Source of the DNA: Thermodesulfobacteriota bacterium
Lineage (GTDB): Bacteria; Desulfobacterota_D; UBA1144; Nemesobacterales; UBA2774
Reading direction: 5' to 3'
Length of the DNA stretch: 64,000 nt
NCBI GenBank assembly: GCA_041753155.1
Contig: JBGSVA010000096.1
Span: 2,036-66,035 of the forward strand
How positions within the stretch are numbered: position 1 is the first letter of the stretch; every line of letters begins with the position of its first letter. A model generated the notes under the pieces. That model saw nothing but the letters and a program-made list of their open reading frames with translations, did no database searches and was not told the DNA's origin. Made by a program: the position numbers and the translations under genes. This document shows positions 1 through 64,000 of the stretch, one piece after another.

Positions 1-3000
1 CTGGTCTTAGAAGTCGTTCATTTTCTGGTGTCTCGGGAAACTTCTTTCGGATGAATTCCCTATCAAATTCAATTAGTTTTTCCTTCAGATCAACATTCTC
101 AGAAATTATCTGATCAACCGATTGAAGCCTGTCATCAAATATTTCTTTGATATTATCAGCAACAATTTCGTCTTCGCATATTAACTCAATAGGTTCTCTA
201 GACTTTAAGTCGTGTAGATCTCGTATTATTGGTGCCAATTCAGCATGGGGATTCTTGAACCAATCTGTTGACCAGATGCGTCGAATTCGCCAACCAAGTC
301 GCTCCAAGATTTTCTGACGCAAACGATCTCGATCTCTGACCGATTTTGCATAGTGATATGTAGCCCCGTCACACTCTATACCCATTAAATACCTACCAGA
401 ATTGTACGGATCGACTACCGATATATCGATAAAGAAACCGGCGACTCCTACTTGGGGAATACACTCAAATCCTTCGTTTCTAAGAGCATCGGCAACAGCA
501 ATCTCAAAATCACTGTCTGGTGAACGTCCTGTATAGACATCAGTAGAGTGAAGTAATCCGGATTCACAGTAAGCAAAAAAATCTCTTAGGGTTTTAAGGC
601 CGCGCCCTGAATTTGCTCCAACTACAATATCGCATGATCCCATAGAACTAAAGACATGCATACGCTTCCTAGATCGCGTAAAAAGCACATTTAAACGGCG
701 CCATCCATTGTCTTGATTGATTGGGCCAAAACGTTGATAAACCTGACCTCCCGTTTCTGATGGACCATAGGTCATAGACAGAAATATTACATCCCGTTCA
801 TCGCCCTGTACATTCTCAAGGTTCTTAATCAGCAATTGTCCGTGCCGACTTCTATATCTCTCCAGGTATTCCTGAAAAAGCGGCTCCTCTTTTTCGAGCA
901 TCTCTATTGATTGCTCAATCTGATCCCTCTGTTGCGCACTCATGGCCACCACGCCCCATGTATCTTCTGGCCAGTTACGAAGATGATCCCATACGGCATG
1001 TGAGATTACTTTCGCCTCTTCAATGTTACGACGATTGATAAAATAACCGCGAGTCACCCGAGTAAACTTTATTCCATAATCATTAGATTCACTATATGGA
1101 GAAGGAAATAGTACTAAGTCACTGTTGTAGAATGCGTGATTCGAAAATGCGATCAAGCTCTGATGTTGAGAACGGTAATGCCAGCGCAATCTGCGTACTT
1201 GAAAAATGGGGATACATGTGTCAAGAATACTCTCTACCTGTTGGATGGCCATAAGTTCATCATATTCCTCCTCCTCATCAATCTGTCGATCGAAAAAATT
1301 ACTCGGAGGAAGCTGCTTGGGATCACCCACTACTACTAATTGAGCCCCCCTCGCTACTGACCCTATCGCATCTTCTGGTTTGATTTGAGATGCCTCATCC
1401 ATGACCACCATGTCAAAATAAATTTGACCAGGTTCAAGATATTGCGCAACCGACATTGGCCCCATCATGAAACAGGGTTTTAAACTAATCAGGGCACGTC
1501 CTGCACGCTTTAACAGTTGTCTTATGGCTATATGACGGGTCTGCTTTGCACACTCATGATCCAGCAACGCAATGTCAGTATATTCACTAACGCGCCCACC
1601 ATGATATCCACGAGGCACTGGAGCCTGATCTATTTGCCATGCGATATATTCACACTGGAGCCTTTTCAAACGCTCATCATGTTCTTTAAACTGACTTCGG
1701 ATCGAGTCCTGGCTGCGTCCAGAAAATTGTTCCAGATTGTGGTCTTCGCGTAAGATTTCTCTTGCTAGGAGGTCATAAATACCAGCATTGTATGCGGTCT
1801 CAACATGATCAATTGTAATAATTCCATCATCAATGTTGTCAGCAAGCCCATTAAAACCCAATTCAGTTAACTTATTTCGCACGCGCACATAGTCCAGCCA
1901 ATTCTGTAAAGATTTGTCGTTAGATAAGGCATAAGCGTTTCTTTCTTTCAGGCTTGATACTAAATCATCACAGCTCTCTGTCCATGAGTTCCGATCAATT
2001 GCTACCATTACTTCAAATTGATTTCGCTTCTCAGTTTGATTGTTCATAACATTTCTAAGCTGTTTGGCCAACGAACTCAAACTTTCGAAGGTAAGTGTAT
2101 TAGGTGCTTCATAGACCTGTTGTTTAATAAAAGCTGAAGTTGTTTGCTGATCTATATAAATGGCAAGTCTCAAAGTATGTTCCGATACAGACAAAGCCGA
2201 TTCATTATCCTCATATAAGCCGATACGAAGGCCCAATCTTCCATTGAACAACTTATTGTCATAATCAAGATCTTCCCAATTTACTACATCCTTTCTTATA
2301 TCGTTTAGTCCTTTAACTCGTTTCAAGAGCTCAGATATAGAAATCTTATTGTCATTTATCAACGGTTCACAATCCTTAATTGCCACCTCCAGGGAGTTCA
2401 AAATACTCTTTAGTAAGCCGCCTTCTCCTACAAGTACTACAGTTTCACATTGTATTGCAAACTCGCGAGTAAATATGGTCTTAAGGCTCTCTAGTTCGTT
2501 CAAAATATAGTCTAACTTCATTACTGTTCCCTGTTCCACCAAGGAGCGAATCGCTCTGGCTGATTTAATGGGTAACCCGATTATAGCATTTCCAAGTTCG
2601 ACCTTCGGTCCAAATCCTAGTCCATATATTTGTCGTACGCTTTTATACCAAGCCCTTAAAGTTTCTAGTGGTTCCAGATCGGTTTCCAGACCCTTTAGAT
2701 GAATACCTAATAGTTCCCTGTAAGACTCCGCTTGTTTGAATTGGGCTAAATTCTGCACAAATACTATTGCCTTATCCAAATATAAATTCATCTCGCTAAA
2801 CTTTATCTGTGGATTAGATGAACAAGCCAAGAGATTCTTTCTTGCCGAGCGCCAACTACCCTTAAACCAGCGGAATACACCACCAGAAGCCAGTAACGAT
2901 CGTATTTCTTCCAAGGCAGATGCATCTGGCAACTTGTCTATATTGTATATTCTTCTTAGTTCATCGCGAAGCGTATATAAATTATCGAGATCTTGGCGTA

Positions 3001-5299
3001 TTTCTGGAAGAACCTGATCGAGTTCATCGTTGTCGAACAGCTTGTCGCGAAGCTTCCAACATGACGGATTCAATGTTGCTACAATATCAATAAATCTTTT
3101 CAACTCACGCAATCCAGATTCTGAAATTTCGAGACGCTTGGATGCAGCCTCACCCACAGTCGATTGTATCTCTAAAATCAGTCCCTCTAGCTCAGCAATG
3201 CGATCCATCAATCTATTCATTCGAACAATAGAGTTAAACAAAGTATCAAGATCAATGTTCTCATCTATGAGTCTTCGAAGCTCTTTACTTCCTCTTAAAA
3301 AGTTATCTACTAGTGTCAGATCATTAAGCACCTGAATACTAACCTTCTCCGCCAAAACCGCATACGCGCCTTGAATATTCTCAAATAACTTCAAATACAC
3401 TACGAATTTCTCAATCAACTCATCCTGTAGTAACGGTATAGTATCGAGAAGTTCATCACCTTCTAATACGGGTAATCGCTCCAGATCGATCAATAATTTA
3501 TCGACGAAGGTCAGCGTCCAGGAAGTTTCAGACTCGTCATTCTTTAACCATTTACCAATATCCAAATAAATTTTCATTAACTCTGTGAGGGAAGCCTGCC
3601 ACTGTTCCAAGGTCCCCCTTACCCTTTCGAGGTCGAAGATCTGTAGGCTAGAATTACGCACACCGAACCACGGATGACTGTTAACTGAGGCATCACCCTT
3701 GAGTTGACCAGCAATCGCCCGATAGACATCTCCAAAAGCAACAACCTGATCCCTTGCTCGTTTCTGGACACTTGCACTTAAATTTTCGCCGTTGTAACCA
3801 ACTGGGTGAAAAATTTCAGGATTTATTTTCAGCTCCTCGCGATAGCGTGTAGCAGCCATAAAGATCTCATGTATTGTTTTGCCTGTGTTTTTCCAAGTAT
3901 TATTGACTCGCTCAACGTAGTTTTTCAGCAATAATTTTAACTCTTCGCAACGTGCAATTTCGGCATCCATTTCACTTGGCTTGCGATATCGCCCTCGATT
4001 CATTAAGCGCTTATTTATTTCCTCGAATATCTTACGCTTTTGGGTCTTGTGGCTGTGCAGCTCTAAGCAGAATTCTCCTAGCCCTACTGCATCTAGACGA
4101 CTTTTAACAACCTCAAGGGCTGCGAGCTTTTCTGCAACAAAAAGTACTTTCTTTCCCTTTGACATGGCCACCGCGATAAGATTGGTGATAGTTTGCGACT
4201 TTCCGGTTCCTGGTGGACCTTCAATCACAATATTTTTACCATCAATAGCGTCAATTAGGGCACTATGCTGGGAGCTGTCAGCATCATCAATTAGTGGATA
4301 ATTTTTGTGAATATCTTTCAGTTCGTCTATAAGGTATTCCTCACCATAAATCAAATCCCCAACAGTATCGTTCTCCTCAGCTTCTGCACCCCAACCCAGC
4401 AGAAAACCTCCCGCGACAGGGTGGTTAATGATCTGATTATCTTCCGGCCATCGTTTAGAATCCAGATCGAGATACATAAGCAACTTGCTGAAATTTAGTA
4501 AGGCCAATGTGATGTAACGACGTAGAGACCAACGTGGCTGGTTAATACGAATTAGATCCTTTACAGATTGGAAATAATTTTCGGGTGTTGTATCACCCTC
4601 GAATTCAGGAAGTGCAATTGCAAAGTCAATTTTCAATTTCTCTCGCAGTGATAGATTGGGTAAAAGATCCTCGCCCGAGTAACTAAGTACATATTCGTAA
4701 GTCCCCGTTTCACGGTTTAGACGTCCCTTTTCCAGTTGAGTGGGTACTAAAAAAAGCGGGGCAATACGTGGATTGTCACTGTCGTTAGTTTCGTACCATT
4801 CCAAAAACCCTAAAGCCAAGTAAAGGATGTTCGCACCCGTCTCCTCGATTGCGGCTATTGCTTTTTGTCTCAAATTGCGAAGTCGAGTTTCTAATTCGTA
4901 TGGGAAGAGCAACGTTTGAATCGCGTTGTCCGAGTGTTTCCCCTCGGAATTACCCGAAGTAATTAATGGCACTTCATATGAAGTATCAAGTCCGAGCAAA
5001 CGTGCCCATTCTTCTGCGTTTGGATCCTTCTTGAGACGTATTTCTTGTCCAGTCTCATCATCTAATTTAATATAACCTGCCTCAATTAACTGTTTACGTG
5101 TAGGCTCCGGAATTGGCAGAAAGCGTAATTCTTTTTCTGCCAGCAATCTTTCTACTAAATTATCCGGCAACTCGTCAATCACTCGGAGACTAGAACTTTT
5201 ACTGTGCTTATAATTTATTAAACGATTACGAGTAGTTAAGTCCAGTAAGCGCTTTCGGAGACTCTCCAGAGCCGTATTACCTTCAATATTCTTTTGCAT
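1..5299 (-). CDS. DUF4011 / Upf1-like SF1 helicase (AAA_11/AAA_12) with C-terminal DUF559(Vsr/MTES_1575)-type endonuclease and DUF3320-like tail; C-terminus runs off the window
   Basis: Absent from the ORF track because it is open at position 1. My reverse-strand translation from the ATG at 5299-5297 reads MQKNIEGNTALESLRKRLLDLTTRNRLINYKHS... without stops. Walker A is EGPPGTGKSQTITN (about 4201-4225). Near the edge it reads GIECDGATYHYAKSVRDRDRLRQKILERLGWRIRRIWSTDWFKNP. All + strand ORFs at 1136-4498 are short shadows. Confidence 0.8.
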   Translation of the reverse strand, partial: MQKNIEGNTALESLRKRLLDLTTRNRLINYKHSKSSSLRVIDELPDNLVERLLAEKELRFLPIPEPTRKQLIEAGYIKLDDETGQEIRLKKDPNAEEWARLLGLDTSYEVPLITSGNSEGKHSDNAIQTLLFPYELETRLRNLRQKAIAAIEETGANILYLALGFLEWYETNDSDNPRIAPLFLVPTQLEKGRLNRETGTYEYVLSYSGEDLLPNLSLREKLKIDFAIALPEFEGDTTPENYFQSVKDLIRINQPRWSLRRYITLALLNFSKLLMYLDLDSKRWPEDNQIINHPVAGGFLLGWGAEAEENDTVGDLIYGEEYLIDELKDIHKNYPLIDDADSSQHSALIDAIDGKNIVIEGPPGTGKSQTITNLIAVAMSKGKKVLFVAEKLAALEVVKSRLDAVGLGEFCLELHSHKTQKRKIFEEINKRLMNRGRYRKPSEMDAEIARCEELKLLLKNYVERVNNTWKNTGKTIHEIFMAATRYREELKINPEIFHPVGYNGENLSASVQKRARDQVVAFGDVYRAIAGQLKGDASVNSHPWFGVRNSSLQIFDLERVRGTLEQWQASLTELMKIYLDIGKWLKNDESETSWTLTFVDKLLIDLERLPVLEGDELLDTIPLLQDELIEKFVVYLKLFENIQGAYAVLAEKVSIQVLNDLTLVDNFLRGSKELRRLIDENIDLDTLFNSIVRMNRLMDRIAELEGLILEIQSTVGEAASKRLEISESGLRELKRFIDIVATLNPSCWKLRDKLFDNDELDQVLPEIRQDLDNLYTLRDELRRIYNIDKLPDASALEEIRSLLASGGVFRWFKGSWRSARKNLLACSSNPQIKFSEMNLYLDKAIVFVQNLAQFKQAESYRELLGIHLKGLETDLEPLETLRAWYKSVRQIYGLGFGPKVELGNAIIGLPIKSARAIRSLVEQGTVMKLDYILNELESLKTIFTREFAIQCETVVLVGEGGLLKSILNSLEVAIKDCEPLINDNKISISELLKRVKGLNDIRKDVVNWEDLDYDNKLFNGRLGLRIGLYEDNESALSVSEHTLRLAIYIDQQTTSAFIKQQVYEAPNTLTFESLSSLAKQLRNVMNNQTEKRNQFEVMVAIDRNSWTESCDDLVSSLKERNAYALSNDKSLQNWLDYVRVRNKLTELGFNGLADNIDDGIITIDHVETAYNAGIYDLLAREILREDHNLEQFSGRSQDSIRSQFKEHDERLKRLQCEYIAWQIDQAPVPRGYHGGRVSEYTDIALLDHECAKQTRHIAIRQLLKRAGRALISLKPCFMMGPMSVAQYLEPGQIYFDMVVMDEASQIKPEDAIGSVARGAQLVVVGDPKQLPPSNFFDRQIDEEEEYDELMAIQQVESILDTCIPIFQVRRLRWHYRSQHQSLIAFSNHAFYNSDLVLFPSPYSESNDYGIKFTRVTRGYFINRRNIEEAKVISHAVWDHLRNWPEDTWGVVAMSAQQRDQIEQSIEMLEKEEPLFQEYLERYRSRHGQLLIKNLENVQGDERDVIFLSMTYGPSETGGQVYQRFGPINQDNGWRRLNVLFTRSRKRMHVFSSMGSCDIVVGANSGRGLKTLRDFFAYCESGLLHSTDVYTGRSPDSDFEIAVADALRNEGFECIPQVGVAGFFIDISVVDPYNSGRYLMGIECDGATYHYAKSVRDRDRLRQKILERLGWRIRRIWSTDWFKNPHAELAPIIRDLHDLKSREPIELICEDEIVADNIKEIFDDRLQSVDQIISENVDLKEKLIEFDREFIRKKFPETPENERLLRP

Positions 5300-5735
5300 A
5301 CCAAAGTTAGCTAAACTAATAGATCTTAAAAAACTTTATCTCTGATAAAAACTCTCGATTTGTGTGCCATGCTAATCGTTGAAGCCCAAATCAATCAACA
5401 ATGTATACATTTTGTTGTCAATTTATACAAAATAAATAATTTCTATGAAGTATAATTCAGAATGCGTTTCTGGGTCAACAGTTTGGGGAAGCAAGGAAAA
5501 ACATCCCAATATATTTCTCAATTAAATGAGTCACTTTCGAGACGAAATAAATGTGGGAGCAATCACAACTCTGCGACTGCCTCCATGGTCACGGTACGCG
5601 CAACACCCTCTTTACTTTTTCTCGCGTGAGCGGAGAATGCTCCGGCTGGTTTTAGTCATATGAATGTCTTAAGGAATAGCGACGACGGAGCAGAGACAAT
5701 CAAGGATACGACCAGCTCGATGGACGTGTCTATTC

Positions 5736-6857
5736 TCATGGGTTATCTCCTTCGCTTCTGTTTTCAGATTCTGTCAAAACATACTCGAATAAGGAGTCTC
5801 CTTCTGTTATACCTGCCTTATTTAATAGTTCTTTCAATTCCGCTTCGAGATAGTTGTCCTTAATTATTTTCTCTAAGCTCAACCTCTTTTTCTTTGCTTT
5901 CTCCTTCATATTATAGTAATTCCTCGATATTCCACTGGGAGTCGATTCGCCCAATATGCTTACTGCTTTTTTACATGAGGGACGAACACCATTGCCACTC
6001 TCCATTAGTTTTTCTACGAACGCCCACCATAGCAAGTATTTCCGTTCCGTCTGAGATATTTTCGTCTTAGCCGTCGGAATGATAGCGTAGTTTAACTTTT
6101 CCAGATTTTCTCTGCATTCCTTAAAACCGGATAGCCGGCAAAAGTAATTTATCTGCCTCCTGAATGCTTCTACATTAAATGCGAGATAGCCGACCCTCTT
6201 AACGATTCGAATGACTAGAGGCAGTAATTCATCCACATAAGAAGTAGGCTCAGGGAACAACCGAACAAGTTGTTGCGTATCTTCCAGGTATTTAATATAG
6301 ATATCGAGGAATTTATACTGCAACTTCTCCGGATTATGGGCTATATCATCAAAGGTACTCAGAAGATGCTCCTCAACAGAACTAAAAAGGATGCTACTGT
6401 AATCGGATTCTTTGTATTCGGGAGAAGTGCCCCAGTGTATGAACGACTTTTGCCACGGAGTAAAATTCAGTCTCCAGCTGAACCTGGATTCGGATCTCTT
6501 GAATTTTACATGACAAATCTTACCTCCCTTTCTGCCTTCATATGCAGGTACATCTATTTCTCCCTTGCCTGTGTAATAATCGTAAATATTAAACAGAGAT
6601 ATCATTTGAAAACAGGGGTCATGCTTCATTAGCAAGTCGCAAATTAAGTCGACGAGGTCCCCTTCATAGTTATTAACAAAGTGCTCGGTTGAGCGCTTAA
6701 GCCTCTCATCCGGATTTCTGGACTGGGTACAAATGTTTATTAGCCCTTTCTTCTCCAGAAGCGTGTCTGACGCAAAAAATTCATCCAGGGCATATTTTAC
6801 TTCCTCCGGCTTCCATCTCAGCCTGCTTGCGACCTTCTTTATCTCCGCTCCCTTCAT
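5736..6857 (-). CDS. hypothetical protein (about 373 aa), no motif recognised
   Basis: Long ORF. AGGAGG lies 8 nt upstream of the ATG at 6857 (the track starts at the TTG at 6860). Divergent from the HTH genes. Confidence 0.6.
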   Translation of the reverse strand: MKGAEIKKVASRLRWKPEEVKYALDEFFASDTLLEKKGLINICTQSRNPDERLKRSTEHFVNNYEGDLVDLICDLLMKHDPCFQMISLFNIYDYYTGKGEIDVPAYEGRKGGKICHVKFKRSESRFSWRLNFTPWQKSFIHWGTSPEYKESDYSSILFSSVEEHLLSTFDDIAHNPEKLQYKFLDIYIKYLEDTQQLVRLFPEPTSYVDELLPLVIRIVKRVGYLAFNVEAFRRQINYFCRLSGFKECRENLEKLNYAIIPTAKTKISQTERKYLLWWAFVEKLMESGNGVRPSCKKAVSILGESTPSGISRNYYNMKEKAKKKRLSLEKIIKDNYLEAELKELLNKAGITEGDSLFEYVLTESENRSEGDNP

Positions 6858-6873
6858 CAATCGAGCCTCCTGA

Positions 6874-6920
6874 GTGTCTCAAAAATAGAGACGTCTCAAT
6901 ACTTGATATGTATTGAGACA
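6874..6920. promoter_or_regulatory. operator-like cluster of GTCTCAA/TTGAGAC half-sites in a divergent promoter region
   Basis: GTCTC-aaaaata-GAGAC followed by the perfect inverted repeat GTCTCAATA-N9-TATTGAGAC, between the 5736-6857(-) and 7009(+) genes. Confidence 0.5.
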
Positions 6921-7008
6921 TAACTATACTTGAAAATATGAGGCGATACAATCGCATCTGAATTAGAAGCAGTTAACAAAAACAAATATATATTCTGGAG
7001 GTATTTAG

Positions 7009-7203
7009 ATGGACAAATTTTATTTATCGATCAGGGAGGCCTCTGAGTATTCGGGTCTTTCAAAGTGGACCCTGTACGCGTACTCAGCTCGTGGAAAGTT
7101 GCCGGTCCTTAAGGTGGGAACAAGGACGCTTGTGCCGTTGAAGCAGTTCACAGAGTGGCTGGAAAGCCACAGGAGAGTGAAAGAAGATGTGGAGGCATTA
7201 TGA
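7009..7203 (+). CDS. AlpA/excisionase-family HTH (HTH_17) DNA-binding protein, copy 1
   Basis: LSIREASEYSGLSKWTLYAYSARGKLPVLKVGTRTLVPLKQFTEWL fits the excisionase/MerR-type HTH pattern. GGAGG RBS. Confidence 0.7.
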   Translation: MDKFYLSIREASEYSGLSKWTLYAYSARGKLPVLKVGTRTLVPLKQFTEWLESHRRVKEDVEAL

Positions 7204-7403
7204 GCAACCCAAGTGACAACACAAAATTAATTAACCTACGGGAAACCGCTGAACGCTACGGATTCTCGTTAGCGACCCTGCGCAGGCTAGCGAGTGAACG
7301 TAAGGTGCCGATTATTAAGCTCGGAAAATCTGTGCGGATTAATGTGCCGGAATTTGAGATGTGGTTAAATAAGCACAAAATTGATGCTCAAAATCCACTG
7401 TAG
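7201..7403 (+). CDS. AlpA/excisionase-family HTH protein, copy 2
   Basis: INLRETAERYGFSLATLRRLASERKVPIIKLGKSVRINVPEFEMWL. ATGA start/stop overlap with copy 1 at 7200-7203. The track ORF 7155.. has an upstream in-frame extension. Confidence 0.7.
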
Positions 7404-7499
7404 CGCTCGACTTAAATGTGATCATGATGTGGATGCTTCGTCTGCGGCGACAGTCGCTAGGCTTGGAAGATAGATGAATTTTAAGAAACTGGAGGAAGT

Positions 7500-7745
7500 A
7501 TGAAACGCAATATGATTTTTAAGAGACCTGATAAGTACGCCCAGATGTCGAATAGGGGGGTTAAGAAAAAAATTAACATCAGGGATGTAAGTTATATCTA
7601 CAGGATTCCCTTGTCAACTCTACGTAGATGGGGGGCAGAGCGGAGATTCCCCCTATTTAAAGTCTCGAATCGTATCCTGGTTAATCCCGAACAGTTCGAG
7701 CGATGGATTGAATCCGGAGGTGCATCTCATGACTCAAAGCCTTAA
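7500..7745 (+). CDS. AlpA/excisionase-family HTH protein, copy 3
   Basis: INIRDVSYIYRIPLSTLRRWGAERRFPLFKVSNRILVNPEQFERWI. GGAGG lies upstream of the ATG at 7500. Confidence 0.65.
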   Translation: MKRNMIFKRPDKYAQMSNRGVKKKINIRDVSYIYRIPLSTLRRWGAERRFPLFKVSNRILVNPEQFERWIESGGASHDSKP

Positions 7746-10098
7746 AGAACTAGCTCTAAATTACCGAGCTCGCGGATATTCAATAATTCCGTGTAAGCTG
7801 GACAAAAGCCCTTTCGTATCGTGGACGGAGTATCAAAGCCGATTGGCGTCAGAAGAAGAAATAAAACTATGGTGGACACGATATCATGATCCTAATATCG
7901 GAATCGTTACGGGTGCGATTTCCGGGATTTGTGTGCTTGATGTAGACATTAAAGAGGGGGTGGAAGGACGAATAATTCCGCAGACCCCTATTGCGTTATC
8001 GGGTGGCAAACAGCTGCCGCATTATTATTTCCGGTACAAAACTGGGTTCGCGTCGTTTAATTACATGCAAAATGGAAGGGAGTTCTTCAGTTTACGAAGT
8101 GGCGGTAATTATATCATCGCGCCCCCGTCAATTCATTCATCTGGTGGGCCGTATCTGTGGATTAACGGTCGAGGCCTCGATGACATTGAACTTGCTGACC
8201 CACCAGAGTGGCTTTTTGAATTTATGAGCGACTCCGTTATGAGAGAACTAAATAGAGACTACACATACTCGGAGCATAAAGAATCCATCCGAAATTTGAT
8301 TCAGAGAGTTAACGAGAGACTAAAATTCACCGAACTGCTTGAAGGTTTAGGTCTTATCGGGCAAAGTCACGGACGATATTCGAGTTACCGATGTCCCTTT
8401 CATCCCGATGGTGAGCATTCGGATTTTATAGTATGGGACGAAATATGCGGCGCGAAGGATTTTCATGACGGTATCGGTTATGACCCTCTGAAATTTTTGA
8501 TGAAACATAACGGATGTGATTTCAATACGGCTTTAAACATTTTAAAGGATAAGACCGGAATAGATACCAAACCGTCATCACTGGGCACTGTTGCTGTAAG
8601 GGTCGTAAATATGGTCGAAGACCTCGGAGTAATTCTTTTCCACGATGAGGAGAGGGAAGCTTACGTCCGATTTAAACATAATGACCGCTGTCGGACTGTT
8701 AAGGTTCAAAGTCGAGACTTCAAGCTCTGGGTGAACAAGGAGTATTACGATGCAACCGGTGCAGCTCTGGAGGAATCGAACATAAGTACAGCAATTAGCA
8801 ATTTGGAGGCGAAGGCAATCTATGACGGGGACGAACACAAATTAAATGTCAGGATTGCCGAACACGATTCTGCCTTCTGGTACGACTTAGGAGACGGGAG
8901 GGCGGTAAGGATAGATGGCAGGGGTTGGGAAATAGTTCAGGATCCTCCGATTCTTTTTAAACAGTTCCAACATCAGAAAGTTCAGGCGGAGGCGGCAATT
9001 GCAAGGTCCGAAGAAATTTATCAGCTCTTTGATTTCGTGAGGATCAGAAATGTAGAGAGTCAGTTATTGTTCATCGCCAATCTCGTGACATCGCTTATAC
9101 CGGATATCCCGCACCCGATTGATGTATTCCACGGGGTGAAGGGGGCGAGCAAGACAACGGCGTGCAAAATCAAAAAAGAGCTCATCGACCCATCTGTACT
9201 TAGTTCGATGAGTCCACCTCAAAAACCGGTTGAGTTCATACAGACCGCATCCCACCACTCATATTTTTTCCTGGATAATTTGAGTTCGATGCCTGAGTGG
9301 TTAAATGATGCACTCTGCAGAATTGTAACCGGGGAAGGCATTTCAAAGCGGCGACTTTATACCGATGACAGCGATGTAATTTACAGCGTCAGAAGGTCGC
9401 TGTCGCTTAACGGGATAAACCTGATTGCTACAAAACCAGACCTACTCGATAGGGCCCTACTTTTTGAGCTCGAACCAATCGAGTCACATGAAAGGCGGGA
9501 TGAGTCTGAATTGTGGGCTCATTTCAATTCAGTGAAGCCGAAAATCCTTGGAGCCCTTTTTACCGTCTTATCCAACGCGAAGGCAGAGTATCCTGAAATC
9601 AAGCTGGAGGAGAAGCCCCGGATGGCCGATTTCGCGCATTGGGGTTGCGCAGTCGCTCGTGCATTAGGAAAACAGGATGAGGATTTTATCCGGGCATACC
9701 AAGGAAATATCGGAATCCAGAATACCGAAGCGCTCGAAGCGAGCCCAGTAGCTCAAATTATATTGGCATTGATGGAAAACCGGAACATGTGGGAAGGCTC
9801 ACCGACAGAACTGCTCGATGAATTAATGAGCATCGCTGAAGACAAAAAAATAGATACAAACACGAAGAAATTTCCCAGGGACGTGAATTGGGTCTGGCGT
9901 CGACTACAGGAGGTAAATCCCAACCTGAAAGAAGTAGGTATCAAAGTACGGCGTGATGATACACAAAGAGGGGTAGGCGGACGGAAAATTATTATTATCA
10001 ATAACTCTATTAATGAAATTGAAATCAACGGTATTGAGAATACTGGTTTCATGACAGCTAATGACAGCACAGAAATAGCTGGCGACATTCATAACTAA
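7729..10098 (+). CDS. replication protein: bifunctional PrimPol (AEP) N-domain + CHC2-like zinc finger + D5/P4-type helicase-like P-loop C-domain
   Basis: YRARGYSIIPC...GIVTGAISGICVLDVD and SGGPYLW (PrimPol motifs). YRCPFHPDGEHSDF (Zn finger). HGVKGASKTT (Walker A-like). GGAGG lies 7 nt before the ATG at 7729; the track start at 7708 is a TTG. Confidence 0.75.
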   Translation: MTQSLKELALNYRARGYSIIPCKLDKSPFVSWTEYQSRLASEEEIKLWWTRYHDPNIGIVTGAISGICVLDVDIKEGVEGRIIPQTPIALSGGKQLPHYYFRYKTGFASFNYMQNGREFFSLRSGGNYIIAPPSIHSSGGPYLWINGRGLDDIELADPPEWLFEFMSDSVMRELNRDYTYSEHKESIRNLIQRVNERLKFTELLEGLGLIGQSHGRYSSYRCPFHPDGEHSDFIVWDEICGAKDFHDGIGYDPLKFLMKHNGCDFNTALNILKDKTGIDTKPSSLGTVAVRVVNMVEDLGVILFHDEEREAYVRFKHNDRCRTVKVQSRDFKLWVNKEYYDATGAALEESNISTAISNLEAKAIYDGDEHKLNVRIAEHDSAFWYDLGDGRAVRIDGRGWEIVQDPPILFKQFQHQKVQAEAAIARSEEIYQLFDFVRIRNVESQLLFIANLVTSLIPDIPHPIDVFHGVKGASKTTACKIKKELIDPSVLSSMSPPQKPVEFIQTASHHSYFFLDNLSSMPEWLNDALCRIVTGEGISKRRLYTDDSDVIYSVRRSLSLNGINLIATKPDLLDRALLFELEPIESHERRDESELWAHFNSVKPKILGALFTVLSNAKAEYPEIKLEEKPRMADFAHWGCAVARALGKQDEDFIRAYQGNIGIQNTEALEASPVAQIILALMENRNMWEGSPTELLDELMSIAEDKKIDTNTKKFPRDVNWVWRRLQEVNPNLKEVGIKVRRDDTQRGVGGRKIIIINNSINEIEINGIENTGFMTANDSTEIAGDIHN

Positions 10099-10116
10099 TA
10101 GTTATTATTGAAAAAA

Positions 10117-10312
10117 GACAGCAAAGACAGCAAAGACAGTAAGTTTTAATTAAAAAACTGTAAGGAGGGTTTAGTAGACCATGAATACCCTGTTCCCCGT
10201 AATCAGGGAATGGGAAATATGCTGTCACTGTTGTCATACTGTCATATATTCAATGATTATAGCATGTTGAGAATGACGGCTTCTATGACAGCATCGTATA
10301 CAATGACAACTG
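10117..10312. repeat. iteron cluster (GACAG / TGTCAT / ATGACA units) between replicase and integrase genes
   Basis: GACAGCAAAGACAGCAAAGACAGT (10117-10140). CTGTCACTGTTGTCATACTGTCAT (10222-10245). ATGACGG, ATGACAGC and ATGACAAC at 10272-10310. Confidence 0.6.
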
Positions 10313-10503
10313 TTTATGTAAATATAGCTTCAGAGCGCTTAAAAACCGGCAAGACATACTTAGATATAGGCCATGGTAAGAAAACCTTACTAGGGCTGTT
10401 ATAAGGCTTATTAGAGCTATATTATGCAGTATTGGAGGGCACTTGAAAACCTTGGGATTAGGTGATAGGATGGGTGAATTTAAAGAATTGAGGAGGTCTT
10501 ACT

Positions 10504-11583
10504 ATGGGTACAGCCTATTATCACCGTGGCGTATGGAATATCAAGTACGTAGGCCCCGACGGCAAGGATGTAACAGAGGCGTTAGGTCAGAAGTTTGCCG
10601 AGGAGCTTTTAAGACAACGAGAATCGGGAATATTTAGGGACTCAGCGCCCAAAACGCCTAAGTGCAGGGACTATGTAGAAACGTTTTTTAGTTATCTTAA
10701 GACCGTAAAGAAGAACCGTTCACTAAAAAGGTCTCGTCAGAGTCTTCATCATTTTCTTGAGATGTATGGGGACTTACAGCTTCATGAAATCACGCCTACA
10801 AAAATACATGACTTTATCAAAAAGCGGTCAAACGATGCCGGCAGGCATGGGGGAAAAGTTAAACATAATAGCATAGTCAAAGAGTTAATCACGATAAGAT
10901 ATATGTATCGTAGGGCTTTAAGCGAGGATTTTTTTAGAGACTGGAGAGATAAGAACGGGTATCCGTTTAGAAGCCCATTTATACATATTGAAATGAAACG
11001 TGAGAATGATTCACGGGAGAGGGTATTAACACGGGAAGAAGAGGCTCGTCTACTTTCATGCAGTCCACAGCCGTTAAATGACATAATTACAGTTTCATTA
11101 AATACAGGTATGAGACTGGGGGAAATCCTGTCTTTAGAATGGAAATTTGTTGATTTTGAGGTTAATGTTATCACCCTACCGCAAACGAATACGAAGAATG
11201 GAGAGGTAAGGCGAGTACCGTTAAACAACCTGATGCGCATTAAATTAAGGGAACGGTTTTTACAGGCCGGGCAGAACAGTTGGGTATTTCCTGCAGAGTC
11301 GAAATCAGGTCATGCAATTAATCCTCATAAAGTATGGTACCGGGCGTGTGAGCAAGCAGGCATTGAGGGACTAAGGTTTCATGACCTACGGCATACGGCA
11401 GCTACGAGACTTGTTGAGGCAGGGGTACCTTTAATAGCGGTTAAGGAATTACTAGGTCATTCTAGTATTGTTGTTACTGAGAGGTACACTCATCCGGATA
11501 AGTCTTTAGTTGAGGGTGTTGAAAAGCTATGTTCAATTGACAATCAATTGACATCCGACGGAAAAAACCCGGTCCCTAGGTAG
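10504..11583 (+). CDS. tyrosine site-specific integrase (element A)
   Basis: C-terminal catalytic region: [40 protein letters not shown]. Reads towards the tRNA copy 55 nt downstream. Confidence 0.9.
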   Translation: MGTAYYHRGVWNIKYVGPDGKDVTEALGQKFAEELLRQRESGIFRDSAPKTPKCRDYVETFFSYLKTVKKNRSLKRSRQSLHHFLEMYGDLQLHEITPTKIHDFIKKRSNDAGRHGGKVKHNSIVKELITIRYMYRRALSEDFFRDWRDKNGYPFRSPFIHIEMKRENDSRERVLTREEEARLLSCSPQPLNDIITVSLNTGMRLGEILSLEWKFVDFEVNVITLPQTNTKNGEVRRVPLNNLMRIKLRERFLQAGQNSWVFPAESKSGHAINPHKVWYRACEQAGIEGLRFHDLRHTAATRLVEAGVPLIAVKELLGHSSIVVTERYTHPDKSLVEGVEKLCSIDNQLTSDGKNPVPR

Positions 11584-11638
11584 ATTTAATGAAGTATTGG
11601 TCTCGTAACTACTTGAAATATTAGCATAATGTCCTAAT

Positions 11639-11680
11639 GCGCCCGTAGCTCAGTTGGATAGAGCAACGGACTTCTAATCC
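11639..11680 (+). repeat. copy of tRNA-Arg(TCT) nt 1-42 (acceptor 5' strand through the anticodon loop): att-type junction between elements A and B
   Basis: gcgcccgtagctcagttggatagagcaacggacttctaatcc is identical to 24748-24789. Identity stops after the anticodon loop. Confidence 0.85.
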
Positions 11681-11833
11681 TGATACCCATACTTTCACAA
11701 CCCTCCATGAATACACGGTTTGCCTGTAATTGCCCGTGTTTAGGCCTCATTCGCTTTTACACCCTGTTACATCCTGAACGCGGCGTATTGAAGCCTACCA
11801 GTCACAGCATGGTCACAAATCGGTTATTGCAAG

Positions 11834-12475
11834 GTGTTGTATGAAGGACTCGAATCTGATATATTGTTGTATATTTCTCCTATGCCTCATAAAAAGATGC
11901 AATCAAAAGACGAACCGGCAACCCTAACGCAACAGCAAATTGGGAATTATCTTAGAAGGTTATATCAGAAAAAAAGAGATGAATTACTATCCACGGTTTC
12001 TTTGACCGAACGTAACGCAATCACTTTAAGGTTGGGACTTGGTGACGGTAACGAACGAACCTATGAAGCGGTTGGCAAATCGCTCGGCTGCACGAAAGAG
12101 GGAGCCCGGAAAATAACTGTCCGAGGCTTAAACAAGCTGGAACCTGAAATAAGATATAGATTAAAAAAGAGCCCCCATAAAGAATACAATCGCGGAGTGT
12201 TGGCAAATAGATACTTCCTTCCCCGCACTGAGCAGAAAGGAATCATCAAAGAAAATTTCTTCACCAAGTTATCAAAACGAGAGCAGAGGGTACTCGCATT
12301 ACGATATGGCCTCAACGGCAAACAGAACTATACGTATAAACAAATTGGGGAGCTCGAAGGAATCACAACAGCCGGAGCCGAAAAACTTATAAAGCGGACT
12401 TTAAAAAAACTAAATATCGATCCCCCTGGAAAGGTAGGGAAAAAAGATTTGACATTTAAGTTACCTCTAGTATAA
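11834..12475 (+). CDS. protein with two tandem sigma-70 region-4-like HTH domains
   Basis: LTERNAITLRLGLGDGNERTYEAVGKSLGCTKEGARKITVRGLNKL and SKREQRVLALRYGLNGKQNYTYKQIGELEGITTAGAEKLIKRTLKKL. The true start may be the ATG at 11882. Confidence 0.6.
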   Translation: MLYEGLESDILLYISPMPHKKMQSKDEPATLTQQQIGNYLRRLYQKKRDELLSTVSLTERNAITLRLGLGDGNERTYEAVGKSLGCTKEGARKITVRGLNKLEPEIRYRLKKSPHKEYNRGVLANRYFLPRTEQKGIIKENFFTKLSKREQRVLALRYGLNGKQNYTYKQIGELEGITTAGAEKLIKRTLKKLNIDPPGKVGKKDLTFKLPLV

Positions 12476-12518
12476 TGTTAGCAACGGGCAGGTTGCGCCC
12501 AATGAAATGATAATTGAC

Positions 12519-12554
12519 AGCCGGACAGGGATTTCTCCTTGCCCGGCTTTTTTG
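12519..12554 (+). terminator. rho-independent terminator (first of a tandem pair)
   Basis: GC-rich hairpin (gccggacaggg...ccttgcccggc) followed by tttttt. Confidence 0.6.
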
Positions 12555-12567
12555 TATCGAAAATTCA

Positions 12568-12604
12568 AGCCGCTGGCCTTTTCGGAGGTCGAGCGGCTTT
12601 TTTG
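12568..12604 (+). terminator. rho-independent terminator (second of a tandem pair)
   Basis: agccgctggcc ttttcgga ggtcgagcggct followed by tttttt. Confidence 0.6.
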
Positions 12605-12619
12605 TTTCCCCGAATCGTC

Positions 12620-12826
12620 ATGGAAAAGTTCTATTCGATAAATCAGGCGGCGGCGCTAGTGGGCGTTACCCCGCGAACAATCAGACATTGGATAGCACTC
12701 GGTGAATTGAAGTACATACAGATCGGCAGGCGGATTTATTTGACAGAGCAGCACTTCAAAAATTTAGTTGGTGAAACGACGGAAGTAAATATAAATGGGA
12801 ATGATATTGAATTAGAAGAAAAATAA
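12620..12826 (+). CDS. excisionase-family HTH (HTH_17) protein
   Basis: MEKFYSINQAAALVGVTPRTIRHWIALGELKYIQIGRRIYLTEQHF. The track ORF 12539.. extends upstream through the terminators, so the ATG at 12620 is preferred. Confidence 0.7.
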   Translation: MEKFYSINQAAALVGVTPRTIRHWIALGELKYIQIGRRIYLTEQHFKNLVGETTEVNINGNDIELEEK

Positions 12827-12878
12827 ATAGCGGAGGGCCGGGAGCGTGAACTCTCGACCCCCGTAATGAGGTACTAAA

Positions 12879-14198
12879 GTGTTTGGCAACACTGTTGAAA
12901 AGAATAAAGCGGGAGAATCCCCGCGTCAAACCGAAGCCCTTGGCTTTCTTGCCTTTCTAAATCAGGAACGGGACGGCAGTTATGCCCCGGCCCGCATGGT
13001 ACGAGAGAACCCGGCAAGGCAAATTCACCGATACTTTACCTACAAAAGTCAATACACCGGCAAGAGCACAGTCACATCAGCTCGGCGTAATTACTCCCGG
13101 CGACAGATCGTAACCCTCAGAATATGGAAAGGCGGCTGCGGAAAAGATAATATCGCTTTTGTTATTGGCTTGGCCCTTGAGCTAGACGGCATTGAGGGTG
13201 AAGCCCCGAAGTCCTTGTATGACGTGTATCTTCATCTTGATGACCATAAACTCCCGCTGCCAACATACATCAATGAAACCTCACCCGGCCATTTTCATTT
13301 AATTTGGTTGTTCCAAAAACCCCTGCCCTGGACACCCAAGAACGCTAGATATTGGGAATCACAGGAACGTCGGCTAGTGGAGGTGTTCGCTCCCTTCGGG
13401 CCGGATATAAATGCCTGTCTCAACCCGGTGCAATTTTATCAAAACTGGACACAGCTCAATCCGTACAATCACAAGCGGAAGTGTGACATTAACATACACC
13501 GCACCGGGCATAAAACGAGCATGAGCGCAATTCAACATGCACTTGATCGTGCAGGCGTGCTGAATGAATGGATCCCCCGCATTCCCGCAGAAACGCTAAT
13601 TCGTCAAGACTTAAGACAGCGAAAATATATCACAGAGACCTACACCCAATGGGGTAAGCGTTTAGGGCTCTCGAAGCGCACTATGGACCGCGTTATACCG
13701 AAGCTAATCGAGAACGGCGACCTTATCAAAGAGCAGACTAGGGGAAACAATAAGCCCGTTAAACGAACCTATTTTTATAAATCCATGCTCTACATTGAAC
13801 CCCGCACGGAATTTAACAACACTGAAAAAGTGTCACACGAAGTTACACCTATTCTCACCCCAAAAGTGCCAACTTCCTTTAAAGAACTACGTTATGCTAA
13901 GGAAACGGCCTCGGCTGCGCTTGCCAAGGCGTTCCGCAAACATGGGGCCAGAGAAAACTACCGAAATAAAACCGCTTACGCTGTAGGAAGATATGAAAAG
14001 TGGAAAAGTGGCGGAAAAATTTGCGCCGGGGAGCTGAAAAAACGCCTTATGAATGGCTTAATGCGCTCAGAAAACTATGGCGCTTCTGGGAATTTTACCG
14101 TCGCCGAGCTCGACCGCACAGTCCAGAACGTCCTGAAAAGTAAGTATATACAACCACTTAGCCGAAAGACCCTTGCCGAATGGGGTTTGTCATGCTGA
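12879..14198 (+). CDS. putative replication initiator of the AEP / plasmid 'Replicase' type with C-terminal wHTH
   Basis: VIGLALELDG ... LPLPTYINETSPGHFHLIWLFQKPLPW...ARYWESQERRLVEVFAPFGPDINACLNPVQ resembles the DxD / sGxH / NP pattern of AEP replicases. LGLSKRTMDRVIPKLIENGDLIKE is the HTH. Confidence 0.5.
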   Translation: MFGNTVEKNKAGESPRQTEALGFLAFLNQERDGSYAPARMVRENPARQIHRYFTYKSQYTGKSTVTSARRNYSRRQIVTLRIWKGGCGKDNIAFVIGLALELDGIEGEAPKSLYDVYLHLDDHKLPLPTYINETSPGHFHLIWLFQKPLPWTPKNARYWESQERRLVEVFAPFGPDINACLNPVQFYQNWTQLNPYNHKRKCDINIHRTGHKTSMSAIQHALDRAGVLNEWIPRIPAETLIRQDLRQRKYITETYTQWGKRLGLSKRTMDRVIPKLIENGDLIKEQTRGNNKPVKRTYFYKSMLYIEPRTEFNNTEKVSHEVTPILTPKVPTSFKELRYAKETASAALAKAFRKHGARENYRNKTAYAVGRYEKWKSGGKICAGELKKRLMNGLMRSENYGASGNFTVAELDRTVQNVLKSKYIQPLSRKTLAEWGLSC

Positions 14199-14707
14199 AA
14201 GCCCATGCCCTAGCCGCAAAGACCCCCTTCCGTACCCGCCTGGCTTCCGGCCTTCGCTTTGAAAGTGAAGTCGAGGCCCGCTTTAGCGAGCTCAGGTACA
14301 AGCTTCACAGGTGCGGAGGTGAGACATATCCCCGGAGGGTGAAAGACCAGCTCATCAAACTCGACGACTTCACGAGTTTATTTTTAAGATTCCAGCCGGA
14401 CTTCTATTGTGTGACAGCTCACAGTTCATTTTTTATCGAATGCAAGGGCCGCCGACAGGACTCAAGGTTTTACGCTTTCAATGTAGACGAGCTAGAGTTG
14501 CAAATGCAACTGACCCGGTTAGGGATTCGGATATTAGTCGTCTTTGAATCCGGCTCGGGCTTTAAAGCTCAGTGGCTTGATAAGCTGAGAATATTTAAAA
14601 CGTGCGACGGCTCGCCTTCCGGTAGCGGCGGACGGTTCGCGCTGATCTCCGAGAGGGATTTGCCGAACCTGGATTCGATTTTGTTTAGGAGAGTGCCGAA
14701 TGGCTGA
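14192..14707 (+). CDS. PD-(D/E)xK, VRR-NUC-like nuclease
   Basis: QPDFYCV...FFIECKGRRQD...ELELQMQLTRLGIRILVVF fits PD...ExK...Q...G. Overlaps both neighbouring genes. Confidence 0.45.
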   Translation: MLKAHALAAKTPFRTRLASGLRFESEVEARFSELRYKLHRCGGETYPRRVKDQLIKLDDFTSLFLRFQPDFYCVTAHSSFFIECKGRRQDSRFYAFNVDELELQMQLTRLGIRILVVFESGSGFKAQWLDKLRIFKTCDGSPSGSGGRFALISERDLPNLDSILFRRVPNG

Positions 14708-17700
14708 CATAAAAACGCTCACAACGAAAATCGTTGCCGACGTTTCGGGTTTAAAACAAATCGCCGCCGAATCGAAAAAGACCGCAAGCGAGATCGAGCG
14801 GTCGGGCAAGGGCGGCGTCAGCACATTCGGCATGATGAACAAAACGCTGGAGCAATCCGCAACAAAGCTCGGAATCCTGGGCGGATTAGTAGGTGGGCTC
14901 ACTGCATCGTTTTTAGGCTTCGCTCAGGGCGCACTGCGCGCTTTAGCATCGTTACCCGTGCAACTATTTAATTTACTCGTGGACTCTGGGCGGGAAGCTG
15001 AAACACAAATTCTGAGACTATCTACAATCCTTCAAATTCCGCAGGATAAAGCGGAAGAAGCGTTCGAGGCGATAAGAACGTTCGCACGGGATTTACCGCC
15101 GACAACCGACCAGGTGGTTGACGCCTTTCTCGCCTTAGAAAGCGTCTCGCTCGCCGGAACGGAAGAAAATTTGAAGCGCGTCATTTCCGCTAGTCTCGCA
15201 CTCAAGAGGCCGCTTGAAGATATTACAGCCGTTGTGCGCTCGATCGAGACTGAACCGCTCAGAAATCTTGGCATTCAGTTATCGCGGAATAAAGACATAG
15301 CCGATCTCACGTTCCGTGGTATACGCTTGCAGGTTGCTAACACGGACAAGGGAATCCGCGAGGGCCTATTGGAATTATTCAAAGTCGCATTTCCCGACGC
15401 GATTAAAAATTCTGAAGATATTTTCGATACGGCGTTGAGCGGCCTTAGAAGTTTAATTCAGGACATAGTAGTCGGTCCTGGGAGCCGATTAACCGCACAG
15501 CTTACCGAGGTTGTAAAAGAGACTAAGAAATGGGTCGAGGCGAACCAAGACTTGATAGAACAAAAGCTATCGCAATTTGTAGACGACTTTGCTAAGGCTA
15601 TTCCGAAGGCGATAGAGACATTAAAAGAGTTTGTGCAATTCTTAAAAGAGCTGAATGAAGCGGGACACCAGGCGGCGGGCGTGTTGGATTCAATCAGTGC
15701 GAAGTTTCAGAGCTTCGGAGAGACCTTCGGCAACACCTTAGAGGCGATTAATAAAAGCCCCGCGCTGGATACGGTATTCGGGACCCTGGAATCGTCGCTC
15801 GGCGCCCTTTTCGGGCCGACTGGCATTCTGAGAAAATTACAGGAGATATCAAAGCAATCGGGCTTCGCCGCTTTCTTATCCGAAGATGCCAATACATTCA
15901 GGGATTTTGCGGATTCCATGAAAGACGTTGAAAAGAACGCACAGGGCGCGGACAATGCGGTTGCTGCAGCGGCAGGCACGATTGACGCCTTCGCCGGAGG
16001 GAGCGGTCCGTTACCCTCCCTGGTAGAGCAAGCGGGGCGGGGAGCGGATAAAGCCAAGTCCCTCACAAATGAAATTCTCAATTTGCAGTTAGGTATAGAG
16101 AAAATCGGGAAGACGCCCGCGCAGATTATAGAACTTGAGGGAGCGTTCAAAGGTGTAGAGGCGCAGAGTAAAGCACTCGGCGATGAATGGACGCGGCTTT
16201 CTCTCATAAAAATTGGCGAAGAGGTTTTACAGTCGCTTAAAGATACGATAAAAGGGCTTCGGCTAGAGCAGGCGGAGATCATCGCAACCAAAGACGAGCT
16301 GATTGACCTCAAGGTTCGTTTAAAAGAAGTCGAGCTCGCACAGCGCGGCGTTGCGAGCGGTACGGCGGAGGCGACGGGGCAACTGACCGCATATAGGCGA
16401 GAGCTTGAGAAACTCGATTTTGTTAAAGAGATAGACGAAAAGCTAAGAAGCGGCGATCTTAATTTATTCGATCCGTTCACCAAAAGCTTTTTAAGATTCC
16501 AAGATCAGATACAGGACTTCGGAGATAAGGCGAAAGAGACTTTTGACTCACTTGACGACTTTATCGGAAACGTGGCCTCGAATATTGCTACTACATTCAG
16601 CGATCTAATTTACGGCACATTGACGGGCCAGTTTGATGATCTCAAGGACATATTCAAGAATGCGCTGCGCTCAATGCTCAGGACCTTCACGGACTTTATA
16701 GGCGCGGTTCTCGCAAACCCGATCAGGATTGCACTTGACGCGACGCTCGGCGGAAGCGGAGGGGGCGGAGCTGTCAACCTTGCGAATATCGGCAGTTCTA
16801 TAACTGGATTTTTCAGCGGTATAGGTGAGTCTTTCCGTTCTCTCGGGAGTCTCGTACTCGGAGAGTTTGCAGGCTTCGCCGGATTCGCGGGGACTCTCTC
16901 GGCGGCCCTGCCCGCAATCGGAACGATTCTTGCCGCCGCCGCTATCGCAATACCGTTGATAATCGACGCCTTTAAGAAAACGCCGCGGCTGGACATAGAT
17001 TTCGATTCGGTCAAAGAAGAAATAGGAAGGCGCGCCGCGTTCGTTTCCGAGTTCCTAAATGACGACTTCTTTGTAAACGAGATAGCTCAAATTTCAGTAA
17101 AGAGAAAAGCCGGGCTCGGGGTAGGCGGTGACGAGGCGATTAAAAACCTGATACAAGACCAGATCGAGGCGACCGTAGAAAGCGTCCAGGCGATACTAAA
17201 CAAACTTCCGAGCGAGCTCGCAGCGCGGCTTACCCAGGAGTTATTGAATACTCAGGTGGATATTGAAAGCGTAATCGGCGGGGAAAGGCTTTTAGAATTT
17301 GACGCGAAAGGAAAGGAAATTAAAAAGAAGTTTGAAGCGTTCATTAACGGTGAACTCCAGGCGAAATTCTTATTTGCAATACGGGACTTCTTTACCGGAG
17401 CCTTTGAAGCCCTGGGGGTACTTCCCGAAAACGCCCAGGCGTTTATAGATGCTGAGTTTGAGAGATTCAAAACAGCGGGCAGCCGGGAGGCACGGGCGGA
17501 GATAGGAAAGGAACTGTTAGAGGCGTTCGACACCTTCACAAATGCCTTCAATATCGTCTCGGGCAATGGCGTTGATTCGATTAACGCTGCGGTAAATTCC
17601 GTTCAGAACTTAGCGAGTACGCTCGGCTTCGACGCCGTTCCGTCATTAGAAGAACTCCGGGCGGAATTGGGACAGTTAATTGAGAGTGCGGAGATAGACC

Positions 17701-19196
17701 CGGAAACCGTACAGAGCTTTATTGATCTAAGGGCGGCGATAATACAACTCAGGACGGCGATACTAGATTCAATATCTTCCATAATCGGAAATATTCAATC
17801 CCTGAACTCGACCATTGCATCCTTCGGCGGAAGCGTGGTGGATCTGAGTGGATTCTTAAACCAGGCGGTAGGTGATATTCAAAACATACTCTCCCAGGGC
17901 GGCTTATCGATTGACGAGCAGGAATTTCTACTCGGCGAGCTCTCGGGCTTCGCTAACCAGCTATTAGCGGAAGAAAGGGCGGCCTTTGAATCTGCACAGG
18001 CGGCACAACAGGCGGCGAATGAAGCGCAACGCGCCGGAATACAGTCTCGCATTGATGCTTTAGGCAAAGAGAAAGAGAAAATAAACGAGACTTTCCGCGT
18101 CCGCATTGACGCTTTAAATGCAGAATTACAGCTCGCCCAGGACTTCCAAAGGCTTACCGAGTCGATAAAGAGTACATTGGATTCGATTATATTCAGCCCT
18201 GAATCAGTGTTGACCGGGGTTGAGCAGACAAATGCACTGCAGGGCCGAATCAACACTCTGCAGGGGCAACTTAGCACAACCAGCGACCCGCAGCTGCAAT
18301 TACAAATAGGTGAAGAACTCCGGGACACATTTGAGCGGTTATTCAGTTCAGCGGGGGACGCTTTCGGCGTGAACTCGCCCGAATTCGTTTCGATCTTCAA
18401 CCAGGTGACCGGAGGCTTGGAAAGTCTCGCCGACTTGACGGCTACACAAGGCCGGAGCGTAGAGGAAATCAGTGCCGAGATAGAAAGGCTTACAGCATTG
18501 AACGGTGAACGGTTAGACGCGATAGACGCTAAAATCGAGACTGCTCAGGATAGACTGGCCTCTATTGGACAGGCGACCGCAAACAACACCTTCCGGGCCT
18601 CCCAGGAGCTTCAATCCCTGTTTGAGTTTATTCGCTCCGAGTACATAAGGATTTTAGAAGAAAGGTTCGATCAGCTTTCCGAGATTAGCGACAGCGGCTT
18701 CCAGAATGAGATCGAGGCAGTGAGCGCCCTTATCGATGTATCGAAGGACCAGCTTTCTCAGATAGGCGAGCAGACAACCGTATTGCGGTCGATAGAATCC
18801 CTGCTCGGCAACCTTCAGGGCTTTCAGCATGGCACGGGCGGAGTAAAGGACTTCGGGCAGGGGACGCTTGCCTTACTTCACGGGCGCGAGAGTGTTCTAA
18901 CCGAGCGGCAGTTAAGCTCACTCGCACAATTTCCGATCTCACGACGTCGTGAAGATTTTTTACCAGGCTTTATGAATCGAGGCAGCGATTCTCACCTTGT
19001 GCATGATTTATCTGTCGATGTAAGCGGACAGATAAATATTAGCGGCAATATGAGTGATGAGAGTTTAACGAAATTTGCGGACAAGCTCGGCAAGAGCATT
19101 AGTAGGAATGTGAAGGATGAAGTCACGAAAGAAATAGAAACAGGCGGGCGGCTGCGAGTTGCGGTTCAGAACGCCGGGAAAAAAAGTTTAAATTAA
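14700..19196 (+). CDS. 1498-aa tape-measure-like protein: coiled-coil rich, central Gly-rich hydrophobic segments
   Basis: The N-terminal region resembles the TP901-type tape-measure domain (RTFARDLPPTTDQVVDAFLALESVSLAGTEENLKRVISASLAL). The central part reads GGSGGGGAVNLANIGSSITGFFSG...GFAGFAGTLSAALPAIGTILAAAAIAIPLIIDAF. The C-terminal part reads GFQHGTGGVKDFGQGTLALLHGRESVLTERQ. Confidence 0.6.
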   Translation: MADIKTLTTKIVADVSGLKQIAAESKKTASEIERSGKGGVSTFGMMNKTLEQSATKLGILGGLVGGLTASFLGFAQGALRALASLPVQLFNLLVDSGREAETQILRLSTILQIPQDKAEEAFEAIRTFARDLPPTTDQVVDAFLALESVSLAGTEENLKRVISASLALKRPLEDITAVVRSIETEPLRNLGIQLSRNKDIADLTFRGIRLQVANTDKGIREGLLELFKVAFPDAIKNSEDIFDTALSGLRSLIQDIVVGPGSRLTAQLTEVVKETKKWVEANQDLIEQKLSQFVDDFAKAIPKAIETLKEFVQFLKELNEAGHQAAGVLDSISAKFQSFGETFGNTLEAINKSPALDTVFGTLESSLGALFGPTGILRKLQEISKQSGFAAFLSEDANTFRDFADSMKDVEKNAQGADNAVAAAAGTIDAFAGGSGPLPSLVEQAGRGADKAKSLTNEILNLQLGIEKIGKTPAQIIELEGAFKGVEAQSKALGDEWTRLSLIKIGEEVLQSLKDTIKGLRLEQAEIIATKDELIDLKVRLKEVELAQRGVASGTAEATGQLTAYRRELEKLDFVKEIDEKLRSGDLNLFDPFTKSFLRFQDQIQDFGDKAKETFDSLDDFIGNVASNIATTFSDLIYGTLTGQFDDLKDIFKNALRSMLRTFTDFIGAVLANPIRIALDATLGGSGGGGAVNLANIGSSITGFFSGIGESFRSLGSLVLGEFAGFAGFAGTLSAALPAIGTILAAAAIAIPLIIDAFKKTPRLDIDFDSVKEEIGRRAAFVSEFLNDDFFVNEIAQISVKRKAGLGVGGDEAIKNLIQDQIEATVESVQAILNKLPSELAARLTQELLNTQVDIESVIGGERLLEFDAKGKEIKKKFEAFINGELQAKFLFAIRDFFTGAFEALGVLPENAQAFIDAEFERFKTAGSREARAEIGKELLEAFDTFTNAFNIVSGNGVDSINAAVNSVQNLASTLGFDAVPSLEELRAELGQLIESAEIDPETVQSFIDLRAAIIQLRTAILDSISSIIGNIQSLNSTIASFGGSVVDLSGFLNQAVGDIQNILSQGGLSIDEQEFLLGELSGFANQLLAEERAAFESAQAAQQAANEAQRAGIQSRIDALGKEKEKINETFRVRIDALNAELQLAQDFQRLTESIKSTLDSIIFSPESVLTGVEQTNALQGRINTLQGQLSTTSDPQLQLQIGEELRDTFERLFSSAGDAFGVNSPEFVSIFNQVTGGLESLADLTATQGRSVEEISAEIERLTALNGERLDAIDAKIETAQDRLASIGQATANNTFRASQELQSLFEFIRSEYIRILEERFDQLSEISDSGFQNEIEAVSALIDVSKDQLSQIGEQTTVLRSIESLLGNLQGFQHGTGGVKDFGQGTLALLHGRESVLTERQLSSLAQFPISRRREDFLPGFMNRGSDSHLVHDLSVDVSGQINISGNMSDESLTKFADKLGKSISRNVKDEVTKEIETGGRLRVAVQNAGKKSLN

Positions 19197-19213
19197 AAAT
19201 GTGGAGGTGTTAA

Positions 19214-19450
19214 ATGGCTAAGGAAATACCGAATATTTATAGGGCGATTAAGTGGTTGAGTATGTCTTATGAAGAAGCAAAAAAGCGGTATCGACTCCGG
19301 GAAGCGGCCGGGGAGATTACCGGCCCGCAGCGTCACCAGCTCGAACTTGAATTAGATTTTAATTTCAAGTCCGAAATCGATTCGATGATAGCAAGGGTCG
19401 ATAACGGCGAGCTCGACGGCACGGTCGAAGCGGAGGCGTCAAATGGATAA
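19214..19450 (+). CDS. hypothetical protein (78 aa)
   Basis: ORF with GGAGG RBS, tightly packed after the large gene. Confidence 0.5.
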   Translation: MAKEIPNIYRAIKWLSMSYEEAKKRYRLREAAGEITGPQRHQLELELDFNFKSEIDSMIARVDNGELDGTVEAEASNG

Positions 19451-20186
19451 TTACGAGCTTTACCATAAAGAAGCCTCCAATCTTACCGCCTGGAGAGTCG
19501 GGGAAGAAAAGAAAATAAGGTCGAATTCTAATCTGAGCAAGGAGGGGCAAACAAAAGACCTCCTTGCGCTTAGCGACACTTATGCGCAAAAAAAGAACGA
19601 CCTGAAGACCCGGTTTCAAAGCGATAGGACAAAGGAGCGTGAACGGTTAAATGGCAGGTTAAACGGGAAGCCGAAGGGTCACTCATTCAGGGACCGCGTA
19701 AGAGCGAAAGCCCAAAAAGACAGCTCCGACTATTCCTTGCTCACGACCGAGAATGAAAGTCACTTTGCCCTGCTCGAAGGCATTGAAGAAATGGCCGAAG
19801 CGATACGGGAAAACACCTTTGTCCGTTCTATAGGCTCATTCGATAGTGAGGGGCTTAATAAAAGATTGAGTGCGGCTTTCGAGAGCAACGATACGCAGCG
19901 GATTAAATGGCTTCGCAATCATGCGGATAGCAGGGGCGCGCAGGCGACAGTCGGCGCGATAGACGCCCATTTCGAGGCTAACAGGCCCCCGGTAGAAAGG
20001 CTCGCGAAAGAGCACATACGAAAGCTCGATTTATACAATGAGTTTTTCACTCAGGGACTTGATCTCGCCGAAAAGACAGGGCAAATGCCGGACTTCCGCG
20101 GCGGTGAGAGTGAGCAGAAAATAGACATTGAGATCGAACGGATTAAAAAAGAGATTCAGAATGATAATGAAAGCAAAACAGAGTAA
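19443..20186 (+). CDS. hypothetical protein (247 aa), charged/helical
   Basis: ORF overlapping the previous gene by 8 nt. No motif recognised. Confidence 0.55.
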   Translation: MDNYELYHKEASNLTAWRVGEEKKIRSNSNLSKEGQTKDLLALSDTYAQKKNDLKTRFQSDRTKERERLNGRLNGKPKGHSFRDRVRAKAQKDSSDYSLLTTENESHFALLEGIEEMAEAIRENTFVRSIGSFDSEGLNKRLSAAFESNDTQRIKWLRNHADSRGAQATVGAIDAHFEANRPPVERLAKEHIRKLDLYNEFFTQGLDLAEKTGQMPDFRGGESEQKIDIEIERIKKEIQNDNESKTE

Positions 20187-20326
20187 TGGTTGCTAGGTGG
20201 AACGGGCTCGCGTTGCAATTCTCTTTCATCTTCCTTTCGGCGCGGGCCTTGTTTCACTTTGAACTATAAATATTGCAATAACTGTGTGATATGACACAAT
20301 ATATAATATAGGGAGATTTATCAATT

Positions 20327-20632
20327 ATGGGACGCGAAGGATACCAAAACTTATCGAGCCTAAGTGACGTTAGAAAGTTCCTATCAAAGCTGATTAACCA
20401 GCGCAACAATAATCAGATAGCGTCGGCGAAGTACAGAGACCTGTGCTTTGGCTTGAAGATTATGAGGGAAGTCCTGGAGGCTATGTTCCTACAGTCCGAA
20501 GTCCTTGAGCGCTTGGCTCACCTTGAGGGACAGACTTATATCCCGCCCTCGTTACCGAATGGCAACGGCAATGATGATGACGACCTTGACGAGCCGGAAA
20601 CCGAAGCCGAAGGGGAACGTGAATGGGCCTGA
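20327..20632 (+). CDS. hypothetical protein (101 aa) with acidic tail
   Basis: ORF downstream of an AT-rich promoter-like region containing the palindrome TGTGTGAT/ATGACACA. The tail reads DDDDLDEPETEAEGE. Confidence 0.5.
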   Translation: MGREGYQNLSSLSDVRKFLSKLINQRNNNQIASAKYRDLCFGLKIMREVLEAMFLQSEVLERLAHLEGQTYIPPSLPNGNGNDDDDLDEPETEAEGEREWA

Positions 20633-21036
20633 AAGAAGCGTTGACTCGTATTAAGAGGCTTGAGAGAGTGTCCGGGTTAACCGACCGTGAGCAGCAAAAA
20701 CGGGATGTTATCGAGATTATAAAGTGCCGTGAGCGCGATTACCCCGAGCAGATTCAGGAAACATTATGGTCTATAGTCCAGTTAAGCCAAGCCGAGATCA
20801 GGGCAATGGGCCGGGGAGAAAAGACCATTGAAGACTTCCGGGACCGCTTCAAATGGGATTACGATAAATTCATGCAGGGCATATACCCCCCCCGTGAGAC
20901 TCAAGATACCTGGACACAAGGCCGGGAGCTTGCCATATTCTCCGCGAGCAGGGGAGAAAAGTTTCACGATTACTTTTTGACGGATGAAGATCGGATGACG
21001 TTAGGATTAGATCACCGTAAGGCGGTTATTCAATGA
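20623..21036 (+). CDS. hypothetical protein (137 aa)
   Basis: ORF overlapping the upstream gene by 10 nt and the downstream gene by 4 nt (operon packing). Confidence 0.5.
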   Translation: MGLKEALTRIKRLERVSGLTDREQQKRDVIEIIKCRERDYPEQIQETLWSIVQLSQAEIRAMGRGEKTIEDFRDRFKWDYDKFMQGIYPPRETQDTWTQGRELAIFSASRGEKFHDYFLTDEDRMTLGLDHRKAVIQ

Positions 21037-21299
21037 GTGACGAACCCGAGCAGCTTCCCATTTACCTTATGAGTCTACCGCCCACTGGCGTCATCATGAA
21101 CGATAAGGACGGCAATCCCTGCCAGGTGATTAGCTGGCCTATTCAGGGCGTAGGAATCGAGACTATCAAATCAATGTTTCTGAATGCATTCGACGCTGAA
21201 TTGAGCGATCAGAACGCGGAGATTTTAGACCAGGGCGGGAGGGTAAAGCTGGTAGGCAAGATACAAGATGTTGTGGTTAGCGACTCGCAGGAAGTTTAA
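21033..21299 (+). CDS. hypothetical protein (88 aa)
   Basis: ORF with an ATGA overlap with the upstream gene. Confidence 0.5.
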   Translation: MSDEPEQLPIYLMSLPPTGVIMNDKDGNPCQVISWPIQGVGIETIKSMFLNAFDAELSDQNAEILDQGGRVKLVGKIQDVVVSDSQEV

Positions 21300-21556
21300 T
21301 AAAAGTGGCAGATGAAACGAAATAAGCAATGCATATTTGTCTCTGAGTGGCACATGGGCGGCATAGGTGAGGCAGACCCGATAGAGAGTTTAGAGAAATT
21401 CATGACATTTACACGCCACTTTGAGAATTATTGTGTTATGCAGTAATGACGGGCACTTATGAAGATAGCTAGTTTACATATTGTACATTATCGGACATAA
21501 TTTCACCATTAAAATTTATAGGAAAGACACAAGATGTTGTGGTTAAGGAGCTAAGT

Positions 21557-21784
21557 ATGCATGTAAAGAAGATTGTCATTAAGGGCCACCGTCCGTATTA
21601 TGCGATAGCCGAGGCTTTCAGGGTAAAAGGCGACCCGAGCCCTAAAACGCGAATATTGGCTAACCTGGGGCATACCAAGGACCCTGATCGAGCGTATTCT
21701 AAGGCCGTCGCTCAATATCTCCGGGCTGCCGAGCGAGTATCGCGCCTTGAGGTAGCAATGGCCGGACTCGCGGGGAAGGCTTAA
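21557..21784 (+). CDS. small basic protein (75 aa) with a KGxxYYaiaEsFR..G....R.LanLG motif, as in the N-termini of some IS1634-type transposases
   Basis: AAGGAG lies 6 nt before the ATG at 21557 (the track starts at the GTG at 21539). HVKKIVIKGHRPYYAIAEAFRVKGDPSPKTRILANLGH. Confidence 0.45.
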   Translation: MHVKKIVIKGHRPYYAIAEAFRVKGDPSPKTRILANLGHTKDPDRAYSKAVAQYLRAAERVSRLEVAMAGLAGKA

Positions 21785-21981
21785 CAGCGTGGCTAAACGA
21801 ACGCACAGGGGCATATAAAGAGCATTCCCGAACTTATCAGGGCGGCTGCGCTAGTGGCTTACGGGATCGAGCTCAGCGATCTCTACGTCGAGCTTATAAT
21901 GATCCGGCAAATGTCATTCAGGGACGCTGTGAGGGAGGCCAGGAGCCACGATAGCGGGTACGCGGACGTGAGGGCGGTGCA

Positions 21982-22851
21982 TTGAGAAAGCGAAGGAAGG
22001 TCACCTGGGGGCTTATTCAGGAATCGTATGCAGTTCTATCCGAGCAGAATCCTATGACGCTCCGGCAGTTGTTTTACCAGCTCGTAACCCGGCACATCAT
22101 ACCGAATGAGCATAGTGCTTATCAGAGGCTATCCCGTGTCATGACGGATGCAAGGGACAGCGGCGATATTCCCTATGAATGGATAGTAGACCGCTCGAAG
22201 GTAGAGCGCGTTCCGAATGCATGGAGTGACCTAGAGGGTTATATGGATACTGTTACTAAGGCTTATAATAGAGACCGTTGGAAGGATCAGCCTTATCACA
22301 TAGAACTATGGCTCGAAAAGGACACACTCACCGGTTCGGTTGAGGGCCTATGCAGACAATACGGGATACCGCTAAGAGCTTATAGGGGCTTCAGCTCGAC
22401 TACTAAGAAGTGGGAAATGGCGGGGTTATTCAACAGCGTTAAGAAGCCCGTAGTAATATTTTATGTAGGAGATCACGACCCTAGCGGCCAGGACATTGAA
22501 AGGGACTTGCAATCATCCCTTCGTGGTTATGGGGCTTACAATTTCCAGATTATTCGCATTGCCATTTTCGGAGATGACATAGCGGAGTTTAAACTTCCGC
22601 CGTTGCGAATCAAGGACAAAGACCCCCGGAGTAGGAAGTTTAAATCCACTTATGGGACGGAGACGATTGAAGCCGACGCCCTGCCGCCTAATGAACTAAG
22701 ACAAAGATTGCAAGATCATCTCCTTAACCTGATAGACCGTGACGCCTGGGGGAAGTCGAAAGAAATAGAAAAGGTTGAAAAGCAATCAATCATAGATATA
22801 GTCGGCAGGTGGAAGGAGCTCAATACTCAAACTGATACTAGTATCAGTTAA
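21982..22851 (+). CDS. Spo11/Topo VI subunit A-like protein (5Y-CAP + Toprim only), 'Topo mini-A'-like
   Basis: MTLRQLFYQLV (candidate catalytic Tyr in a wHTH). HIELWLEKDTLTG (Toprim Glu, compare VEKdavf). VIFYVGDHDPSGQDIERDL (DxDPxG). 289 aa, TTG start. Confidence 0.6.
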   Translation: MRKRRKVTWGLIQESYAVLSEQNPMTLRQLFYQLVTRHIIPNEHSAYQRLSRVMTDARDSGDIPYEWIVDRSKVERVPNAWSDLEGYMDTVTKAYNRDRWKDQPYHIELWLEKDTLTGSVEGLCRQYGIPLRAYRGFSSTTKKWEMAGLFNSVKKPVVIFYVGDHDPSGQDIERDLQSSLRGYGAYNFQIIRIAIFGDDIAEFKLPPLRIKDKDPRSRKFKSTYGTETIEADALPPNELRQRLQDHLLNLIDRDAWGKSKEIEKVEKQSIIDIVGRWKELNTQTDTSIS

Positions 22852-22854
22852 GCG

Positions 22855-23034
22855 TTACTTCCCCTTCCCGCTGTACTTGGAAAGGATATGATCTATGCCC
22901 TCGACTAGCAGGTCATTAATGAACTTATCCTGTTGCACGGCTAGTAATTTGAGCTTCTTACTCTTATCCTGGGGAATCCGGGCGGCTATTTGAACGAGGT
23001 CTTTATCAGACTTGGGTTTCTTTTTTGGAGTCAT
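22855..23034 (-). CDS. ribbon-helix-helix (CopG/Arc-like) repressor, 59 aa
   Basis: KDLVQIAARIPQDKSKKLKLLAVQQDKFINDLLVEGIDHIL has the beta-alpha-alpha pattern. Start taken at the ATG at 23034, just outside the operator. Confidence 0.55.
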   Translation of the reverse strand: MTPKKKPKSDKDLVQIAARIPQDKSKKLKLLAVQQDKFINDLLVEGIDHILSKYSGKGK

Positions 23035-23059
23035 GTTAACACTATGCCATAAAACGATT

Positions 23060-23101
23060 ATTCTAACAAGTATTGACATATGAATGATAGTTTGTTAGAA
23101 T
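23060..23101. promoter_or_regulatory. operator/promoter: perfect 10-bp inverted repeat enclosing a sigma70-type promoter
   Basis: ATTCTAACAA-N22-TTGTTAGAAT. Inside it are TTGACA (23073-23078), a 17-nt spacer and TAGAAT (23096-23101), pointing at the gene at 23134. Confidence 0.6.
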
Positions 23102-23133
23102 GTTAACAAATCCAATTAAGGAGGGAGTAAGAA

Positions 23134-23595
23134 ATGAGCACATATTTAATAAAGGTAGAGAATGAGAATGGGAGTACCTGGGGTTACGCGGAGCGGGCTA
23201 AGACGATTGTAGATGCCTTATCGAATTATATTGACGGTAAGGACCAAGTGATCCCAACGGTTAAGAGCGTTCAATTTGCAACCGAGCATGAGACTTATCG
23301 GGATGTTATACACTTTGTCAGTTGCCGCCTCGATAATCTATTCACAGAGTTAAAGGGCTTAAACGAACGGGGGCGGGATCTAGCGGGGAATATCTCACCA
23401 CATGAAGATAGGCTCGTTGCGGCAGAGACCCAATGGGAAATTTACCATTTAGCGCAAGGTATGGAGAGCATACTCGGCCAAGTGAAGGATATGTGTCATC
23501 TGCATCATGCATTCAGTGAAGGACGTATAGACCTGACTTTAGAAGAAGATCAAGAGTACCGTCAGAGAATCGTAAAAAAAAGAGTTAACGGTTAA
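23134..23595 (+). CDS. hypothetical protein (153 aa)
   Basis: ORF with GGAGGGAG RBS, followed by a strong terminator. Confidence 0.55.
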   Translation: MSTYLIKVENENGSTWGYAERAKTIVDALSNYIDGKDQVIPTVKSVQFATEHETYRDVIHFVSCRLDNLFTELKGLNERGRDLAGNISPHEDRLVAAETQWEIYHLAQGMESILGQVKDMCHLHHAFSEGRIDLTLEEDQEYRQRIVKKRVNG

Positions 23596-23598
23596 CAA

Positions 23599-23628
23599 CC
23601 CCGGGGGGCTTCGGCCCCCCTTTTTTTT
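23599..23628 (+). terminator. rho-independent terminator
   Basis: ccccggggggc ttcg gcccccc followed by tttttttt. Confidence 0.8.
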
Positions 23629-23662
23629 GCCCCTGTCATTGGCTATTATGAATGGCAGGGAT

Positions 23663-24727
23663 ATGGGCGTCTATAAGCGTGTAGATAGATGGTATTTAGA
23701 TTACTACCTGCCGAACGGTCAAAGGGTGAGGGAAAGGGTCACGATTAAGGGTGTAGACCCTTCCCGGATAACCAAGAAGCTCGCCCTGGCCTCCTTATCG
23801 ATCAGAAAAGCCGAGCTCGCCGAAGGTAAATTCGATATTGTCCAGACTAGAAAGCAGGTCCTGTTTGATAAGGCGGTAAAGTCCTTCATTGAAGATTACT
23901 CGAAGATCCATAAGAAATCCTGGACGCGGGATGTTACATCTTCACGAGCTTTACAGAGTTATTTCGGCGGCAAGAGAATAAGCTCGATCAATACCTGGCT
24001 CGTGAATAAGTACCGCTCAAGGCGTCTTAATGAAGTGGCGAAGGCTACTATTAACCGGGAGCTCGCCTTTCTAAAGACTATGCTTAACTTCGCCGTTCAA
24101 AGGAACTGGCTATCTACTAATCCGCTCAAGGGTTATAAGCGCTTCCCCGAGCCCCCGAAAACAAGGATAGTTACTAAAGAAGAATTCAGGGCGGTCTATG
24201 GCGAAGCTTCCGACTTTTTGAAGCCCATACTTTTAATGGCCGTGAATACGGGTATGAGGCGCGGCGAGATATTCGATCTTAAGTGGAGTAATGTAAACCT
24301 GGCCGAAGGCTATCTCTTGGTCGAAGATTCAAAGAATAACGAGTCGAGGCATATCACTATCAATAAGCAGTTGAATGAGGCCCTAAAGTCGGTAAAATAC
24401 CATGCCTCCGGGGATTACGTATTCAGTCACGGAGGGAGCCGGGTAAAGACCTTTAAAACGGCCTTTAACGCTGCGATAAGGCGGGCTGGGGTTAAGCCGT
24501 TCAGGTTTCACGACCTGAGACATACCTTTGCGAGCAATCTTGTTATGAAGGGCGTCGATCTCGTGACCGTAGGGGAGTTACTAGGACACAAGAGCCTGTC
24601 AATGACAAGGCGCTATTCACACCCGAGCCCGGAACATAAAAAACAGGCGGTTGAGAAACTTGATTTCGATATTTCAGTCACAAAAACAGACAAAGATGAA
24701 ACCGAGATCAAAACGAAGCGCTCATAA
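23663..24727 (+). CDS. tyrosine site-specific integrase (element B)
   Basis: [22 protein letters not shown]... and [40 protein letters not shown]. Paralogous to the integrase at 10504. Ends 20 nt before the tRNA. Confidence 0.9.
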
Positions 24728-24747
24728 CCTATTGTAATCATTATAAT

Positions 24748-24824
<77 letters not shown>

Positions 24825-24835
24825 ATTTTCCCTAC

Positions 24836-25021
24836 ATTGACCTTGCGAAATATTTAAAAGTGAAAAAACGTACTGCATATCACATCGTGGCCACCCTGAA
24901 TATTCCTCACTACAGGGTCGGCAGGCTGATCAGGTTCAAGCTGAGTGAGGTTGAAGATTGGATGAACAAAAATAAGGCCGAGCAGTTGATTGTGCCTTAC
25001 GATAAACTCGAAAGTGTGTAA
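24836..25021 (+). pseudogene. excisionase-type HTH gene lacking a normal start codon (abuts the tRNA)
   Basis: In-frame reading ...[47 protein letters not shown]...ESV*. The frame stays open back into the tRNA with no ATG upstream of the HTH. Confidence 0.45.
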
Positions 25022-25045
25022 TACTAACGATTAAATCCGCAGACA

Positions 25046-25070
25046 GGGGGCAATTAGCCCCCTCTTTTTT
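25046..25070 (+). terminator. rho-independent terminator
   Basis: gggggc aatta gccccc followed by tctttttt. Confidence 0.7.
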
Positions 25071-25230
25071 ACCAAAGAATACTTATATCAGCAGTTTCAA
25101 AACTTACCCATGATTTCCTAGCACTCATATGAAAATTAAAACAGAACAACTAAGGTCATTAGCACAACTCAGAAAAGCTTACCTAGACGCAGACTCTCAA
25201 AAAGAGATTAATCAAATTCTTGAATAAACA

Positions 25231-25458
25231 ATGAAAACAACACAAGAAATCCTGGCCCAAAATGGCATCAACTGGACATTGCACACTAACGAAAACAGTA
25301 ATCATGAAATAAAGGAAGATGAGATGCAACAACTAACTACAGAAGAAATAGTCAAAGCACTAGACGACTATCTGACAAAAAAGAATATAATACGGGAAAA
25401 TACACCCAAACAAATAACAGTCAAACAGGCCTCAGAACTATATAACATGCCTCTATAG
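25231..25458 (+). CDS. small ORF (75 aa) whose C-terminus looks like the start of a truncated HTH_17 domain
   Basis: ...ITVKQASELYNMPL followed by TAG. Possibly another Xis-like remnant. Confidence 0.3.
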   Translation: MKTTQEILAQNGINWTLHTNENSNHEIKEDEMQQLTTEEIVKALDDYLTKKNIIRENTPKQITVKQASELYNMPL

Positions 25459-25548
25459 AAGGGAGTATGATCCAACAATTTTTAGGGGTTGGGCTGAAAT
25501 ATTATATACTTTAAAAAAGGATCGACTTCAGCGATAAGCAAATAGATT

Positions 25549-27117
25549 ATGAACAACCGCAAAACGAATGAAACATGGAAATATCATAATATCACCAAGC
25601 ACCCTGGATTACCCCCACATTACTTAGATTGGAAGAACCAACCCATTCCTTTTAAAATATATACTAATCTAAAGGGGATTGAGATTCCAAAAGATTTACC
25701 GTATTCAAATGCATCTGCCTTAAATTCAATATCAACACTCCTTACTGATACAGAAAGTGAATACATCCCGGATCTCAGTACCCTGGGGCGTTTGATTTAT
25801 CTCTCTGCAGGTATAACAAAGAAAGTTAAGTATCCTGGAGGTGATCTTTATTTCCGTGCTGCGGCATGTACAGGGGCTCTATACCACATAGATTTGTATC
25901 TTGTAGTGGGTGACATAAAAGGGCTTGACGCGGGTGTTTATCATTTCGGACCCGATGACTTTTCATTAAGAAGACTACGTAAAGGAGATTTCAGAGGTTT
26001 ACTTATAGAGGCAACAGCTCATGAGGAAAGAATAGTAAGGGCTCCAGTCATAATTGTCTGTACGAGTACATTCTGGCGTAATGCCTGGAAATACCAATCA
26101 CGTACATACCGGCATACATTTTGGGACAACGGCACGCTTCTGGCAAATCTTCTAGCTGCAGCTTCAGCATACAGGATTCCTGCCAAGATTGTCGTGGGGT
26201 TTGTGGATTTAAAAGTAAATCAACTACTCGGTCTTGAGACCGACAAAGAAGTAGCTGTTAGTCTTGTAACAGTTGGGAATTTGAAAAAGCCTGTTTCCGG
26301 CAAAATTGGTGAACTGGAAGAAATAAAATATGAATCAATGCCACTCTCCGAAAATGAAATTGATTATCCTCGCATAAAAGCAATGCATCTAGCTTCTTCA
26401 CTCATAAATGAAGACGAGGTAAAGGAATGGAGGATTGCAACCATAGAATCTACAGAAATCGAGTCATGTGGCAAACACTTTCCCCTTGAGTTAGATGATG
26501 ATGAAGAAATAGACCAAGTCTCAAATACCATAGAGAAAACAATTCTAAAACGTGGTTCAACGCGTCAATTCGACCGTCTTTCGATTACATTCAGACAACT
26601 CTCCAACTTGTTATATAGTTCTACTCGTGGCATACCTGCAGACTTCCTTTATACTCCAGGAACAACACTGAATGATATATACCTGATTGTAAATTATGTT
26701 GAGGGAATACCTCAAGGATCCTATTTTTATAACCGGGATAATAATGTACTTGAGCTACTAGAGGAAGGTGATTTTAGAAGGAAGGCGGGACAACTAGGTC
26801 TTGGCCAGGACTTACCACGGGATTCGAGCGTGGACGTTTTCTTTCTATCAAATTTAAATAGAGTTCTGGAGAAATTTGGAAATCGCGGTTACAGAGCCGT
26901 TCAGCTCGAAGCCGGTATAATTGGAGGGAAGCTTTATCTGGGAGCCTACGGACTTGGCCTTGGAGCAAGTGGCCTTACATTTTTCGACGATGATGTAACC
27001 AGGTTTTTCTCACCACATGCTCAGAGTAAAAGTACTATGTTTCTTATTGCGCTAGGCAAATCTGTAAAAAAGAAGTCACGAAGTCAACTGACTAAAATAG
27101 TGACAGACCCAATTTAA
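25549..27117 (+). CDS. double-domain SagB/ThcOx-type nitroreductase-family protein (522 aa)
   Basis: Two nitroreductase-like halves: RAAACTGALYHIDLY...WRNAWKYQSRTYRHTFWDNG, and RGSTRQFD...GYRAVQLEAGIIGGKLYLGAYGLGLGASGLTFFDD. Confidence 0.6.
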   Translation: MNNRKTNETWKYHNITKHPGLPPHYLDWKNQPIPFKIYTNLKGIEIPKDLPYSNASALNSISTLLTDTESEYIPDLSTLGRLIYLSAGITKKVKYPGGDLYFRAAACTGALYHIDLYLVVGDIKGLDAGVYHFGPDDFSLRRLRKGDFRGLLIEATAHEERIVRAPVIIVCTSTFWRNAWKYQSRTYRHTFWDNGTLLANLLAAASAYRIPAKIVVGFVDLKVNQLLGLETDKEVAVSLVTVGNLKKPVSGKIGELEEIKYESMPLSENEIDYPRIKAMHLASSLINEDEVKEWRIATIESTEIESCGKHFPLELDDDEEIDQVSNTIEKTILKRGSTRQFDRLSITFRQLSNLLYSSTRGIPADFLYTPGTTLNDIYLIVNYVEGIPQGSYFYNRDNNVLELLEEGDFRRKAGQLGLGQDLPRDSSVDVFFLSNLNRVLEKFGNRGYRAVQLEAGIIGGKLYLGAYGLGLGASGLTFFDDDVTRFFSPHAQSKSTMFLIALGKSVKKKSRSQLTKIVTDPI

Positions 27118-27300
27118 TTATTTTCCTATTAGTTCTCCCTTCTAAAATCTCATTCCAAGTATTTAGATGTGTTGGGGAAAAAAGGGGACACAACATCATC
27201 CAAGAGGATGATGATATGATTTGTCTTCTCCGCGAAACTAGATCCTTATTAAATGAGAAAATCCTGTATGGTTGTAGCAAATAACCAGGAGGATATTTCG

Positions 27301-27490
27301 ATGAAAAGAAGCACGTTTTCAGATTAGCTAATCGCGTCTATTATGCGTCAGGAAGATGATGGTGTTCCAGTAGAGGGGTGTACAAAGATTGGGATCAGCG
27401 AGCAAACCTATAATAGATAACGAAATGAGGTTAGTAGGTTAGTCCCATCAGGGACGAAGTTTCTAGAACAACTGAAGGCTAGGATATATG
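27301..27490 (+). pseudogene. frameshifted IS3-family orfA (HTH_Tnp_1) remnant
   Basis: MKRSTFSD*, then in other frames ...GVPVEGCTKIGISEQTYNR*RNE... (compare GISEQTFYRW of IS3 OrfA). Confidence 0.55.
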
Positions 27491-27580
27491 CATCAAAAAA
27501 GCTATGCCAATCCTTCTTTAGACTGGGAAAGGCTGCGGGAGTTGTCCCTCTTTTTTACCAAAGAATACCCAAAGAATCTT

Positions 27581-27639
27581 CCATAATTATTCCTTCCTTA
27601 CAGAATCAATAAACCATATGGAATAGATGGAAATCGTTT
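27581..27639 (+). repeat. 59-bp repeat, copy 1 (copy 2 at 29486-29544); each copy precedes a tRNA 3' fragment
   Basis: ccataattatt...accatatggaatagatggaaatcgttt. The last 27 nt are identical between copies, and about 80 percent of the whole. Confidence 0.7.
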
Positions 27640-27696
27640 AATGTAGATGAGCTATAACAAGTTCAATAATCCCAAGAAGTTACAAAAATCCACTAA

Positions 27697-27744
27697 AGAG
27701 GACAGAAAATCCTCGTGTCGGCGGTCGGGTTCCGTCTCCGGGTA
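27697..27744 (+). pseudogene. degenerate tRNA-Phe(GAA)-like 3' fragment
   Basis: agaggacagaaaatcctcgtgtcggcggtcgggttccgtctccgggta, compared with the canonical tRNA-Phe ...GAAAATCCCCGTGTCCTTGGTTCGATTCCGAGTCCGGGCA. The T-loop is degenerate. Confidence 0.4.
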
Positions 27745-27790
27745 TTCTTTTTGTAGTGATTACTGACTATTACAGTTCACCCTATTTATG

Positions 27791-27921
27791 TGACCTCCCC
27801 CGGAGAACCGGACAAGTGAGTAGTAGATAAATCTGGCAAAATACTTTAGTTAACAAAGAGGTTATTTGCCATGAAGAAGTCGAAGTTAACCGAGGAACAG
27901 ATAGCATTTTATTTAAGGTAG
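27791..27921 (+). mobile_element. IS3-family (IS407/IS2-like) left end: terminal inverted repeat plus a 16-codon orfA stub
   Basis: TGACCTCCCCCGGAGAACCGG at 27791 resembles the IS407-group IRL. MKKSKLTEEQIAFYLR* at 27871-27921. Confidence 0.5.
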
Positions 27922-28310
27922 GTTACAACTGAGTCTGTAAGAACACAGGAAACGAGATAGTTAAATAAGTCTTGTGAGAGCCTATTTCTAAAATGAGGAG
28001 ATAATTATTAGTCCGGATTGAAGAGTCCCGCTACAGGCTAGTATAGGCTTCTGAGACTTAACATACTTTGATATGGTCGGTGGTATGAAATGTATAATAA
28101 ATATTCAGATGATATATAAATAATATACACGTCTATAACAATTGGCCACAAACACGAGCTGTATTGAAGCTTAACATCCATAAAGCATTCAATATTATTT
28201 TATGGTACACAGTTTGCAGCTATAGCAGTGCAATTAACTCTAACAGGGGGTTAAAAAAATGAAGTTTAAGGTTATCGTTCTGATTCCGGGACTCGCGCGC
28301 GGAGATTTAG

Positions 28311-28820
28311 ATGAGCGATAATATCAAGAAGATAATTAATGCCAACTCGCAATATGCGGAGAATTTCGGTGAAAAAACTAAGCTCAGCATGCCACCCTCA
28401 AGAAGGCTTGCTATTTTAACGTGTATGGACGCGCGCTTGGACCCCGCAAAGTTTGCGGGTCTTCAGGAGGGCGACGCACATGTAATAAGAAACGCAGGGG
28501 GAAGAGCAAGTGACGATGCCATAAGATCGCTCATCATATCGAGTCAAATTTTGGGAACAAACGAGTGGCTCGTTATCCATCATTCGGATTGCGGTATGGA
28601 AACTTTTACGAATGAAAAATTTTCTAAAGATCTCGAGAACACCTTTGAGTCCAAAGAGGGTTATTCTATTAACTGGCTTACCATATCCGACAGAGTCGAA
28701 AGTGTGAAGGAAGATGTGAAGCAGATAAGGAATCATCCTCTGGTCTCCAGTGATGTAAGAATTTCGGGCTATATTTTCGACGTTAAGAATGGGAAGCTCA
28801 CAGAGGTTGTCAAAGGTTAA
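28311..28820 (+). CDS. beta-class carbonic anhydrase
   Basis: [13 protein letters not shown]...[10 protein letters not shown]...VIHHSDCGM (Cys-Asp-Arg / His-x-x-Cys zinc site). Confidence 0.8.
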
Positions 28821-28859
28821 ATATAGTGCGCCGAACGGAATGTTATTGCCGATCAGATA

Positions 28860-29342
28860 CAGGTTTGAATTGAATGGAATCTTAGGACTGGCACCTGGTA
28901 TGCTGGATGAGGGTGTGAGGGAGGTGCTGGATATAGTAATTGATACTTCATTGCCGGCATTGCCGGCGGCAAGGCCGGTGCCAGTAATGGATCAGCTCAA
29001 GGAGTGATAAGGTCTGCCGGGCGATTCGCTGTGATAACGGCCCGGAGCTGACTTCTCAGAGTTTAATTGACTGGTTCCGGGATCACAGCATCGAGATTTT
29101 CTATATCCAGCCGGGTAAGCCGGTGCAGAATGCTTATATTAAACGTTTCAACAGAACATTTCGTGAGTAGGTATTAGATGCTTACTTATTCGATGACCTT
29201 GAGCAGGCACGGAACATAGCAAATGACTGGCTCAGGGCTTATAATGAACAGCGTCCCCATGAGTCTCTTGGCGGGCTGCCGCCAAGCCTCTTCAGGGAAA
29301 AAGTAACTGCTAAAAATTCTACTTTAGAACTGTCTACTTAAA
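28860..29342 (+). pseudogene. IS3-family orfB (DDE/rve) 3' remnant with frameshift and stop
   Basis: ...VLDIVIDTSLPALPAARPVPVMDQL..., then IRCDNGPELTSQSLIDWFRDHSIEIFYIQPGKPVQNAYIKRFNRTFRE*VLDAYLFDDLEQARNIANDWLRAYNEQRPHESLGGLPP. Confidence 0.7.
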
Positions 29343-29485
29343 TGGGGAAATTACAGTACATGAATTCAAAGACAAAGACAGTATAGTTTTTGGAGTAATA
29401 ATTTGATAGAAGATTATTGGTTTGTTTTGTAATAACAGCCATCCTCTATCAATGATATGCATTCTAAGAATATTCTAAGAACCAT

Positions 29486-29544
29486 CCATAATTATTGTCA
29501 CCATACGGAATCTATAGACCATATGGAATAGATGGAAATCGTTT
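29486..29544 (+). repeat. 59-bp repeat, copy 2
   Basis: See 27581-27639. Confidence 0.7.
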
Positions 29545-29603
29545 TCTCTAGGTAACATATGAATATCTCAATGGTGCAGGAGCGTTATAGAATTCCCCTT
29601 AAT

Positions 29604-29650
29604 CGGACTTCTAATCCGTAGGTCGGGGGTTCGAATCCCTCCGGGCGCGC
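29604..29650 (+). repeat. copy of tRNA-Arg(TCT) nt 29-75 (anticodon stem to acceptor end): att-type right boundary of island C
   Basis: cggacttctaatccgtaggtcgggggttcgaatccctccgggcgcgc is identical to 24776-24822. Confidence 0.85.
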
Positions 29651-30060
29651 TCCTTCTTTCCGAAGTGAAGTGAAAGAGTTGCAAAATTTCAAGGGCGTCC
29701 AATTGCTCCTAATTTGACTTTTGCTATGTCTTCGAGATGTGGCCTTCACGCCCATGTATTCAGCCGGAAGTGACCAATTCCTCGCTTGCTCAGAATTGTT
29801 GTTCGCAATTGTTCCTCCGGGCGCGCCACATCTTCCCGAAGCATATTTACAGTGTTGCCATTTTCCACCAGCGTCCGGTTCTTGCGCACGCTCAGAACCG
29901 TTCTCCGGGCGCGCTCCTTCTTCTCGGAGTCAAGTAGGACATTTGCCGTATATCAAGGGCGTCCGATTGCTCGCTCGCTTACAATCGTTCTCCGGGCGCG
30001 CTCTCCTTTCCCGAAGCACAGTGGCTGTGTCGCCGATTTTTCCTGCCATTTATATTCGAT
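29640..30060 (+). repeat. array of about 5 diverged units of about 87 bp, each ending (t/c)TCCGGGCGCGC and carrying an internal hairpin
   Basis: Unit ends at 29650, 29826, 29914 and 30001. Unit starts are tccttctttccgaag / cacatcttcccgaag / tccttcttctcggag / tctcctttcccgaag. The core is GGGCGTCC-stem-loop-stem-TTCTCCGGGCGCGC. Confidence 0.7.
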
Positions 30061-30090
30061 AAACATGGGGGGATAGGTATTTTCATTAAG

Positions 30091-30106
30091 TGGCACAATA
30101 ATTGCC
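30091..30106 (+). promoter_or_regulatory. sigma54 (-24/-12) promoter upstream of fprA
   Basis: TGGCAC-AATAA-TTGCC matches TGGCAC-N5-TTGCW. It lies 86 nt before the TTG start at 30192. Confidence 0.65.
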
Positions 30107-30191
30107 ACTATGAATTACTCATATCGAAAACCGCCTCCCGCTATCGTCCGGCGGGTTGCAAACCAATCACGTTTAAGCGGAGGATTTTAAA

Positions 30192-31631
30192 TTGAGCAAT
30201 ATCGAAGCAAACTCAAATCCTATCAGAGCAGCTATAATCGGTTCGGGCCCTGCCGGGTTTTATGCCGCCGATCACCTGTTAAAGAGCAAGGAAGTCCAAG
30301 TGGAGATCGATATGTACGACAGGCTCCCTACGCCCCATGGACTCGTAAGGAGCGGAGTCGCGCCCGATCACCAGAAGATCAAATCGGTAACGAGGGTCTA
30401 TGACAAAATCGCGAAAGACCCGAGGTTCAGGTTCATAGGCTTCGTAGAATACGGCAAGCACATACATCTCGAAGACCTCGAAAAGCATTATCACATCGTA
30501 GTTTTCGCGACCGGCGCGCAGACCGACAGGCGCATGAATATCCCGGGCGAAGACCTCAGAGGGAGCCATCCAGCAACCGAGTTCGTCGCGTGGTATAACG
30601 GTCATCCCGATTACAGGAACCTCGAATTCGACCTTTCCTGCGAGACGGCGGCGATCATCGGAGTGGGCAACGTGGCGATCGACGCCGCGAGGATCCTGTG
30701 CCTCTCGGAAAGCGAGCTCAAAGCCACCGATATTGCGGACCACGCTCTCAAAACCCTGCTAAACAGCAGGATCAGGGATATATATATAATAGGCCGCCGG
30801 GGCCCGGCTCAGGCCTCGTTCACGAACCCGGAGCTCCGCGAGCTCGGCGAGCTCGAAGACGCGGCCCCGGTTGCGCTCGGAGAAGAGGTCGAGCCCGACG
30901 AGCTCTCGCTTGAGGAAATCGAAAAGAGCGGCGACGATGCGGTAGTGAGGAGACTGGGGATACTTAAAGAATATGCCTCCAATACCTCTCTCGATAAAGG
31001 CAAGAGGCTCCACCTGAGATTCCTGCTATCCCCCGTCGAGATAATCGACAGGGGCGACGGGAGCGCGGGCGTCCTTCGCCTTGCGAAAAACGAGCTCTAC
31101 AGGTCAGAGGACGGCAGCATAAGGTCGAGAGCCTCAGGCCAGCACATAGAAATACCCGCCGGCCTCGTGTTCCGCTCGATAGGTTATCAGGGAATACCTC
31201 TCCCCGGAGTCCCTTTCAACCACAAATGGGGGACGATACATAACGAGAAGGGAAGGGTTACAGCCCCCGGGACTAACGCGCAGATTCCGGGCCTGTACAC
31301 GACCGGCTGGATCAAGCGGGGCGCTTCGGGAGTCATCGGCACGAATAAAACGGACTCGGCGGAAACGGTCGCCTGCATTATTGAGGACGTCAAAAACGGA
31401 ATCACGCTCACGTCCGGGAGTACCGGAAACGGCCGGGTGGAGGAATTAATAAGGGAAAGGCAGCCACACTACGTGACTTATGAGGACTGGCTCAGGATTG
31501 ACAGCCTGGAGGTGGCGAGAGGGGAGGAATGCGGAAGACCGCGACTCAAATTCACGACGATCGAGGAGATATTTACAGCATTAAAAGGAGCGGGTTACGT
31601 GACTGAACACTTCGGCGCCGAGAAAAGGTGA
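30192..31631 (+). CDS. fprA: FprA/adrenodoxin-reductase-type NADPH:ferredoxin oxidoreductase
   Basis: AAIIGSGPAGFYAADHLLK...YDRLPTPHGLVRSGVAPDHQKIKSV...AAIIGVGNVAIDAARIL. Confidence 0.8.
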   Translation: MSNIEANSNPIRAAIIGSGPAGFYAADHLLKSKEVQVEIDMYDRLPTPHGLVRSGVAPDHQKIKSVTRVYDKIAKDPRFRFIGFVEYGKHIHLEDLEKHYHIVVFATGAQTDRRMNIPGEDLRGSHPATEFVAWYNGHPDYRNLEFDLSCETAAIIGVGNVAIDAARILCLSESELKATDIADHALKTLLNSRIRDIYIIGRRGPAQASFTNPELRELGELEDAAPVALGEEVEPDELSLEEIEKSGDDAVVRRLGILKEYASNTSLDKGKRLHLRFLLSPVEIIDRGDGSAGVLRLAKNELYRSEDGSIRSRASGQHIEIPAGLVFRSIGYQGIPLPGVPFNHKWGTIHNEKGRVTAPGTNAQIPGLYTTGWIKRGASGVIGTNKTDSAETVACIIEDVKNGITLTSGSTGNGRVEELIRERQPHYVTYEDWLRIDSLEVARGEECGRPRLKFTTIEEIFTALKGAGYVTEHFGAEKR

Positions 31632-31778
31632 TCTTTTCGCAGCTGCGCACGAGCCCCTGGCCGGCATATATAACCGGCCGGTTTACGTGCCGCACCCTTC
31701 TCAAGTTGGGCGGCAGGGGTTTGAGCAGATTCATGGGATTACTCCTGAAAAAAGTAACCCCCGTGTGTCATTTTGTAA

Positions 31779-31808
31779 ACAATTTTGTAAGGTATCTTAC
31801 AAATTTGT
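31779..31808. promoter_or_regulatory. 30-bp palindromic upstream activator site (contains TGT-N10-ACA)
   Basis: ACAATTTTGTAA-GGTATC-TTACAAATTTGT. The core TGTAAGGTATCTTACA is at 31786-31801, about 100 bp upstream of the sigma54 promoter. Confidence 0.6.
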
Positions 31809-31894
31809 AAGTTTATACAAATCGGCTGCCGTCTCCCATCCCCCGTTACGCCCTAAACTTGGCATTTTCTCCATTGTGCAGTGCAGAAGAAAAA

Positions 31895-31910
31895 TGGCAT
31901 ACAAGTTGCA
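31895..31910 (+). promoter_or_regulatory. sigma54 promoter of the nitrite/nitrate reductase operon
   Basis: TGGCAT-ACAAG-TTGCA. Confidence 0.7.
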
Positions 31911-32043
31911 TCTTCTTACATCCGTATGAGTTTCCCGGATTCAGCAAATCCTCAATACACCGGGCAGTGAAGCTATAAAACCGAACCCCCGTTAACAGAG
32001 CGAGGGCCGGGCGCTGCTTCGCGAACGTACAGGAGAAGAACGC

Positions 32044-35000
32044 ATGTGTGTATCAAGGGAGAGAGTAGTCGTCATAGGTAACGGGATGGTGGGACAATCC
32101 GCCGTCGAGCACATACTCAGAAACAAGAATGAAAAAATAGAGATCGTCGTCTTCGGCGAGGAGCCCGACCACAGTTATAACAGGATTCTCTTATCCGAGG
32201 TCTTATCGGGGAAGAAGAGCTTCTCCCAGCTCTACCTGAAAAAAAGAAAGTGGTTCGAAGAAAACGGGGTAAAGCTCTATACACGCTCGCGCGTAACCGA
32301 GATAGACACCGCGGGCGGCAGGGTCCGCTCGGAAAACGGGTTCTCTTCGCCGTACGATAAACTGCTCATAGCGACCGGGAGCGTCGCTTTCATCCCGCCT
32401 ATAAAAGGGGCCGACAAGAACGGCGTATTCGCATACAGGACGATAGACGACGTCTGGTCGATGCTCGAGGTGTCACGATACAAAAAGAACGCGGTAGTGA
32501 TAGGAGGGGGTCTCCTCGGGCTCGAAGCCGCGAAGGCCCTCAAGGACAACGGTATGGAAGTGACTGTGGTCCACCTCGTCGATCACCTGATGGAGCAGCA
32601 GCTCGATTACGATTCCGGGCTGATGCTGGAGAGGCTCATTGAGAAGCTGGGGATAAGGTTCAGGATGAAGGCGGTCACGGAAGAGATACTCGGCGAGGGA
32701 AGGGCGGAGGCGGTCAGGCTAGAGTCGGGTGAAATACTCGATGCCGACCTCGTGCTAATATGCACGGGCATAAGACCCAACGTCGAGCTCGCAAAAAAAG
32801 CGGGGGCGCTGGTGAAGAGGGGGATCGTGGTGAACGACTACCTTCAGACGAGCCTCGACAACATCTATGCGTTAGGCGAGTGCGTCGAGCACAGGGGATC
32901 GGTTTACGGGCTCTTCGATCCGTTAATAGCGCAGGCGCGCGTGGTCGCCGATTCCGTCGCCGGAAACGGGGATTCCGTGTACGAAGGGTCCCTCGTATCG
33001 GCAGTGCTGAAAGTAGCCGGTGTAAATCTGGTGTCCGTGGGCAGCTTCAACGGAGGGGAAGGGTGCGAGGACCTGGTTTACTCGGACCCGGAGCGCGGTG
33101 TATACAAGAAGCTCGTATTCAAAGACAACCATATAGTAGGCGCAATATTCCTGGGAGACATAAAAGATTACAGAAAGATTTTCAAATTTATAACCGATAA
33201 AGTCAGCGTAAACGGGAACAGGCAGGACCTCCTGCTCGGCGACCGCGCGGACAAGGCAGCTCCAAAAACTTCGGAAGAGAACGTCCGGGCCGATGAGCCC
33301 GAGCTCAAAGACATCCCGCTCACTCCCGAGAATCCAATGTACGCATCTCAGGACCTGCACCCCCGTCCTCCCAAGAGCCCGTGGTTAGGAAAGATCAACC
33401 CCGGAGAGATCAAAGCGCGCGGGATGGAAGTCGATTTCGACCGTTACAGGAAAGAGGGCTTCGCCTCGATAGACCCGAGCGATTTTCTGAGACTTAAGTC
33501 GCACGGGTACTGCAGCCAGAAACAGGAAGGATACTTCATGAGGCGCATCAGGGTGCCGGGAGGACAGATTACTGCGCCGCAGCTCATGACCGTAGCGGAA
33601 TTAGCCGAGAAATACGGCGGTTGGGTGCACATCACCACGCGTCAGGCCCTCGAGCTCCACTGGACGACGATAAACGACGCCGAGATCGACGAGCGGCTGA
33701 GGCAAGTCGGCCTCTCGACGCGCTCCGCGTGCGGGCATGCGATAAGGAATGTCACCTGCTCTGAGGAGGCCGGGATAGGGGCGGACGAAATACTCGACGT
33801 GAGGCCCTGGGTGAAAGTGGCCCATGATTACATAGTAACGAATTCGCTTGCGATCAATAAGAAACTCCCCCGGAAGATGAACGTCTACTTTGCGAATAGT
33901 CCGCAGCACCGCTCTCATGCCATGGTGAACGACATCGGTTACGTCGCCGTCGAGGCTGCGCACGAAGGCTCTCTAGTTCCCGGATTCGAGGTATGGGTCG
34001 GAGGCAGTCTCGGCTCGAAGCCCCATTTATCTCAAAGACTAATAGAGTTCATCCCTCCCGAGCAGACCGTTCCGGTCCTGAAAACTATAATAGAAATTTA
34101 TTCGAGGCACGGGAACATGAGCGAGAGCAAGAACCCCCGCTTGAAAGAGCTCGTCGAGACCTGGGGCTTCGACAAGTTCCGGGAGGAGTTCTCGAGCATC
34201 TACTACTCTAAATTCTCCCCGCTCCACGGCGTGGAAGTGAAAGACGACCCCTCCTATCACGGAGAAATCGATAAGGAAGGAATTTATCCGCAGAAGCAGG
34301 AAGGGTATTTCAGGGTCGTAGTGAGAGTGCCGCTCGGGGAGCTGACCGCGGCGCAAACTAAATGCATCTCGAGACTATGCCTCGATTATGCCGACGGGAA
34401 AATTCAGAACACGATGCAGCAGAATTTCGAGCTCCAGTGGGTGAGGAAGGACAAGCTCCCGAAGCTCCTTGCGGAGTTGGGCGCAATCGGGCTCGGACCG
34501 AAAGGCTCGGGCTCAATACTCGACGTGATGGCCTGCCCGGGCACCACCTTCTGCGTCTGGGGGGTTTCGAACTCGCAGGGTACGGGCGATTCGCTCATAA
34601 GGCACCTCGGCGGGAAAGGCTATCTCGAGGACGGGGAGATAAGAAAGCTGCGTATACAAATATCGGGCTGCCCCAATAGCTGCGCCCAGCACCAGGTGGC
34701 CGATATAGGACTATCGGGGAGCGCGGGAAAATATTTTCTATACCTGGGCGGCCACATGAACGGCACCACAAAGGTGGGGGAAGTAGTGAGAAGAAATATA
34801 GTTGCGAGCGAAGTCAACGACACGATCGATACTGTCCTCAGGACCTACATCGAGATGAGGGACGAAGGAGAACCCTTCGCCGGCTTCGTCCACAGAGTGG
34901 GGATCGACAATCTCGCGGAGATAATAGCGGGGCTCCTGGATTCGCCCGAGGCTGCCGAAGCCCGTAAGAAATTAGAGAAGACTGAAACTGCCCTGTCCAA

Positions 35001-35274
35001 AGATCTGGCTCAGGGAGAATTCTCGGTCAAGTTCAAGGTGAGCGGCAAAACCCTCACCGTCAAAGGTACTGAAACGATATTACAGAAAGGGCTCGACGAG
35101 GGGTTGAGCCTGCCCTTCAGCTGTCAGCAGGGCGTCTGCGGGACCTGCAAGCTCAGAGTGAGGGGCAGGTTCGAGCAGGGCAACGTCGAGGGGATAACAC
35201 CCGAAGAGATAGCGTCGGGAGAGGCGCTCATCTGCATGGCGAAACCGAGAGGAGATATGGAGGTGGACGCGTAG
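32044..35274 (+). CDS. triple-fusion reductase: NirB-like FAD/NAD(P)H module + two siroheme nitrite/sulfite-reductase repeats + C-terminal plant-type [2Fe-2S] ferredoxin
   Basis: VVVIGNGMVGQSAVEHIL and AVVIGGGLLGLEAAKAL (Rossmann motifs). ACPGTTFC...SGCPNSCAQHQVADIGLSG (siroheme/4Fe-4S Cys). SCQQGVCGTCKLRV...ALICMA (ferredoxin). Confidence 0.75.
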   Translation: MCVSRERVVVIGNGMVGQSAVEHILRNKNEKIEIVVFGEEPDHSYNRILLSEVLSGKKSFSQLYLKKRKWFEENGVKLYTRSRVTEIDTAGGRVRSENGFSSPYDKLLIATGSVAFIPPIKGADKNGVFAYRTIDDVWSMLEVSRYKKNAVVIGGGLLGLEAAKALKDNGMEVTVVHLVDHLMEQQLDYDSGLMLERLIEKLGIRFRMKAVTEEILGEGRAEAVRLESGEILDADLVLICTGIRPNVELAKKAGALVKRGIVVNDYLQTSLDNIYALGECVEHRGSVYGLFDPLIAQARVVADSVAGNGDSVYEGSLVSAVLKVAGVNLVSVGSFNGGEGCEDLVYSDPERGVYKKLVFKDNHIVGAIFLGDIKDYRKIFKFITDKVSVNGNRQDLLLGDRADKAAPKTSEENVRADEPELKDIPLTPENPMYASQDLHPRPPKSPWLGKINPGEIKARGMEVDFDRYRKEGFASIDPSDFLRLKSHGYCSQKQEGYFMRRIRVPGGQITAPQLMTVAELAEKYGGWVHITTRQALELHWTTINDAEIDERLRQVGLSTRSACGHAIRNVTCSEEAGIGADEILDVRPWVKVAHDYIVTNSLAINKKLPRKMNVYFANSPQHRSHAMVNDIGYVAVEAAHEGSLVPGFEVWVGGSLGSKPHLSQRLIEFIPPEQTVPVLKTIIEIYSRHGNMSESKNPRLKELVETWGFDKFREEFSSIYYSKFSPLHGVEVKDDPSYHGEIDKEGIYPQKQEGYFRVVVRVPLGELTAAQTKCISRLCLDYADGKIQNTMQQNFELQWVRKDKLPKLLAELGAIGLGPKGSGSILDVMACPGTTFCVWGVSNSQGTGDSLIRHLGGKGYLEDGEIRKLRIQISGCPNSCAQHQVADIGLSGSAGKYFLYLGGHMNGTTKVGEVVRRNIVASEVNDTIDTVLRTYIEMRDEGEPFAGFVHRVGIDNLAEIIAGLLDSPEAAEARKKLEKTETALSKDLAQGEFSVKFKVSGKTLTVKGTETILQKGLDEGLSLPFSCQQGVCGTCKLRVRGRFEQGNVEGITPEEIASGEALICMAKPRGDMEVDA

Positions 35275-35323
35275 AGGGGATCGATAAAATTATTAAATTC
35301 AAAATACGACGGGGACCAGCACT

Positions 35324-38300
35324 TTGGAACTGAATCCAGCTAATCAGCATAGAACCGTGTGTCCCTACTGCGGGGTAGGGTGCGGGGTAATCCTCGAGAC
35401 AGGCGGAGGGAAAGTCCTCGGCGTCAGGGGCGACCCGGACCATCCCTCGAATTGGGGGAAGCTCTGCTCGAAGGGACTCAACCTTCATCACACGATCCAC
35501 AAGAAGGACAGACTCACGCACCCGTTGATGAGAGACTCCAGGCTCTCCCCGTTCACTTCGACTACATGGGATAAAGCGTTAGACAGGATCGCCGACAAAT
35601 TCCGGAGTCTTATAAATGATTACGGGCCTGAGTCGATAGCCTTTTATATTTCCGGGCAGCTCCTCACCGAAGATTATTACGTCGTCAACAAGCTCTCGAA
35701 GGGGTTCCTCAAGGTGAACAACCTCGATTCCAATTCCCGCCTCTGCATGTCCTCAGCCGTCATGGGGTACAGACGGGCGTTCGGCGTGGACGCACCGCCC
35801 TGCTCTTACGAGGACATAAAGCACACGGACTGCGTATTCATAATCGGCTCAAACATGGCCTACTGCCATCCCGTCGTGTTCATGCAGTTAGCCGAAGAGA
35901 AGGAGAAAAAGGGAGACGGTCTCAAGATCATCGTGGCCGATCCGAGGAAAACGCCTACCGCAGGCATAGCCGACATATTCATACCGCTCAAGCCGGGCAC
36001 GGACGTGGCGCTGCTTAATTCCATGATCCACGTGCTCATCGAAAACGGTCTCGTCGATGACGGCTACGTAAACTCGTACACGGAAGGTTTCGACAGTCTT
36101 AAGGAAACTGTCGGAGAATACACGCCGGAAAAAGTATCGGAAATCTGCGGCATACCGGCGAGCCTCATAACAGAGGCTGCTCTCGCGTTCGGAAGAGCGG
36201 ACGCGGCAATGAGCTTCTGGGCGATGGGCCTCAACCAGAGCAGCTCGGGCACTGACAAGAACAACGCGCTCATAAATCTATCCATCGTCACGGGAAACGT
36301 CGGGAAACCGGGCGCAGGCCCCTTCTCGCTCACGGGGCAGGCAAACGCCATGGGGGGCAGGGAGACGGGCGGGCTTGCCAACATCCTGCCCGGACACCGC
36401 TACATGGCGGATGCGGAGCATAGAAAAGAGATAGGGGAGAAATGGGGCGCGGACGAGCTCTCTCCGGCAAAAGGGCTCACGGCGGTAGAGATATACGACG
36501 GGATAAATAACGGCAAGATAAAAGCCGTATGGATAATATGCACTAATCCTGTCGTATCGCTTCCCAACGGCGCGAAAGTAGAAGACGCTCTCGGGAAAGC
36601 CGAGCTCGTCATAGTCCAGGACATCTTCCACCCGACGGATACCACAATTTTCGGAGACATCCTCCTCCCCGCAGCCGGCTTCAGCGAGAAGGAAGGGACG
36701 ATGACGAACCAGGAGCGGAGGATATCTCACATCGCGAAAGCTATCGATCCCCCAGGCGTTGCGATGCCGGACTGGCAGATATTCACGAAGTTTGCGCATA
36801 AGATGGGCTTCGGCGAGCATTTCAAATACGAGCGGGCAGAAGACGTTTTCGAGGAATATAAGCAATTGAGCAGAGACCGGGACGTCGATATCAGGGGCGT
36901 AACGTACGAGAGGCTGAACGGATCGGGGCCCATACAGTGGCCCTGCCCCGACGCCGGGCACCCTGGCACCCCGAGATTATATACGGACGGAATCTTTCAT
37001 ACGGAGAGCGGGAAAGCAAAAATTATGACTGTGCATTACAACCCGCAGAAGGAAGTCCCCGACCCCGAGTATCCGCTAGTATTCACGACAGGGCGCGTGA
37101 GGGACCAGTGGCACACGATGACGAAGACCGGAAAGGTGGAGAGCCTCACGAAGAACGAGCCCGAGCCCGTACTTGAAATAAACCCTGAAGACGCCGAAAC
37201 ATACGGTCTCCGGGAGGGCGACCTCGCTCTCGTGGAATCGCGGAGAGGGAAAACGACTGTGCGGTGCAAGGTGACGGACAGGGTGAGGGAAGGAACAGTA
37301 TTCCTGCCGTTTCACTGGGGGAGACTCCTTGCGAATAACGGGAGGGCGAACCTCCTGACTTTAGAAGCGATCGACCCTTACTCCCAGCAGCCGGAATTCA
37401 AGGCGTGCGCGGTCAGGGTGAAGAGGAAGTCGTTCGACGAGAGCGTGAGAGTCCTCATACTCGGTAATGACCCGGCCGCGCCTGAGCTGGCGGGCGGGAT
37501 CAACGGCATAAATCCCAACGTGGATATAACACTCGTCACTTCTGCCGAGAACGTGTCGAACGGCGGTATAAGAATCAGCAGAAAAATTCCCGTGAACATC
37601 GACACGGACAGAAAGATCGTCGAATTCGCCGACGGTGATGCGCTCGGCTACGATAAGCTCGTATTTTCTCCGGGAAAGAAGACTTACCTTCCGCCTATAA
37701 AGGGGTTTTCATTCGAAGGTATAAGGGCAATACGCAATTTTGAAGAAGCAAAAAAGCTGATCGCAAAGGAGCTCGTCCTCGGAAAAACGGTCGTGATGGG
37801 CTCGAGACCCTCCGCTATTGAAACCGCGGATTTGTTAAAGTCCCGCGGGGCGGACGAGGTTTATCTCATAGACCCCGACAATGTGCTCCTCGACAAATAC
37901 GTCGATTACGAAGGCTCCCAATTTATTTATCACAAGCTGACAAAGAAAGGGATAAAGATAATCCTGGGCGCGGAAGTTGAAGAGATCGTAGAAAAAGAGG
38001 GGCGAAAAAAAATAGTGCTCGGGCGCGGGAGGGAAATAGACGCGGACCTCATATTCATCGAATCCATAATGAAGCCCGATCTGGAGCTGCCTCTTAAGAC
38101 CGGCCTTCTCATCAATAAAGGGTTAGTCGCGGGCGAGCAGATGGAGACGAATATCCCCGACGTATACGCCGTAGGGAAAACAGCGGAGGTCAAAGGGGTG
38201 ATCACGAACGACCCTGAGCTCCTGAAGATGCAGGCCGATGTATTGGCGAGACACATTAGCGGCGACCCGACGGCGCGTTACACGGAGTCGGTCGACGCGA

Positions 38301-38740
38301 ACCGCTTCCGCATTATGGGACTCGATATAATTTCGTTCGGCCAATTCAACGCCGACGACGAAAAGTCGAACGTGCTCACGTTTCACGACAAAGGTCAGGC
38401 GGTATATAAAAAGATAGTGATTCGCGGGAACCGTATAGTCGGCGGATTCTACCTCGGAGACACGTCCGGGGCGGAGGAAGTGTTGGCGCTCGCCCGGAGA
38501 GCGTCCGACATTTCGAGGTATAGAGACACGCTCCTCTCGGGGAATTTCAAGGAGAAGCTCCCGTCGGGTAGGGTCGTATGCTCCTGCATGTCAGTGACGG
38601 AGGACGAGATAGCGCTCGCGATAAATAACGGAGCTAATAACATAGAGGCGCTCAAGGAGAGGCTCAAAGTGGCCGTCACGTGCGGCACGTGTCTTGAAGA
38701 GGTGAAGGATCTTTTGAGGAGAGCAAATCCCGCGCATTAG
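35324..38740 (+). CDS. nasA: assimilatory nitrate reductase (NasA-type molybdopterin enzyme) fused to a NirB-like module with degenerate dinucleotide motifs and a BFD-like [2Fe-2S] end
   Basis: CPYCGVGCGV...CSKG (N-terminal 4Fe-4S). EPVLEINPEDAETYGLREGDLALVESRRG...FLPFHWG (Mo-binding barrel). C-terminal CSCMSVTEDEIALAI...VTCGTCLEEV. TTG start. Confidence 0.8.
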   Translation: MELNPANQHRTVCPYCGVGCGVILETGGGKVLGVRGDPDHPSNWGKLCSKGLNLHHTIHKKDRLTHPLMRDSRLSPFTSTTWDKALDRIADKFRSLINDYGPESIAFYISGQLLTEDYYVVNKLSKGFLKVNNLDSNSRLCMSSAVMGYRRAFGVDAPPCSYEDIKHTDCVFIIGSNMAYCHPVVFMQLAEEKEKKGDGLKIIVADPRKTPTAGIADIFIPLKPGTDVALLNSMIHVLIENGLVDDGYVNSYTEGFDSLKETVGEYTPEKVSEICGIPASLITEAALAFGRADAAMSFWAMGLNQSSSGTDKNNALINLSIVTGNVGKPGAGPFSLTGQANAMGGRETGGLANILPGHRYMADAEHRKEIGEKWGADELSPAKGLTAVEIYDGINNGKIKAVWIICTNPVVSLPNGAKVEDALGKAELVIVQDIFHPTDTTIFGDILLPAAGFSEKEGTMTNQERRISHIAKAIDPPGVAMPDWQIFTKFAHKMGFGEHFKYERAEDVFEEYKQLSRDRDVDIRGVTYERLNGSGPIQWPCPDAGHPGTPRLYTDGIFHTESGKAKIMTVHYNPQKEVPDPEYPLVFTTGRVRDQWHTMTKTGKVESLTKNEPEPVLEINPEDAETYGLREGDLALVESRRGKTTVRCKVTDRVREGTVFLPFHWGRLLANNGRANLLTLEAIDPYSQQPEFKACAVRVKRKSFDESVRVLILGNDPAAPELAGGINGINPNVDITLVTSAENVSNGGIRISRKIPVNIDTDRKIVEFADGDALGYDKLVFSPGKKTYLPPIKGFSFEGIRAIRNFEEAKKLIAKELVLGKTVVMGSRPSAIETADLLKSRGADEVYLIDPDNVLLDKYVDYEGSQFIYHKLTKKGIKIILGAEVEEIVEKEGRKKIVLGRGREIDADLIFIESIMKPDLELPLKTGLLINKGLVAGEQMETNIPDVYAVGKTAEVKGVITNDPELLKMQADVLARHISGDPTARYTESVDANRFRIMGLDIISFGQFNADDEKSNVLTFHDKGQAVYKKIVIRGNRIVGGFYLGDTSGAEEVLALARRASDISRYRDTLLSGNFKEKLPSGRVVCSCMSVTEDEIALAINNGANNIEALKERLKVAVTCGTCLEEVKDLLRRANPAH

Positions 38741-38754
38741 CATGGGAGTGATAA

Positions 38755-39744
38755 ATGGTGCTTAAAGACTCGTTCGGAAGAGTGGTCAATAATCTGAGGA
38801 TATCCGTTACCGACAGGTGCAATTTTAGGTGCATGTACTGCATGCCCGCGCACGGAATGGTCTGGCTGGACAAGGACAAGATACTGAGCTTCGAAGAGAT
38901 ATCGAGGCTCGCAAAAATATTCTCGGGTCTCGGCGTGAGCAAGATACGGCTCACAGGGGGCGAGCCGCTCATGAGAAAGGAGCTCCACGTCCTCGTACGC
39001 ATGCTCGCAAGCGTCGGGGGTGTTAGGGACATATCCCTCACGACAAACGGATACTTTCTGGAGGAGCAGGTGGAAATGCTCTCGGATGCAGGGCTGAACA
39101 GGATCAACGTAAGCCTCGATTCCCTTAAGCGGGACAGCTTCGCCGAGATAACGAGAAGGAGCTACTACGAAAAGGTCATGCGCGGGATCGCCGAAGCAGC
39201 GCGCACAAGGCTCCGCCCGATAAAGTTAAACGTCGTGTTAATAAGAGGGTTCAACGACGGCGAGATACTCGATTTCGCTGAGCTTGCGCGCAAAAGCAAT
39301 TTCATCGTCCGGTTCATAGAGTTCATGCCCATAGGGAGCGGGGAGGACTGGAACATCGAACAGGTGGTAACGGAGGACGAAATAATCGGAACGATAGAGC
39401 ACGGCCTCGGCATGAGGCTCATCCCCAGGAATCTCAGGGAAAGCCAGCCCGCGGACAGCTACGTATTCGAAGACGGTAAGGGCGAGATAGGGTTCATAAG
39501 CTCCGTGAGCAGCCCCTTTTGTGAAAACTGTAACCGCGTGAGAATAACGTCTGACGGCAAGCTCAGGACATGTCTCTTCTCTTTAGGCGAGACCGATCTG
39601 AGGAGGATGCTCAGGGAAGGCGCGAGCGACCGGGAGATCAGGGACGTCATCACCGGCGCAGTATTGAGGAAGGAGCGGGGACACCTCATAAACAAACCGG
39701 GCTTCATAAAGCCTTCGAGAACGATGTCACAGATAGGGGGATAG
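38755..39744 (+). CDS. moaA: GTP 3',8-cyclase MoaA (radical SAM)
   Basis: LRISVTDRCNFRCMYCMP...IRLTGGEPL...C-terminal CENCNRVRITSDGKLRTCLF. Confidence 0.9.
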   Translation: MVLKDSFGRVVNNLRISVTDRCNFRCMYCMPAHGMVWLDKDKILSFEEISRLAKIFSGLGVSKIRLTGGEPLMRKELHVLVRMLASVGGVRDISLTTNGYFLEEQVEMLSDAGLNRINVSLDSLKRDSFAEITRRSYYEKVMRGIAEAARTRLRPIKLNVVLIRGFNDGEILDFAELARKSNFIVRFIEFMPIGSGEDWNIEQVVTEDEIIGTIEHGLGMRLIPRNLRESQPADSYVFEDGKGEIGFISSVSSPFCENCNRVRITSDGKLRTCLFSLGETDLRRMLREGASDREIRDVITGAVLRKERGHLINKPGFIKPSRTMSQIGG

Positions 39745-39778
39745 GCATTCGATTGATCAGAACTGTGTCTGCATAAAT

Positions 39779-40951
39779 ATGATCGACTCGCTCTACAAAA
39801 CATTTAAGTCCCGCATAAGGATAGACAGGAACGAGCTCTCGGGCGCTTTCGGGGACATCGGCACGGACCTGCCGCTGATCATCGGTATTTTGCTCGTTTC
39901 GGGCCTCGACCCGGTAAGCGTATTCGTGATGTTCGGCCTCACCCAGATATTCTCGGGACTATTCTACGGCATCCCCATGCCTGTCCAGCCGTTAAAGGCC
40001 GTGGCAGTCATGGCGATATCACAGCACCTGGGAGCAGACATCATACTTGCGGCGGGGATCGGTCTCGGCATCGTTATGCTGTTCCTCAATATCACGGGCC
40101 TGATAAAATCGATATACAGGGTAATCCCCGACTGCGTCGTCAGGGGAATTCAGTTCGGACTCGGCGTGAACCTCCTCCTCCTTGCCCTGACCGACTACAT
40201 ACCATCACAGGGACTGAACGGCATTTTTCTCGCCGCTATAGGTTTGGTCATAGTATTCTTACTGATCGGAAACAGGAAATACCCTCCGGCGCTTGCGGTA
40301 ATTTTACTCGGACTCCTTTATGCATTGATCGTCAACTCTGACTCCGCGCCTGTAATCCCGCACGCGGGACTCCCGCTTCTCTCTCTCCACACGCCTTCGC
40401 TATACGACATACTGACCGGCTTTCTCATTCTCGGTCTCCCGCAGCTCCCGCTTTCCATATCGAATTCTCTCATAGCGACGAAGAAGCTCGCGGACGACCT
40501 GTTCCCTGAGAAAAAACTAACTGTAAGCAAGTTTGCGAACACTTACTCGCTTATGAATATCGTAAACCCGCTCCTGGGCGGTATCCCCGTATGTCACGGC
40601 TCGGGGGGACTCGCGGGTCATTATGCATTCGGCGGAAGGACGGGAGGGACGCTCCTCCTCTACGGCTCCATATATCTCCTGATCGGGATTTTTCTCGCAG
40701 GCGATTACGCATCGGTCCGCGCGCTTTTCCCCCTCCCGGTCCTGGGCGTTATTTTGTCGGTCGAAGGTTTTTCTCTGGCTAAATTCATCAAAAAGACCGC
40801 CGGGTCGAAGGAGCTCATAATAGCGCTCACAGTCGGCTTTATCTGCGTCTTTGTAACGAGCGGATACGTTTACGGTCTCATGGCCGGCATGCTGATCTAC
40901 TATCTCGAACCCATAGCAAGGAGGTCGCTCGGAGTAAGGAATGAAAGTTAA
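39779..40951 (+). CDS. MOT1-family (SulP-related) putative molybdate transporter
   Basis: ELSGAFGDIGTDLPLIIGI...FYGIPMPVQPLKAVAVMAIS closely resembles the plant MOT1 signature (GAxGDLGTxIPI / YGVPMPVQPMK). Multi-TM. Confidence 0.7.
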   Translation: MIDSLYKTFKSRIRIDRNELSGAFGDIGTDLPLIIGILLVSGLDPVSVFVMFGLTQIFSGLFYGIPMPVQPLKAVAVMAISQHLGADIILAAGIGLGIVMLFLNITGLIKSIYRVIPDCVVRGIQFGLGVNLLLLALTDYIPSQGLNGIFLAAIGLVIVFLLIGNRKYPPALAVILLGLLYALIVNSDSAPVIPHAGLPLLSLHTPSLYDILTGFLILGLPQLPLSISNSLIATKKLADDLFPEKKLTVSKFANTYSLMNIVNPLLGGIPVCHGSGGLAGHYAFGGRTGGTLLLYGSIYLLIGIFLAGDYASVRALFPLPVLGVILSVEGFSLAKFIKKTAGSKELIIALTVGFICVFVTSGYVYGLMAGMLIYYLEPIARRSLGVRNES

Positions 40952-41645
40952 TGTCCTCTTATTCGGCAGACTGACTCAGGTCGCAGGCGGAAAAGAACTT
41001 GCTGTCCGTCTTGAAAAAGACAGCTGCTCCGTTAAGGAAATGACGGACTCTTTGTTCCGCGTTCATCCGATGCTCAGGGAAGAAACATTCCGTGTCGTCG
41101 TGAACCGGTCTATTTCTCACGATGACGACATGATCGCAGACTCGGACGAAGTCGCGCTCCTGCCCCCTATATCGGGAGGCAATTTCACTTACCTCACGGA
41201 AAGCGCCATCACCCACGAGTTCGTCGAAAGCGTATCGCGGGCAGGCCGACAGGGCGCGGGCTCGCTGCTCATTTTCGAGGGGATCGTAAGAAATGATCAC
41301 GCTGCTCAAAAATCAGGCACGGGGAAGGCAATTAAAAAAGTAGTTTCGATAACGTACTCGGCGTATGAAGAGATGGCGGAAAGGGAAATAAACAAAATTA
41401 TCCTCACCGCAAAAGAGAATTTCCGACTCCGGGACGTCGTGCTCCGACACAGGACGGGCGAGGTCGCGGCCGGTGAGATCGCTTTTTTCGTTGCGGTCTC
41501 TTCTGAGCACAGGAAGGAAGGGATTGCAGGCATTGATTTTATTATAGATGAAGTGAAATCGAAGGTACCCGTATGGAAACAGGAGAATTACGACGACGGC
41601 TCCGGGAGCTGGAAAGAGGGAAGGCTTATCGAATGTGGCGCTTGA
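40941..41645 (+). CDS. MoaD-MoaE fusion (molybdopterin synthase small + large subunit)
   Basis: Residues 1-80 end in LLPPISGG (MoaD/ThiS C-terminal Gly-Gly, nt 41175-41180). The rest is MoaE-like (LIFEGIVRN...YSAYEEMAE...VSSEHRKE...VPVWKQE). Confidence 0.8.
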   Translation: MKVNVLLFGRLTQVAGGKELAVRLEKDSCSVKEMTDSLFRVHPMLREETFRVVVNRSISHDDDMIADSDEVALLPPISGGNFTYLTESAITHEFVESVSRAGRQGAGSLLIFEGIVRNDHAAQKSGTGKAIKKVVSITYSAYEEMAEREINKIILTAKENFRLRDVVLRHRTGEVAAGEIAFFVAVSSEHRKEGIAGIDFIIDEVKSKVPVWKQENYDDGSGSWKEGRLIECGA

Positions 41646-41755
41646 AGAGCGTGCGGCCCGGATTTTAAACCGGGCCTTTACTATAAATAATTGCGAAAAA
41701 CGGCATATAAATTGCCTGTTTAATCTAACCAACAAGACAGCGGAGGGAATACAAA

Positions 41756-43630
41756 GTGCCGAAGAAGACGAAACTCAACAAGATCGAGAAGATCAAGCTC
41801 GAAAAGGACGGGCTCGACGTAGGGACGGAAATCGAAAAGTTCGCGGCGGAAGGGTTCGACTCTATAGGCGAAGACGACCTCGAGAGGCTCAAATGGTTCG
41901 GCACATTTTTCAGGAAACATACTCCGGGCTACTTCATGGTAAGGATCAGGATTCCGAACGGGATCGCCCGAGCAGAGCAGATGGAAGCGATCGCATGGAT
42001 AACGAATAACCTCGGCCGCGGGACAGCCGATATAACGACGAGACAGCAGATTCAGCTCAGGTGGATAAAGATCGACGACGTTCCGGAGGTCCTCCGGCTC
42101 CTTAAAAAAACCGGACTCCTGACACTCCAGACAGGAATGGACAACATAAGGAACGTAGTGGGCTGCCCGGTCTCGGGTATCTCTAGGACGGAGCTCTTCG
42201 AAGCCTCTCCCGTCGTAAAAAAGTTCAATGATATCTTCGTCGGCAGCAAGGAATACTCGAACCTCCCGCGGAAGATGAACGTGACTATAACCGCATGCAA
42301 GGAAAACTGCACGAACTCGGCGACTCAGGACATCTCGCTCATCCCGGCGACTAAATCCGTAAACGGCGCTGACGTGAAAGGGTTCAACGTTTTCGTCGGA
42401 GGCAAGAACGGCTCGGGCGGGTTTAAAAAGTCCCTGCCCCTCGATGTATTCGTGACGCCCGGGGAAGCGCCCGAGCTGTGTAAAGCGATCGCCGTCATAT
42501 ACCGTGACAACGGACCGAGGGCGGCGAGGAACAAGGCGAGGCTGTCCTTCCTCATAGACGAGTGGGGTGTGGAGAAGCTGAGAGAGGCGATCGAAATCAG
42601 CCTGGGCATTGCTCTCGAAAGGGAGGGGGCAGACGAAAGGTTCGATTACGAATCCGACCATATCGGCGTATACCCGCAACTTCAGCACGGGCTCAACTAT
42701 GTCGGACTCCTCGTACCCGTGGGCAAGATCACGGGAGAACAGCTGGGCGAGGCGGCGAGGCTGTCGAAACTCTACGGCAACGGTGAAATAAGACTGACGA
42801 CGGGACAGAATCTGATCATCCCGAACGTGCCGGATGAAAATGTGAACAGGCTCCTCTCCGAAAGGCTGCTTCAGGAGCTGAGCCCCTATCCTTCAGCCGT
42901 CATGCGCAGCATTACGAGCTGCTCCGGTATCGAGTACTGCAACCTCGCGCTTATAGAAACAAAAAACCGCGCGCTCGAGATCGGACACGAGCTCGAGAAT
43001 ATACTGCCGAATTTTAAACCCGGGAGCATCAACTGGTCCGGCTGCCCCTCGGGCTGCGGGAACCATACTATTGCGGACATAGGGCTCCTCGGCAAGAAAA
43101 CCCAGGTGGAGGGCGAGATCGTCGATGCAGTCGATATCTATATCGGCGGAGATTCGGGCCCTGAAGCGAAGCCCGCCATCAAGATAATGGAGAATGTCCC
43201 CTGCAGCGAGCTCACGTTCGTCCTCGAAGGGCTGGTTCAATGGGGCGCATTCGATAAGTTCAGAAAACAGATAGACAACCTCATACAACCCGAAGAACCC
43301 CTGCCTTCCGTGATCGAGAATGCCGAAGCGATGGCGGTGTCCGTCGTACACGCGGACGAAGTAACGGAAGGTTCGGGGAAACCCGTAATAATAGACGGGA
43401 AAGAGATCGCCGTCTTCAAGATAAGGGGCGAGCTCTACGCCACACAAAATCTGTGCCCACATCAGGGGAACAGGCTATCCTCGGGAACGCTGCTCGGGGA
43501 GGACGTGATATGCCCCGGACACGGGAACAGGTTTAACGTAAAGACCGGAAGGTGCCATACCGATTCATCCCTCGAAATAAAAACCTACCGTCTGGTCCCC
43601 AAAGGCAATGGCTATTCAATTGAGGAGTGA
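41756..43630 (+). CDS. nirA: ferredoxin-nitrite reductase (NirA-type, siroheme) fused to a C-terminal Rieske (NirD-like) domain
   Basis: TSCSGIEYCNLA...SGCPSGCGNHTIADIGLLG (siroheme/4Fe-4S). C-terminal CPHQGNRLSSG...CPGHGNRFN (Rieske). Confidence 0.8.
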   Translation: MPKKTKLNKIEKIKLEKDGLDVGTEIEKFAAEGFDSIGEDDLERLKWFGTFFRKHTPGYFMVRIRIPNGIARAEQMEAIAWITNNLGRGTADITTRQQIQLRWIKIDDVPEVLRLLKKTGLLTLQTGMDNIRNVVGCPVSGISRTELFEASPVVKKFNDIFVGSKEYSNLPRKMNVTITACKENCTNSATQDISLIPATKSVNGADVKGFNVFVGGKNGSGGFKKSLPLDVFVTPGEAPELCKAIAVIYRDNGPRAARNKARLSFLIDEWGVEKLREAIEISLGIALEREGADERFDYESDHIGVYPQLQHGLNYVGLLVPVGKITGEQLGEAARLSKLYGNGEIRLTTGQNLIIPNVPDENVNRLLSERLLQELSPYPSAVMRSITSCSGIEYCNLALIETKNRALEIGHELENILPNFKPGSINWSGCPSGCGNHTIADIGLLGKKTQVEGEIVDAVDIYIGGDSGPEAKPAIKIMENVPCSELTFVLEGLVQWGAFDKFRKQIDNLIQPEEPLPSVIENAEAMAVSVVHADEVTEGSGKPVIIDGKEIAVFKIRGELYATQNLCPHQGNRLSSGTLLGEDVICPGHGNRFNVKTGRCHTDSSLEIKTYRLVPKGNGYSIEE

Positions 43631-43656
43631 TTCATGCCGGCCGGGTAAACATATTT

Positions 43657-43686
43657 ACAACTTTGTAAGAGTATTTACAAAATTGT
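43657..43686. promoter_or_regulatory. second copy of the 30-bp palindromic upstream activator site
   Basis: ACAACTTTGTAA-GAGTAT-TTACAAAATTGT. The core TGTAAGAGTATTTACA is at 43664-43679, about 110 bp upstream of the sigma54 promoter. Confidence 0.6.
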
Positions 43687-43781
43687 AACAATCAGAATCG
43701 CCGTTCTTTCAAGCATTCATCCCAAGGAAAATTCTCGATACATTTAGGTCAGTTAGCACTTGCAAAATATCTGTGTCAACC

Positions 43782-43796
43782 TGGCACGGCAATTGC
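43782..43796 (+). promoter_or_regulatory. sigma54 promoter of narK-porin(-Moco) genes
   Basis: TGGCAC-GGCAA-TTGC, 50 nt before the ATG at 43846. Confidence 0.75.
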
Positions 43797-43845
43797 CAAT
43801 ACCAGAATATAAGAAATAACCAAATGTTCCAGGGAGGCTAAACAG

Positions 43846-45183
43846 ATGGAGATCAGAAATAAAGCTACCCGTATCAGCTTGTTCAGCCTGAGTACACCGC
43901 AGATGCGGGCATTTCACATGACGTGGTTCGCGTTCTTCCTCTGCTTTTTCGGATGGTTCGGAATTGCGCCGCTTATGGCTGTCGTCAGAGACGACCTCGG
44001 ACTTACGAAGACACAGATAGGGAATACGATCATAGCATCCGTCGCAATTACAATCTTATGCCGTCTCATTGTCGGAAAGCTCTGCGACAAGTACGGTCCG
44101 CGGCTCACGTACACATGGCTCCTTCTCATAGGCGCTCTGCCGGTCATGGGTATCGGTTTATCCCACAGCTATGAATCGTTCCTGCTGTTCCGGCTAGCGA
44201 TCGGCACGATAGGCGCGTCCTTCGTGATCACGCAGTACCACACATCGATCATGTTCGCGCCTAACGTAGTGGGCACGGCGAACGCGACGACCGCCGGATG
44301 GGGTAACCTGGGAGGCGGAGTGACACAGATGTTGATGCCGCTCATATTCGCAGCCATAATCACCCTGGGCGCCGGTAAATTTCTGGGGTGGAGATTGGCA
44401 ATGGTGGTTCCGGGAGTGGTATTGTTCCTCACGGGGATCGCTTATTACTTTTTCACCCAGGACGCGCCGGACGGCAACTTCAAAGAGTTGAGAGACAGAG
44501 GTGAGCTGCCGGCCGCGGGCGACAAGGATTACGGCTCTTTCCTCCGTGCGGCGAAGGATCCCCGCGTATGGGCGCTCTTCGTGATTTATGCCGCTTGCTT
44601 CGGTGTGGAACTGACGATCAACAATATAGCGGCGCTCTATTTCTTCGACCGGTTCAAGCTGGATCTGGAGACGGCCGGAATTATCGCAAGCCTCTTCGGA
44701 CTGATGAACCTCTTTGCCCGTACGCTGGGCGGAGTCTATTCGGACAAATTCGCGAAGAGTTACGGACTGGGGGGGAGAGTGAAGTTCCTTTTCGCGGTCC
44801 TGCTTCTTGAAGGACTCGCCCTCCTCGTGTTCTCACAAATGTCGGTGCTCATTCTCTCCGTATCATCGATGGTCATTTTCAGCCTCTTCGTCCAGATGTC
44901 GGAAGGGGCGACGTACGGTATCGTACCTTTCATCAACAAGAAAGCGCTCGGATCGGTTGCCGGCATAGTCGGAGCGGGGGGTAATGCGGGGGCGGTAGCG
45001 GCAGGCTTCCTCTTCAGATCGGAGAGTCTCACAACGCAGGACGGTCTGCTTTACCTGGGACTATTTGTAGTCATAGCTTCTGCTTTCGCGGCTCTCGTAA
45101 GGTTCTCACCCAAGGTACTCGAAGAGGAGAACAGGGCCTTCCACGAGGCCCATGCGCAGAAAGCCGCCGCAGTCAGGTCCTAA
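43846..45183 (+). CDS. narK: NarK/NasA-type MFS nitrate/nitrite transporter
   Basis: 12-TM pattern. The NNP signature-like GWGNLGGG is present. Confidence 0.8.
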   Translation: MEIRNKATRISLFSLSTPQMRAFHMTWFAFFLCFFGWFGIAPLMAVVRDDLGLTKTQIGNTIIASVAITILCRLIVGKLCDKYGPRLTYTWLLLIGALPVMGIGLSHSYESFLLFRLAIGTIGASFVITQYHTSIMFAPNVVGTANATTAGWGNLGGGVTQMLMPLIFAAIITLGAGKFLGWRLAMVVPGVVLFLTGIAYYFFTQDAPDGNFKELRDRGELPAAGDKDYGSFLRAAKDPRVWALFVIYAACFGVELTINNIAALYFFDRFKLDLETAGIIASLFGLMNLFARTLGGVYSDKFAKSYGLGGRVKFLFAVLLLEGLALLVFSQMSVLILSVSSMVIFSLFVQMSEGATYGIVPFINKKALGSVAGIVGAGGNAGAVAAGFLFRSESLTTQDGLLYLGLFVVIASAFAALVRFSPKVLEEENRAFHEAHAQKAAAVRS

Positions 45184-45341
45184 CATCGCACGTAAATTAG
45201 CAAATCTCCTTTGTGATGGGAATTATACCGAAATTCCCTCAGAGTGAAGGGATAGCATTAAGAGGATTAATGTTATCCCCTCTCCTCAACATCAAAGAAG
45301 GACACCGATCTAAAAATGTTACAATCAGGGAGGGGAATTAA

Positions 45342-46814
45342 ATGACGGGATCACTTTATCGAAAATTTATGGTCTTAACATTGGTTGTCGTATTGTCATC
45401 GGTCGCGCTCTATGCCGGCTCAAGCGCGGCGGAGAGTTTCTCGGAAGGCCTGAAAAACCACGTGAGCGGAGGCGTAAACATAAACATGCGGAACGAGCTA
45501 TGGAGCACATTTCAGCAAGAGAACGCCGACACGGAACGCACGTATGATTTCTTTCTCATAAGAGCGAGGGCCTTCGTCGATTTCGAATGGGAGCACGTCT
45601 CCCTTCGTGTCATGGGGCAGGGGGTGAAGGCGTTCAATTTGCCTGAGGACGGCGCCTTCGGCCCCGGCCCGCTCTATTTCACCGCAAGCGACGAAAAGAC
45701 GCGGCCGGGGAATTTCCAGTTCGTCGAGGCTTACCTGCACCTCAAAAATTTGAACGGATTTTACTTGAAGGGTGGCAGGATAAATTATGAAGACGGGGGA
45801 GAGGTGCTTTACGAGGACTCCCCGCAGCTCACGTGGCTCATAAAAAAGAGACTCTCCGAGAGGCTCATCGGGAATTGGGACTGGACGCTCGTCGGAAGGA
45901 GGTTCGACGGAGGGACGGCCGGTTATACGAACGATATCTTCAATCTCAACCTGATGGGGGCTGTCGTAACCTTCGGCGGTTACGACATCGACGACGGCCT
46001 CTGGAAGGACCTGGATACTGTCTTCGTAACAGGCGGATCGCTCACATTAAAGAAGGATGTACTGCTCAAGAACACGCAGTTTCAGCTCTTCGACTATTTT
46101 TATTTCGACGATAGAGCGCCGGCCGTTACGCTGGCGGGCGACGATCTCAAGATCAACACGGCCGGGATAAGCATGGTCGGGGCTTACCCCGCGGGCTCGG
46201 GATTTTTCGACACGATGTTGTGGTTCGCCTTTCAGTTAGGCGACTTCGGCACCGAGAGCCAGAAGGCGCTCGCTTTTATCAGCGAGCTCGGATATCAGTT
46301 TGCCGCCGCGCCGTGGAAACCCTGGGTGAGGGTCGGCCTCGCCTATGCCTCGGGTGACGGAGACCCTGACGATTCGGATAACGGCACGTTCTTCAACATG
46401 GTCCCTACGAACCACAAGTGGTACGGTTACGCGGACACGACTGCCTTCAGCAATATAATCGACGCCTATACCCAGATCATGCTGAAGCCGTTCCCTATAG
46501 TCGGTTTCGACGTGGAGGGACACCTCTTCTGGCTCGCTTCCGACGACGAAGTGTGGATCGGGGGATCGGGTCCCTTCAACGATTCCGTCTTCGGATACCA
46601 GTTCAGGAACCCGGTCGAAGGCGAGGACATCGAAAGTTTTCTCGGCGGTGAGATCGACGTGACGCTGAGCATAAAGGCGCTCGAACACCTGACCTTCGAT
46701 CTCGGCTATTCCCATTTCTTCGGCGGGCGCGGCGTCGAAGTCATTTACAATGCTGAGGACCAGCTCGACTGGTTTTACGCGCAGGCGACGATTCCCTTCA
46801 CGATCGGAAAGTGA
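45342..46814 (+). CDS. outer-membrane beta-barrel porin (alginate-export-like), signal peptide
   Basis: N-terminal LVVVLSSVALYAGSSAAE. Alternating beta-strand pattern with a terminal ...YAQATIPFTIGK. Sits between narK and mobA. Confidence 0.45.
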   Translation: MTGSLYRKFMVLTLVVVLSSVALYAGSSAAESFSEGLKNHVSGGVNINMRNELWSTFQQENADTERTYDFFLIRARAFVDFEWEHVSLRVMGQGVKAFNLPEDGAFGPGPLYFTASDEKTRPGNFQFVEAYLHLKNLNGFYLKGGRINYEDGGEVLYEDSPQLTWLIKKRLSERLIGNWDWTLVGRRFDGGTAGYTNDIFNLNLMGAVVTFGGYDIDDGLWKDLDTVFVTGGSLTLKKDVLLKNTQFQLFDYFYFDDRAPAVTLAGDDLKINTAGISMVGAYPAGSGFFDTMLWFAFQLGDFGTESQKALAFISELGYQFAAAPWKPWVRVGLAYASGDGDPDDSDNGTFFNMVPTNHKWYGYADTTAFSNIIDAYTQIMLKPFPIVGFDVEGHLFWLASDDEVWIGGSGPFNDSVFGYQFRNPVEGEDIESFLGGEIDVTLSIKALEHLTFDLGYSHFFGGRGVEVIYNAEDQLDWFYAQATIPFTIGK

Positions 46815-46886
46815 CGTGCGGCATTTCGGGGCGCGCTTATAGTGCCGCCGGGCTTGGGTATAATTCTATGGGGTTCTATAACGATC

Positions 46887-47492
46887 ATGAATATGAGAGA
46901 GTTATTTTCAGGGATTCTGCTCGCGGGCGGGAAATCGGAGAGGATGGGTTTTGACAAAAGGTACGTCGAATACGGGGGCAGGACGTTCTCCGAGATAGCG
47001 CTTGAACGGCTGAAGAGCGTTGCGGACGAGGTGATCGCTGTCACGGCGGAAGGGGAAGAAATTAAATTCGACGGGGTGGCTTCCGTGAACGACATCTCCT
47101 CCGGGAGAGGTCCGATGATGGGGATATATACAGGACTGAAAAGGATGTCAGGAGACTGCGGGATCGTGAATCCGGTCGATACGCCCGATTTAAGCGTGGA
47201 GCTCCTCGAGTATATGAAAGAGATATCGCGCGGCTTCGATGTAGTAATGCCCGTATGGAATAACACGCCTGAGCCGCTAATCGCGATTTATTCAAGGAAC
47301 GTGATCCCCGTGATCGACCGGTTCTTTAAAGAAGGGCGGAAGCCCGCTCCCCGCAGCCTCGCGGCGGGGAATAACGGCCTCAAGGTGAGGATCATTAGCG
47401 AACGTGAATTAACCACGTTCGGCGACCCTGAGCGTATGTTGCGGAATATGAATACGCCTGAAGACTTAACGAACCCGAATAGTCAATTATAA
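46887..47492 (+). CDS. mobA: molybdenum cofactor guanylyltransferase MobA
   Basis: GILLAGGKSERMGFDK. The internal ATG at 46887 is preferred to the track start at 46842. Confidence 0.8.
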   Translation: MNMRELFSGILLAGGKSERMGFDKRYVEYGGRTFSEIALERLKSVADEVIAVTAEGEEIKFDGVASVNDISSGRGPMMGIYTGLKRMSGDCGIVNPVDTPDLSVELLEYMKEISRGFDVVMPVWNNTPEPLIAIYSRNVIPVIDRFFKEGRKPAPRSLAAGNNGLKVRIISERELTTFGDPERMLRNMNTPEDLTNPNSQL

Positions 47493-47502
47493 TAAACGGC
47501 TC

Positions 47503-48423
47503 ATGAAAGACGTAAGCAGCAAGCTTGAGACATTGAGGACCGCAAAGGCGCGGGCAAAGATCAGAGCCGGGGCCGAGACCCTCGATCTAGTAAGGTCAAA
47601 CGCCGTGCCCAAGGGGAACGTGCTCGAGACGGCGAGGGCGGCGGGGATAATGGCCGCGAAGAAGACCCCCGAGCTAATACCACTCTGCCACCAGATCCCT
47701 CTCGACACGGCCGACATAGAGTTCGAGATAGAGGAAGACGGGATAGCGATAACATCGTTCGTTAAAGCAATCTGGAAAACAGGCGTCGAGATGGAAGCCC
47801 TCACCGCGGTATCGGTCGCCGCACTCACGATTTACGACATGCTGAAGCCGCTCGACACATCTCTTGAAATATGCGAAATAAAACTCGTTGAAAAAAAGGG
47901 CGGCAAGAGCGACTGGAAAGAGAGCTACAGGGAGCCGCTTAAAACGGCGATTCTCGTCCTCTCGGACAGCGTATCGAGCGGAAAGAAGGGAGATAAATCG
48001 GGAAAGATCATCAAGGAGAAATTAAATGGCCAGCCGGTGCAGGTGGTCGTGTATGAAATCCTCCCCGATGAGCTCGAAATGATAAAAACAAAGCTCATAG
48101 AGCTTTCGGACGAGCAGGCGCTCGATTTAATTCTCACGACCGGAGGCACGGGACTCAGCCCGCGCGACGTAACGGTCGAAGCCACGATCGAAGTCATAGA
48201 AAGGGAGGTCCCGGGCATCTCCGAAGCCGGCAGGATATACGGTTTCCGCAGGACCCCCCACGCCATGTTATCCAGAGGCGTGAGCGGGATCAGGGGGAAG
48301 ACCATCATCATAAACCTCCCCGGAAGCTCAAGGGGCGTATCGGAAACCATGGACGCACTGTTTCCATGGGTGCTCCACTCGTTCCGCATTCTGAGAGGCG
48401 GCGACCATCCCGCCGGTAAATAA
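47503..48423 (+). CDS. MoaC (cPMP synthase) fused to a MoaB/MogA domain
   Basis: LIPLCHQIPL...GVEMEALTAVSVAALTIYDMLK (MoaC). LILTTGGTGLSPRDVT...INLPGSSRG (MogA/MoaB). Confidence 0.85.
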   Translation: MKDVSSKLETLRTAKARAKIRAGAETLDLVRSNAVPKGNVLETARAAGIMAAKKTPELIPLCHQIPLDTADIEFEIEEDGIAITSFVKAIWKTGVEMEALTAVSVAALTIYDMLKPLDTSLEICEIKLVEKKGGKSDWKESYREPLKTAILVLSDSVSSGKKGDKSGKIIKEKLNGQPVQVVVYEILPDELEMIKTKLIELSDEQALDLILTTGGTGLSPRDVTVEATIEVIEREVPGISEAGRIYGFRRTPHAMLSRGVSGIRGKTIIINLPGSSRGVSETMDALFPWVLHSFRILRGGDHPAGK

Positions 48424-48430
48424 GCCTGAT

Positions 48431-49639
48431 ATGGTTAGCGTTGAAGAGGCACAAAAGTTAGTTCTCGATAACACCCGGCTCCTCGATGAGATAGAACTAA
48501 GCATCGAAGACGCGCTCGGTCTCGTGCTTTCCGCGGACGTTATAAGCCCCGTGAACCTGCCGCTGTTCACTAATTCCGCAATGGACGGCTATGCGGTGAG
48601 GTCGGAAGATACCGAAAGCGCGTCGCCCGAGAACCCCGTACATTTAAAAGTACTCCGGACCATTAGAGCCGGCGACTTCCTCGATTTCTCCATCACTTCC
48701 GGCAACGCGGCGAAGATCATGACTGGCGCGCCTGTACCTGGCGGGGCCGATACTGTCGTCAGGATAGAGGACGCAGACGAAGAAGAGGGGAATTTAATAC
48801 TAACAGGCGCATCGGAAAAGGGGTCTAACGTCAGGTTCGAGGGAGAGGAAATCAGGAGCGGTGAGATTGCGCTAAACGCGGGCGTCGAAATCACAGCGGC
48901 GGCGGCGGGATTTTTAACCGAGCTCGGGGTAAAGAGGGTCGGAGTCCTGAGGACTCCCGGGGTATCGGTCATAGTAACGGGCGAGGAGCTGGCAGGGCCC
49001 GAGGAAGAAATCAAGCCCGGCAAGATCAGGGATACGAATTCGGTCACGCTCAAAGCCGCTCTTTCGGGAGAGAAAGCGGAGCTCGTCTCGATAGAGCGCG
49101 TCGCGGACACGAGACCGGATCTAGAAGAGAGAATCGGGAAGGCTCTCGGCTCGTGCGACGTACTTATAATCACAGGCGGCGTGTCGGTAGGGGATTACGA
49201 TTTCGTCAAGGACATACTCGGCGGTCTGGGGGTTGAAAAGATATTCTGGGGCGTTTCCCAAAGACCCGGAGGCCCCATGTTCTTCGGCAGAAGGACAGAC
49301 ACTCTCGTCTTCGGACTGCCCGGAAACCCCGCGTCTTCGCTCGTCTGCTACTACGAATACGTGAGGCCCGCGCTGCGCAAGATGACAGGGAAGAACGATA
49401 TATTCCTTCATGAAGCGGACGCACTCCTTATGGACCCCTTGAGCAAGAAGCCCGGGAAGACGCACTATCTTCGAGGCTACGTCAGCCGTGATGGTGAAAA
49501 AGTTTACGTTAAGACTTCGGAAGAACAGGGCTCGCACATGCTGAAATCGTTTGCCCGGGCGAACTGTCTGATTGTCTTTCGTGAGGGCGACTCGTACCTG
49601 CCCGAAAATTCTGGGGTCAAGGTTCATCTCCTTCCATAG
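48431..49639 (+). CDS. moeA: molybdopterin molybdenumtransferase MoeA
   Basis: FTNSAMDGYAV...IMTGAPVPGGADTVV...LIITGGVSVGDYDF...GLPGNPAS. Confidence 0.85.
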   Translation: MVSVEEAQKLVLDNTRLLDEIELSIEDALGLVLSADVISPVNLPLFTNSAMDGYAVRSEDTESASPENPVHLKVLRTIRAGDFLDFSITSGNAAKIMTGAPVPGGADTVVRIEDADEEEGNLILTGASEKGSNVRFEGEEIRSGEIALNAGVEITAAAAGFLTELGVKRVGVLRTPGVSVIVTGEELAGPEEEIKPGKIRDTNSVTLKAALSGEKAELVSIERVADTRPDLEERIGKALGSCDVLIITGGVSVGDYDFVKDILGGLGVEKIFWGVSQRPGGPMFFGRRTDTLVFGLPGNPASSLVCYYEYVRPALRKMTGKNDIFLHEADALLMDPLSKKPGKTHYLRGYVSRDGEKVYVKTSEEQGSHMLKSFARANCLIVFREGDSYLPENSGVKVHLLP

Positions 49640-49646
49640 GGGTGTT

Positions 49647-51209
49647 TTACGAATCCCGCCACGGTTTATCGAACGGAATACCGTATTTGCTTATCCTGTA
49701 GTCGAGCTGTCTAGTGGTCAGTCCGATCAGCCTGGCGGCCCTCGACTTCACCCATCCGCATTTCTTGAGCGCATCCACAATCCGCTCGACTTCCATATCT
49801 TCCACGGTCTTCGTCAAAGAGCTTTCATCGGCTTTGGGAGAATCCTCCGGTCTGGATACGTGCGAAATCTTATGGGAGTTGAGGATCTCGTAGGGGAGAT
49901 CGGTGCGGGTCGCCGTGTTATTGTCACTGAGTATCACTATCCTCTCGATGCAGTTTTCGATTTCCCGCACATTACCCGGCCACCCGTAATTGAGGAGATA
50001 TTCCATCGCATCTCCCGTAATACTGACATCCTTGGAATTCTCCTTGTTAAACTTCTTCAGGAAATGGTCGACCAAATAGGGTATGTCTTCCCTGCGGCTC
50101 CTGACCGGAGGAAGTATAAGGGGAACGACGTTGAGACGATAAAAGAGGTCTTCCCTGAAGGTCCCCTTCTCGATTGCCTCTTCCAGGTTGCTGTTAGTCG
50201 CGGCGACGATCCTCACGTCGACCTTGATCGTATTGGAGCTGCCCAGTTTCTCGAAGCTCCGCTCCTGGAGCACGCGGAGGAGCTTCAACTGTGTGGATAC
50301 GGGCAGGTCCCCGATCTCGTCGAGAAAAATCGTCCCCTTATCCGCAAGCTCGAACCTCCCTTTCCTCTCACCCGAGGCGCCTGTGAATGACCCCTTCACA
50401 TGTCCGAAAAGCTCGGTCTCGAGGAGCGTGTCCGGTATTGCCGTGCAGTTGATTTTAATGAAGGGACCGTCGGCTCTGGGACTATTGTAATGTATGGCCC
50501 TCGCCACGAGCTCTTTGCCCGTGCCGCTCTCCCCCCTGATCAGGACAGTAGCGCTGCTGAGCGCGACGCGCTTTATGGTCTCGAATGTCTCCTGCATAAT
50601 TTCGCTCTGGCCGACCATATTGTCTATACGGTGCATGCTCGCGAGCTCCTGCTGGAGGTACATCTTTTCTTCCCGGAGTCTCGCCTTTTCCTCGTTGACC
50701 TTTCCGCTTATCTCTATCGCCTGTCCGATGAGCGACCCGATCATCGTCAGAAGCGAAAGCGCCTCGTTAATCGATACGGATTCCTCGCTCCTGCAATAAA
50801 TAACGCTCAGGGTGCCTATCGTGCCCATGTGCGATTTAATCGGAATACACAGGAGCGAAAACTTCGTAAGATTACTGTCGTCGAGCTTCATGCCCTTCCA
50901 TATCGAAGGCTCGTCCCTGATGTCCGTAACCACTATGGGCGACCCTGTCTTGAACACCTTCCCGATTATCCCCTCGCCGGATTTGAATTTGATGTGGCGT
51001 TTTTTATCTACCCCGAGCGAGATGACGGTATCGAGCGCTTTAGATTCTTTATCCTGAATCACGATCGTCCCGTACCGCATGCCGAGAAACTTGTCGAGCA
51101 CGTTCACGACCGAAGTGAGTGACTGGTCCAGGTTGAAAGTGGAGGTCAAGAGTTTGCTGACTTCATACAACGTCGTCAGCTCCAGAGACCTCTTTGTGCC
51201 GGCTTCCAT
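49647..51209 (-). CDS. sigma54-dependent enhancer-binding protein, GAF-AAA+-Fis HTH (NifA-like)
   Basis: N-terminal GAF-like region. GESGTGKE (Walker A). HVKGSFTGASGERKGRFE (GAFTGA variant). C-terminal RAARLIGLTTRQLDYRISKYGI. Confidence 0.85.
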   Translation of the reverse strand: MEAGTKRSLELTTLYEVSKLLTSTFNLDQSLTSVVNVLDKFLGMRYGTIVIQDKESKALDTVISLGVDKKRHIKFKSGEGIIGKVFKTGSPIVVTDIRDEPSIWKGMKLDDSNLTKFSLLCIPIKSHMGTIGTLSVIYCRSEESVSINEALSLLTMIGSLIGQAIEISGKVNEEKARLREEKMYLQQELASMHRIDNMVGQSEIMQETFETIKRVALSSATVLIRGESGTGKELVARAIHYNSPRADGPFIKINCTAIPDTLLETELFGHVKGSFTGASGERKGRFELADKGTIFLDEIGDLPVSTQLKLLRVLQERSFEKLGSSNTIKVDVRIVAATNSNLEEAIEKGTFREDLFYRLNVVPLILPPVRSRREDIPYLVDHFLKKFNKENSKDVSITGDAMEYLLNYGWPGNVREIENCIERIVILSDNNTATRTDLPYEILNSHKISHVSRPEDSPKADESSLTKTVEDMEVERIVDALKKCGWVKSRAARLIGLTTRQLDYRISKYGIPFDKPWRDS

Positions 51210-51250
51210 AAAACTCTCCCGCGGGATGGAGTAATCCCTGATTAAATAGG

Positions 51251-51266
51251 TGCAAATTGCATGCCA
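51251..51266 (-). promoter_or_regulatory. sigma54 promoter in front of the bEBP gene itself
   Basis: The reverse complement reads TGGCAT-GCAAT-TTGCA, 42 nt upstream of the ATG at 51209. Confidence 0.65.
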
Positions 51267-51494
51267 GAATTTGATTTGTTAAAGAGCCTTCAATAAGGGA
51301 TATTTTTTAAGAGACGGGTTCATAAATGTCGAATTAATAAGCAGCCGTGTAATATTTTCAGCATCGCTGCGGTCGTTAACTATTTAGGAATTACCAAATG
51401 CTTTTCTCTACCGGGCCATAGTGAAGAGTCGCATTTGTATTAATCGATAAAGTGAGAGTACAATTATTATAGGTAAAACCAGGGAGGGATAAAC

Positions 51495-51893
51495 ATGGCA
51501 AAGGCAAAAAGGGTAAAACAGCTTAGCTTTACCATACCGAACAAGACCGGCTTACTCTCGGAGATCACTACTGCGGTTGCAGGTACTAAAGCAAATATCA
51601 GCGCCATATGCGCATATGAACAAGACAAGCGCGCATACTTCTTGTTAATCACGGACAGCAATGCAAAGGCCGGGAAGCTGCTCGATAAATTAAAAATCAA
51701 GGCCAAAGAAGAAGACGTCGTTGTGGTTGAAATGCCGAACAAGATTGGTGAATTACAGAAGGTCTCGGAAAAGATCGCTGATGCAGGCGTCAATATCAAT
51801 TATATGTACGGAACGACGGGAACCGGCAGGTCTTCGGTCTGTGTGTTTCAAACGTCGGATAATAAAAAAGCTGTCAGTGTGATTAATAAGTAA
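51495..51893 (+). CDS. tandem ACT-domain protein
   Basis: Two repeats of the ...IPNKTGLLSEITTAVAGTKANI... / ...MPNKIGELQKVSEKIADAGVNI... pattern. Confidence 0.7.
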   Translation: MAKAKRVKQLSFTIPNKTGLLSEITTAVAGTKANISAICAYEQDKRAYFLLITDSNAKAGKLLDKLKIKAKEEDVVVVEMPNKIGELQKVSEKIADAGVNINYMYGTTGTGRSSVCVFQTSDNKKAVSVINK

Positions 51894-51968
51894 TACGAAA
51901 AAGTGAATCCATCGAGTTAACCTCATTCCGGCGTTTCGGACATTTCGGACATTCGGAAAGGGTATATG
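51756..51968 (+). repeat. 213-bp direct repeat, copy 1 (last 46 codons of the ACT gene plus 75 nt downstream)
   Basis: Aligns base for base with 53996-54208 (offset 2240), with about 7 mismatches by eye. Confidence 0.85.
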
Positions 51969-52187
51969 CCGCGGGTCCTGTCCGGCGATATCCTCGCCGT
52001 TCAACTCGATCGTCCCGGAAGTGGGTTCGAGCAGGCGGTTTGTCAGCTTAAGGAGAGTGGTTTTCCCGCATCCGGATGAGCCGAGAAGAACAAGGGTCTC
52101 ACCCTCGCGGACACAAAGGGAGACATCGTCGACGGCGAAGTGCCGGCCGCCATCGAAGGACTTGGAGACGTGCTTCATAAATATCAT
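51969..52187 (-). pseudogene. 5' fragment (about 73 codons) of an ABC-transporter ATPase gene, truncated exactly at the repeat edge
   Basis: MIFMKHVSKSFDGGRHFAVDDVSLCVREGETLVLLGSSGCGKTTLLKLTNRLLEPTSGTIELNGEDIAGQDP. ABC similarity is then lost on entering the repeat. Confidence 0.7.
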
Positions 52188-52273
52188 GCTACTTCAGGAC
52201 TCCGGGATGAGAGAACGAAGAACTTGAACACAAGATCTATTAATACATTTGTAATCCATTTTCGCCCTGCACA

Positions 52274-53209
52274 TTACCGACAGATGTAGGTGGTCTTATT
52301 GGATTCATCACGTACGCATATTGAGTGGGTCTCATTCATTCTCTCGAGCAATGCCAGGAAATTTTCGGACTTGGCGGCAACGAACAGTTCGGCGAACATT
52401 TTGCCTCGATCTTCCCATTCACTCGTGTCGATATTTTTATCATGCAGGATCTTCAAAACACCTTTTCGCTCATTTTCATCCGTGAAACTCCTTTGCGATA
52501 GCATGATCCCCGGGACTTTCTCGAATCTGAAGCCATGGTTCTCGAAGGAGTCACTGATCGATGTTGATTCGAACATACGAAGAATAGTGAGCACAGCAAG
52601 TGGGCCAAACTCATTCGGATGATTCCTACCTGCATGTCTAAGAACTTGATTCATAGTGCGATCTGTCACATACCCTATCGAGCCGGTGCTAATCAATAGA
52701 TTGCAGTTGCGTAACCAGGGACATTCCTCTGCATTGGGGGTGACGTCGGGATTCTCGAAATTACGTGCAATGCCATAATCGAGTAAGCCTGCCGTCTTGG
52801 CAAAACGGATAGCAGGCTCGGAGCTGTCAAGACCCACACAACGAACGTTATTGGGAGCCGTCGTGACGTTGAGCCACGCACGCATAGCCTCACACGCTGC
52901 TTGAAAATCCCGTGGGGCACGTGTTGAGATGAACCCCACCATTTCATCGAACGAGCAGCCGTATTTCACGAACGCGGAGCCCATTCCATAAGAGCATCCA
53001 ATGTCCAGCATCTGGACCGGACAAGTATCCTCGTTATACTCATTCAGAAGTTCAGCGGCAGCGACGCAATAAGGTCGAGCCTGTTCACCAATCTCATAAC
53101 CGTGTCTTGCCATTATTTGAATGTATGCGTGCGGTGTTGACGAGGTATAAATGTCGTCAAAGCATGCTTTGGTTTTGTTCTCCTTTTCGTACTCTTTTTC
53201 GTATTTCAA
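52274..53209 (-). CDS. class I SAM-dependent methyltransferase
   Basis: VQMLDIGCSYGMG (motif I), then VGLDSSEPAI. Confidence 0.6.
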   Translation of the reverse strand: MKYEKEYEKENKTKACFDDIYTSSTPHAYIQIMARHGYEIGEQARPYCVAAAELLNEYNEDTCPVQMLDIGCSYGMGSAFVKYGCSFDEMVGFISTRAPRDFQAACEAMRAWLNVTTAPNNVRCVGLDSSEPAIRFAKTAGLLDYGIARNFENPDVTPNAEECPWLRNCNLLISTGSIGYVTDRTMNQVLRHAGRNHPNEFGPLAVLTILRMFESTSISDSFENHGFRFEKVPGIMLSQRSFTDENERKGVLKILHDKNIDTSEWEDRGKMFAELFVAAKSENFLALLERMNETHSICVRDESNKTTYICR

Positions 53210-53853
53210 AGCAATTTTCCTCCCAGGCTATTCGTATCCTCTTCATGCATCGTTTTTTCAATGTCCGGGTCATTCAACCCTGCCTCCTGTGTCGGCGCGG
53301 TATCAACGTGATGCATCTGCATGAATCTTACAATTCTTTCGAGAGACTCCACGATCATCACCAACTCAGTTTCCGGAAGCTTGACTAGAGATTCTGCGAG
53401 AGTGTCCTGCAGAGGTGAGGGGGCATTATTCGCAAGAACTTTGCCCTGCTCAGTGAGCGATATCCACATCAGACGACGATCCTTTAGATCGCGGTCCCTT
53501 CTGATAAGCCCTTTGGCCTCTAGCCGATCCAGAATCCCTATCACGGTGCTGGGACTAAGATGTATATGGCCTGCTATGGCACTTACCGTCACAGGCTCGT
53601 AACTTTTGACAGTCAGCACGGTGATTAACTGAGGTCCTGTTATCTTGTGTTGCGTCAGGAGCCGACGTGAATGCAAATCGACTGCCCGGATAACTTGCCG
53701 CAGAGCCTGAAGCACCCGGAGATCGTAACGGGCTGCGGCAACCTGCCGGGACATCGAGGCGGCTGGCAGATCCGTGCCGCTCGTTGTCGATGTGACCAAC
53801 AGTGAATCATTTACGGGGTTTAACACTTCGGTTCTTTTCTTTCTTGTCGTCAT
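53206..53853 (-). CDS. MarR-family transcriptional regulator
   Basis: PVTVSAIAGHIHLSPSTVIGILDRLEAKGLIRRDRDLKDRRLMWISLTEQG. 4-nt overlap with the methyltransferase gene. Confidence 0.8.
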   Translation of the reverse strand: MTTRKKRTEVLNPVNDSLLVTSTTSGTDLPAASMSRQVAAARYDLRVLQALRQVIRAVDLHSRRLLTQHKITGPQLITVLTVKSYEPVTVSAIAGHIHLSPSTVIGILDRLEAKGLIRRDRDLKDRRLMWISLTEQGKVLANNAPSPLQDTLAESLVKLPETELVMIVESLERIVRFMQMHHVDTAPTQEAGLNDPDIEKTMHEEDTNSLGGKLL

Positions 53854-53995
53854 GCAGGACCTCTCAATATGATTCGGATGAAACTATTTTAACTGAAACA
53901 ATCAGTATACTAAACATTTGGTCGGAGTTAAATGATCTGACCTGCTATAATAGGTCAGTAAGTCAGGCTAGATTTTTGATAAGGAACACTATTTG

Positions 53996-54208
53996 CAGAA
54001 GGTCTCGGAAAAGATCGCTGATGCGGGCGTCAATATCAATTATATGTACGGAACGACGGGAACCGGCAGGTCTTCGGTCTGTGTGTTTAAAACGTCGGAT
54101 AATAAAAAAGCTATCAGTGTGATAAATAAGTAATACGAAAAAGTGAATCCATCGAGTTAACCTCATTCCGGCACTTCGGACATTCCGGACATTCGGAAAG
54201 GGTATATG
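53996..54208 (+). repeat. 213-bp direct repeat, copy 2 (contains a promoterless 3' fragment of the ACT gene, 53996-54133)
   Basis: See 51756-51968. Confidence 0.85.
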
Positions 54209-54282
54209 TCCGGGGGAATGTCGGAATTGTCGTAAACTCAGATAATATGACAGCCAGCTATGCGTATGTTATTTAAACCGGA

Positions 54283-54882
54283 TCAAAGATAAGAATTCAT
54301 ATCACTCATTAGATATATAATATCTCCTGGCCACAAATCCGTGTGAATTATTTGTCTACCATTATCTTTCGGCATATAAGTTAATAATTCCCAATATACG
54401 GGTAGGGCATTAGGATTGTCAAAATTGATTCTCCCGCCATGTGATAGTGTATTTCTAACCACCCTGCCAAAATTCCATTCATCAGGCCAGTTAAGCCGGT
54501 TCTGAGTGAATTTATTTTCAATAGAGGGTTTGTATCTTTCATAAAAATTCACAAACATCGATAATAAAAAAGCGAAGGAAGGTTTTTCATACACATTTAA
54601 AGGTAATGCTTGATAGGGAGGTACTTGGTTAATTTTTTCTTCCCGAAAATCTAATTGATTCGGCCATAACAACTGGCGAAAAAATGGATTGAGACATTTA
54701 GCTGGATAAAAGTGAAGATTCTTATTTAGTTGTTTTGCAGTCAATGCTATCCGGTGCTTTTCTTCGTATATCCCAGTTTTTCCACTAATATACAGCTCAT
54801 GTGTAAGTGTGAAGGAGATCATACTGAAAAGGTAAATCACAAGGTCATCAAAAAAATAATGTTTCGATCTATCTAATAACAT
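54283..54882 (-). CDS. AT-rich orphan protein (199 aa) with an RNxxxH (HEPN-like) motif
   Basis: FGRVVRNTLSHGGRI. R143-H148 is encoded at 54439-54456. Composition is strikingly lower in GC than both flanks. Confidence 0.35.
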   Translation of the reverse strand: MLLDRSKHYFFDDLVIYLFSMISFTLTHELYISGKTGIYEEKHRIALTAKQLNKNLHFYPAKCLNPFFRQLLWPNQLDFREEKINQVPPYQALPLNVYEKPSFAFLLSMFVNFYERYKPSIENKFTQNRLNWPDEWNFGRVVRNTLSHGGRINFDNPNALPVYWELLTYMPKDNGRQIIHTDLWPGDIIYLMSDMNSYL

Positions 54883-55021
54883 TGTATTATCTAATGATTT
54901 AAACTAATTGCAGCATCAAAATTGTCAAGCCTCCGTCAACTTGCGATGAAGTCCGTTTCTTCGAAACCCCCCCATCCTTTCTTTTCTTTCAGGTAGTTAC
55001 AACCGTTTTCGTATGGTACAC

Positions 55022-55122
55022 TCCTTCTCCGGCATTTATATGCCGGAAGTTAATAGGATGGAGTGATCTTAAGGTAAGGGCGTCCGGTTGCGCGCTCGCT
55101 TGCAACCGTTGCCCGGCACGGC
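55022..55122 (+). repeat. dispersed copy of the 87-bp unit found in the 29640-30060 array
   Basis: tccttctccgg...ccggaag...TAAGGGCGTCCGGTTGCgcgctcgcttGCAACCGTTgcccggcacggc. The stem carries compensatory changes relative to CGATTG/CAATCG. Confidence 0.6.
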
Positions 55123-55153
55123 TATGATTACCCGCGCTCGCAGAAAACAGACC

Positions 55154-55777
55154 ATGCATATACCGTTTCTCGAAATCGACCTCGTGGCCCTGATCAAGTG
55201 GGCCGGATACATAGGCATATTCATCATAATATTCGCCGAATGCGGGGTATTGCTGGGCATATTCCTCCCCGGGGACTCGCTACTGTTCACGGCCGGGTTC
55301 CTGGCATCTCAGGGACACCTGAACATCGCGCTCCTCATAGTGATATGCTTCGTGGGCGCCGTCCTCGGCGACAACTTCGGCTATGCGTTCGGGCGCAGGG
55401 TAGGGCCCGCGATATTCAAGAAGGAAGATTCGTTCTTTTTCCATAAGAAGCACCTCGAGCGGGCTGCCCGTTTTTACGATGCGCACGGCGGGAAGACCGT
55501 AATTCTCGCCCGCTTCATGCCCATCATAAGGACGTTCGCCCCTATTCTGGCCGGTGTGGGAAGGATGAACTACAAAGTATTCATTTTATACAACCTTGTT
55601 GGAGGCGCCCTCTGGGCCGTCGGCCTGACCGCGCTCGGTTATTTTCTCGGCTCGACGATCCCCGGCGTGGACAAGTACCTGTTCCCTATCGTGCTGATGA
55701 TTATAATACTCTCCATGCTTCCGGGAATAATCGCGTCTCTCAGATCCGTCCTCAGGAAGAAGAAGCAGCAGCAGTGA
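55154..55777 (+). CDS. DedA/SNARE-associated family membrane protein
   Basis: IKWAGYIGIFIIIFAECGVLLGIFLPGDSLLFTAGFLA...ARFMPIIRTFAPILAG. The ATG at 55154 is preferred over the track start. Confidence 0.75.
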   Translation: MHIPFLEIDLVALIKWAGYIGIFIIIFAECGVLLGIFLPGDSLLFTAGFLASQGHLNIALLIVICFVGAVLGDNFGYAFGRRVGPAIFKKEDSFFFHKKHLERAARFYDAHGGKTVILARFMPIIRTFAPILAGVGRMNYKVFILYNLVGGALWAVGLTALGYFLGSTIPGVDKYLFPIVLMIIILSMLPGIIASLRSVLRKKKQQQ

Positions 55778-55817
55778 TCCGGTCCCGGAACGCACTATAT
55801 AACCGGGGCGCTCTAAT

Positions 55818-56324
55818 ATGCAGACCCTATATATCATCTCCGTATATATACATATCATCTCGGCAACCATCCTGGTAGGGGGGATGTTCTTTCTGTTCCT
55901 CGTATTGATACCTGTGCTCCGGAAGCCGGAGTTTCAGGGGTTATTCGCAAAGATATTCTATCAGGCCGGGGTGCGGTTCAGGCTTGTCAGGTGGGTTTCA
56001 CTCCTCCTTCTTGTTCTTACAGGGACATTCAACCTCGCTTATCGAGGCTATGGTTTTTCCGATTTAACAACGGGGCGGCTGTTCGAGGGCCCTTTCGGGC
56101 GCGTGCTTCTCCAAAAGCTCGTCATTGTGGGATTGATAGTACTCACGAGCGTCGTCCACGATTTCTGGATAGGGCCAAGGGCGTCCGAGCTCATGCGCGC
56201 GGGCCCGGAGTCCCCCGAGAGCAGGAAATACCGCAGCGCGGCAGTATGGATAGGACGGCTTAATTTTATAATGGCTCTCCTCATCGTTTTACTAGCGGTC
56301 ATGCTCGTGAGGGGAGGCTTATAA
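55818..56324 (+). CDS. integral membrane protein (about 4 TM; CopD/DUF4149-like, uncertain)
   Basis: Hydrophobic segments only. Confidence 0.4.
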   Translation: MQTLYIISVYIHIISATILVGGMFFLFLVLIPVLRKPEFQGLFAKIFYQAGVRFRLVRWVSLLLLVLTGTFNLAYRGYGFSDLTTGRLFEGPFGRVLLQKLVIVGLIVLTSVVHDFWIGPRASELMRAGPESPESRKYRSAAVWIGRLNFIMALLIVLLAVMLVRGGL

Positions 56325-56338
56325 AAGAATCGAGCTCT

Positions 56339-57439
56339 ATGCATTTAAAAAGGTTTCACCGGAAACTCGCGCCTTATCTCCGCTACCTCCTGCTTCTGCT
56401 GGGAATGGCCTCCCTTGTATCCGCAATGTGGGGAGGGCTCGTGAGATTGGGTTTCAACATGCCCCTCCCCGAGCCCCGGCTCGCAGCGTTTCACGGTCCG
56501 CTGATGATATCGGGTTTCCTGGGAACTCTCATTAGTCTGGAAAGGGCGGTTGGTACGGGATACAGATGGGCGTATCTCGCACCTGCTTCGACTGGGATCG
56601 GCGGTGTGATACTGATAGCGGGTCTTCCTGCAGGCGCATTACTGATGAGCCTCGGCAGCCTAGTGCTGCTTATCATCTTCATTGCCATCATCCGCCTCCA
56701 GTCGTCCCTGTTCACGATTGCCATGGGGACGGGCGCTCTCCTCTGGCTTATCGGTAATTACCTCTGGCTTGCCGGTTTCCCCGTATGGGAAATAGTATTC
56801 TGGTGGGCTGGGTTCGTAGCATTGACGATAGCGGGGGAGCGCCTTGAGATCACGCGTATAATCAGGTTCACAAAAGGGGTTAAAGCCGCATTTATCGGAG
56901 CTGTCGGGATTTACGTGTTTGGACTCCTGGTAAGCATTTCCCATCCGGTAGCCGGAGTACGTTTACTCGGTTTGGGGATGATGGCCGTTATGCTCTGGCT
57001 GATGCGTTATGACATAGCGTGGCGCACCTTGCGGTCTCAAGGACTCCCTCGCTTCATGGCCGTCTCACTGCTTTCGGGTTACGTGTGGCTCGGTATAGCC
57101 GGAGCTATAGCGGTAACTACCGGCGGCGCGTCCTCAGGGCCGATTTATGACGCGATATTGCATGCTCTTTTTCTGGGGTTCGTCTTTTCGATGATATTCG
57201 CACATGCTCCCGTGATTTTTTCAGCCGTTCTGAATCTGCCTGTAACTTATAAACCGGGATTCTACGTTCACCTCACTCTTCTCCATGTGACCCTTATTTT
57301 ACGCATATCGGGTGATCTGAGCGGATGGACGGGCGGACGCGAAGCGGGCGGTCTTCTTAATGTTTTTGTGATACTTCTCTTTCTTGCCAATACGGGCTCT
57401 TCGATTTACAGCTCAATCGGAAAAACGAAAAAGATATGA
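56339..57439 (+). CDS. polytopic integral membrane protein (about 10-12 TM; family not recognised, NnrS-like at best)
   Basis: Long hydrophobic ORF with conserved-looking His residues (FHGPLMISGFLGTLISLER, FAHAPVIF). Confidence 0.4.
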   Translation: MHLKRFHRKLAPYLRYLLLLLGMASLVSAMWGGLVRLGFNMPLPEPRLAAFHGPLMISGFLGTLISLERAVGTGYRWAYLAPASTGIGGVILIAGLPAGALLMSLGSLVLLIIFIAIIRLQSSLFTIAMGTGALLWLIGNYLWLAGFPVWEIVFWWAGFVALTIAGERLEITRIIRFTKGVKAAFIGAVGIYVFGLLVSISHPVAGVRLLGLGMMAVMLWLMRYDIAWRTLRSQGLPRFMAVSLLSGYVWLGIAGAIAVTTGGASSGPIYDAILHALFLGFVFSMIFAHAPVIFSAVLNLPVTYKPGFYVHLTLLHVTLILRISGDLSGWTGGREAGGLLNVFVILLFLANTGSSIYSSIGKTKKI

Positions 57440-57465
57440 TAGACACGCGGCTTCTGCCGCTCGTG

Positions 57466-57687
57466 TCATTTACTTTTCCCGAATGCGGACTGTAAGAGCC
57501 TCCTCAATAGTAAAATCAAGACTCCGGGCCTGAAGAGTATGGAGAGAAAGAATTTGAAATCCCCGGGCCCCAGATAAATCTTTACCTCCCATAACCCTAC
57601 GCCTGCATTGACGACGACGCTTCCGCCTTCGATGGAAGTTTCTCCGATGACGACGTCAAGCTCGCCTGCGGGACTTGTTACCTTCAT
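57466..57687 (-). CDS. small hypothetical protein (73 aa), doubtful
   Basis: ORF overlapping the 3' end of hemY by 32 nt. No motif. Confidence 0.25.
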   Translation of the reverse strand: MKVTSPAGELDVVIGETSIEGGSVVVNAGVGLWEVKIYLGPGDFKFFLSILFRPGVLILLLRRLLQSAFGKSK

Positions 57688-59112
57688 CCCTCGCCCCCCT
57701 CTTCACGATGTATGAGAATATCTCCTGAGCCGCCTCCTCGCCCGAGCGCACGCAATCGGGTATACCGACCCCGCCGTACGCGTTTCCGGCGAGCCTCAAT
57801 CCGGGATATGCGGACGCCGTCTCCCTTATACGTGCGACAAGCGCGCCGTGTCCGACCGCATAATGGGGCATCGATTCCGGGTTCCGGCTCACCAGGCTGT
57901 ATATCGGCTCCGATCTGATGCCTAAAATGGGCGAAAGCGCCCCGTGCGCAAGTTTTATGAGCCGCCCGTCGTCCTCGCTGCAAATATCAGGGTTCTGCGC
58001 GCCTCCCGAAATCACGCGCAGCAGGACAGCGTCGTCGGGACTCCGGCCTTCGAATTTCACGCTGCTGAACGTACACGCGAGCACAGGCAGCCGTTCCGAC
58101 GAAGGGACTACGAATCCCGAGCCTTCTAACGTATGAGTTACGTCCCGCCTCCGGTAACCGAGGTTTATCACTGCGGTCGATACATATCTAATCCGGGAGA
58201 GGCTCTCCGAGAGCCCAAGCTCGATGCCTCCCGTGATGAGAGAAGCCTGGGGCGCCGGAAGCGCTGCTATCACCGCGTCGCATTCGAGCGGGTTCCCTCC
58301 GTAGAGATGAACCCTGAAGCCCGGGCTTGCGGGCTCGATTCTTCTCACCCTGCTCTTAAGCCTTAAGGAATTCCCGGGAAGCCCGGATACGAGGGCGTCG
58401 ATAAGGGTCCCCATCCCTCGGCCGAAAGCCGCGAATCTGCCTCCCCCATTGCCGTTTTTGGAGCCGTCCCGGCCGGCCGCGTTCTTCCTCATCCCCCGTG
58501 CGACGCTCCCGTATTCCTCCTCCATCTTGACGAGTGCCGGCAGCGCCGCGCGGACGCTCATGGTCTCCGGGTCCCCGGCATATATACCGGCGAGGAGCGG
58601 CTCCGCTATACGCTCGTACGCCTCCCGGCCGAACCTCCGCCTTATAAATGACGCCGCGCTCTCGTCCGCTCCGGAACCCCCTCTCGGGAGGAACGGCTCG
58701 AGCGTCATGCGGAGCTTCCCCCTCATCGAGAGGAGCTGTGAGTTGAAAAGAGCCGCCATACTCGAGGGGGCGGGGAACAGGCCGTCGGGCAGGGGTATGA
58801 GATTCCCGCGGCGGACGATAAAGACTCGTCCCGACTCCCCGCCGACTCCAATCATATCGGGCTCAAGACCCGCCCTTATGGAAAGGCTGAGCGCTTCGGG
58901 CTTCGACCTTAGAAAAGAGTCTGGGCCTTCCTCCGCGAGAAAACCCCCGCAATGTCTCGTCGATATGACCCCGCCCGGCCTCTCCCTGCCTTCGAGCACA
59001 GTCACATCGCGAGCGGCAGCCCCCCCTCGGCGCCTAGTCCTGTGAGCCTGTATGCGGCGCTGAGACCTGTAATCCCCGCGCCGATGACGATTATACGCGG
59101 TATCTTATTCAT
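57656..59112 (-). CDS. hemY: protoporphyrinogen/coproporphyrinogen oxidase HemY (CgoX), reading frame broken in a C7 run
   Basis: The N-terminal piece from the ATG at 59112 reads MNKIPRIIVIGAGITGLSAAYRL... and stops after ...GGLPLAM. The main ORF continues DVTVLEGRERPGGVI...LAGNAYGGVGIPDCVRSG. One extra G/C in the 59019-59025 run restores the frame. Confidence 0.8.
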
Positions 59113-59398
59113 ACCGCCGCCTGCGCTAATTCCCGGATTATGAGTGTGGCTCATTCATTACTCCCTGTAACTCTCCGTTAAAGAAAAGGCAATTAAAGTG
59201 CCAGCGTTTTATCCATTATTTGCGGCGGGACCGTGCTCTCTGGAGTGTAAGGTGTCAGAAAGTCTGACGGAGCGGGCGGATAAGGGAAGCGGGCCCGGTA
59301 CCGGCTTTTCCCGTAGAAAGCGGGCTAAATTGGGCAATATACCGGGGATTCGTGCGATAAACGTCCGATACCTCGCTTAATTCCCTCGATCCGGTCTC

Positions 59399-59414
59399 TG
59401 GCACAGCGGTTGCA
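59399..59414 (+). promoter_or_regulatory. sigma54 promoter upstream of the radical SAM gene
   Basis: TGGCAC-AGCGG-TTGCA, 37 nt before the ATG at 59451. The palindrome GTCAGA-AAG-TCTGAC at 59254-59268 lies about 140 bp upstream. Confidence 0.7.
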
Positions 59415-59450
59415 ATTTATAACGGGTAAGTCTCGGGAGTACGTGATTGT

Positions 59451-60596
59451 ATGGGAACACAAATTCGGCCGGATAAAATTGATTTTTCTCTATCGCCGTT
59501 CATCGTGATCTGGGAGGTGACCCGGTCGTGCGATCTCGCATGCCTTCACTGCAGGGCGGACGCGAGGACGCGGAGAGACCCGCGCGAGCTCACCACGTAC
59601 CAGGGGCGTAACCTCATAGACGATATAGCAGGGTTCGGATCGCCGCTGCTCGTGCTCACTGGCGGCGACCCGCTGAAAAGGGAAGATATATACGAGCTCA
59701 TATCCTACGGCGTGGAGAAGGGGTTACGGACGACCGTATCCCCGAGCGTGACCCCGCTCCTCACGGACGAATCTGTTCTCAAGCTGAAGAAGGCCGGAAT
59801 ATCGAGAATTGCAGTGAGCCTCGACGGCTCGACGCCCCTCGTACACGATTCGTTCAGGGGTGTTAACGGGAGTTACTCGAGGACTATCGAGGTGCTTTCC
59901 CTCTGTGCCCGCGAGGGCATCCCGATACAGGTAAATACGACCGTGACTAAATACAACGTCGGCGACTTCGACAACATCGCGAAGCTCATAGGCGCTTTCA
60001 ACCCGGTTCTCTGGAGCGTGTTCTTCCTCGTACCGACGGGGCGGGGGAGGGCGGCCGATTGTGTGAGCGCAGAGGAACATGAAGAGGTCTTCGCGAAGAT
60101 GTACGAGCTTTCCAAGGCGATGCCGTACGACATCAAGTCTACCGAAGCGCCTCACTACAGAAGATTCGCGGCCCAGGCGAGGGTAAGGGAGTCGAGGGCC
60201 GGCAAATGCCCGCTCGACGCCGCGGCCGAGAGGAAGCTGGACACCATAGGCAGGGCGCCCCGGGGGATAAACGACGGTAAGGGCTTCGTCTTCATCTCGC
60301 ACACGGGCGAGGTCTATCCGAGCGGGTTCTTGCCCTTGTCGGGGGGCAACGTAAAGAACGGGAGCGTTGTCGATATATACAGAAACTCGCCGCTATTCAG
60401 GGAGATAAGGGACTACGACAGGCTCAAGGGGAAGTGCGGCGCGTGCGAGTTCAAGAACATATGCGGCGGATCGAGGGCGAGGGCGTACGCCGTGACCGGA
60501 GATTACATGGAATCCGAGCCCTTCTGCGTTTACGTGCCGAAGGGCTACGAGGGTGAAACGTCCGAGAGGGATAGTACCTGTGAGGCAGAAATTTAA
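59451..60596 (+). CDS. radical SAM/SPASM-domain protein (NirJ/AhbD-like)
   Basis: VIWEVTRSCDLACLHCRA (CxxxCxxC). C-terminal KGKCGACEFKNICGGSRARAY (SPASM Cys cluster). Confidence 0.75.
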   Translation: MGTQIRPDKIDFSLSPFIVIWEVTRSCDLACLHCRADARTRRDPRELTTYQGRNLIDDIAGFGSPLLVLTGGDPLKREDIYELISYGVEKGLRTTVSPSVTPLLTDESVLKLKKAGISRIAVSLDGSTPLVHDSFRGVNGSYSRTIEVLSLCAREGIPIQVNTTVTKYNVGDFDNIAKLIGAFNPVLWSVFFLVPTGRGRAADCVSAEEHEEVFAKMYELSKAMPYDIKSTEAPHYRRFAAQARVRESRAGKCPLDAAAERKLDTIGRAPRGINDGKGFVFISHTGEVYPSGFLPLSGGNVKNGSVVDIYRNSPLFREIRDYDRLKGKCGACEFKNICGGSRARAYAVTGDYMESEPFCVYVPKGYEGETSERDSTCEAEI

Positions 60597-61278
60597 CAGC
60601 TGCAGCACCTGCAGCCTGAGGGCGGGCACCATATTGTCGGGGCTCGATAATTCAGGTGTCCTGGAGTTCGAGGGCATGCTGCAGAGGTTTGTTTATCCGA
60701 AAGGCGTCGTTTTATTCCTGAAGGGAGAAGAGCCGCGTGGAATTTATTGTATCTGCTCGGGCCGCGTCAAGCTATCCGCTCATTCCCCCGACGGTAAGAG
60801 CCTCGTGGCGGGTTATCCTTCCGCGGGGAGCGTTATCGGGATCAGAGCCGCTCTATCAGGGAAACCCCATGATTTCACCGCGCGCACTGTCGAGGAATCA
60901 CAGCTGAGCTTCATGGATAAAGGGGATTTCCTCGGTTTCCTGAGGAGAAACGGAAACGTGTGTCTCAAGCTTGCGGAGTCTCTGGGCGAAGAGCTCTCCA
61001 GGTTATACGGGGATTTGAGGACCGCAGCCCTTGCGGGGTCCGAGGAGCGTCTTGCCTCGCTCCTCCTCAGGCTTTGCGACGACTTCGGCGAACACACACC
61101 GGAAGGGATAGTAATAAAGCTGGGCGTGAGTCAGGAGGAGATGGCGGAAATGGCCGGTATGTCGAGAAGAACCCTCACGAGAGCGCTTGATAAGCTCAAG
61201 AAAATGGACTTAATTAAGTGCAGGAGGCGCATTACAATAGTCAGAGATAAAACCGCGCTTCAAAATCTCCTTTCCTGA
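60553..61278 (+). CDS. Crp/Fnr-family transcriptional regulator
   Basis: cNMP-binding-like fold (GVVLFLKGEEPRGIYCICSGRVKL) and C-terminal HTH (SQEEMAEMAGMSRRTLTRALDKLKK). The start is uncertain: GTG at 60553 or 60580. Overlaps the radical SAM stop. Confidence 0.8.
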   Translation: MKRPRGIVPVRQKFNSCSTCSLRAGTILSGLDNSGVLEFEGMLQRFVYPKGVVLFLKGEEPRGIYCICSGRVKLSAHSPDGKSLVAGYPSAGSVIGIRAALSGKPHDFTARTVEESQLSFMDKGDFLGFLRRNGNVCLKLAESLGEELSRLYGDLRTAALAGSEERLASLLLRLCDDFGEHTPEGIVIKLGVSQEEMAEMAGMSRRTLTRALDKLKKMDLIKCRRRITIVRDKTALQNLLS

Positions 61279-61531
61279 AAAATTTCCCCACTCGGGTACA
61301 TACACGATTTTTATCAATAAAAGACGATATTACGAATGGGACAAATGTCGCAGCGGAGTAGAGACATTTGTCCTTGACGCATATATCGTCCGCGGACGAT
61401 AATTAATAACGGGCGTAACCGGAGCGGCGAACATGCAAGTCGGAGCTGACGCATCGGGCTCCTCTCGTAGAGGAAATGGATTTGCGCGGGCGCAGGGCGG
61501 GATGGGATAAATACGATGTGCGGAGGAAAAA

Positions 61532-61807
61532 ATGGAAGTGTATAAAGATAGGAGAGAAGGCAGTTACAAATGGCTGCCTGACGTAGACCTCGAAAAGTGC
61601 ACCGGCTGCGGATTGTGCGTCGAAGCGTGCACGCCGAAATCCCTAAAGATCGTGAACGACGATTTTGCGGTCCTCGTACGCGCCGATACGTGCGGCAGCG
61701 AGGGACACTGCGTCGAGTCCTGCCCCGACGATGCTATTCACATGGAATGGATAGAAATGACGGGGGAGCATACCGCGGGCGAGTGGAAAACGGTTATGAG
61801 GCTCTGA
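61532..61807 (+). CDS. small 4Fe-4S dicluster ferredoxin-like protein
   Basis: CTGCGLCVEACTP and CGSEGHCVESCPDDAI. Confidence 0.7.
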   Translation: MEVYKDRREGSYKWLPDVDLEKCTGCGLCVEACTPKSLKIVNDDFAVLVRADTCGSEGHCVESCPDDAIHMEWIEMTGEHTAGEWKTVMRL

Positions 61808-61829
61808 GCGAGGATGCGGCGCGGCACAC

Positions 61830-62150
61830 ACTGTGTGGCGCAGAACCTGCGCTCGTGTTCGACCCGCCCTTCCTCCTAGGTGCTCACCGTATAGTCGTAT
61901 GTCAGCGGCAACTCTTCGCCCCATTCGCACTGAGCAGGAGCCTGTCCTGAGTTTATCGAAGGGCGCTTCCTTGTATTCCCTCTCCCCCGTGTGGGAAACA
62001 ATTCCGAGCAAGCGAGGAATTGGTCGCTCTTACGACGAAGCTAGATATGGTGCTTGGATGCGGCTCGTCGATGCCTGAGCCAAAATATGCAGGGTGAGGG
62101 GGTACTTTACAAAAATCCGTCATTCTGAACTTGTTTCAGAATCTCGTATT
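61830..62150. repeat. block of REP/MITE-like GC-rich filler with short inverted repeats
   Basis: Contains the strings whose translations give SLSKG / FDKLRTGS and the inverted repeat ATTCTGAA-cttgt-TTCAGAAT (62122-62142). Only mutually overlapping ORFs lie here. Confidence 0.4.
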
Positions 62151-62233
62151 TTCATAGAGCACACATGGTTCAGCACAGGTTTATTTCAGGAAAGACAAAG
62201 AAATAAATTATTTATACAACCTGAGGGAACGAG

Positions 62234-62725
62234 ATGGAAGACAGTACTTTACCGCACAAAAGTGAATACGAAGAGCGGATGATGAGAGAGATAGTCGCAG
62301 GGTTCCTCGACGGACACAACACAATGAGCCTCGCGACTTCGAAGTGCGGCTCGGTTTATGCGGCGTCGCTATTTTACGCGAGTGACGGACTCACACTGTA
62401 TTTCCTTTCGGACCCCGGTTCGGCGCACTCGGTCAATATTTCTCTCGACCCCGAAGTAGCGGTAACCATCAGCAAGGACCATTCCGAATGGAAGACAATA
62501 AGCGGGCTGCAGATGAGGGGGAGGGCATACGAGATGCCCGAAGGCGAATCGGAGCCGGCGAGAAAAATATTCGAGAAAAAATACCCATTCCTGGCCGGGC
62601 TCCTCGGGATGCCGGATTTATTCCGGGGAGCTCGCGGTATCACTTTCTATAAAGTCGTCCCTGAGACCGTGAGACTCATAGACAACTCGGTGCACTTTGG
62701 ATACAAGGCCGAGCTGAGTCTCTGA
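62234..62725 (+). CDS. pyridoxamine 5'-phosphate oxidase-like FMN-binding protein
   Basis: Size and pattern: HNTMSLATSKCGSVYAASLFYASDGLTLYFLSDPGSAHSVNI...GLQMRG. Confidence 0.55.
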   Translation: MEDSTLPHKSEYEERMMREIVAGFLDGHNTMSLATSKCGSVYAASLFYASDGLTLYFLSDPGSAHSVNISLDPEVAVTISKDHSEWKTISGLQMRGRAYEMPEGESEPARKIFEKKYPFLAGLLGMPDLFRGARGITFYKVVPETVRLIDNSVHFGYKAELSL

Positions 62726-62769
62726 AGCGGCGGGGCTCAGTGCGTTCTTTCTGGGAAACGAACTCGGCT

Positions 62770-63759
62770 TCATTTGTATCTGAGGACCGGCAATTCCAAA
62801 TCCCGCATCATATCGGCATCGTCCCCCGGCGGGCTCCCCTTCGTGGTGAGGTAGTCCCCGGCGATGAGGGCATTAGCCCCCGCGAAAAGGGCCCAGGGCT
62901 GGTAATCCCCCAGCACCGCCTCTCTCCCCCCGGCGCAAAGGAGGATACTTTCAGGGAGTATGAGTCTGAATATCGATATGTATCTCAATGCCTCGAGCGG
63001 GCGGAGCGCGTGCATTCCGCCGAGCCTCGTGCCGGGCCTGGGGTTAAGGAAATTGAGCGGAACTACCTCGGGCGCTAGATCCCTGAGCTCGTAAGCGAGG
63101 CTGATCCTGTCTTCCGCGCTCTCACCGAGACCCAGTATCCCGCCCGAGCACAGCCTGATCCCGTTTTTCTTTACGAGCCGCGCCGTAGCGAGCCGGTCTT
63201 CGTATGTGTGCGTGGTGCATATCCTGGGGTAGTAGCCCCGGGAGGTCTCGAGGTTGTGGTTGTAGCGGCTCACTCCGGCTTCGTAAAGGAGCGGCGCCTG
63301 ATCTTCGGTAAGTATGCCGAGGGAGCAGCCGACGCTGAGGCCGGTATGCGTTTTGATGAGGCGTACGGATTCGAGCACCTTCTCCAGAGTCCTTTCGCCG
63401 GGCCCTCTCCCGCTTATCACGATGCAGAACTCGGATGCGCCGCCGGCTTCGGCCCTTCTAGCCGACTCCAGGATCTTATGGGGCTCTATCCGTGTGCGCG
63501 GGGGGACAGGGTGTTCGCTGTAAACCGACTGCGCGCAGAAGCTGCAGTCCTCGGGGCAGGCCCCCGTCCTGGCGCTCGTTATACCGCAGAGATAGACCCC
63601 TCTCTCGTGGTATCTCGACGTGACCGAATTTGAAAGCAGCATTATTTCCCGAAGCCTGTCAATTTCGCAAACGGCCAGCTCCATTGCATCATCCGGGGTT
63701 ATGCCCCCTCCGTCTCCGGTCACCTTTTTTCTCACGCGCTCGATTATATTCTCGTCCAT
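62770..63759 (-). CDS. bioB: biotin synthase BioB (radical SAM)
   Basis: GACPEDCSFCAQS...YNHNLETS...CSGGILGLGE. Confidence 0.9.
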   Translation of the reverse strand: MDENIIERVRKKVTGDGGGITPDDAMELAVCEIDRLREIMLLSNSVTSRYHERGVYLCGITSARTGACPEDCSFCAQSVYSEHPVPPRTRIEPHKILESARRAEAGGASEFCIVISGRGPGERTLEKVLESVRLIKTHTGLSVGCSLGILTEDQAPLLYEAGVSRYNHNLETSRGYYPRICTTHTYEDRLATARLVKKNGIRLCSGGILGLGESAEDRISLAYELRDLAPEVVPLNFLNPRPGTRLGGMHALRPLEALRYISIFRLILPESILLCAGGREAVLGDYQPWALFAGANALIAGDYLTTKGSPPGDDADMMRDLELPVLRYK

Positions 63760-64000
63760 ATTGATGCCTCCCGTCGGTTCTCATTCGAACTGCCGCACTA
63801 TCGAGTTTTAACGCGATCTCCTCAAGACGACGCTTCCTGCGAAATAGCCCGCCCCGAAGGCGACATTACCCCCGTGTCACCTCTTTCGAGATCGTCTTTA
63901 TGGTTGTGGAAAGCGATTGCCGCTCAGGTCTGAACCGTTATTACATATTTCGCGCCTGATACGAACTCAGTATGGAAAGATAATATACTTATCTCTCATC

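Follow-up and report, generated by a model that had tools for sequence, protein, structure and literature searches.

Judged by its sequence context, a single tRNA-Arg(TCT) gene has probably served as an integration hot spot which mobile DNA used from both sides through one common core, the anticodon stem-loop. An earlier note on this DNA had claimed that mobile elements entered from both sides of the same anticodon loop. This claim stands, with replacement of the tRNA 3' half for island C and of the 5' half for element B, and draws on three comparative loci (L132, L003 and L004). The window, i.e. the whole stretch of 64,000 nt that was analysed, carries elements A and B upstream of the gene and island C downstream (Table 1).

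Table 1. Features of the integration site, with positions counted from the first nucleotide of the window
Feature	Position	Strand	Basis
Element A, right-hand module	7155-11638	+	Pfam scans
Element A: two HTH_17 excisionase-like genes	7155-7403, 7500-7745
Element A: PrimPol/zinc-ribbon primase-helicase	7708-10098
IntA, tyrosine integrase	10504-11583		PF00589
Displaced 5' fragment (nt 1-42 + upstream TAAT), putative attL of element B	11635-11680	+	exact 46-nt identity
Element B, putative integrative element regenerating the tRNA 5' half, 13,067 bp	11681-24747	+	Pfam and PHROGs scans; bounds given by 5' fragment and intact tRNA
Element B: sigma-70 region-4 protein	11834-12475
Element B: excisionase-like HTH protein	12539-12826
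Element B: replication-initiator-like protein	12879-14198
Element B: 1498-aa protein	14700-19196
Element B: topoisomerase-like protein	21982-22851		phrog_6247
IntB, tyrosine integrase, right end of element B	23627-24727	+	PF00589, E 3.5e-34
Working tRNA-Arg(TCT), intact	24748-24824	+	ARAGORN; Rfam RF00005, 75.7 bits
Island C, 4.8-kb integrase-less remnant, classical position	24825-29603	+	Pfam scan, ORF list
Island C: excisionase-like ORF, 53 aa	24860-25021
Island C: nitroreductase-family protein	25549-27117
Internal copy of C right arm + degenerate tRNA 3'-half copy	27561-27750	+	alignment; repeat families D3, D17
Island C: beta-carbonic anhydrase	28311-28820
Displaced 3' fragment (nt 29-75) on native chromosomal flank, putative attR of island C	29604-29650	+	exact 47-nt identity
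Array of ~88-nt units, diverged, four clear copies	29639-30077	+	nhmmer E 2e-21 to 3e-18

The tRNA-Arg(TCT) gene and its partial copies

ARAGORN and Rfam find a single tRNA in the window, the tRNA-Arg(TCT) on the + strand at 24748-24824, and partial copies of it lie in the same orientation on either side, as the earlier note had described. The upstream copy matches tRNA nt 1-42 perfectly at 11639-11680 (+ strand) and departs from the tRNA sequence at nt 43. Since a TAAT preceding nt 1, likewise noted before, belongs to the identity, the full 5' block comprises 46 nt (11635-11680 = 24744-24789). The full 3' block comprises 47 nt (29604-29650 = 24776-24822). Exact recurrence of nt 1-28 (at 11639-11666) and of nt 43-75 (at 29618-29650) was met by 0 matches in 100 shuffles in either case.

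The only overlap of the two partial copies is the anticodon stem-loop cggacttctaatcc, also in line with the earlier description. This 14-mer is found three times in the window, exclusively on the + strand (11667, 24776 and 29604), and represents linear tRNA nt 29-42, namely the 7-nt anticodon loop with 4 bp of stem before it and 3 bp after it; the loop, CTTCTAA, is enclosed by inverted stem arms. The sublocation classes set out by Williams in 2002 reportedly include an anticodon-loop (symmetric) class; with a 5' block that stops at nt 42 and a 3' block that begins at nt 29, the present site would fall into this class by the position of its identity blocks.

Neither the 42-nt nor the 47-nt string has a further copy elsewhere in the window. 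The tRNA halves are therefore not dispersed repeats, and the reading as a generic dispersed repeat was rejected.

CCA is encoded by the working copy only. Native 3' ends are devoid of it, both at 29650 (GCGCGC followed by TCC) and in L132 (GCGCGC followed by ACT). A sigma-70 scan of the interval between intB and the tRNA and of the region upstream of the tRNA gave no sigma-70-like promoter above background.

Element B and the relatives of its integrase

Element B ends with the gene for IntB, which lies on the tRNA strand and has its stop codon 20 nt 5' of tRNA nt 1. A terminator is present just upstream of intB (23603-23620), whereas the interval from intB to the tRNA contains none. The GC content of element B is 45-52% as compared to approximately 54% for the core. 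Concerning arm-type repeats common to both ends of B, 4 shared 8-mers were counted versus 2.7 expected from shuffles, which is no excess. A GTCACA motif is a weak lead only.

The claim that element B reads into the tRNA 5' end and supplies a new 5' half is backed by the entire IntB clade (bootstrap 100), whose members are located upstream of a tRNA on the same strand and read into its 5' end. All 7 of the 7 IntB relatives with readable context (58-67% identity) share this same-strand layout. Loci of the IntB type, with the tRNA directly downstream, are L001, L003, L004, L105 and L132 (tRNA-Arg TCT) and L133 (tRNA-Leu TAA). Moreover, the tRNA-distal end of the element carries a 5' fragment in each of the three loci with enough upstream sequence. 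In L003 and L004 it comprises nt 1-42 and stops where the fragment of the window does; in L132 it ends one nt later (nt 1-43). This end point is kept despite a differing stem sequence. That element B may be gained or lost as one unit between its repeats receives indirect support from these homologous elements, whose boundaries are the same. The displaced 5' copies bear single substitutions, e.g. of the conserved A14 to G in L004, as is expected for a copy which is no longer used.

L132 belongs to a related genome with 74-80% nucleotide identity to the core of the window, and the tRNA called there by ARAGORN is identical to that of the window over 75 nt. It is directly joined to the homologue of window position 29651 onward and lacks island C, no homology to 24833-29603 being found in this locus. 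The tRNA and its flank show 84.5% identity to window positions 29604-29700, and the ~88-nt units that follow show 82.5%. With its tRNA directly on native flank, L132 thus represents an empty site for island C.

These loci bear on two other explanations of the layout. According to the first, 11681-29603 is a single composite insertion of 17.9 kb which brought along a complete tRNA-Arg as cargo with the 14-nt core as direct repeats, and the native gene was split only once (11639/29604). The core indeed brackets the whole block in direct orientation, and the two fragments joined together make an intact gene. However, L003, L004 and L132 carry IntB-type elements alone, their regenerated tRNA adjoining tRNA-His or native flank without a 3' fragment; L132 has a B-like element and no C; the GC content differs between B and C; and C holds an older, decayed attR of its own. 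A single composite origin is therefore very unlikely, and if the whole block moved as one today, this would be the result of accretion and not its origin. According to the second explanation, islands of strain variants were joined by the assembler through 42-77 nt of shared tRNA sequence, and the order A-B-tRNA-C exists in no one cell. The contig, 71,328 nt long, is probably metagenomic and seemingly derived from an uncultured Thermodesulfobacteriota-like organism, its junctions are short exact repeats, and a misjoin at the 46-nt repeat between A and B is conceivable. Against this, all junctions (fragment/B, intB/tRNA, tRNA/C and C/fragment plus flank) have the form expected biologically, the joints fragment/B, intB/tRNA and tRNA to flank recur in the independent assemblies L003, L004 and L132, and the largest k-mers which common assemblers use exceed the 46-47 nt of these repeats. 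We hold such an artefact to be extremely unlikely. Separate insertions at one tRNA gene remain our preferred reading.

A search for empty sites of the L003/L004 type returned L003 and L004 themselves only. Proteins of the IntB-like kind number roughly 1,600. Relatives of IntA or IntB were not found among viral contigs, and exact protein matches to IntA, IntB and one core protein are not on record. There were no exact DNA matches to the left end of the window in genome_contigs or to the right junction in metagenome_contigs. When synteny was sought via the first core gene (30192-31631), the best matches reached only 52-66% identity, came from many phyla and had no tRNA-Arg nearby.

Element A and island C

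Element A resembles element B in its position, as the IntA stop codon lies 55 nt 5' of the tRNA 5' fragment on the same strand. It is from this position that we infer a 5'-side element. Its left end may lie outside the window or have been deleted, and the element may span the Hhe gene and continue past the window edge.

It is also conceivable that B is the only 5'-side element. The half at 11639 would then be native, and the A module would have arrived by another route, for example as what remains of a classical element whose different site is now lost, or within a larger Hhe-containing island. The relatives of IntA with known context (39-46% identity) speak for this, all of them having the classical layout at tRNA-Met, tRNA-Thr or tRNA-Ala. 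In addition, IntA groups with the IntB clade in 0 of 100 bootstraps, no further tRNA 5'-half copy within positions 1-11600 marks a left end of A, and L132 has no integrase-like sequence in the 182 nt that precede its 5' fragment. The closest IntA relative shows no tRNA within 83 nt after its stop codon, where the contig ends; the contigs of the closest relatives, P0002 and P0014, are too short or frameshifted for the att site to be seen, and genome_contigs contains no close IntA relatives. On the other side, IntA precedes the fragment on the same strand just as IntB precedes the tRNA, and the att tRNA segment is found about 10-160 nt from the integrase stop in every relative of both subfamilies. 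The spacer between IntA and the 5' fragment (GAAATATTAG...TAAT) resembles IntB-clade spacers, the identity with the working gene reaches 4 nt upstream of the tRNA, and the DNA to the left is low-GC and of mobile type, not native flank. We consider it unlikely that B is the only 5'-side element. Most likely, element A entered in the same mode as B at an earlier step, in which case the 5' half at 11639 would be that of A.

Two statements of the earlier note need to be narrowed here. A geometry opposite to the classical one had been claimed for both A and B; this holds for B, whereas for A it follows from position only and the IntA relatives are classical. The term paralogous integrases was too strong, since both proteins carry PF00589 but share 36% identity confined to the catalytic domain, and belong to two separate, well-supported subfamilies.

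The classical geometry attributed to island C is supported by the same-orientation 3' copy downstream of the intact gene, at 29604-29650, and by the absence of the island from L132. Its GC content is 37-42%, and the GC content of the window changes stepwise at 24.8 kb and around 30 kb. No integrase was found in 24825-29603 by tblastn with IntA and IntB, by Pfam scan or in the ORF list. Lacking the integrase which Islander-type islands have inside the interval, C is treated as a remnant or CIME-like element, whose mobility is historical or reliant on an integrase in trans. Accretion arrays and cis-mobilisable elements (CIMEs) beside integrative elements are reportedly known from the Streptococcus thermophilus ICESt1 literature. 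Like CIMEs, island C is flanked by att-type core copies, has kept an excisionase-like gene, has no integrase and stands in tandem with integrase-bearing elements; however, the arms of C show no relationship to the A and B arms, and its mobilisation in trans is putative.

Island C probably consists of two tandem decayed remnants, C1 and C2. A copy of its right arm at 27561-27667, which shares about 77% identity with 29466-29572, is followed by a degenerate 3'-half copy at about 27698-27750. Aligned locally with just the tRNA, this copy gives a weak score of 26 (shuffles mean 16, sd 2.8). The stretch 27561-27750 is predicted to be the decayed attR of the older remnant.

Each ~88-nt unit starts with the 12-15 nt that end the tRNA (CTCCGGGCGCGC) and continues with flank-like sequence. 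The tRNA-terminal 12-15 nt are also found at 29815, 29903 and 29990, each inside a unit, and L132 has this unit after its tRNA as well. No Rfam family matched the units. They may be att scars of elements using a 3'-end site or may have arisen by unequal crossing-over. Downstream of E. coli tyrT, 178-bp repeats contain the tRNA 3' end. Within the site described here, it is the 88-nt units (29639-30077) only which resemble them, being arranged in tandem downstream of a tRNA and each starting with its last nucleotides; unit length and organism are different. The degenerate third 3'-half copy, the tRNA-end copies in the 88-nt units and the lack of an integrase in C had escaped the earlier note.

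Proposed history of the site and comparison with known systems

The layout would be accounted for by the following history. Element B would have carried an attP with tRNA nt 1-42 directly 3' of its integrase gene, and IntB would have mediated site-specific recombination at the cggacttctaatcc core with exchange in the loop. Thereby the earlier 5' half would have been stranded at 11639-11680 (attL), and the 5' half of B, with intB ahead of it, would have been placed before the retained 3' half, giving attR and the working gene. Island C would have entered in the classical manner with an attP carrying nt 29-77, by which the working gene would have obtained the 3' half of C together with the encoded CCA. 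The native 3' half would have been shifted to 29604-29650, its native flank still attached. Later, island C would have lost its integrase to become the present composite of two decayed remnants. The exact cleavage positions in the loop and the order of the insertion events are those which we infer from this arrangement. Used as a landing site from both sides, the tRNA would have its working gene assembled from element-supplied halves, with nt 1-42 predicted to come from B and nt 43-77 from C. Transcription of the tRNA would now start from element B, by read-through from the integrase gene or from an unrecognised promoter.

A broader reading, which we put forward tentatively as possible but somewhat short of probable, takes IntB as the representative of a sizeable undescribed clade (Thermodesulfobacteriota-/Dadabacteria-type) with an attP tRNA segment inverted relative to sister lineages and to epsilon34/DLP12. 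The near-palindromic core would be used either way, polarity would have switched at least twice (in the IntB clade and in IntA), and the working tRNA would be supplied entirely by elements and depend on B for its expression. If the stem-loop core is usable in either orientation, the 5' half and the upstream region including the promoter would be replaced.

The site provides a sequence-resolved case of the minority mode of integration, 5'-half replacement, side by side with the majority mode, the two sharing one 14-nt core, and for the IntB clade the minority mode is the rule. It makes testable the mechanistic question what sets attP polarity on a symmetric tRNA stem-loop, and it raises the question how a tRNA gene is expressed after an integrase gene has displaced its native upstream region. 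Island finders relying on 3' fragments only would miss elements A and B and misplace island borders. The general view of tRNA genes as integration hot spots is unaltered.

Among annotated phages, the integrases nearest to IntB are those of epsilon34, SEN22, APSE and Aaphi23, at only 28-31% identity. In more distant relatives of both IntA and IntB, an opposite-strand tRNA lies about 25 nt past the stop codon. The annotated attP of phage epsilon34 (integrase 29% identical to IntB) is the 3' 44 nt of argU and begins at CTTCTAAG, 17 nt past the integrase stop, on the opposite strand. The epsilon34/DLP12/P22 group has in common with IntB a tyrosine integrase, an attP right after the stop codon, tRNA-Arg(UCU) argU as target and an identity block from CTTCTAA. 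Its integrases are 29-31% identical to IntB, and its opposite-strand 3' 44 nt correspond to classical 3'-half replacement, whereas the IntB type carries nt 1-42 on the same strand.

Concerning the frequency of the two modes, Islander lists 159 islands with a 5' fragment versus 3760 with a 3' fragment, 3919 in total (Hudson, Lau and Williams 2015, PMC4383910), in agreement with the earlier statement that 5'-half regeneration is the rarer event. As described there, the 5'-fragment islands have an intact tDNA with a cognate 5' fragment upstream of it and oriented alike; they measure 2-200 kb and contain a tyrosine integrase, and all of these features are found in element B. Islander also recognises tandem arrays if every member comes with an integrase and a fragment of its own; the part of the publication drawn upon here gives counts only, without a specific integrase clade of this polarity at the anticodon loop (PMC4383910). 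Unlike in these counts, a 5'-type and a 3'-type insertion here meet on one 14-nt core.

The arg2A islands of Klebsiella pneumoniae, whose integrases belong to clade I.d, integrate at the tRNA-Arg 5' end, and strains 616 and A708 harbour two islands on the same tDNA, one per end (bioRxiv 10.1101/2020.11.02.365908). On the 5' side, recombination there involves the acceptor stem, D-stem and D-loop; the sites on the 3' side are the T-loop or the region from anticodon to CCA. In the present case, the anticodon stem-loop serves insertions from either side. At the level tested, neither the hosts nor the integrases are related to those described here. Given the 5'-fragment islands in Islander and the both-end islands in Klebsiella, the arrangement is of a known type, and the layout is a clear example of a rare arrangement which has already been catalogued.

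The three copies of the tRNA gene

An earlier note, drawn from the sequence alone, had described a 5' and a 3' partial copy on either side of the tRNA-Arg(TCT) gene. Identity blocks and shuffles bear this description out to the base: with up to three mismatches allowed, neither nt 1-28 nor nt 43-75 of the tRNA gave a match in 100 dinucleotide-preserving shuffles. A generic dispersed repeat, which the note had named as a possible refutation, is ruled out, as neither string recurs elsewhere in the window. The partial copies overlap in cggacttctaatcc only (linear nt 29-42: four stem pairs, the 7-nt anticodon loop CTTCTAA and three stem pairs), and this core alone is common to all tRNA copies in the window. 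Identity between the 5' copy and the working gene reaches 4 nt upstream of the tRNA (11635-11680 equals 24744-24789); the joint between elements A and B depends on this 46-nt repeat, in a probably metagenomic contig of 71,328 nt.

A lies left of the 5' copy, B between it and the tRNA gene, and C downstream of the gene. The tyrosine integrases of A and B, IntA and IntB, stop 55 nt before the 5' copy and 20 nt before the tRNA gene, respectively, on the same strand as these; no integrase was found in C (24825-29603). The GC content is 37-52% across 1-30 kb and about 54% in the remainder of the window; it changes stepwise at 24.8 kb and about 30 kb. From 30.2 kb on, ordinary chromosomal genes for nitrate/nitrite assimilation and molybdenum cofactor synthesis are found. 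Low-GC DNA left of the A module contains an ORF resembling the anti-phage protein Hhe, possibly cargo of this element.

Features of the window around the tRNA-Arg(TCT) gene
Feature	Position	Strand	Evidence or remarks
Hhe-like ORF, >1778 aa	2-5335	-	PADLOC Hhe defence helicase-nuclease model, E 0, 1740 bits; runs off window
A, two HTH_17 excisionase-like genes	starts 7155 and 7500	+	within A module 7155-11583
A, PrimPol/zinc-ribbon primase-helicase	7708-10098	+	
IntA	10504-11583	+	PF00589
5' copy, tRNA nt 1-42, exact	11639-11680	+	sequence identity
Element B, 13,067 bp	11681-24747	+	bounded by 5' fragment and tRNA
B, excisionase-like protein	12539-12826	+	
B, sigma-70 region-4, replication-initiator-like, 1498-aa and topoisomerase-like proteins	within 11681-24747		
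IntB	23627-24727	+	PF00589
tRNA-Arg(TCT), sole tRNA gene	24748-24824	+	ARAGORN; Rfam RF00005, 75.7 bits
Region C	24825-29603		nitroreductase-family protein, beta-carbonic anhydrase
C, excisionase-like ORF, 53 aa	24860-25021		adjoins tRNA
3' copy, tRNA nt 29-75, exact	29604-29650	+	sequence identity
Four diverged ~88-nt units	29639-30077 (starts 29639, 29815, 29903, 29990)		between displaced 3' fragment and first core gene

Integrase relatives and the side of entry

Relatives of IntB were gathered together with their DNA context. In every one at 58-67% identity a tRNA gene lies directly downstream on the strand of the integrase; it is tRNA-Arg(TCT) in the genomic loci L001, L003 and L004, in the metagenomic locus L105 and in L132, and tRNA-Leu(TAA) in L133. 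A far-end 5' fragment is present in all three loci with enough upstream sequence. In L003 it comprises nt 1-42, about 4 kb upstream and directly after a native tRNA-Pro; L004 is arranged likewise, with one substitution, and L132 carries nt 1-43, also with one substitution, 11.7 kb upstream. Thus the fragment ends at nt 42 in L003, L004 and the window and at nt 43 in L132, the match of L003 and L004 with the window holding despite unlike anticodon stems (GGCC.../...GGCC-type versus GGAC.../...GTCC-type). The L004 substitution affects the universally conserved A14, which agrees with a copy out of use.

Relatives at 25-39% identity mostly face a tRNA on the opposite strand, its 3' end toward the integrase stop codon (tRNA-Ala in more than ten loci, tRNA-Arg(TCT) in L002). 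The sole exception, L126 (25% identity), has a same-strand tRNA-Ala(CGC) (L126 134-929); this may be coincidental, or L126 may represent a third 5'-side lineage. The integrase of epsilon34, the closest annotated phage relative, is 29% identical to IntB; its attP, annotated by the depositors as 'region of similarity to 3' end of Salmonella argU', is found on the opposite strand, 17 nt past the integrase stop, with its start at the anticodon loop CTTCTAAG. As a rule, then, the integrase in this family is followed by a reverse-complemented tRNA 3' part. The IntB clade departs from this: its integrase is followed by a tRNA 5' part, with a similar spacing between stop codon and loop. In neighbour-joining trees (335 columns) this clade has a bootstrap of 100, and its sister is the classical tRNA-Arg locus L002 (bootstrap 83).

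In L133 (1-11194) the integrase (64% identity to IntB) lies 12 nt upstream of the tRNA-Leu(TAA), and a DndB-E phosphorothioation cluster and an SNF2 helicase lie behind it; the 5'-side layout thus extends beyond tRNA-Arg, and such elements carry defence cargo. At 11071-11917, L132 has a 250-aa ORF between integrase and tRNA, after which, just before the tRNA, a short reading frame resembles an integrase C-terminal tail (MNIDTYLDTKVTNLKGNSNLTS). This suggests that an earlier integrase gene at L132 was largely replaced.

The claim that both A and B entered from the 5' side holds for B through its conserved layout and far-end fragments. For A the evidence is positional: the place of IntA before the 5' fragment, the upstream TAAT included in the identity with the working gene, and a spacer (GAAATATTAG...) similar to those of the IntB clade. 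Other findings speak against such an entry of A or lend it no support. IntA is only 36% identical to IntB, over the catalytic domain alone. Its subfamily is separate (bootstrap 100), and none of 100 replicates placed IntA with the IntB clade. All IntA relatives with readable context (39-46% identity) are classical, at tRNA-Met, tRNA-Thr or tRNA-Ala; the contigs of the two closest relatives are too short or broken to show a layout. No older 5' fragment at the left end of A was found in the window. If A works like B, the polarity switch arose at least twice.

The downstream side of the tRNA gene

The host core genes of L132 are 74-80% identical in nucleotides to 54.9-63.9 kb of the window, and its tRNA-Arg is identical to that of the window. 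Homologues of 29651-29700 and of the 88-nt units follow this tRNA directly (84.5% and 82.5% identity), and 24833-29603 has no homologue anywhere in the L132 locus. Hence 24825-29603 was inserted here, with the tRNA 3'-half copy as its exact boundary, and L132 can be taken as the empty site for C in a related genome. CCA is encoded in the working gene (GCGCG-CCA; 24822-24824) and absent from the native 3' end, both in the window fragment (GCGCGC followed by TCC, 29651-29653) and in L132 (GCGCGC followed by ACT, 11993-11995), so that the present 3' half is not native. The element-supplied half therefore alters the dependence of the tRNA on CCA addition.

Judging from its internal repeats, C is probably composite, with two related remnants in tandem. 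The arm that immediately precedes the 3' fragment (29466-29572) has an internal copy of about 110 nt at 27561-27667, with 77% identity, and a degenerate 3'-half-like stretch (27698-27750) follows this copy at equal spacing; weakly tRNA-like when taken alone, it is credible because it is collinear with the arm. The 23-nt string CCCTCTTTTTTACCAAAGAATAC occurs exactly at 25060 and 27546, 2.5 kb apart (within 25045-25082 and 27531-27568). A terminator-like hairpin follows the excisionase-like ORF of C, and the downstream 23-nt repeat lies at the start of the internal arm copy.

The final 12-15 nt of the tRNA (CTCCGGGCGCGC, in one case with CCA) open each 88-nt unit, and flank-like sequence comes after them; a unit also lies directly after the tRNA in L132 (11981-12084), and none matched Rfam. 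The units could be stacked att scars of 3'-end-site elements or products of unequal crossing-over. In L132 the homologue of the window from 54943 onward comes almost directly after them (12085-12340), leaving about 24.8 kb (about 30100-54940) without counterpart there. This block comprises the nitrate/nitrite assimilation and molybdenum-cofactor cluster and a low-GC patch at 51-55 kb; at the right edge of the block, part of an 88-nt unit is weakly matched (55075-55109; nhmmer E 0.025). Either the block was a further insertion beside the tRNA hot spot, or L132 has lost it.

Assembly of the working tRNA gene and known systems

The working tRNA gene has its 5' half from B and its 3' half from C. 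Going by what is established for tyrosine recombinases, the two arms of the stem would serve as inverted core-binding sites and the 7-nt loop as overlap region. Both kinds of element would need the loop match and would differ in the tRNA half carried in attP. Because the stem-loop is near-palindromic, attP could hold the core either way round with respect to integrase gene and arms; its reorientation may have been the route by which a lineage switched from carrying a 3' part to a 5' part.

intB is immediately preceded by a strong terminator (23603-23620), and none was found between intB and the tRNA; a promoter scan in front of the tRNA gave no match above background. The gene is probably transcribed by read-through from intB, or else from an unrecognised promoter. 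Since the displaced fragments have no mismatch (42/42 and 47/47), while 20-26% of core positions differ between the hosts of the window and L132, the insertions are much younger than the host split. B and the L132 element have an integrase (65% amino acid identity) and a few genes in common and nothing more, consistent with independent insertions of related elements.

The geometry proposed in the earlier note is correct, and so is its view that regeneration of a 5' half is much rarer in the literature than replacement of a 3' half: Islander's own statistics count 159 islands with a 5' tDNA fragment versus 3760 with a 3' fragment, and its filters explicitly admit islands whose 5' fragment lies upstream of the gene (PMC4383910). 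In a Klebsiella survey, an integrase clade enters the 5' end of a tRNA-Arg gene, and in two strains the gene has an island at either end (bioRxiv 10.1101/2020.11.02.365908). Precedents thus exist for the 5' mode and for two-sided occupancy. Our analysis adds an integrase clade with the 5' mode as rule, a working tRNA put together from two element-borne halves and the use of one anticodon-loop core from both sides, whereas the Klebsiella 5' site lies in the D-loop region.

Follow-up and report, generated by a model that had tools for sequence, protein, structure and literature searches.

Vibrio PLEs carry a tape measure protein (TMP) gene of their own, the product of which was shown in 2026 to be built into ICP1-derived tails, and deletion of the PLE TMP lowers transduction by 96-99.9% (PMC12987554). 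The EPIP satellites of Mycolicibacterium aichiense, which are 11 kb long and have HerbertWM as their helper, also possess a TMP gene and give particles of altered tail length (PMC12822802), and some cfPICIs have been reported with putative tmp genes (PMC12987554, Extended Data Fig. 10). For PICI and for cfPICI, SatelliteFinder classes tail genes among the forbidden components (PMC10085698), and it would therefore filter out the family of elements described below.

Element B occupies positions 11635-24789 of the 64-kb stretch of DNA that was analysed (the window). It is 13.1 kb long and is flanked by a perfect 46-nt direct repeat, with plus-strand copies at 11635-11680 (attL) and 24744-24789 (attR) that lie 13,109 bp apart; shuffled controls lead to an expectation of 0 such matches. 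The repeat consists of 4 nt followed by positions 1-42 of tRNA-Arg(TCT), that is the 5′ part of the tRNA, and attR, within 24744-24824, overlaps the intact tRNA-Arg(TCT) gene (24748-24824, plus strand) recognized by ARAGORN and Rfam. A sequence-only reading had delimited an integrative element of about 13 kb at 11681-24747, which is the DNA between the two repeats, and the perfect tRNA repeats, the tyrosine integrase and the Xis gene support that classification; the gene order it gave agrees with the present annotation. It had also seen no capsid, portal or terminase gene, and searches of Pfam, PHROGs and NCBIfam returned none of these in Element B, nor any tube or lysis gene. The region is a hot spot of integration with several degraded-looking islands, and no helper prophage lies within the window. 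Our preferred explanation, to which we assign a probability of roughly 0.65, is that Element B belongs to an undescribed family of phage satellites, depends on a helper and puts its own TMP into helper tails.

The family has four members to date, none of which is represented in IMG/VR. L013 is a second complete element (13.65 kb, at tRNA-Leu, with a 62-nt repeat), and L003 and L014 are fragments, the former truncated. The search for syntenic relatives thus yielded one complete and two partial elements with the same order around the TMP, and the common core reads Xis - [variable Rep] - TMP - o78 - o247 - ... - RHH - Int. The TMP-o78 junction is found in all members and o247 in all except the truncated L003. 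Throughout the family the TMP gene overlaps the replication gene before it by 8 nt, and this overlap is identical in three elements whose proteins are only about 50% identical.

The genes for integration, excision and regulation are placed near the two ends of Element B. A two-domain sigma-70 region-4 protein of 213 aa (11834-12475, plus strand; Pfam Sigma70_r4, 1e-15, in two stretches) is encoded as a separate transcription unit and is 46% identical to the product of the first gene of L003. The leader (12449-12598, plus strand) contains a sigma-70 promoter at 12449-12476, which matches the consensus at 12/12 positions in a promoter scan, and intrinsic terminators at 12519-12548 and 12568-12598. 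This leader shares 81% DNA identity with L003 922-1012 and is better conserved than the genes on either side; compensatory changes preserve two base pairs. An HTH_17 (AlpA/Xis-type) DNA-binding protein (12620-12826, plus strand; Pfam HTH_17, 2.3e-9; PHROG excisionase) is 59% identical to its L013 homologue. Close to the other end, a divergent ribbon-helix-helix (RHH) regulator (22855-23079, minus strand; Pfam Antitox_RHH, 2.6e-6) has 43% identity to the product of L013 13607-13789 (minus strand). The divergent control region at 23033-23108 comprises a promoter (23073-23101, 11/12) surrounded by inverted repeats, ATTCTAACAA / TTGTTAGAAT together with two occurrences of ATGTTAACA, a putative operator in keeping with the repressor-operator pair that had been predicted there. 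The 153-aa product of o153 (23134-23595, plus strand), downstream of which is a strong terminator at 23603-23620, found no match in any family library searched. The tyrosine integrase (23627-24727, plus strand; Pfam Phage_integrase, 3.5e-34; phrog_1, 7.5e-73) is 55% identical to that of L013. Profile or terminator evidence upholds the earlier identification of the sigma region-4 protein, both terminators, the Xis-like protein and the integrase.

Replication is assigned to a Rep protein (12879-14198, plus strand), the predicted initiator, with an AEP (RepB′/ColE2-type) primase domain, a winged helix and a PriCT-like C-terminus. Rep itself has no direct Pfam match, and the earlier AEP-type assignment is supported transitively, through Pfam matches of its homologues. 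A search of 1.84 billion representatives gave 38 homologues, and among the 30 that were scanned RepB_primase was matched by 10, PriCT_1 by 2 and Replicase by 1; residues 244-301 of Rep also match a PHROG replication initiator (9.8e-6). The next gene (14180-14707, plus strand) encodes a 175-aa protein that is 56% identical to the product of L003 2185-2697, and both genes have the 8-nt overlap with the TMP start. Comparison with L003 reveals an invariant E28...D74...E87-x-K89 pattern, and on these motifs the protein is a possible PD-(D/E)xK nuclease. Just this conserved pattern supports a PD-(D/E)xK fold; for the VRR-NUC-like nuclease of the earlier description, Pfam, PHROGs and the PDB gave no match, and a single-sequence structure model reached a pLDDT of 33. 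It is unusual for a structural gene to be translationally coupled to replication genes, which counts against a satellite reading.

The TMP gene (14700-19196, plus strand; 1498 aa) makes up 34% of Element B, in line with the earlier remark that a third of the element is spent on a virion-type protein. The protein matches phrog_167 (1.7e-13), its residues 93-259 match annotated TMPs from cultured phages, and it aligns over 94-97% of its length with the TMPs of two phage tail modules (L001 and L002), at 43-44% identity. In eight phage loci the homologous gene is situated after those for the tail terminator, the tube protein and a frameshift-type chaperone pair. By this full-length homology, the protein formerly termed tape-measure-like is a genuine TMP, an orthologue of those in ordinary phage tail modules. 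Identity to the TMPs of the sister elements L013 and L003 is 47-54%; the N-terminal 260 aa of the Element B protein are 56% identical to phages and just 23-24% identical to the other satellites. The L003 gene shares 89.5% DNA identity over 2.9 kb with that of phage L001, with sharp breakpoints, and the corresponding segment of about 950 aa has 87-99% protein identity (96-99% across most of it), a dS of 0.4-0.5 and a dN/dS of 0.03-0.07. All TMP reading frames (4.5-5.2 kb) are intact, the Element B TMP has kept its full length and both conserved ends, and no DNA common to Element B and the phage loci was found outside the TMP gene. The TMPs are mosaic proteins whose segments have passed between satellites and phages, and they are under purifying selection; this mosaicism implies shared cells as well as a shared function under selection.

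Such frequent recombination with phages would also suit a helper-dependent satellite that captured an idle TMP without any role in its own transfer. This is very unlikely for a gene that fills so much of a very small genome, is present in 4/4 family members and is under strong purifying selection. The clear phage origin of the TMP, and the position of Element B in a hot spot, could instead suggest a decaying prophage from which the head genes and most of the tail genes have disappeared, with the TMP retained as leftover cargo. That Element B is a deletion remnant of a larger prophage is nevertheless highly improbable, as the two complete elements (13.1 and 13.65 kb) occupy different tRNAs, are bounded by perfect or near-perfect repeats and have one core order. 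The conserved replication-gene/TMP overlap, the intact TMP frames, the low dN/dS of the phage-shared segment and the lack of any other gene of the phage lineage in Element B are also at odds with decay.

Downstream of the TMP, o78 (19214-19450, plus strand; 78 aa) directly follows the TMP gene, and its homologues adjoin the TMP 3′ end in L003, L013 and L014 with 46-61% identity; Pfam, PHROGs and NCBIfam returned no known family. The 247-aa product of o247 (19443-20186, plus strand) has four homologues of about 50% identity, and in L013 and L014 the gene is in the same position. The remaining unassigned ORFs encode 78-153 aa, and o247 is the only larger unknown; its AF2 model (pLDDT 79.6) is all-alpha with ten helices. 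Foldseek searches with this model against the PDB and BFVD gave nothing below E = 0.2, and profile searches showed no virion gene among the small ORFs, seven of which might nevertheless encode small unconventional virion proteins. Neither o78 nor o247 is related to the phage chaperone pair, and Element B itself encodes no tail assembly chaperone. Three further unknowns, o101, o137 and o88 (20327-21299, plus strand), fill the slot that in L013 and L014 holds TerS and TerL; no homologue of theirs turned up in the related loci, in phages or in family libraries. A 26-nt non-coding motif with the palindrome TGTACA (21473-21498) occurs once per element. Its L013 counterpart, 12975-13000 on the opposite strand, agrees at 24/26 positions (26/28 over 21471-21498), and neither the phage loci nor IMG/VR contain the motif. 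Next are o81 (21539-21784, plus strand), 43% identical to L013 13043-13279, and a small conserved ORF of 43 aa from GTG (21854-21985, plus strand), which is 48% identical to L013 13269-13448 and whose stop overlaps the Mini-A start. The earlier description of six tightly packed unknowns holds for some of these genes, but intergenic gaps of 140, 239 and 197 nt show that not all are packed.

L013 and L014 encode TerS and TerL (in L013, a 139-aa TerS-like protein and a 424-aa TerL) and have no head or tail genes apart from the TMP, a combination that makes sense only with a helper. These terminases bear on two further explanations. An autonomous non-tailed virus, membrane-containing or pleomorphic, or an integrative plasmid, with a non-tail job for the giant protein, would account for a small size, an integrase and a Rep that all recall plasmid-like viruses, and for several ORFs without annotation. 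It is extremely unlikely given the full-length orthology to tail-module TMPs, and a Caudoviricetes-type TerL in relatives requires a portal-bearing capsid. Element B also has no packaging ATPase, spike protein or jelly-roll candidate, o247 being all-alpha, and profile searches found no conjugation genes. Both the pleomorphic virus and the integrative plasmid had been among the options of the sequence-only reading; the former does not fit a tail-module TMP and terminases in relatives, and the latter fits the evidence poorly. A third option, a satellite living off the tail assembly of a helper, is favoured by a TMP that is orthologous to and recombines with tail-module TMPs and by the TerS and TerL of relatives. 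Alternatively, Element B could be a defence or interference island in which the TMP, possibly with o78, poisons the tail assembly of infecting phages of this lineage and protects the population, without transfer of the element in virions. Satellites and prophages are documented to carry defences that block tail assembly (Tai systems, PMC11364771; PLE11 Rta), Element B has no terminase genes, and expression with early (replication) genes would provide the TMP before helper tail assembly. This is unlikely, since TerS and TerL in sister elements indicate packaging and not defence alone, and since a TMP of full length, with its two conserved ends and a purifying selection like that in phages, is more than a decoy would need. 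PADLOC, moreover, returned only a generic HTH for Element B, and interference coexists with self-transfer in PLEs, which makes it a possible added role more than a rival.

As a helper-dependent satellite, Element B would be excised by the integrase and the HTH_17 Xis and copied by the AEP-type Rep. Virions must come from a helper, because genes for head, portal, tube and lysis are missing from the element, and this helper would be a long-tailed phage of the lineage represented by loci L001, L002 and L005; L005 and the satellite L013 come from one metagenome (3300015615). Derepression would lead to synthesis of the TMP from one operon with the replication genes, and the satellite TMP would replace that of the helper inside helper tail tubes. 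The resulting chimeric tails would be about 20-25 nm shorter, judged by the difference in TMP length, and the satellite TMP would then open the way for DNA entry. The products of o78 and o247 are probably part of this TMP hijack module. The TerS and TerL of sister elements may serve to redirect packaging; with three unknown genes in the TerS/TerL slot, Element B presumably relies on the helper terminase recognizing a site on the element, on which no pac or cos site or terminase gene was identified.

The stand-alone Top6A/Spo11-like protein Mini-A (21982-22851, plus strand; 5Y-CAP and Toprim) matches phrog_6247 (1.7e-61) and 84 phage records. Viral Mini-A type IIB topoisomerase-like proteins are characterized by RxxFY, a Toprim E, DxDxxG and a C-terminal ExDAL, and have no B subunit (PMC7671362). 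Alignment to phage Mini-As located RQLFY (Tyr32), E112, GDHDPSG (163-169) and E230-x-DAL, so that all catalytic motifs are present and the mini topo-VI-A assignment stands. Like viral Mini-As, the protein has about 290 aa, the same motif set and no accompanying B subunit; its C-terminal box is IEADAL, whereas known viral Mini-As have WELDAL, and its home would be a non-autonomous satellite instead of a phage or complete provirus. Mini-A has no counterpart in L013 and is therefore accessory.

The sequence-only reading knew of no described family with this gene set; the family indeed appears to be undescribed, but its principle has been published (PMC12987554, PMC12822802). Element B shares with PICI/SaPI and P4-like satellites the integrase - AlpA/Xis-type HTH - primase/replicase backbone, the 10-15 kb size class and a tRNA or other specific att site, and its sister elements likewise appear to redirect packaging by their own terminase subunit (PMC10085698); unlike these satellites, Element B has no TerS, capsid-morphogenesis gene or homologue of Psu, Sid or Delta. 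L013 and L014 resemble cfPICIs in carrying both TerL and TerS, but Element B and L013 differ from them in having no capsid, portal, protease or head-tail connector. EPIPs, like Element B, are satellites with a TMP (PMC12822802), but they reside in an actinobacterium and possess a serine integrase, a major capsid protein, a scaffold, TerS and head-tail adaptors, none of which is found in Element B. With Vibrio PLEs, Element B has in common a small integrated satellite genome with its own replication, its own TMP and a clustering of tail-manipulation genes, putative ones in Element B (PMC12987554). It differs in its tyrosine integrase at a tRNA, in the presence of Mini-A and in the lack of a recognizable chaperone (TAC) or baseplate hub (BhuB), and its proteins matched no PLE-derived family in PHROGs or PADLOC, a comparison at the level of families. 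The putative helper has a tail module of the long non-contractile type, whereas ICP1 has a contractile tail. The PLE TMP replaces that of the helper in chimeric tails, and the Element B TMP is proposed to do likewise. TMP identity to phage is just 20% for PLE and ICP1, in contrast to 43-56% for Element B and up to 99% for L003 (most of the shared segment). If the satellite reading is correct, the building of chimeric tails by satellites, recently shown in PLEs, extends to uncultured bacteria.

Element B, a 13.1-kb element integrated at a tRNA-Arg gene, is best read as a helper-dependent phage satellite of an undescribed family, a reading to which we give a probability of roughly two in three. 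It is bounded by a 46-nt exact repeat, the left copy of which (window 11635-11680) comprises the first 42 nt of tRNA-Arg(TCT) plus 4 nt upstream, and the right copy of which starts at 24744 and runs into the tRNA-Arg(TCT) gene itself (24748-24824). The two copies are spaced 13,109 bp apart (no match in 100 shuffles), and the gene for the tyrosine integrase stops 17 nt short of attR, which starts at 24744. The exact tRNA-Arg repeats and the integrase adjoining the right copy show that the interval 11681-24747, delimited earlier by the sequence-only reading, is the interior of a cleanly bounded integrated element. The G+C content is 0.44-0.52 in Element B, 0.37-0.45 in the islands on each side, and 0.51-0.57 in the chromosome from ~30 kb on, a stretch that carries nitrate-assimilation and molybdenum-cofactor genes.

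Elements that integrate at tRNA genes usually do so at the 3′-end. The arrangement in Element B is the reverse, as the 5′ half of the tRNA-Arg is duplicated (11635-11680 and 24744-24824), so that the working tRNA copy takes its 5′ half and the region upstream from the element. L003, a fragment of a sister element, abuts the same tRNA-Arg on the opposite strand and at its 3′ half (L003 1-30, identical at 30/30 nt to tRNA positions 30-59), and the tRNA junctions of both elements fall inside the anticodon stem-loop. A second small element (window 7155-11583, named Element A in the sequence-only reading) lies in tandem at the same att, and encodes two HTH_17 AlpA-like ORFs, a 796-aa Prim-Pol/zinc-finger primase, and a tyrosine integrase ending just before the left tRNA fragment. 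A third copy of the tRNA-Arg 5′ half was not found in the window, so the left end of Element A is either undefined or outside it. A third low-G+C island, ~4.8 kb long (24825-29650), adjoins the tRNA at its 3′ side and is marked by an exact 47-nt duplicate of the tRNA-Arg 3′ part (29604-29650); the island contains an HTH_17-like 53-aa ORF and a 522-aa nitroreductase-domain protein, with no integrase seen. Shorter tRNA 3′-end fragments recur at 29814, 29903, and 29990, and the G+C content jumps to 0.54 at ~30 kb. At the opposite end, window 1-5700 has no listed complete ORF of at least 150 aa and a strongly negative GC skew, and is probably occupied by a very long minus-strand gene running off the left end.

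Most of the functions first assigned to the genes around the giant open reading frame of Element B hold up in profile searches. Pfam recovers the protein with two Sigma70_r4 domains, the HTH_17 Xis/AlpA-type protein, the RHH regulator, and the tyrosine integrase, with PHROGs agreeing on the HTH_17 protein and the integrase; the latter matches Phage_integrase at 3.5e-34 and lies adjacent to the att site, as expected of a tyrosine integrase. The RHH gene is transcribed divergently, with an 11/12 promoter framed by inverted repeats. The 289-aa protein likened to Spo11/Top6A (window 21982-22851) is a Mini-A protein (phrog_6247, 1.7e-61; 84 matching phage records), a type recognized by a length of ~300 aa, a catalytic tyrosine in RxxF/YY, a Toprim glutamate and DxDxxG, a C-terminal xWELDAL box, and no adjacent B subunit. 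In alignment with the Salvo, Pam3, and JG054 proteins, R28-Q-L-F-Y32, E112, G-D-H-D-P-S-G169 (D164-G169), and E230-A-D-A-L are invariant; the C-terminal box reads IEADAL, and the W of the typical WELDAL is not kept. These features (catalytic tyrosine, Toprim motifs, C-terminal box) are those by which Takahashi et al. (PMC7671362) defined the Mini-A subfamily. No GHKL protein was found in Element B with Pfam or PHROGs. The Mini-A gene is missing from L013, a complete sister element, and is thus an accessory insertion between a small conserved ORF and the RHH gene.

The Rep protein has no Pfam match of its own. An exhaustive protein search yielded 38 relatives; among the 30 that were scanned, ten match RepB_primase (best 1e-7), two match PriCT_1, and one matches the ColE2 Replicase, and the family consensus includes FLDLDG and ETSPGHFH. 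Proteins of this AEP type are recognized by a RepB_primase or Replicase domain that carries a DxD and an sxH motif. These matches and motifs make the label AEP-type (of the RepB′/ColE2 primase type, lacking a helicase) a reasonable one. For the 175-aa putative nuclease, only an E28...D74...E87-C-K89 pattern, conserved in the two known homologues, favours a PD-(D/E)xK/VRR-NUC assignment. The protein has no match in Pfam, PHROGs, NCBIfam, or the PDB (sequence and profile), tblastn against phages was empty, and a single-sequence AF2 model is unusable (pLDDT 33); a word-indexed protein search with this query missed even the L003 homologue. Across Element B, Rfam reports the tRNA and no other non-coding RNA, and PADLOC gives one generic HTH match and no defence genes.

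Several small features accompany these genes. Upstream of the xis-rep-TMP operon (TMP, tail tape measure protein), two strong intrinsic terminators come directly after a promoter of perfect consensus, TTGACA-16-TATAAT (window 12449-12612; L003 775-1012). Between Element B and L003, DNA identity is 81% across the terminator stretch, above that of the genes on either side, and compensatory changes preserve two of its base pairs. The leader occurs in both elements that encode the tandem sigma-r4 protein (Element B and L003), and looks like an antitermination or leader-RNA switch with a logic comparable to that of P4 immunity. A 26-nt non-coding motif, TTTACATATTGTACATTATCGGACAT, lies at window 21473-21498 and, nearly identical, on the opposite strand at L013 12975-13000, in elements with proteins that are ~50% identical. 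The motif occurs once per element, is inverted relative to the neighbouring gene o81 (ORFs without a known family are named here by their length in amino acids), and is found neither in the phage loci nor in IMG/VR; candidate roles are those of an operator, an origin, or a packaging site. The A+T-rich gap of 239 nt that separates o88 from o81 is flanked by the two copies of a 36-nt direct repeat (83% identity; window 21244-21279 and 21510-21545) and contains a 44-aa ORF (21312-21446). In window 21782-21985, the o81 gene ends in two in-frame stops three codons apart, and the same frame runs on into a small ORF that is conserved at L013 13269-13448, with similarity beginning upstream of its first standard start (GTG, 21854). 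The stop of this ORF overlaps the TTG start of the Mini-A gene.

The evidence that ties Element B to tailed phages comes from its 1498-aa protein (window 14700-19196). The tape-measure resemblance noticed at the outset reflects a genuine TMP, as the protein has full-length homology to the TMPs of tail modules and matches phrog_167 (1.7e-13). It is 43-44% identical over 94-97% of its length to P0002 and P0003, the TMPs of two loci of a long-tailed phage lineage (L001 and L002). In these loci a tail terminator, a 494-aa tube-family protein, and a 189-aa gene with a frameshift-type extension precede the TMP, and distal tail genes follow it. A gene of this kind with its frameshift-type extension is the classic chaperone pair. 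Residues 93-259 also match TMPs annotated in cultured phages of Xanthomonas, Stenotrophomonas, and Escherichia. A TMP is typically long and mostly helical and has a hydrophobic stretch rich in glycine; in the Element B protein such a stretch, GGSGGGG...AALPAIGTILAAAAIAIPLII, lies at about residues 685-755, and its flanks are invariant in a four-sequence alignment (A1). Relatives are very few among 5.8 billion proteins; six further loci of the same phage lineage were found in IMG/VR, GTDB genomes, and JGI metagenomes, two of them on 'delta proteobacterium' MAG contigs. The TMP of Element B is ~150-170 residues shorter than the phage TMPs, which predicts tails shorter by roughly 20-25 nm; the L003 TMP is longer. 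Four phage-type loci (L004, L007, L010, and L011) have two to four separate stretches matching TMP residues ~606-965, which may reflect duplication within the TMP, TMP-like genes in tandem, or misassembly in this lineage.

The relationship between satellite and phage TMPs is unusually close. The TMP gene of L003 and that of phage L001 are 89.5% identical in DNA over 2.9 kb; the protein identity of the shared segment is 87-99% (96-99% over most of it), dS is 0.39-0.50, and dN/dS is 0.03-0.07 over most of the segment and 0.20 in the first window. Between the same two TMPs, the first 725 and last 55 residues are only 25-33% identical. The first 260 residues of the Element B TMP are 56% identical to those of the L001 and L002 phages versus only 23-24% to other satellites, and its C-terminal region is closest to satellite L013 (67%). 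To judge from these sequences, the TMPs are mosaics and the satellite and phage copies have demonstrably been recombining, a patchwork that needs repeated co-residence in one cell. Satellite L013 and a locus of the phage lineage, L005, come from the same metagenome (JGI 3300015615). No helper phage is present in the 64-kb window, and blastn of Element B against all phage loci finds nothing shared outside the TMP gene and no shared pac or cos site. Neither o78 nor o247 is related to the phage chaperone pair in profile-profile comparison, and an own chaperone was not found by this means. The low dN/dS shows that selection maintains the satellite copy in a working state comparable to that of the phage copy. 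The main alternative to the satellite reading is a TMP that acts in interference only.

A search for related elements, one of the checks proposed with the sequence-only reading, led to sister elements L003, L013, and L014. L003 resembles Element B in layout, with a sigma-r4 protein, HTH_17, a different Rep type, the 175-aa protein (56% identity), TMP, and o78. With the 247-aa protein as query, the complete 13.65-kb L013 was found, which is bounded by a 62-nt repeat at a tRNA-Leu. L013 and Element B proteins share 59% identity for Xis, 47% for TMP, 55% for o78, 49% for o247, 43% for o81, 48% for a further small ORF, 43% for RHH, and 55% for the integrase. In Element B, L003, and L013 alike, the first 8 nt of the TMP gene lie within the replication gene ahead of it. 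Replication modules have been exchanged within the family: Element B has an AEP-type Rep, L003 one of the HTH_36 type, and L013 a 318-aa Rep with iterons and no Pfam match. The iterons, five 18-nt palindromes (TGTTCACGGTGGTGAACA) spaced at 21-22 nt inside the rep gene (L013 4593-4695), are a likely origin of replication. Four members of the family have been found so far, with SRR28170468, JGI 3300015615, and SRR21707682 among the samples that contain such elements. IMG/VR scans with the nuclease-like protein, Mini-A, an o247 alignment, and the L013 TerL returned no family member, a JGI metagenome scan with the nuclease alignment returned no further ones, and TMP scans of IMG/VR, GTDB genomes, and metagenomes returned phage-type loci only. 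A 3-kb contig from Logan (L018, SRR28170468) carries an identical o247 with the TMP end, o78, o101, and the o137 start as neighbours, so Element B or a near-identical copy is traceable in this separate short-read assembly.

The family is also informative about missing virion genes. Between o247 and o81, L013 and L014 encode a 139-aa TerS-like protein and a 424-aa TerL (for L013, phrog_2 at 1.2e-38 and 564 matching phage TerL records); the same interval of Element B holds three unrelated ORFs and, in comparison with L013, no trace of a terminase. As had been noted from the sequence, no capsid, portal, or terminase is recognizable on any Element B ORF (Pfam; PHROGs, including matches up to E = 1; NCBIfam), and capsid, portal, tube, and lysis genes are missing from every family member. 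The structure search proposed with that observation was run on o247: its AF2 model (pLDDT 79.6) is all-alpha with ten helices, and Foldseek against PDB and BFVD gives nothing below E = 0.2, and the protein is thus not of an HK97, jelly-roll, portal, or terminase fold. The other ORFs without a known family are 78-153 aa long, and o137 and o153 have no tblastn match among 50,697 phage records. Element B could also have been a deletion remnant of a larger prophage. This explanation was rejected, as complete elements of 13.1 and 13.65 kb occupy different tRNAs with long frames intact and junctions conserved at ~50% protein identity, which rules out a chance deletion product.

Of the three readings first offered for Element B (a satellite on a helper's tails, a membrane-containing or pleomorphic virus, and a new integrative plasmid family), the satellite fits best and the pleomorphic virus is rejected. 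As is general for satellites, Element B has its own att, Int, Xis, and Rep with an incomplete set of virion genes, and the family carries hijack genes (TMP in 4/4 members, TerS and TerL in L013 and L014). Only a helper makes sense of a terminase that comes with no capsid and a tape measure that comes with no tube. In the mechanism we propose, the RHH regulator and the leader would keep the long operon silent until a helper signal causes the xis-rep-(nuclease)-TMP-o78-o247 operon to be read; Element B would then excise, replicate, and supply TMP. The satellite TMP would enter helper tail assembly through its conserved N- and C-terminal segments, and the resulting virions would consist of helper heads and tails with the satellite tape measure inside. 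The satellite might gain by controlling DNA entry, by escaping exclusion, or by sabotaging the helper. A bolder and improbable version holds that TMP-o78-o247 is a self-contained swap and sabotage module, independent in origin from that of the satellite PLE, in which the satellite TMP replaces that of the helper and o78 or o247 blocks or diverts the helper TMP or chaperones, such that only satellite-programmed tails form and TMP exchange is the trace of an arms race. If true, a whole satellite family would have in the TMP swap its primary and sufficient means of hijack at the virion level, and this would explain why current satellite finders, which forbid tail genes, miss it.

To our knowledge, satellites were thought until 2025-26 to take helper tails unchanged. 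Under the helper-dependent satellite reading, Element B and its three relatives constitute an independent TMP-owning case, from metagenomes of uncultured Gram-negative bacteria. What they would add to the PLE case is direct sequence evidence that satellite and phage TMP genes form one recombining pool under the same purifying selection. They also point to a blind spot: elements of this kind will be thrown out by tools that take any tail gene to mean 'phage, not satellite', and IMG/VR contains none of the four family members. With TMP, o78, and o247 as the only conserved non-housekeeping genes of a compact ~13-kb system, the family is suited to asking what tape-measure ownership gives, be it tail length, DNA entry, exclusion escape, or helper sabotage.

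The closest functional parallel is PLE, a satellite in Vibrio, which places its own TMP in virions with tails that are 10 nm shorter, and in which tmp deletion costs 96-99.9% of transduction; its authors suggested that the habit of owning a TMP is wider (PMC12987554). EPIP satellites are the second published case (PMC12822802). The likeness to PLE is a functional one, in TMP ownership, with a mechanism shown experimentally in PLE and proposed here for Element B. PICIs as defined in SatelliteFinder (PMC10085698) have five components (integrase, AlpA-type regulator, primase/replicase, capsid-morphogenesis gene, and TerS) and no tail or holin genes, whereas Element B has three of the five (int, HTH_17, primase-Rep) and a forbidden tail gene in its TMP. 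cfPICIs encode their own MCP, portal, head-tail connectors, TerL, and TerS, of which Element B has none and L013 only TerS and TerL. The P4-like markers Psu, Sid, Delta, Ash, and an alpha-type primase-helicase were not detected in Element B with PHROGs or Pfam. EPIPs combine a serine integrase, TerS, MCP, scaffold, head-tail adaptor and stopper, and TMP (PMC12822802); TMP is the sole item in common with Element B, which has a tyrosine integrase and no capsid or adaptor genes. The backbone of Element B (Int, AlpA-type HTH, primase-Rep) is like that of PICIs and P4-like satellites, but it lacks the hijack genes that define PICI, cfPICI, P4, and EPIP. PLEs are recognized by their core genes and by dependence on ICP1 in Vibrio cholerae; PHROGs and PADLOC gave no PLE-related match for Element B. 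A PICI/P4 backbone without the known hijack genes, together with the lack of PLE-related matches in PHROGs and PADLOC, places Element B in what appears to be an undescribed family that would use the recently described strategy of TMP swapping.

Follow-up and report, generated by a model that had tools for sequence, protein, structure and literature searches.

Both nitrate assimilation operons in the 64-kb window (the whole stretch of DNA analyzed here) are preceded by a -24/-12 sigma-54 promoter element and, farther upstream, by a palindrome of 30 to 34 bp. We consider it quite probable that these 30-bp palindromes are upstream activating sequences (UASs, or enhancers) through which the GAF-AAA+-HTH protein of the gene at 49647-51209 acts. 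We link this putative activator to the palindromes because the two are co-conserved, because its family follows a TGT-N10-ACA binding rule, because its recognition helix is of the NifA type, and because Aquifex offers a precedent.

Palindromes and sigma-54 promoters upstream of the nas operons

The nirB-side element, UAS-1, was identified from the sequence and with a repeat finder as a 30-bp palindrome of the form ACAA-TT-TTGTAA-N6-TTACAA-AT-TTGT (31779-31808, no strand assigned; ACAATTTTGTAA-GGTATC-TTACAAATTTGT). Its 13-nt arms (31779-31791 and 31796-31808) are 92% complementary, with a single mismatch, and the palindrome is therefore near-perfect. The core dyad, TTGTAAGGTATCTTACAA (31785-31802), is centered 103 bp upstream of the -24 GG, and within it TGTAAGGTATCTTACA (31786-31801) obeys the NifA UAS rule, the canonical NifA site being TGT-N10-ACA. 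Also present are a weaker flanking TGT-N10-ACA dyad, TGTCATTTTGTAAACA (31766-31781, no strand assigned), which precedes the core dyad by 20 bp, and extra half-sites at 31805-31810 (TTGTAA) and 31815-31820 (ATACAA); the narK promoters and the related locus L098 also have a dyad that far upstream of the core. The sigma-54 promoter of the nirB operon, TGGCAT-ACAAG-TTGCA (TGGCATACAAGTTGCA; 31895-31910, + strand), was recovered by a pattern scan with no mismatch to TGGCAY-N5-TTGCW, and it predicts an operon start near 31920 and a leader of ~124 nt. The sequence-only reading had described a 30-bp palindrome with a TGT-N10-ACA core about 100 bp upstream of a promoter that it termed both near-consensus and perfect. 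This description was borne out except for the word "perfect," which is slightly generous because TGGCAT stands where the consensus has TGGCAC.

The same architecture had been proposed for the region before narK, and we recovered it there too. UAS-2 (43643-43688, no strand assigned) consists of GGGTAA-N6-TTACAA (43643-43660), CT, the core dyad TTGTAAGAGTATTTACAA (43663-43680), and AA-TTGTAA; the repeat finder reports a 34-bp palindrome, TTACAACTTTGTAA-GAGTAT-TTACAAAATTGTAA, at 43655-43688, with 14-nt arms that match at 93%. TGTAAGAGTATTTACA (43664-43679), in the UAS-2 core, meets the TGT-N10-ACA rule. The core is centered 112 bp upstream of the -24 GG, and the second UAS-2 dyad lies at -132. 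The narK operon promoter, TGGCAC-GGCAA-TTGCC (TGGCACGGCAATTGCC; 43782-43797, + strand), which precedes narK (start at 43846), differs from the sigma-54 consensus only at the last position.

The exact dyad TTGTAA-N6-TTACAA occurs twice in the 64 kb, both times upstream of the -24/-12 element of a nas operon, and it was found in 0 of 100 dinucleotide shuffles. In these two sigma-54 promoters and in that of the activator gene, the GG and GC doublets are exactly 10 bp apart.

Gene content of the cluster and the predicted regulon

The nirB operon, on the + strand, begins with a 1076-aa fusion of a NirB-type FAD/NAD(P)H reductase, a sirohaem nitrite/sulfite reductase, and a 2Fe-2S ferredoxin (32044-35274), followed by a 1138-aa fusion of an assimilatory nitrate reductase (NasA/NasC-type molybdopterin enzyme) with an FAD/NAD reductase and a BFD-like 2Fe-2S domain (35324-38740; both assigned with Pfam and NCBIfam). 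Downstream lie, by Pfam, moaA (38755-39744, +), the gene for a MOT1-type molybdate transporter (39779-40951, +), and a moaD-moaE fusion (40941-41645, +). Since these three genes share the same strand and are separated by short gaps, they most likely belong to the nirB-nasA operon. The second operon, also on the + strand and assigned with Pfam and NCBIfam, comprises narK (43846-45183), the gene for an Alginate_exp-type outer-membrane porin (45342-46814), mobA (46842-47492), a moaC-moaB/mog fusion (47503-48423), and moeA (48431-49639); the narK-porin-mobA-moaCB-moeA order is repeated in the related loci L081 to L084. The rpoN gene lies outside the 64-kb window.

Between the two operons, a 624-aa fusion of a NirA-type ferredoxin-nitrite reductase and a NirD-like Rieske protein (41756-43630, +; Pfam and NCBIfam) follows, by ~40 bp, a third sigma-54-like element, cGGCAT-ATAAA-TTGCC (41701-41716, +), with a hairpin just upstream (41655-41676). 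This element is kept in L081 and L082 and absent from L084, and no convincing dyad was found for it.

A GltD-like FAD/NAD oxidoreductase gene (30192-31631, +) is a possible additional regulon member. It is preceded by a sigma-54-like sequence, TGGCACAATAATTGCC (30091-30106, +), with a weak dyad, TTGCTCGCTCGCTTACAA (29967-29984), upstream, and a homologue follows nasA within the nas operon in L101 and L102. We rejected 29967-29984 as a confident site: it has three mismatches, lies in a repeat array, and is found at -117, compared with -82 in L085. Since its position is not conserved in L085, regulon membership of the GltD-like gene is uncertain. Upstream of the cluster, the DNA also contains att-like repeats and IS fragments.

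The nirB leader was also analyzed for RNA-level control. Its predicted fold is not significant (z = -0.7), and in the Rfam scan only the tRNA was matched, with no match in the leader, so that neither antitermination nor a riboswitch finds support here. Pfam detected no ANTAR- or NIT-domain gene among the scanned genes of the cluster.

Conservation of dyad, spacing, and promoter in related genomes

Seven further nas-linked genomes, a count that includes a Hydrogenothermaceae metagenome-assembled genome (MAG; locus L007), encode activators 44 to 89% identical to that of the window, and in all of them the dyad is kept, between -97 and -118 relative to a sigma-54 promoter. L085 (a 97% relative), L089, L098, and L102 retain the UAS-1 dyad but have another spacer. 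Before the nirB-type operon of L085, the dyad lies at -105 and the sigma-54 promoter is identical to that of the window; before that of L089, the dyad lies at -97 within a perfect 30-bp palindrome, again with a sigma-54 promoter. More distant loci show the same arrangement, with the dyad at -116 in L098 (activator 58% identical) and at -118 in L102 (56% identical), each with a sigma-54 promoter before a nirB-type operon, and at -108 with a sigma-54 promoter before cobA-nirA-MFS-nasA in L007 (44% identical). The promoters of L089, L098, L102, and L007 are functionally equivalent to the window nirB promoter. In L086 to L088 and L091, nirD and further genes lie 5' of nirB, and the promoters fall at or beyond the edge of the compared DNA; L087 and L088 carry a sigma-54 promoter, and the compared DNA only partly covers their dyad region.

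A footprint of the narK promoter was obtained by aligning those of the window, L081, L082, and L084, whose activators are 67 to 100% identical. Across these four promoters, 11 of 12 hexamer positions are invariant, compared with none of the 6 spacer positions; the sigma-54 element is invariant at 10 of 16 positions, and the 92 bp between dyad and promoter at 17%. The distance from dyad to GG is 111 to 112 bp in all four, and no second conserved enhancer-like block was found between dyads and promoters in these alignments. More generally, the sigma-54 elements of orthologous upstream regions are kept amid diverging flanks, and the activator gene shows synteny with nas and molybdenum cofactor (Moco) genes in L081 to L084, L098, L101, and L102.

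A search of genome contigs with the activator yielded relatives at most 47% identical among the matches listed, and among the 80 loci drawn from these matches only L007 was nas-linked; the dyad was absent from the others. Full-length homologues 40 to 47% identical (Planctomycetota, Spirochaetes, and Bacteroidales, among the matches listed) mostly lie away from nas genes and lack the dyad, and an Aquifex sp. MAG (L010) lacked a clear nas context as well as a sigma-54 match. Homologues in bacterium HR37 and in Nitrospiria, the latter 51% identical and next to a P-II gene, adjoin P-II/amtB genes instead of nas; the activator family is thus not uniformly nas-specific.

These data bear on whether a CRP/FNR-family regulator, of a kind with NtcA or CRP, might instead use the palindrome as its operator, with the activator working from another site or from solution. 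TGTAA-N6-TTACA has the 5-N6-5 geometry of CRP sites, it also fits the NtcA consensus TGTA-N8-TACA, and a cNMP-binding/HTH_Crp_2 gene is located at 60553-61278. However, the dyads sit ~120 to 140 bp upstream of the predicted starts rather than at -41.5, neither is followed by a -10 box ~22 bp downstream (the sigma-70 scan was not enriched), and they keep a constant distance from the sigma-54 element. Moreover, the Crp-family gene is absent from the called genes of the syntenic loci, where the activator gene is always present, and a sigma-54 promoter requires an enhancer, for which no alternative conserved element was seen. Together, these observations make a CRP/FNR-type operator unlikely.

The activator and its own promoter

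The gene that closes the cluster, as the sequence-only reading had noted, runs convergently (49647-51209, - strand) and encodes a 520-aa NifA-family (Nlh-type) enhancer-binding protein by Pfam and NCBIfam. Pfam assigns GAF, Sigma54_activat (PF00158, E value of 5.7e-74), AAA_lid, and HTH_8 domains, the last a Fis-type HTH with the helix TTRQLDYRISKYGI. The Walker A (GESGTGKE) and Walker B (DEIGD) motifs are present, as is the L1 loop GSFTGA, a one-residue variant of GAFTGA that is conserved across the nas-linked clade. By its motifs, the protein is an intact enhancer-binding protein, and since both its ATPase and its L1 loop are intact, it is predicted to be an activator. No identical entry is on record for the exact sequence.

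The activator gene has a sigma-54 promoter of its own, TGGCAT-GCAAT-TTGCA (51251-51266, - strand), ~40 bp before the ATG and with no mismatch to the consensus, and such a promoter precedes every orthologous activator gene examined (L081, L082, L084, L098, L099, L101, and L102). Centered 70 bp upstream of its GG is a TGC-N11-ACA dyad, TGCTTATTAATTCGACA (51327-51343, -), whose geometry agrees with the NtrC consensus TGCACC-N5-GGTGCA, making it a candidate site for a second activator. In five genomes, a TGC-N11-(G/A/T)CA dyad precedes the activator gene at -70 to -73; in L099 it lies at -93, and in L084 and L099 it is a perfect GTGC-N11-GCAC. Since the activator gene combines its own sigma-54 promoter with a dyad of NtrC geometry, the circuit is likely a two-tier cascade in which general nitrogen limitation would induce the activator and the activator would induce the nas and Moco genes. 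The proposed cascade parallels that of Klebsiella, in which NtrC controls nifA and NifA controls the nif genes.

Control of nas genes by sigma-54 and NtrC, as in Klebsiella and Azotobacter, is the textbook case, and NtrC could in principle drive the nirB and narK promoters directly, leaving the cluster-encoded protein, or some other factor, to bind the palindrome as a modulator or repressor only. The locus does contain a dyad of NtrC geometry, but it lies before the activator gene. Upstream of the nirB and narK promoters no conserved NtrC-like site was seen, the sole conserved element being the TGT-N10-ACA palindrome, and the cluster-encoded protein, with its intact ATPase and L1 loop, has the hallmarks of an activator itself. 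Direct control by NtrC therefore strikes us as distinctly improbable. Nor does the cluster-encoded protein resemble an NtrC-type response regulator: its N terminus is a GAF domain rather than a receiver domain, and the TIGR01818 (NtrC) match covers its AAA+ part only (337.8 bits versus a cutoff of 558.6).

GAF and DNA-binding domains of the activator are nearest to solved Nlh-type domains

The activator scores 549.2 bits against the TIGR01817 nifA equivalog, just above the cutoff of 528.85, compared with 347 bits against the NorR model NF003451, below the cutoff of 476. Structural matches point to Aquifex: the best solved GAF match is Nlh1 of Aquifex aeolicus (4g3k, E value of 2.9e-23), with Nlh2 at 6.9e-17 (4g3v), whereas NifA GAF domains match more weakly (4.5e-15 for 8jrc and 1.6e-13). 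The best solved match to the DNA-binding domain is chain 2m8g_X (2.2e-15, versus 4e-8 for NifA), which we take to be the Nlh2 DNA-binding domain; its recognition helix, RQLDYRI, is identical to that of the activator and close to the RQIAYRI of NifA. Nlh1 and Nlh2 of A. aeolicus are AQ_218 and its paralogue. The activator is ~44 to 47% identical to the Aquificota proteins.

These comparisons also address whether the protein might be a genuine nif-specific NifA, its proximity to nas genes being incidental or reflecting cross-regulation. Its TIGR01817 score is above the cutoff, its best full-length PDB match is a NifA, and its relatives, the best named of which come from Thermodesulfobacteriota MAGs, carry the database name "nif-specific transcriptional activator NifA." However, inspection of the larger open reading frames of the 64-kb window and of the genes called in eight syntenic loci (including L081 to L084, L098, L101, and L102) brought no nif gene to light, the TGT-N10-ACA sites precede nas operons, and the GAF domain is nearer to that of Aquifex Nlh1 than to those of NifA proteins; Aquifex, the host of Nlh1, is not known to have nitrogenase. 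A nif-specific role is thus very unlikely. Finally, att-like repeats and IS fragments do occur upstream of the cluster, but the chance that the palindromes are mere AT-rich symmetry or mobile-element relics with no regulatory role is negligible, given the 0 of 100 shuffles, hexamers kept around a variable spacer down to 44% activator identity and across two phyla, and a fixed phase relative to the promoters.

DISCUSSION

The proposal that a dedicated NifA-like activator controls nitrate assimilation and Moco genes was supported in its sequence-level parts and strengthened by the related genomes. In the mechanism that we envisage, dimers of the Nlh-type activator would bind the central TGTAA-N6-TTACA dyad (the TGT-N10-ACA site) and, more weakly, the flanking dyads and half-sites spaced at 20 bp. 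A signal at the GAF domain would lead the AAA+ domains to assemble, presumably as a hexamer, which would loop to RNA polymerase-sigma-54 at the -24/-12 promoters ~105 to 115 bp downstream and open the promoter through ATP hydrolysis. The predicted targets, which would then depend on sigma-54, are the nirB-nasA-moaA-MOT1-moaDE and narK-porin-mobA-moaCB-moeA operons, with nirA-Rieske as a possible target through the third sigma-54-like promoter, such that nitrate uptake, its reduction to ammonium, and molybdenum cofactor supply would be switched on together.

The nearest known system is that of A. aeolicus, where Studholme et al. in 2000 reportedly linked Nlh proteins to sigma-54 promoters for nitrate and nitrite assimilation and found a NifA-like protein to bind the DNA ~100 bp before the sigma-54 promoter of nirB. 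Structures exist for the GAF domains of Nlh1 (4G3K/4G3W) and Nlh2 (4G3V) and for a DNA-binding domain (2M8G). Like the window activator, Nlh1 and Nlh2 have a GAF-AAA+-HTH organization, and their host is not known as a nitrogen fixer; the likeness extends to the best solved matches for the GAF (Nlh1) and DNA-binding (2m8g_X) domains and to the Hydrogenothermaceae relative L007, which has the same dyad, promoter, and gene arrangement. In contrast, the window activator is only ~44 to 47% identical, belongs to another phylum, and has the L1 loop GSFTGA; its system has a defined and conserved palindrome of 30 to 34 bp, its regulon would add a full Moco gene set, a molybdate transporter, and a porin, and its own gene is predicted to be sigma-54 dependent. 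According to a review, the presumed role of Nlh1 is in the control of nitrogen assimilation, not fixation (PMC9866876).

Similarities to NifA itself (TIGR01817; structures 9QQ6 and 8JRC) include the domain order, the score above the cutoff, the UAS rule, and an enhancer ~100 bp upstream, and the activator gene is predicted to be sigma-54 dependent, as nifLA is in Klebsiella. The two differ in that the window targets are nitrate assimilation and Moco genes, with no nifL or nif neighbors seen, and in that the window palindrome is longer than TGT-N10-ACA, namely, ACAA-N2-TTGTAA-N6-TTACAA-N2-TTGT. With NtrC plus NasR in Klebsiella and NtrC plus NasS/NasT in Azotobacter, Pseudomonas, and Paracoccus, the window system shares sigma-54-type nas promoters and probably an upper, general-nitrogen tier, but its pathway-specific step would be a dedicated enhancer-binding protein rather than antitermination. 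The sequence-only reading had contrasted the system with the NtrC/NasR, NasST, and NtcA schemes. That contrast holds, whereas the system is not unprecedented: in view of what is reported for Aquifex Nlh, it is a well-defined new case of a known, if little-known, kind.

Two further regulators invite comparison. NorR, too, is an enhancer-binding protein of the one-component type that is regulated through a GAF domain; several dyads stand in tandem before the sigma-54 promoter that it serves, and the function concerned is related to nitrogen oxides. However, NorR has three tandem GT-N7-AC sites and targets norVW or hmp, and the window activator scores below the NorR cutoff. In Nitrospira, NifA-like sigma-54 regulators lie beside nxrAB (PMC6606698). 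They too are NifA-family activators in nondiazotrophs with a link to nitrogen-oxyanion metabolism; their target is nitrite oxidoreductase and their binding site is undefined, whereas the window has a defined candidate site.

More tentatively, the nas-linked "NifA" clade may consist of one-component sensors whose GAF domain reads nitrate, nitrite, or 2-oxoglutarate directly, with an NtrC-type activator above them as the upper of two sigma-54 tiers; such a cascade would co-induce nitrate assimilation and the whole Moco supply chain. We regard this extended scheme as a speculative possibility. If it is true, many proteins automatically annotated as NifA in nondiazotrophic Thermodesulfobacteriota, Nitrospirota, NC10, and Aquificota would be regulators of nitrogen-oxyanion metabolism or nitrogen assimilation, and it would be unsafe to read "NifA" in a metagenome as a sign of diazotrophy. 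The NifA equivalog model of NCBI catches regulators that are very probably not nif specific, which bears on both annotation and the inference of diazotrophy. For an uncultured lineage of Thermodesulfobacteriota, the cluster provides a concrete set of candidate operator, promoter, and activator for nitrate assimilation, with a 30-bp palindrome at a fixed spacing, and it extends a sparsely studied observation in Aquifex to other phyla. It would also be a natural example of the coregulation of Moco biosynthesis, molybdate uptake, and a porin with the enzymes that need them.

Nitrate assimilation genes and their probable activator

Gene functions, assigned with Pfam and NCBIfam, fall into two same-strand runs. 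The first comprises a NirB-type reductase/sirohaem nitrite reductase/ferredoxin fusion (32044-35274), a fusion of a NasA/NasC-type nitrate reductase with an FAD reductase and a BFD domain (35324-38740), moaA, a MOT1-type molybdate transporter gene, a moaD-moaE fusion and, beyond a hairpin and the element cGGCATATAAATTGCC, a NirA-Rieske fusion (41756-43630). The second extends from narK (43846) through an Alginate_exp-type porin gene, mobA, a moaC-moaB fusion and moeA to 49639. Just 5' of the putative nirB enhancer lies a gene for a GltD-like FAD/NAD oxidoreductase (30091-31631) with its own sigma-54-like promoter; a Pyr_redox_2 homologue sits inside the operon, after nasA, in two homologous loci from other genomes (L101, 15264-16712; L102, 11598-12041), and the oxidoreductase may be an electron-donor partner of nitrate or nitrite reductase.

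As the sequence-only reading had noticed, a GAF-AAA+-HTH activator gene ends the cluster (49647-51209, minus strand), convergent with both runs. Its 520-aa product carries GAF, Sigma54_activat, AAA_lid and HTH_8 domains, with Walker A (GESGTGKE), Walker B (DEIGD) and L1 loop (GSFTGA) motifs, and scores 549.2 bits on the nifA equivalog model TIGR01817 (cut-off, 528.85). Its relatives bear the PGAP or JGI name "nif-specific regulatory protein," and those at 58-59% identity are labelled Thermodesulfobacteriota or Deltaproteobacteria. Among solved structures, the best full-length match is NifA (9qq6_C, E 1.4e-120). The GAF domain is closest to Nlh1, a NifA-like homologue of Aquifex aeolicus (4g3k, E 2.9e-23), followed by Nlh2 and then NifA; the DNA-binding domain best matches 2m8g_X (E 2.2e-15), which we take to be that of Aquifex Nlh2 and with which it shares the recognition helix RQLDYRI (RQIAYRI in NifA). 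In the L1 loop, which contacts sigma-54, GSFTGA takes the place of GAFTGA (residues 272-277; 50389-50406, minus strand). In alignment A3, nas-linked relatives of 58-89% identity (P0007, P0012, P0017, and P0021) also have GSFTGA, and GAFTGA is retained in the homologues from HR37 and Hydrogenothermaceae and in two of Nitrospirota type.

Palindromes upstream of sigma-54 promoters

Upstream of nirB, a palindrome (UAS-1, ACAATTTTGTAA-GGTATC-TTACAAATTTGT, 31779-31808; 13-nt arms, 92% complementary by the repeat finder) has its dyad centre 103 bp from the GG of a -24/-12 element, TGGCATACAAGTTGCA (31895-31910), with 0 mismatches to TGGCAY-N5-TTGCW. The sequence-only reading had described both features, placing the TGT-N10-ACA site about 100 bp upstream; its term "perfect" for the promoter is better replaced by its own "near-consensus." It was also right that the arrangement recurs before narK, where UAS-2 (TTACAACTTTGTAA-GAGTAT-TTACAAAATTGTAA, 43655-43688; 14-nt arms, 93%) is centred 112 bp from the element TGGCACGGCAATTGCC (43782-43797). 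A scan of the 64 kb found the exact core TTGTAA-N6-TTACAA only at these two sites (0/100 dinucleotide-preserving shuffles) and an enrichment of sigma-54-like elements (11 observed versus 2.35 expected).

A third sigma-54-like element, cGGCATATAAATTGCC (41701-41716), lies ~40 bp 5' of nirA-Rieske and closes a stretch (41655-41716) in which a GC-rich hairpin and a run of T's follow moaDE. It is kept in L081 and L082, two loci syntenic with the window, and not in a third, L084. No separate dyad accompanies it; the narK enhancer, 2 kb off, or unbound activator may act on it instead.

Within each putative enhancer the hexamers alternate (TTACAA-NN-TTGTAA-N6-TTACAA-NN-TTGTAA). Read as TGT-N10-ACA units, each has a single strong central dyad, a weaker dyad exactly 20 bp 5' of the core (-132 for narK, -123 for nirB, and -136 in the homologous locus L098) and a conserved half-site 20 bp 3' of it. 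With two helical turns between successive units, three activator dimers would sit on one DNA face, a stoichiometry that we infer and that would fit assembly of a hexameric AAA+ ring. Such assembly has been proposed for NorR and NtrC.

Conservation of the putative enhancer and the activator gene

Activator homologues of 89% (L081), 72% (L082), 67% (L083/84), 58% (L098 and L101), and 56% (L102) identity all adjoin nitrate/nitrite reductase and Moco genes, and the gene order of L081 to L084 is that of the window. When four narK upstream regions were aligned, 11/12 positions of the core-dyad hexamers were invariant, compared with 0/6 in the spacer, 10/16 in the sigma-54 element, and only 17% of the intervening 92 bp; the dyad-to-GG distance was 111 to 112 bp in all four. 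Before nirB-type operons, the dyad stands at -105 in a 97% relative found via NirB (L085), -116 in L098, -118 in L102, and -97 in L089, where it forms a perfect 30-bp palindrome (ACAATAATGTAA-GCAGAC-TTACATTATTGT). The example farthest from the window comes from a Hydrogenothermaceae MAG (Aquificota; L007), in which a 44%-identical activator gene adjoins cobA-nirA-MFS-nasA and the operon is preceded by CTGTAA-ACAAAA-TTACAA-AA-TTGTAA-TTACAA-AA-ATGTAA, with the sigma-54 element TGGCACAGGAATTGTA 108 bp 3'. Dyad, promoter, spacing, and activator gene thus co-occur in at least eight genomes of two phyla, the pattern expected for an enhancer and its cognate activator.

In the same Hydrogenothermaceae locus, TTACAAAATTGTAA, the enhancers' everted hexamer pair, lies immediately 5' of the activator start codon (9950-9990) and may reflect autoregulation. 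This locus also encodes an assimilatory nitrate reductase with a C-terminal globin domain (16799-19273; PF00042, E 5.7e-12).

Which protein probably binds the palindromes

The canonical NifA site is TGT-N10-ACA, and both palindromes satisfy it; in the narK alignment, no other conserved block between palindrome and promoter was fit to be an obligatory enhancer. A dedicated NifA-like activator therefore probably drives the nas and Moco genes from the palindromes, and the mechanism proposed in the sequence-only reading is supported as far as sequence analysis reaches. The core also fits the 5-N6-5 geometry of CRP-type operators and the NtcA consensus TGTA-N8-TACA, and a Crp-family gene lies 10 kb away, but the palindromes are >120 bp from the predicted starts and have no -10 box 3' of them, and this Crp-family gene is missing from the genes called in the syntenic loci, all of which argues against such an operator. 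Direct action of NtrC on the nas promoters is unlikely, since these showed no conserved site of NtrC type. A true nif-specific role for the activator is not supported: general annotation of the larger ORFs of the window and of the genes called in the syntenic loci brought no nif gene to notice. Nor is a NasR- or NasT-type antitermination layer: the cluster genes that were scanned include neither an ANTAR nor a NIT gene, folding of the leader was not significant (z = -0.7), and Rfam matched only a tRNA.

A possible upper tier and the GAF signal

The activator gene has a sigma-54 promoter of its own (TGGCATGCAATTTGCA, 51266-51251, minus strand), as does every orthologous gene examined. In five genomes a TGC-N11-(G/A/T)CA dyad is centred 70 to 73 bp 5' of the GG (70 bp in the window; 51343-51327, minus strand). 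The copies in L084 and L099 are perfect, reading GTGC-N11-GCAC, and the dyad shares its geometry with the enteric NtrC site, TGCACC-N5-GGTGCA. The activator's own promoter and this position-conserved NtrC-like dyad suggest, with modest confidence, a sigma-54 cascade: an activator of general nitrogen control would switch on the Nlh-type activator, and this in turn the nas and Moco genes.

Candidate signals for the GAF domain are 2-oxoglutarate, which is the signal for Azotobacter NifA, nitrate or nitrite, and a P-II protein; glnB/amtB adjoin the homologues in bacterium HR37 and a Nitrospiria MAG. Three relatives have a module, absent from the window, with a CHASE2-guanylate/adenylate cyclase 5' of the activator gene (L081, 7503-9773; L101, 4002-9773; L102, 3960-9634), to which L101 and L102 add a cNMP-binding mechanosensitive channel and a class-II phosphodiesterase. 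Because GAF domains often bind cyclic nucleotides, the module could hint at the signal.

Flanking DNA

The stretch at 7708-24727 resembles a mobile element, with genes for a Prim-Pol protein (7708-10098), two tyrosine integrases (10504-11583 and 23627-24727) and a sigma-70 region-4 protein (11834-12475); several of its large ORFs had no Pfam match, one of them 1498 aa (14700-19196). The 3' 47 nt of tRNA-Arg(TCT) (24748-24824) are repeated exactly 4.8 kb downstream (29604-29650). Between these att-like copies lies AT-rich inserted DNA with transposase fragments, a nitroreductase-like ORF, and a beta-carbonic anhydrase gene, the last preceded by a sigma-54-like element (28203-28218). Three further degenerate units starting CTCCGGGCGCGC follow at 29815, 29903, and 29990 (period, ~88 bp), and the nas cluster starts directly after this array. 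On the far side (57656-61278), divergent sigma-54-like elements (59203-59188, minus strand; 59399-59414, plus strand) lie between an amine-oxidase-family gene and a radical-SAM gene, followed by the Crp/Fnr-family regulator gene (60553-61278). BioB at the window end is 85% identical to a Thermodesulfobacteriota MAG protein; with the labels of the activator's relatives, this makes an uncultured bacterium of that phylum the probable source.

Relation to known systems

Among known systems, the two NifA-like homologues in Aquifex aeolicus come closest. Aquifex reportedly has no nitrogenase, and its genes for nitrate and nitrite reductase are said to have predicted sigma-54 promoters before them. 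The purified AQ_218 protein reportedly binds ~100 bp 5' of the nirB promoter. A review gives Nlh1 a presumed role in nitrogen assimilation, not fixation (PMC9866876), and in Nitrospira, nxrAB is adjoined by NifA-like regulators (PMC6606698), so this kind of system is already known, albeit little known. The present case adds a defined, phylogenetically footprinted operator, a different phylum, a predicted regulon that takes in the complete supply of Moco, the GSFTGA loop variant of the nas-linked clade, and evidence suggestive of a sigma-54 cascade. In practical terms, the NifA equivalog model labels such proteins "nif-specific."
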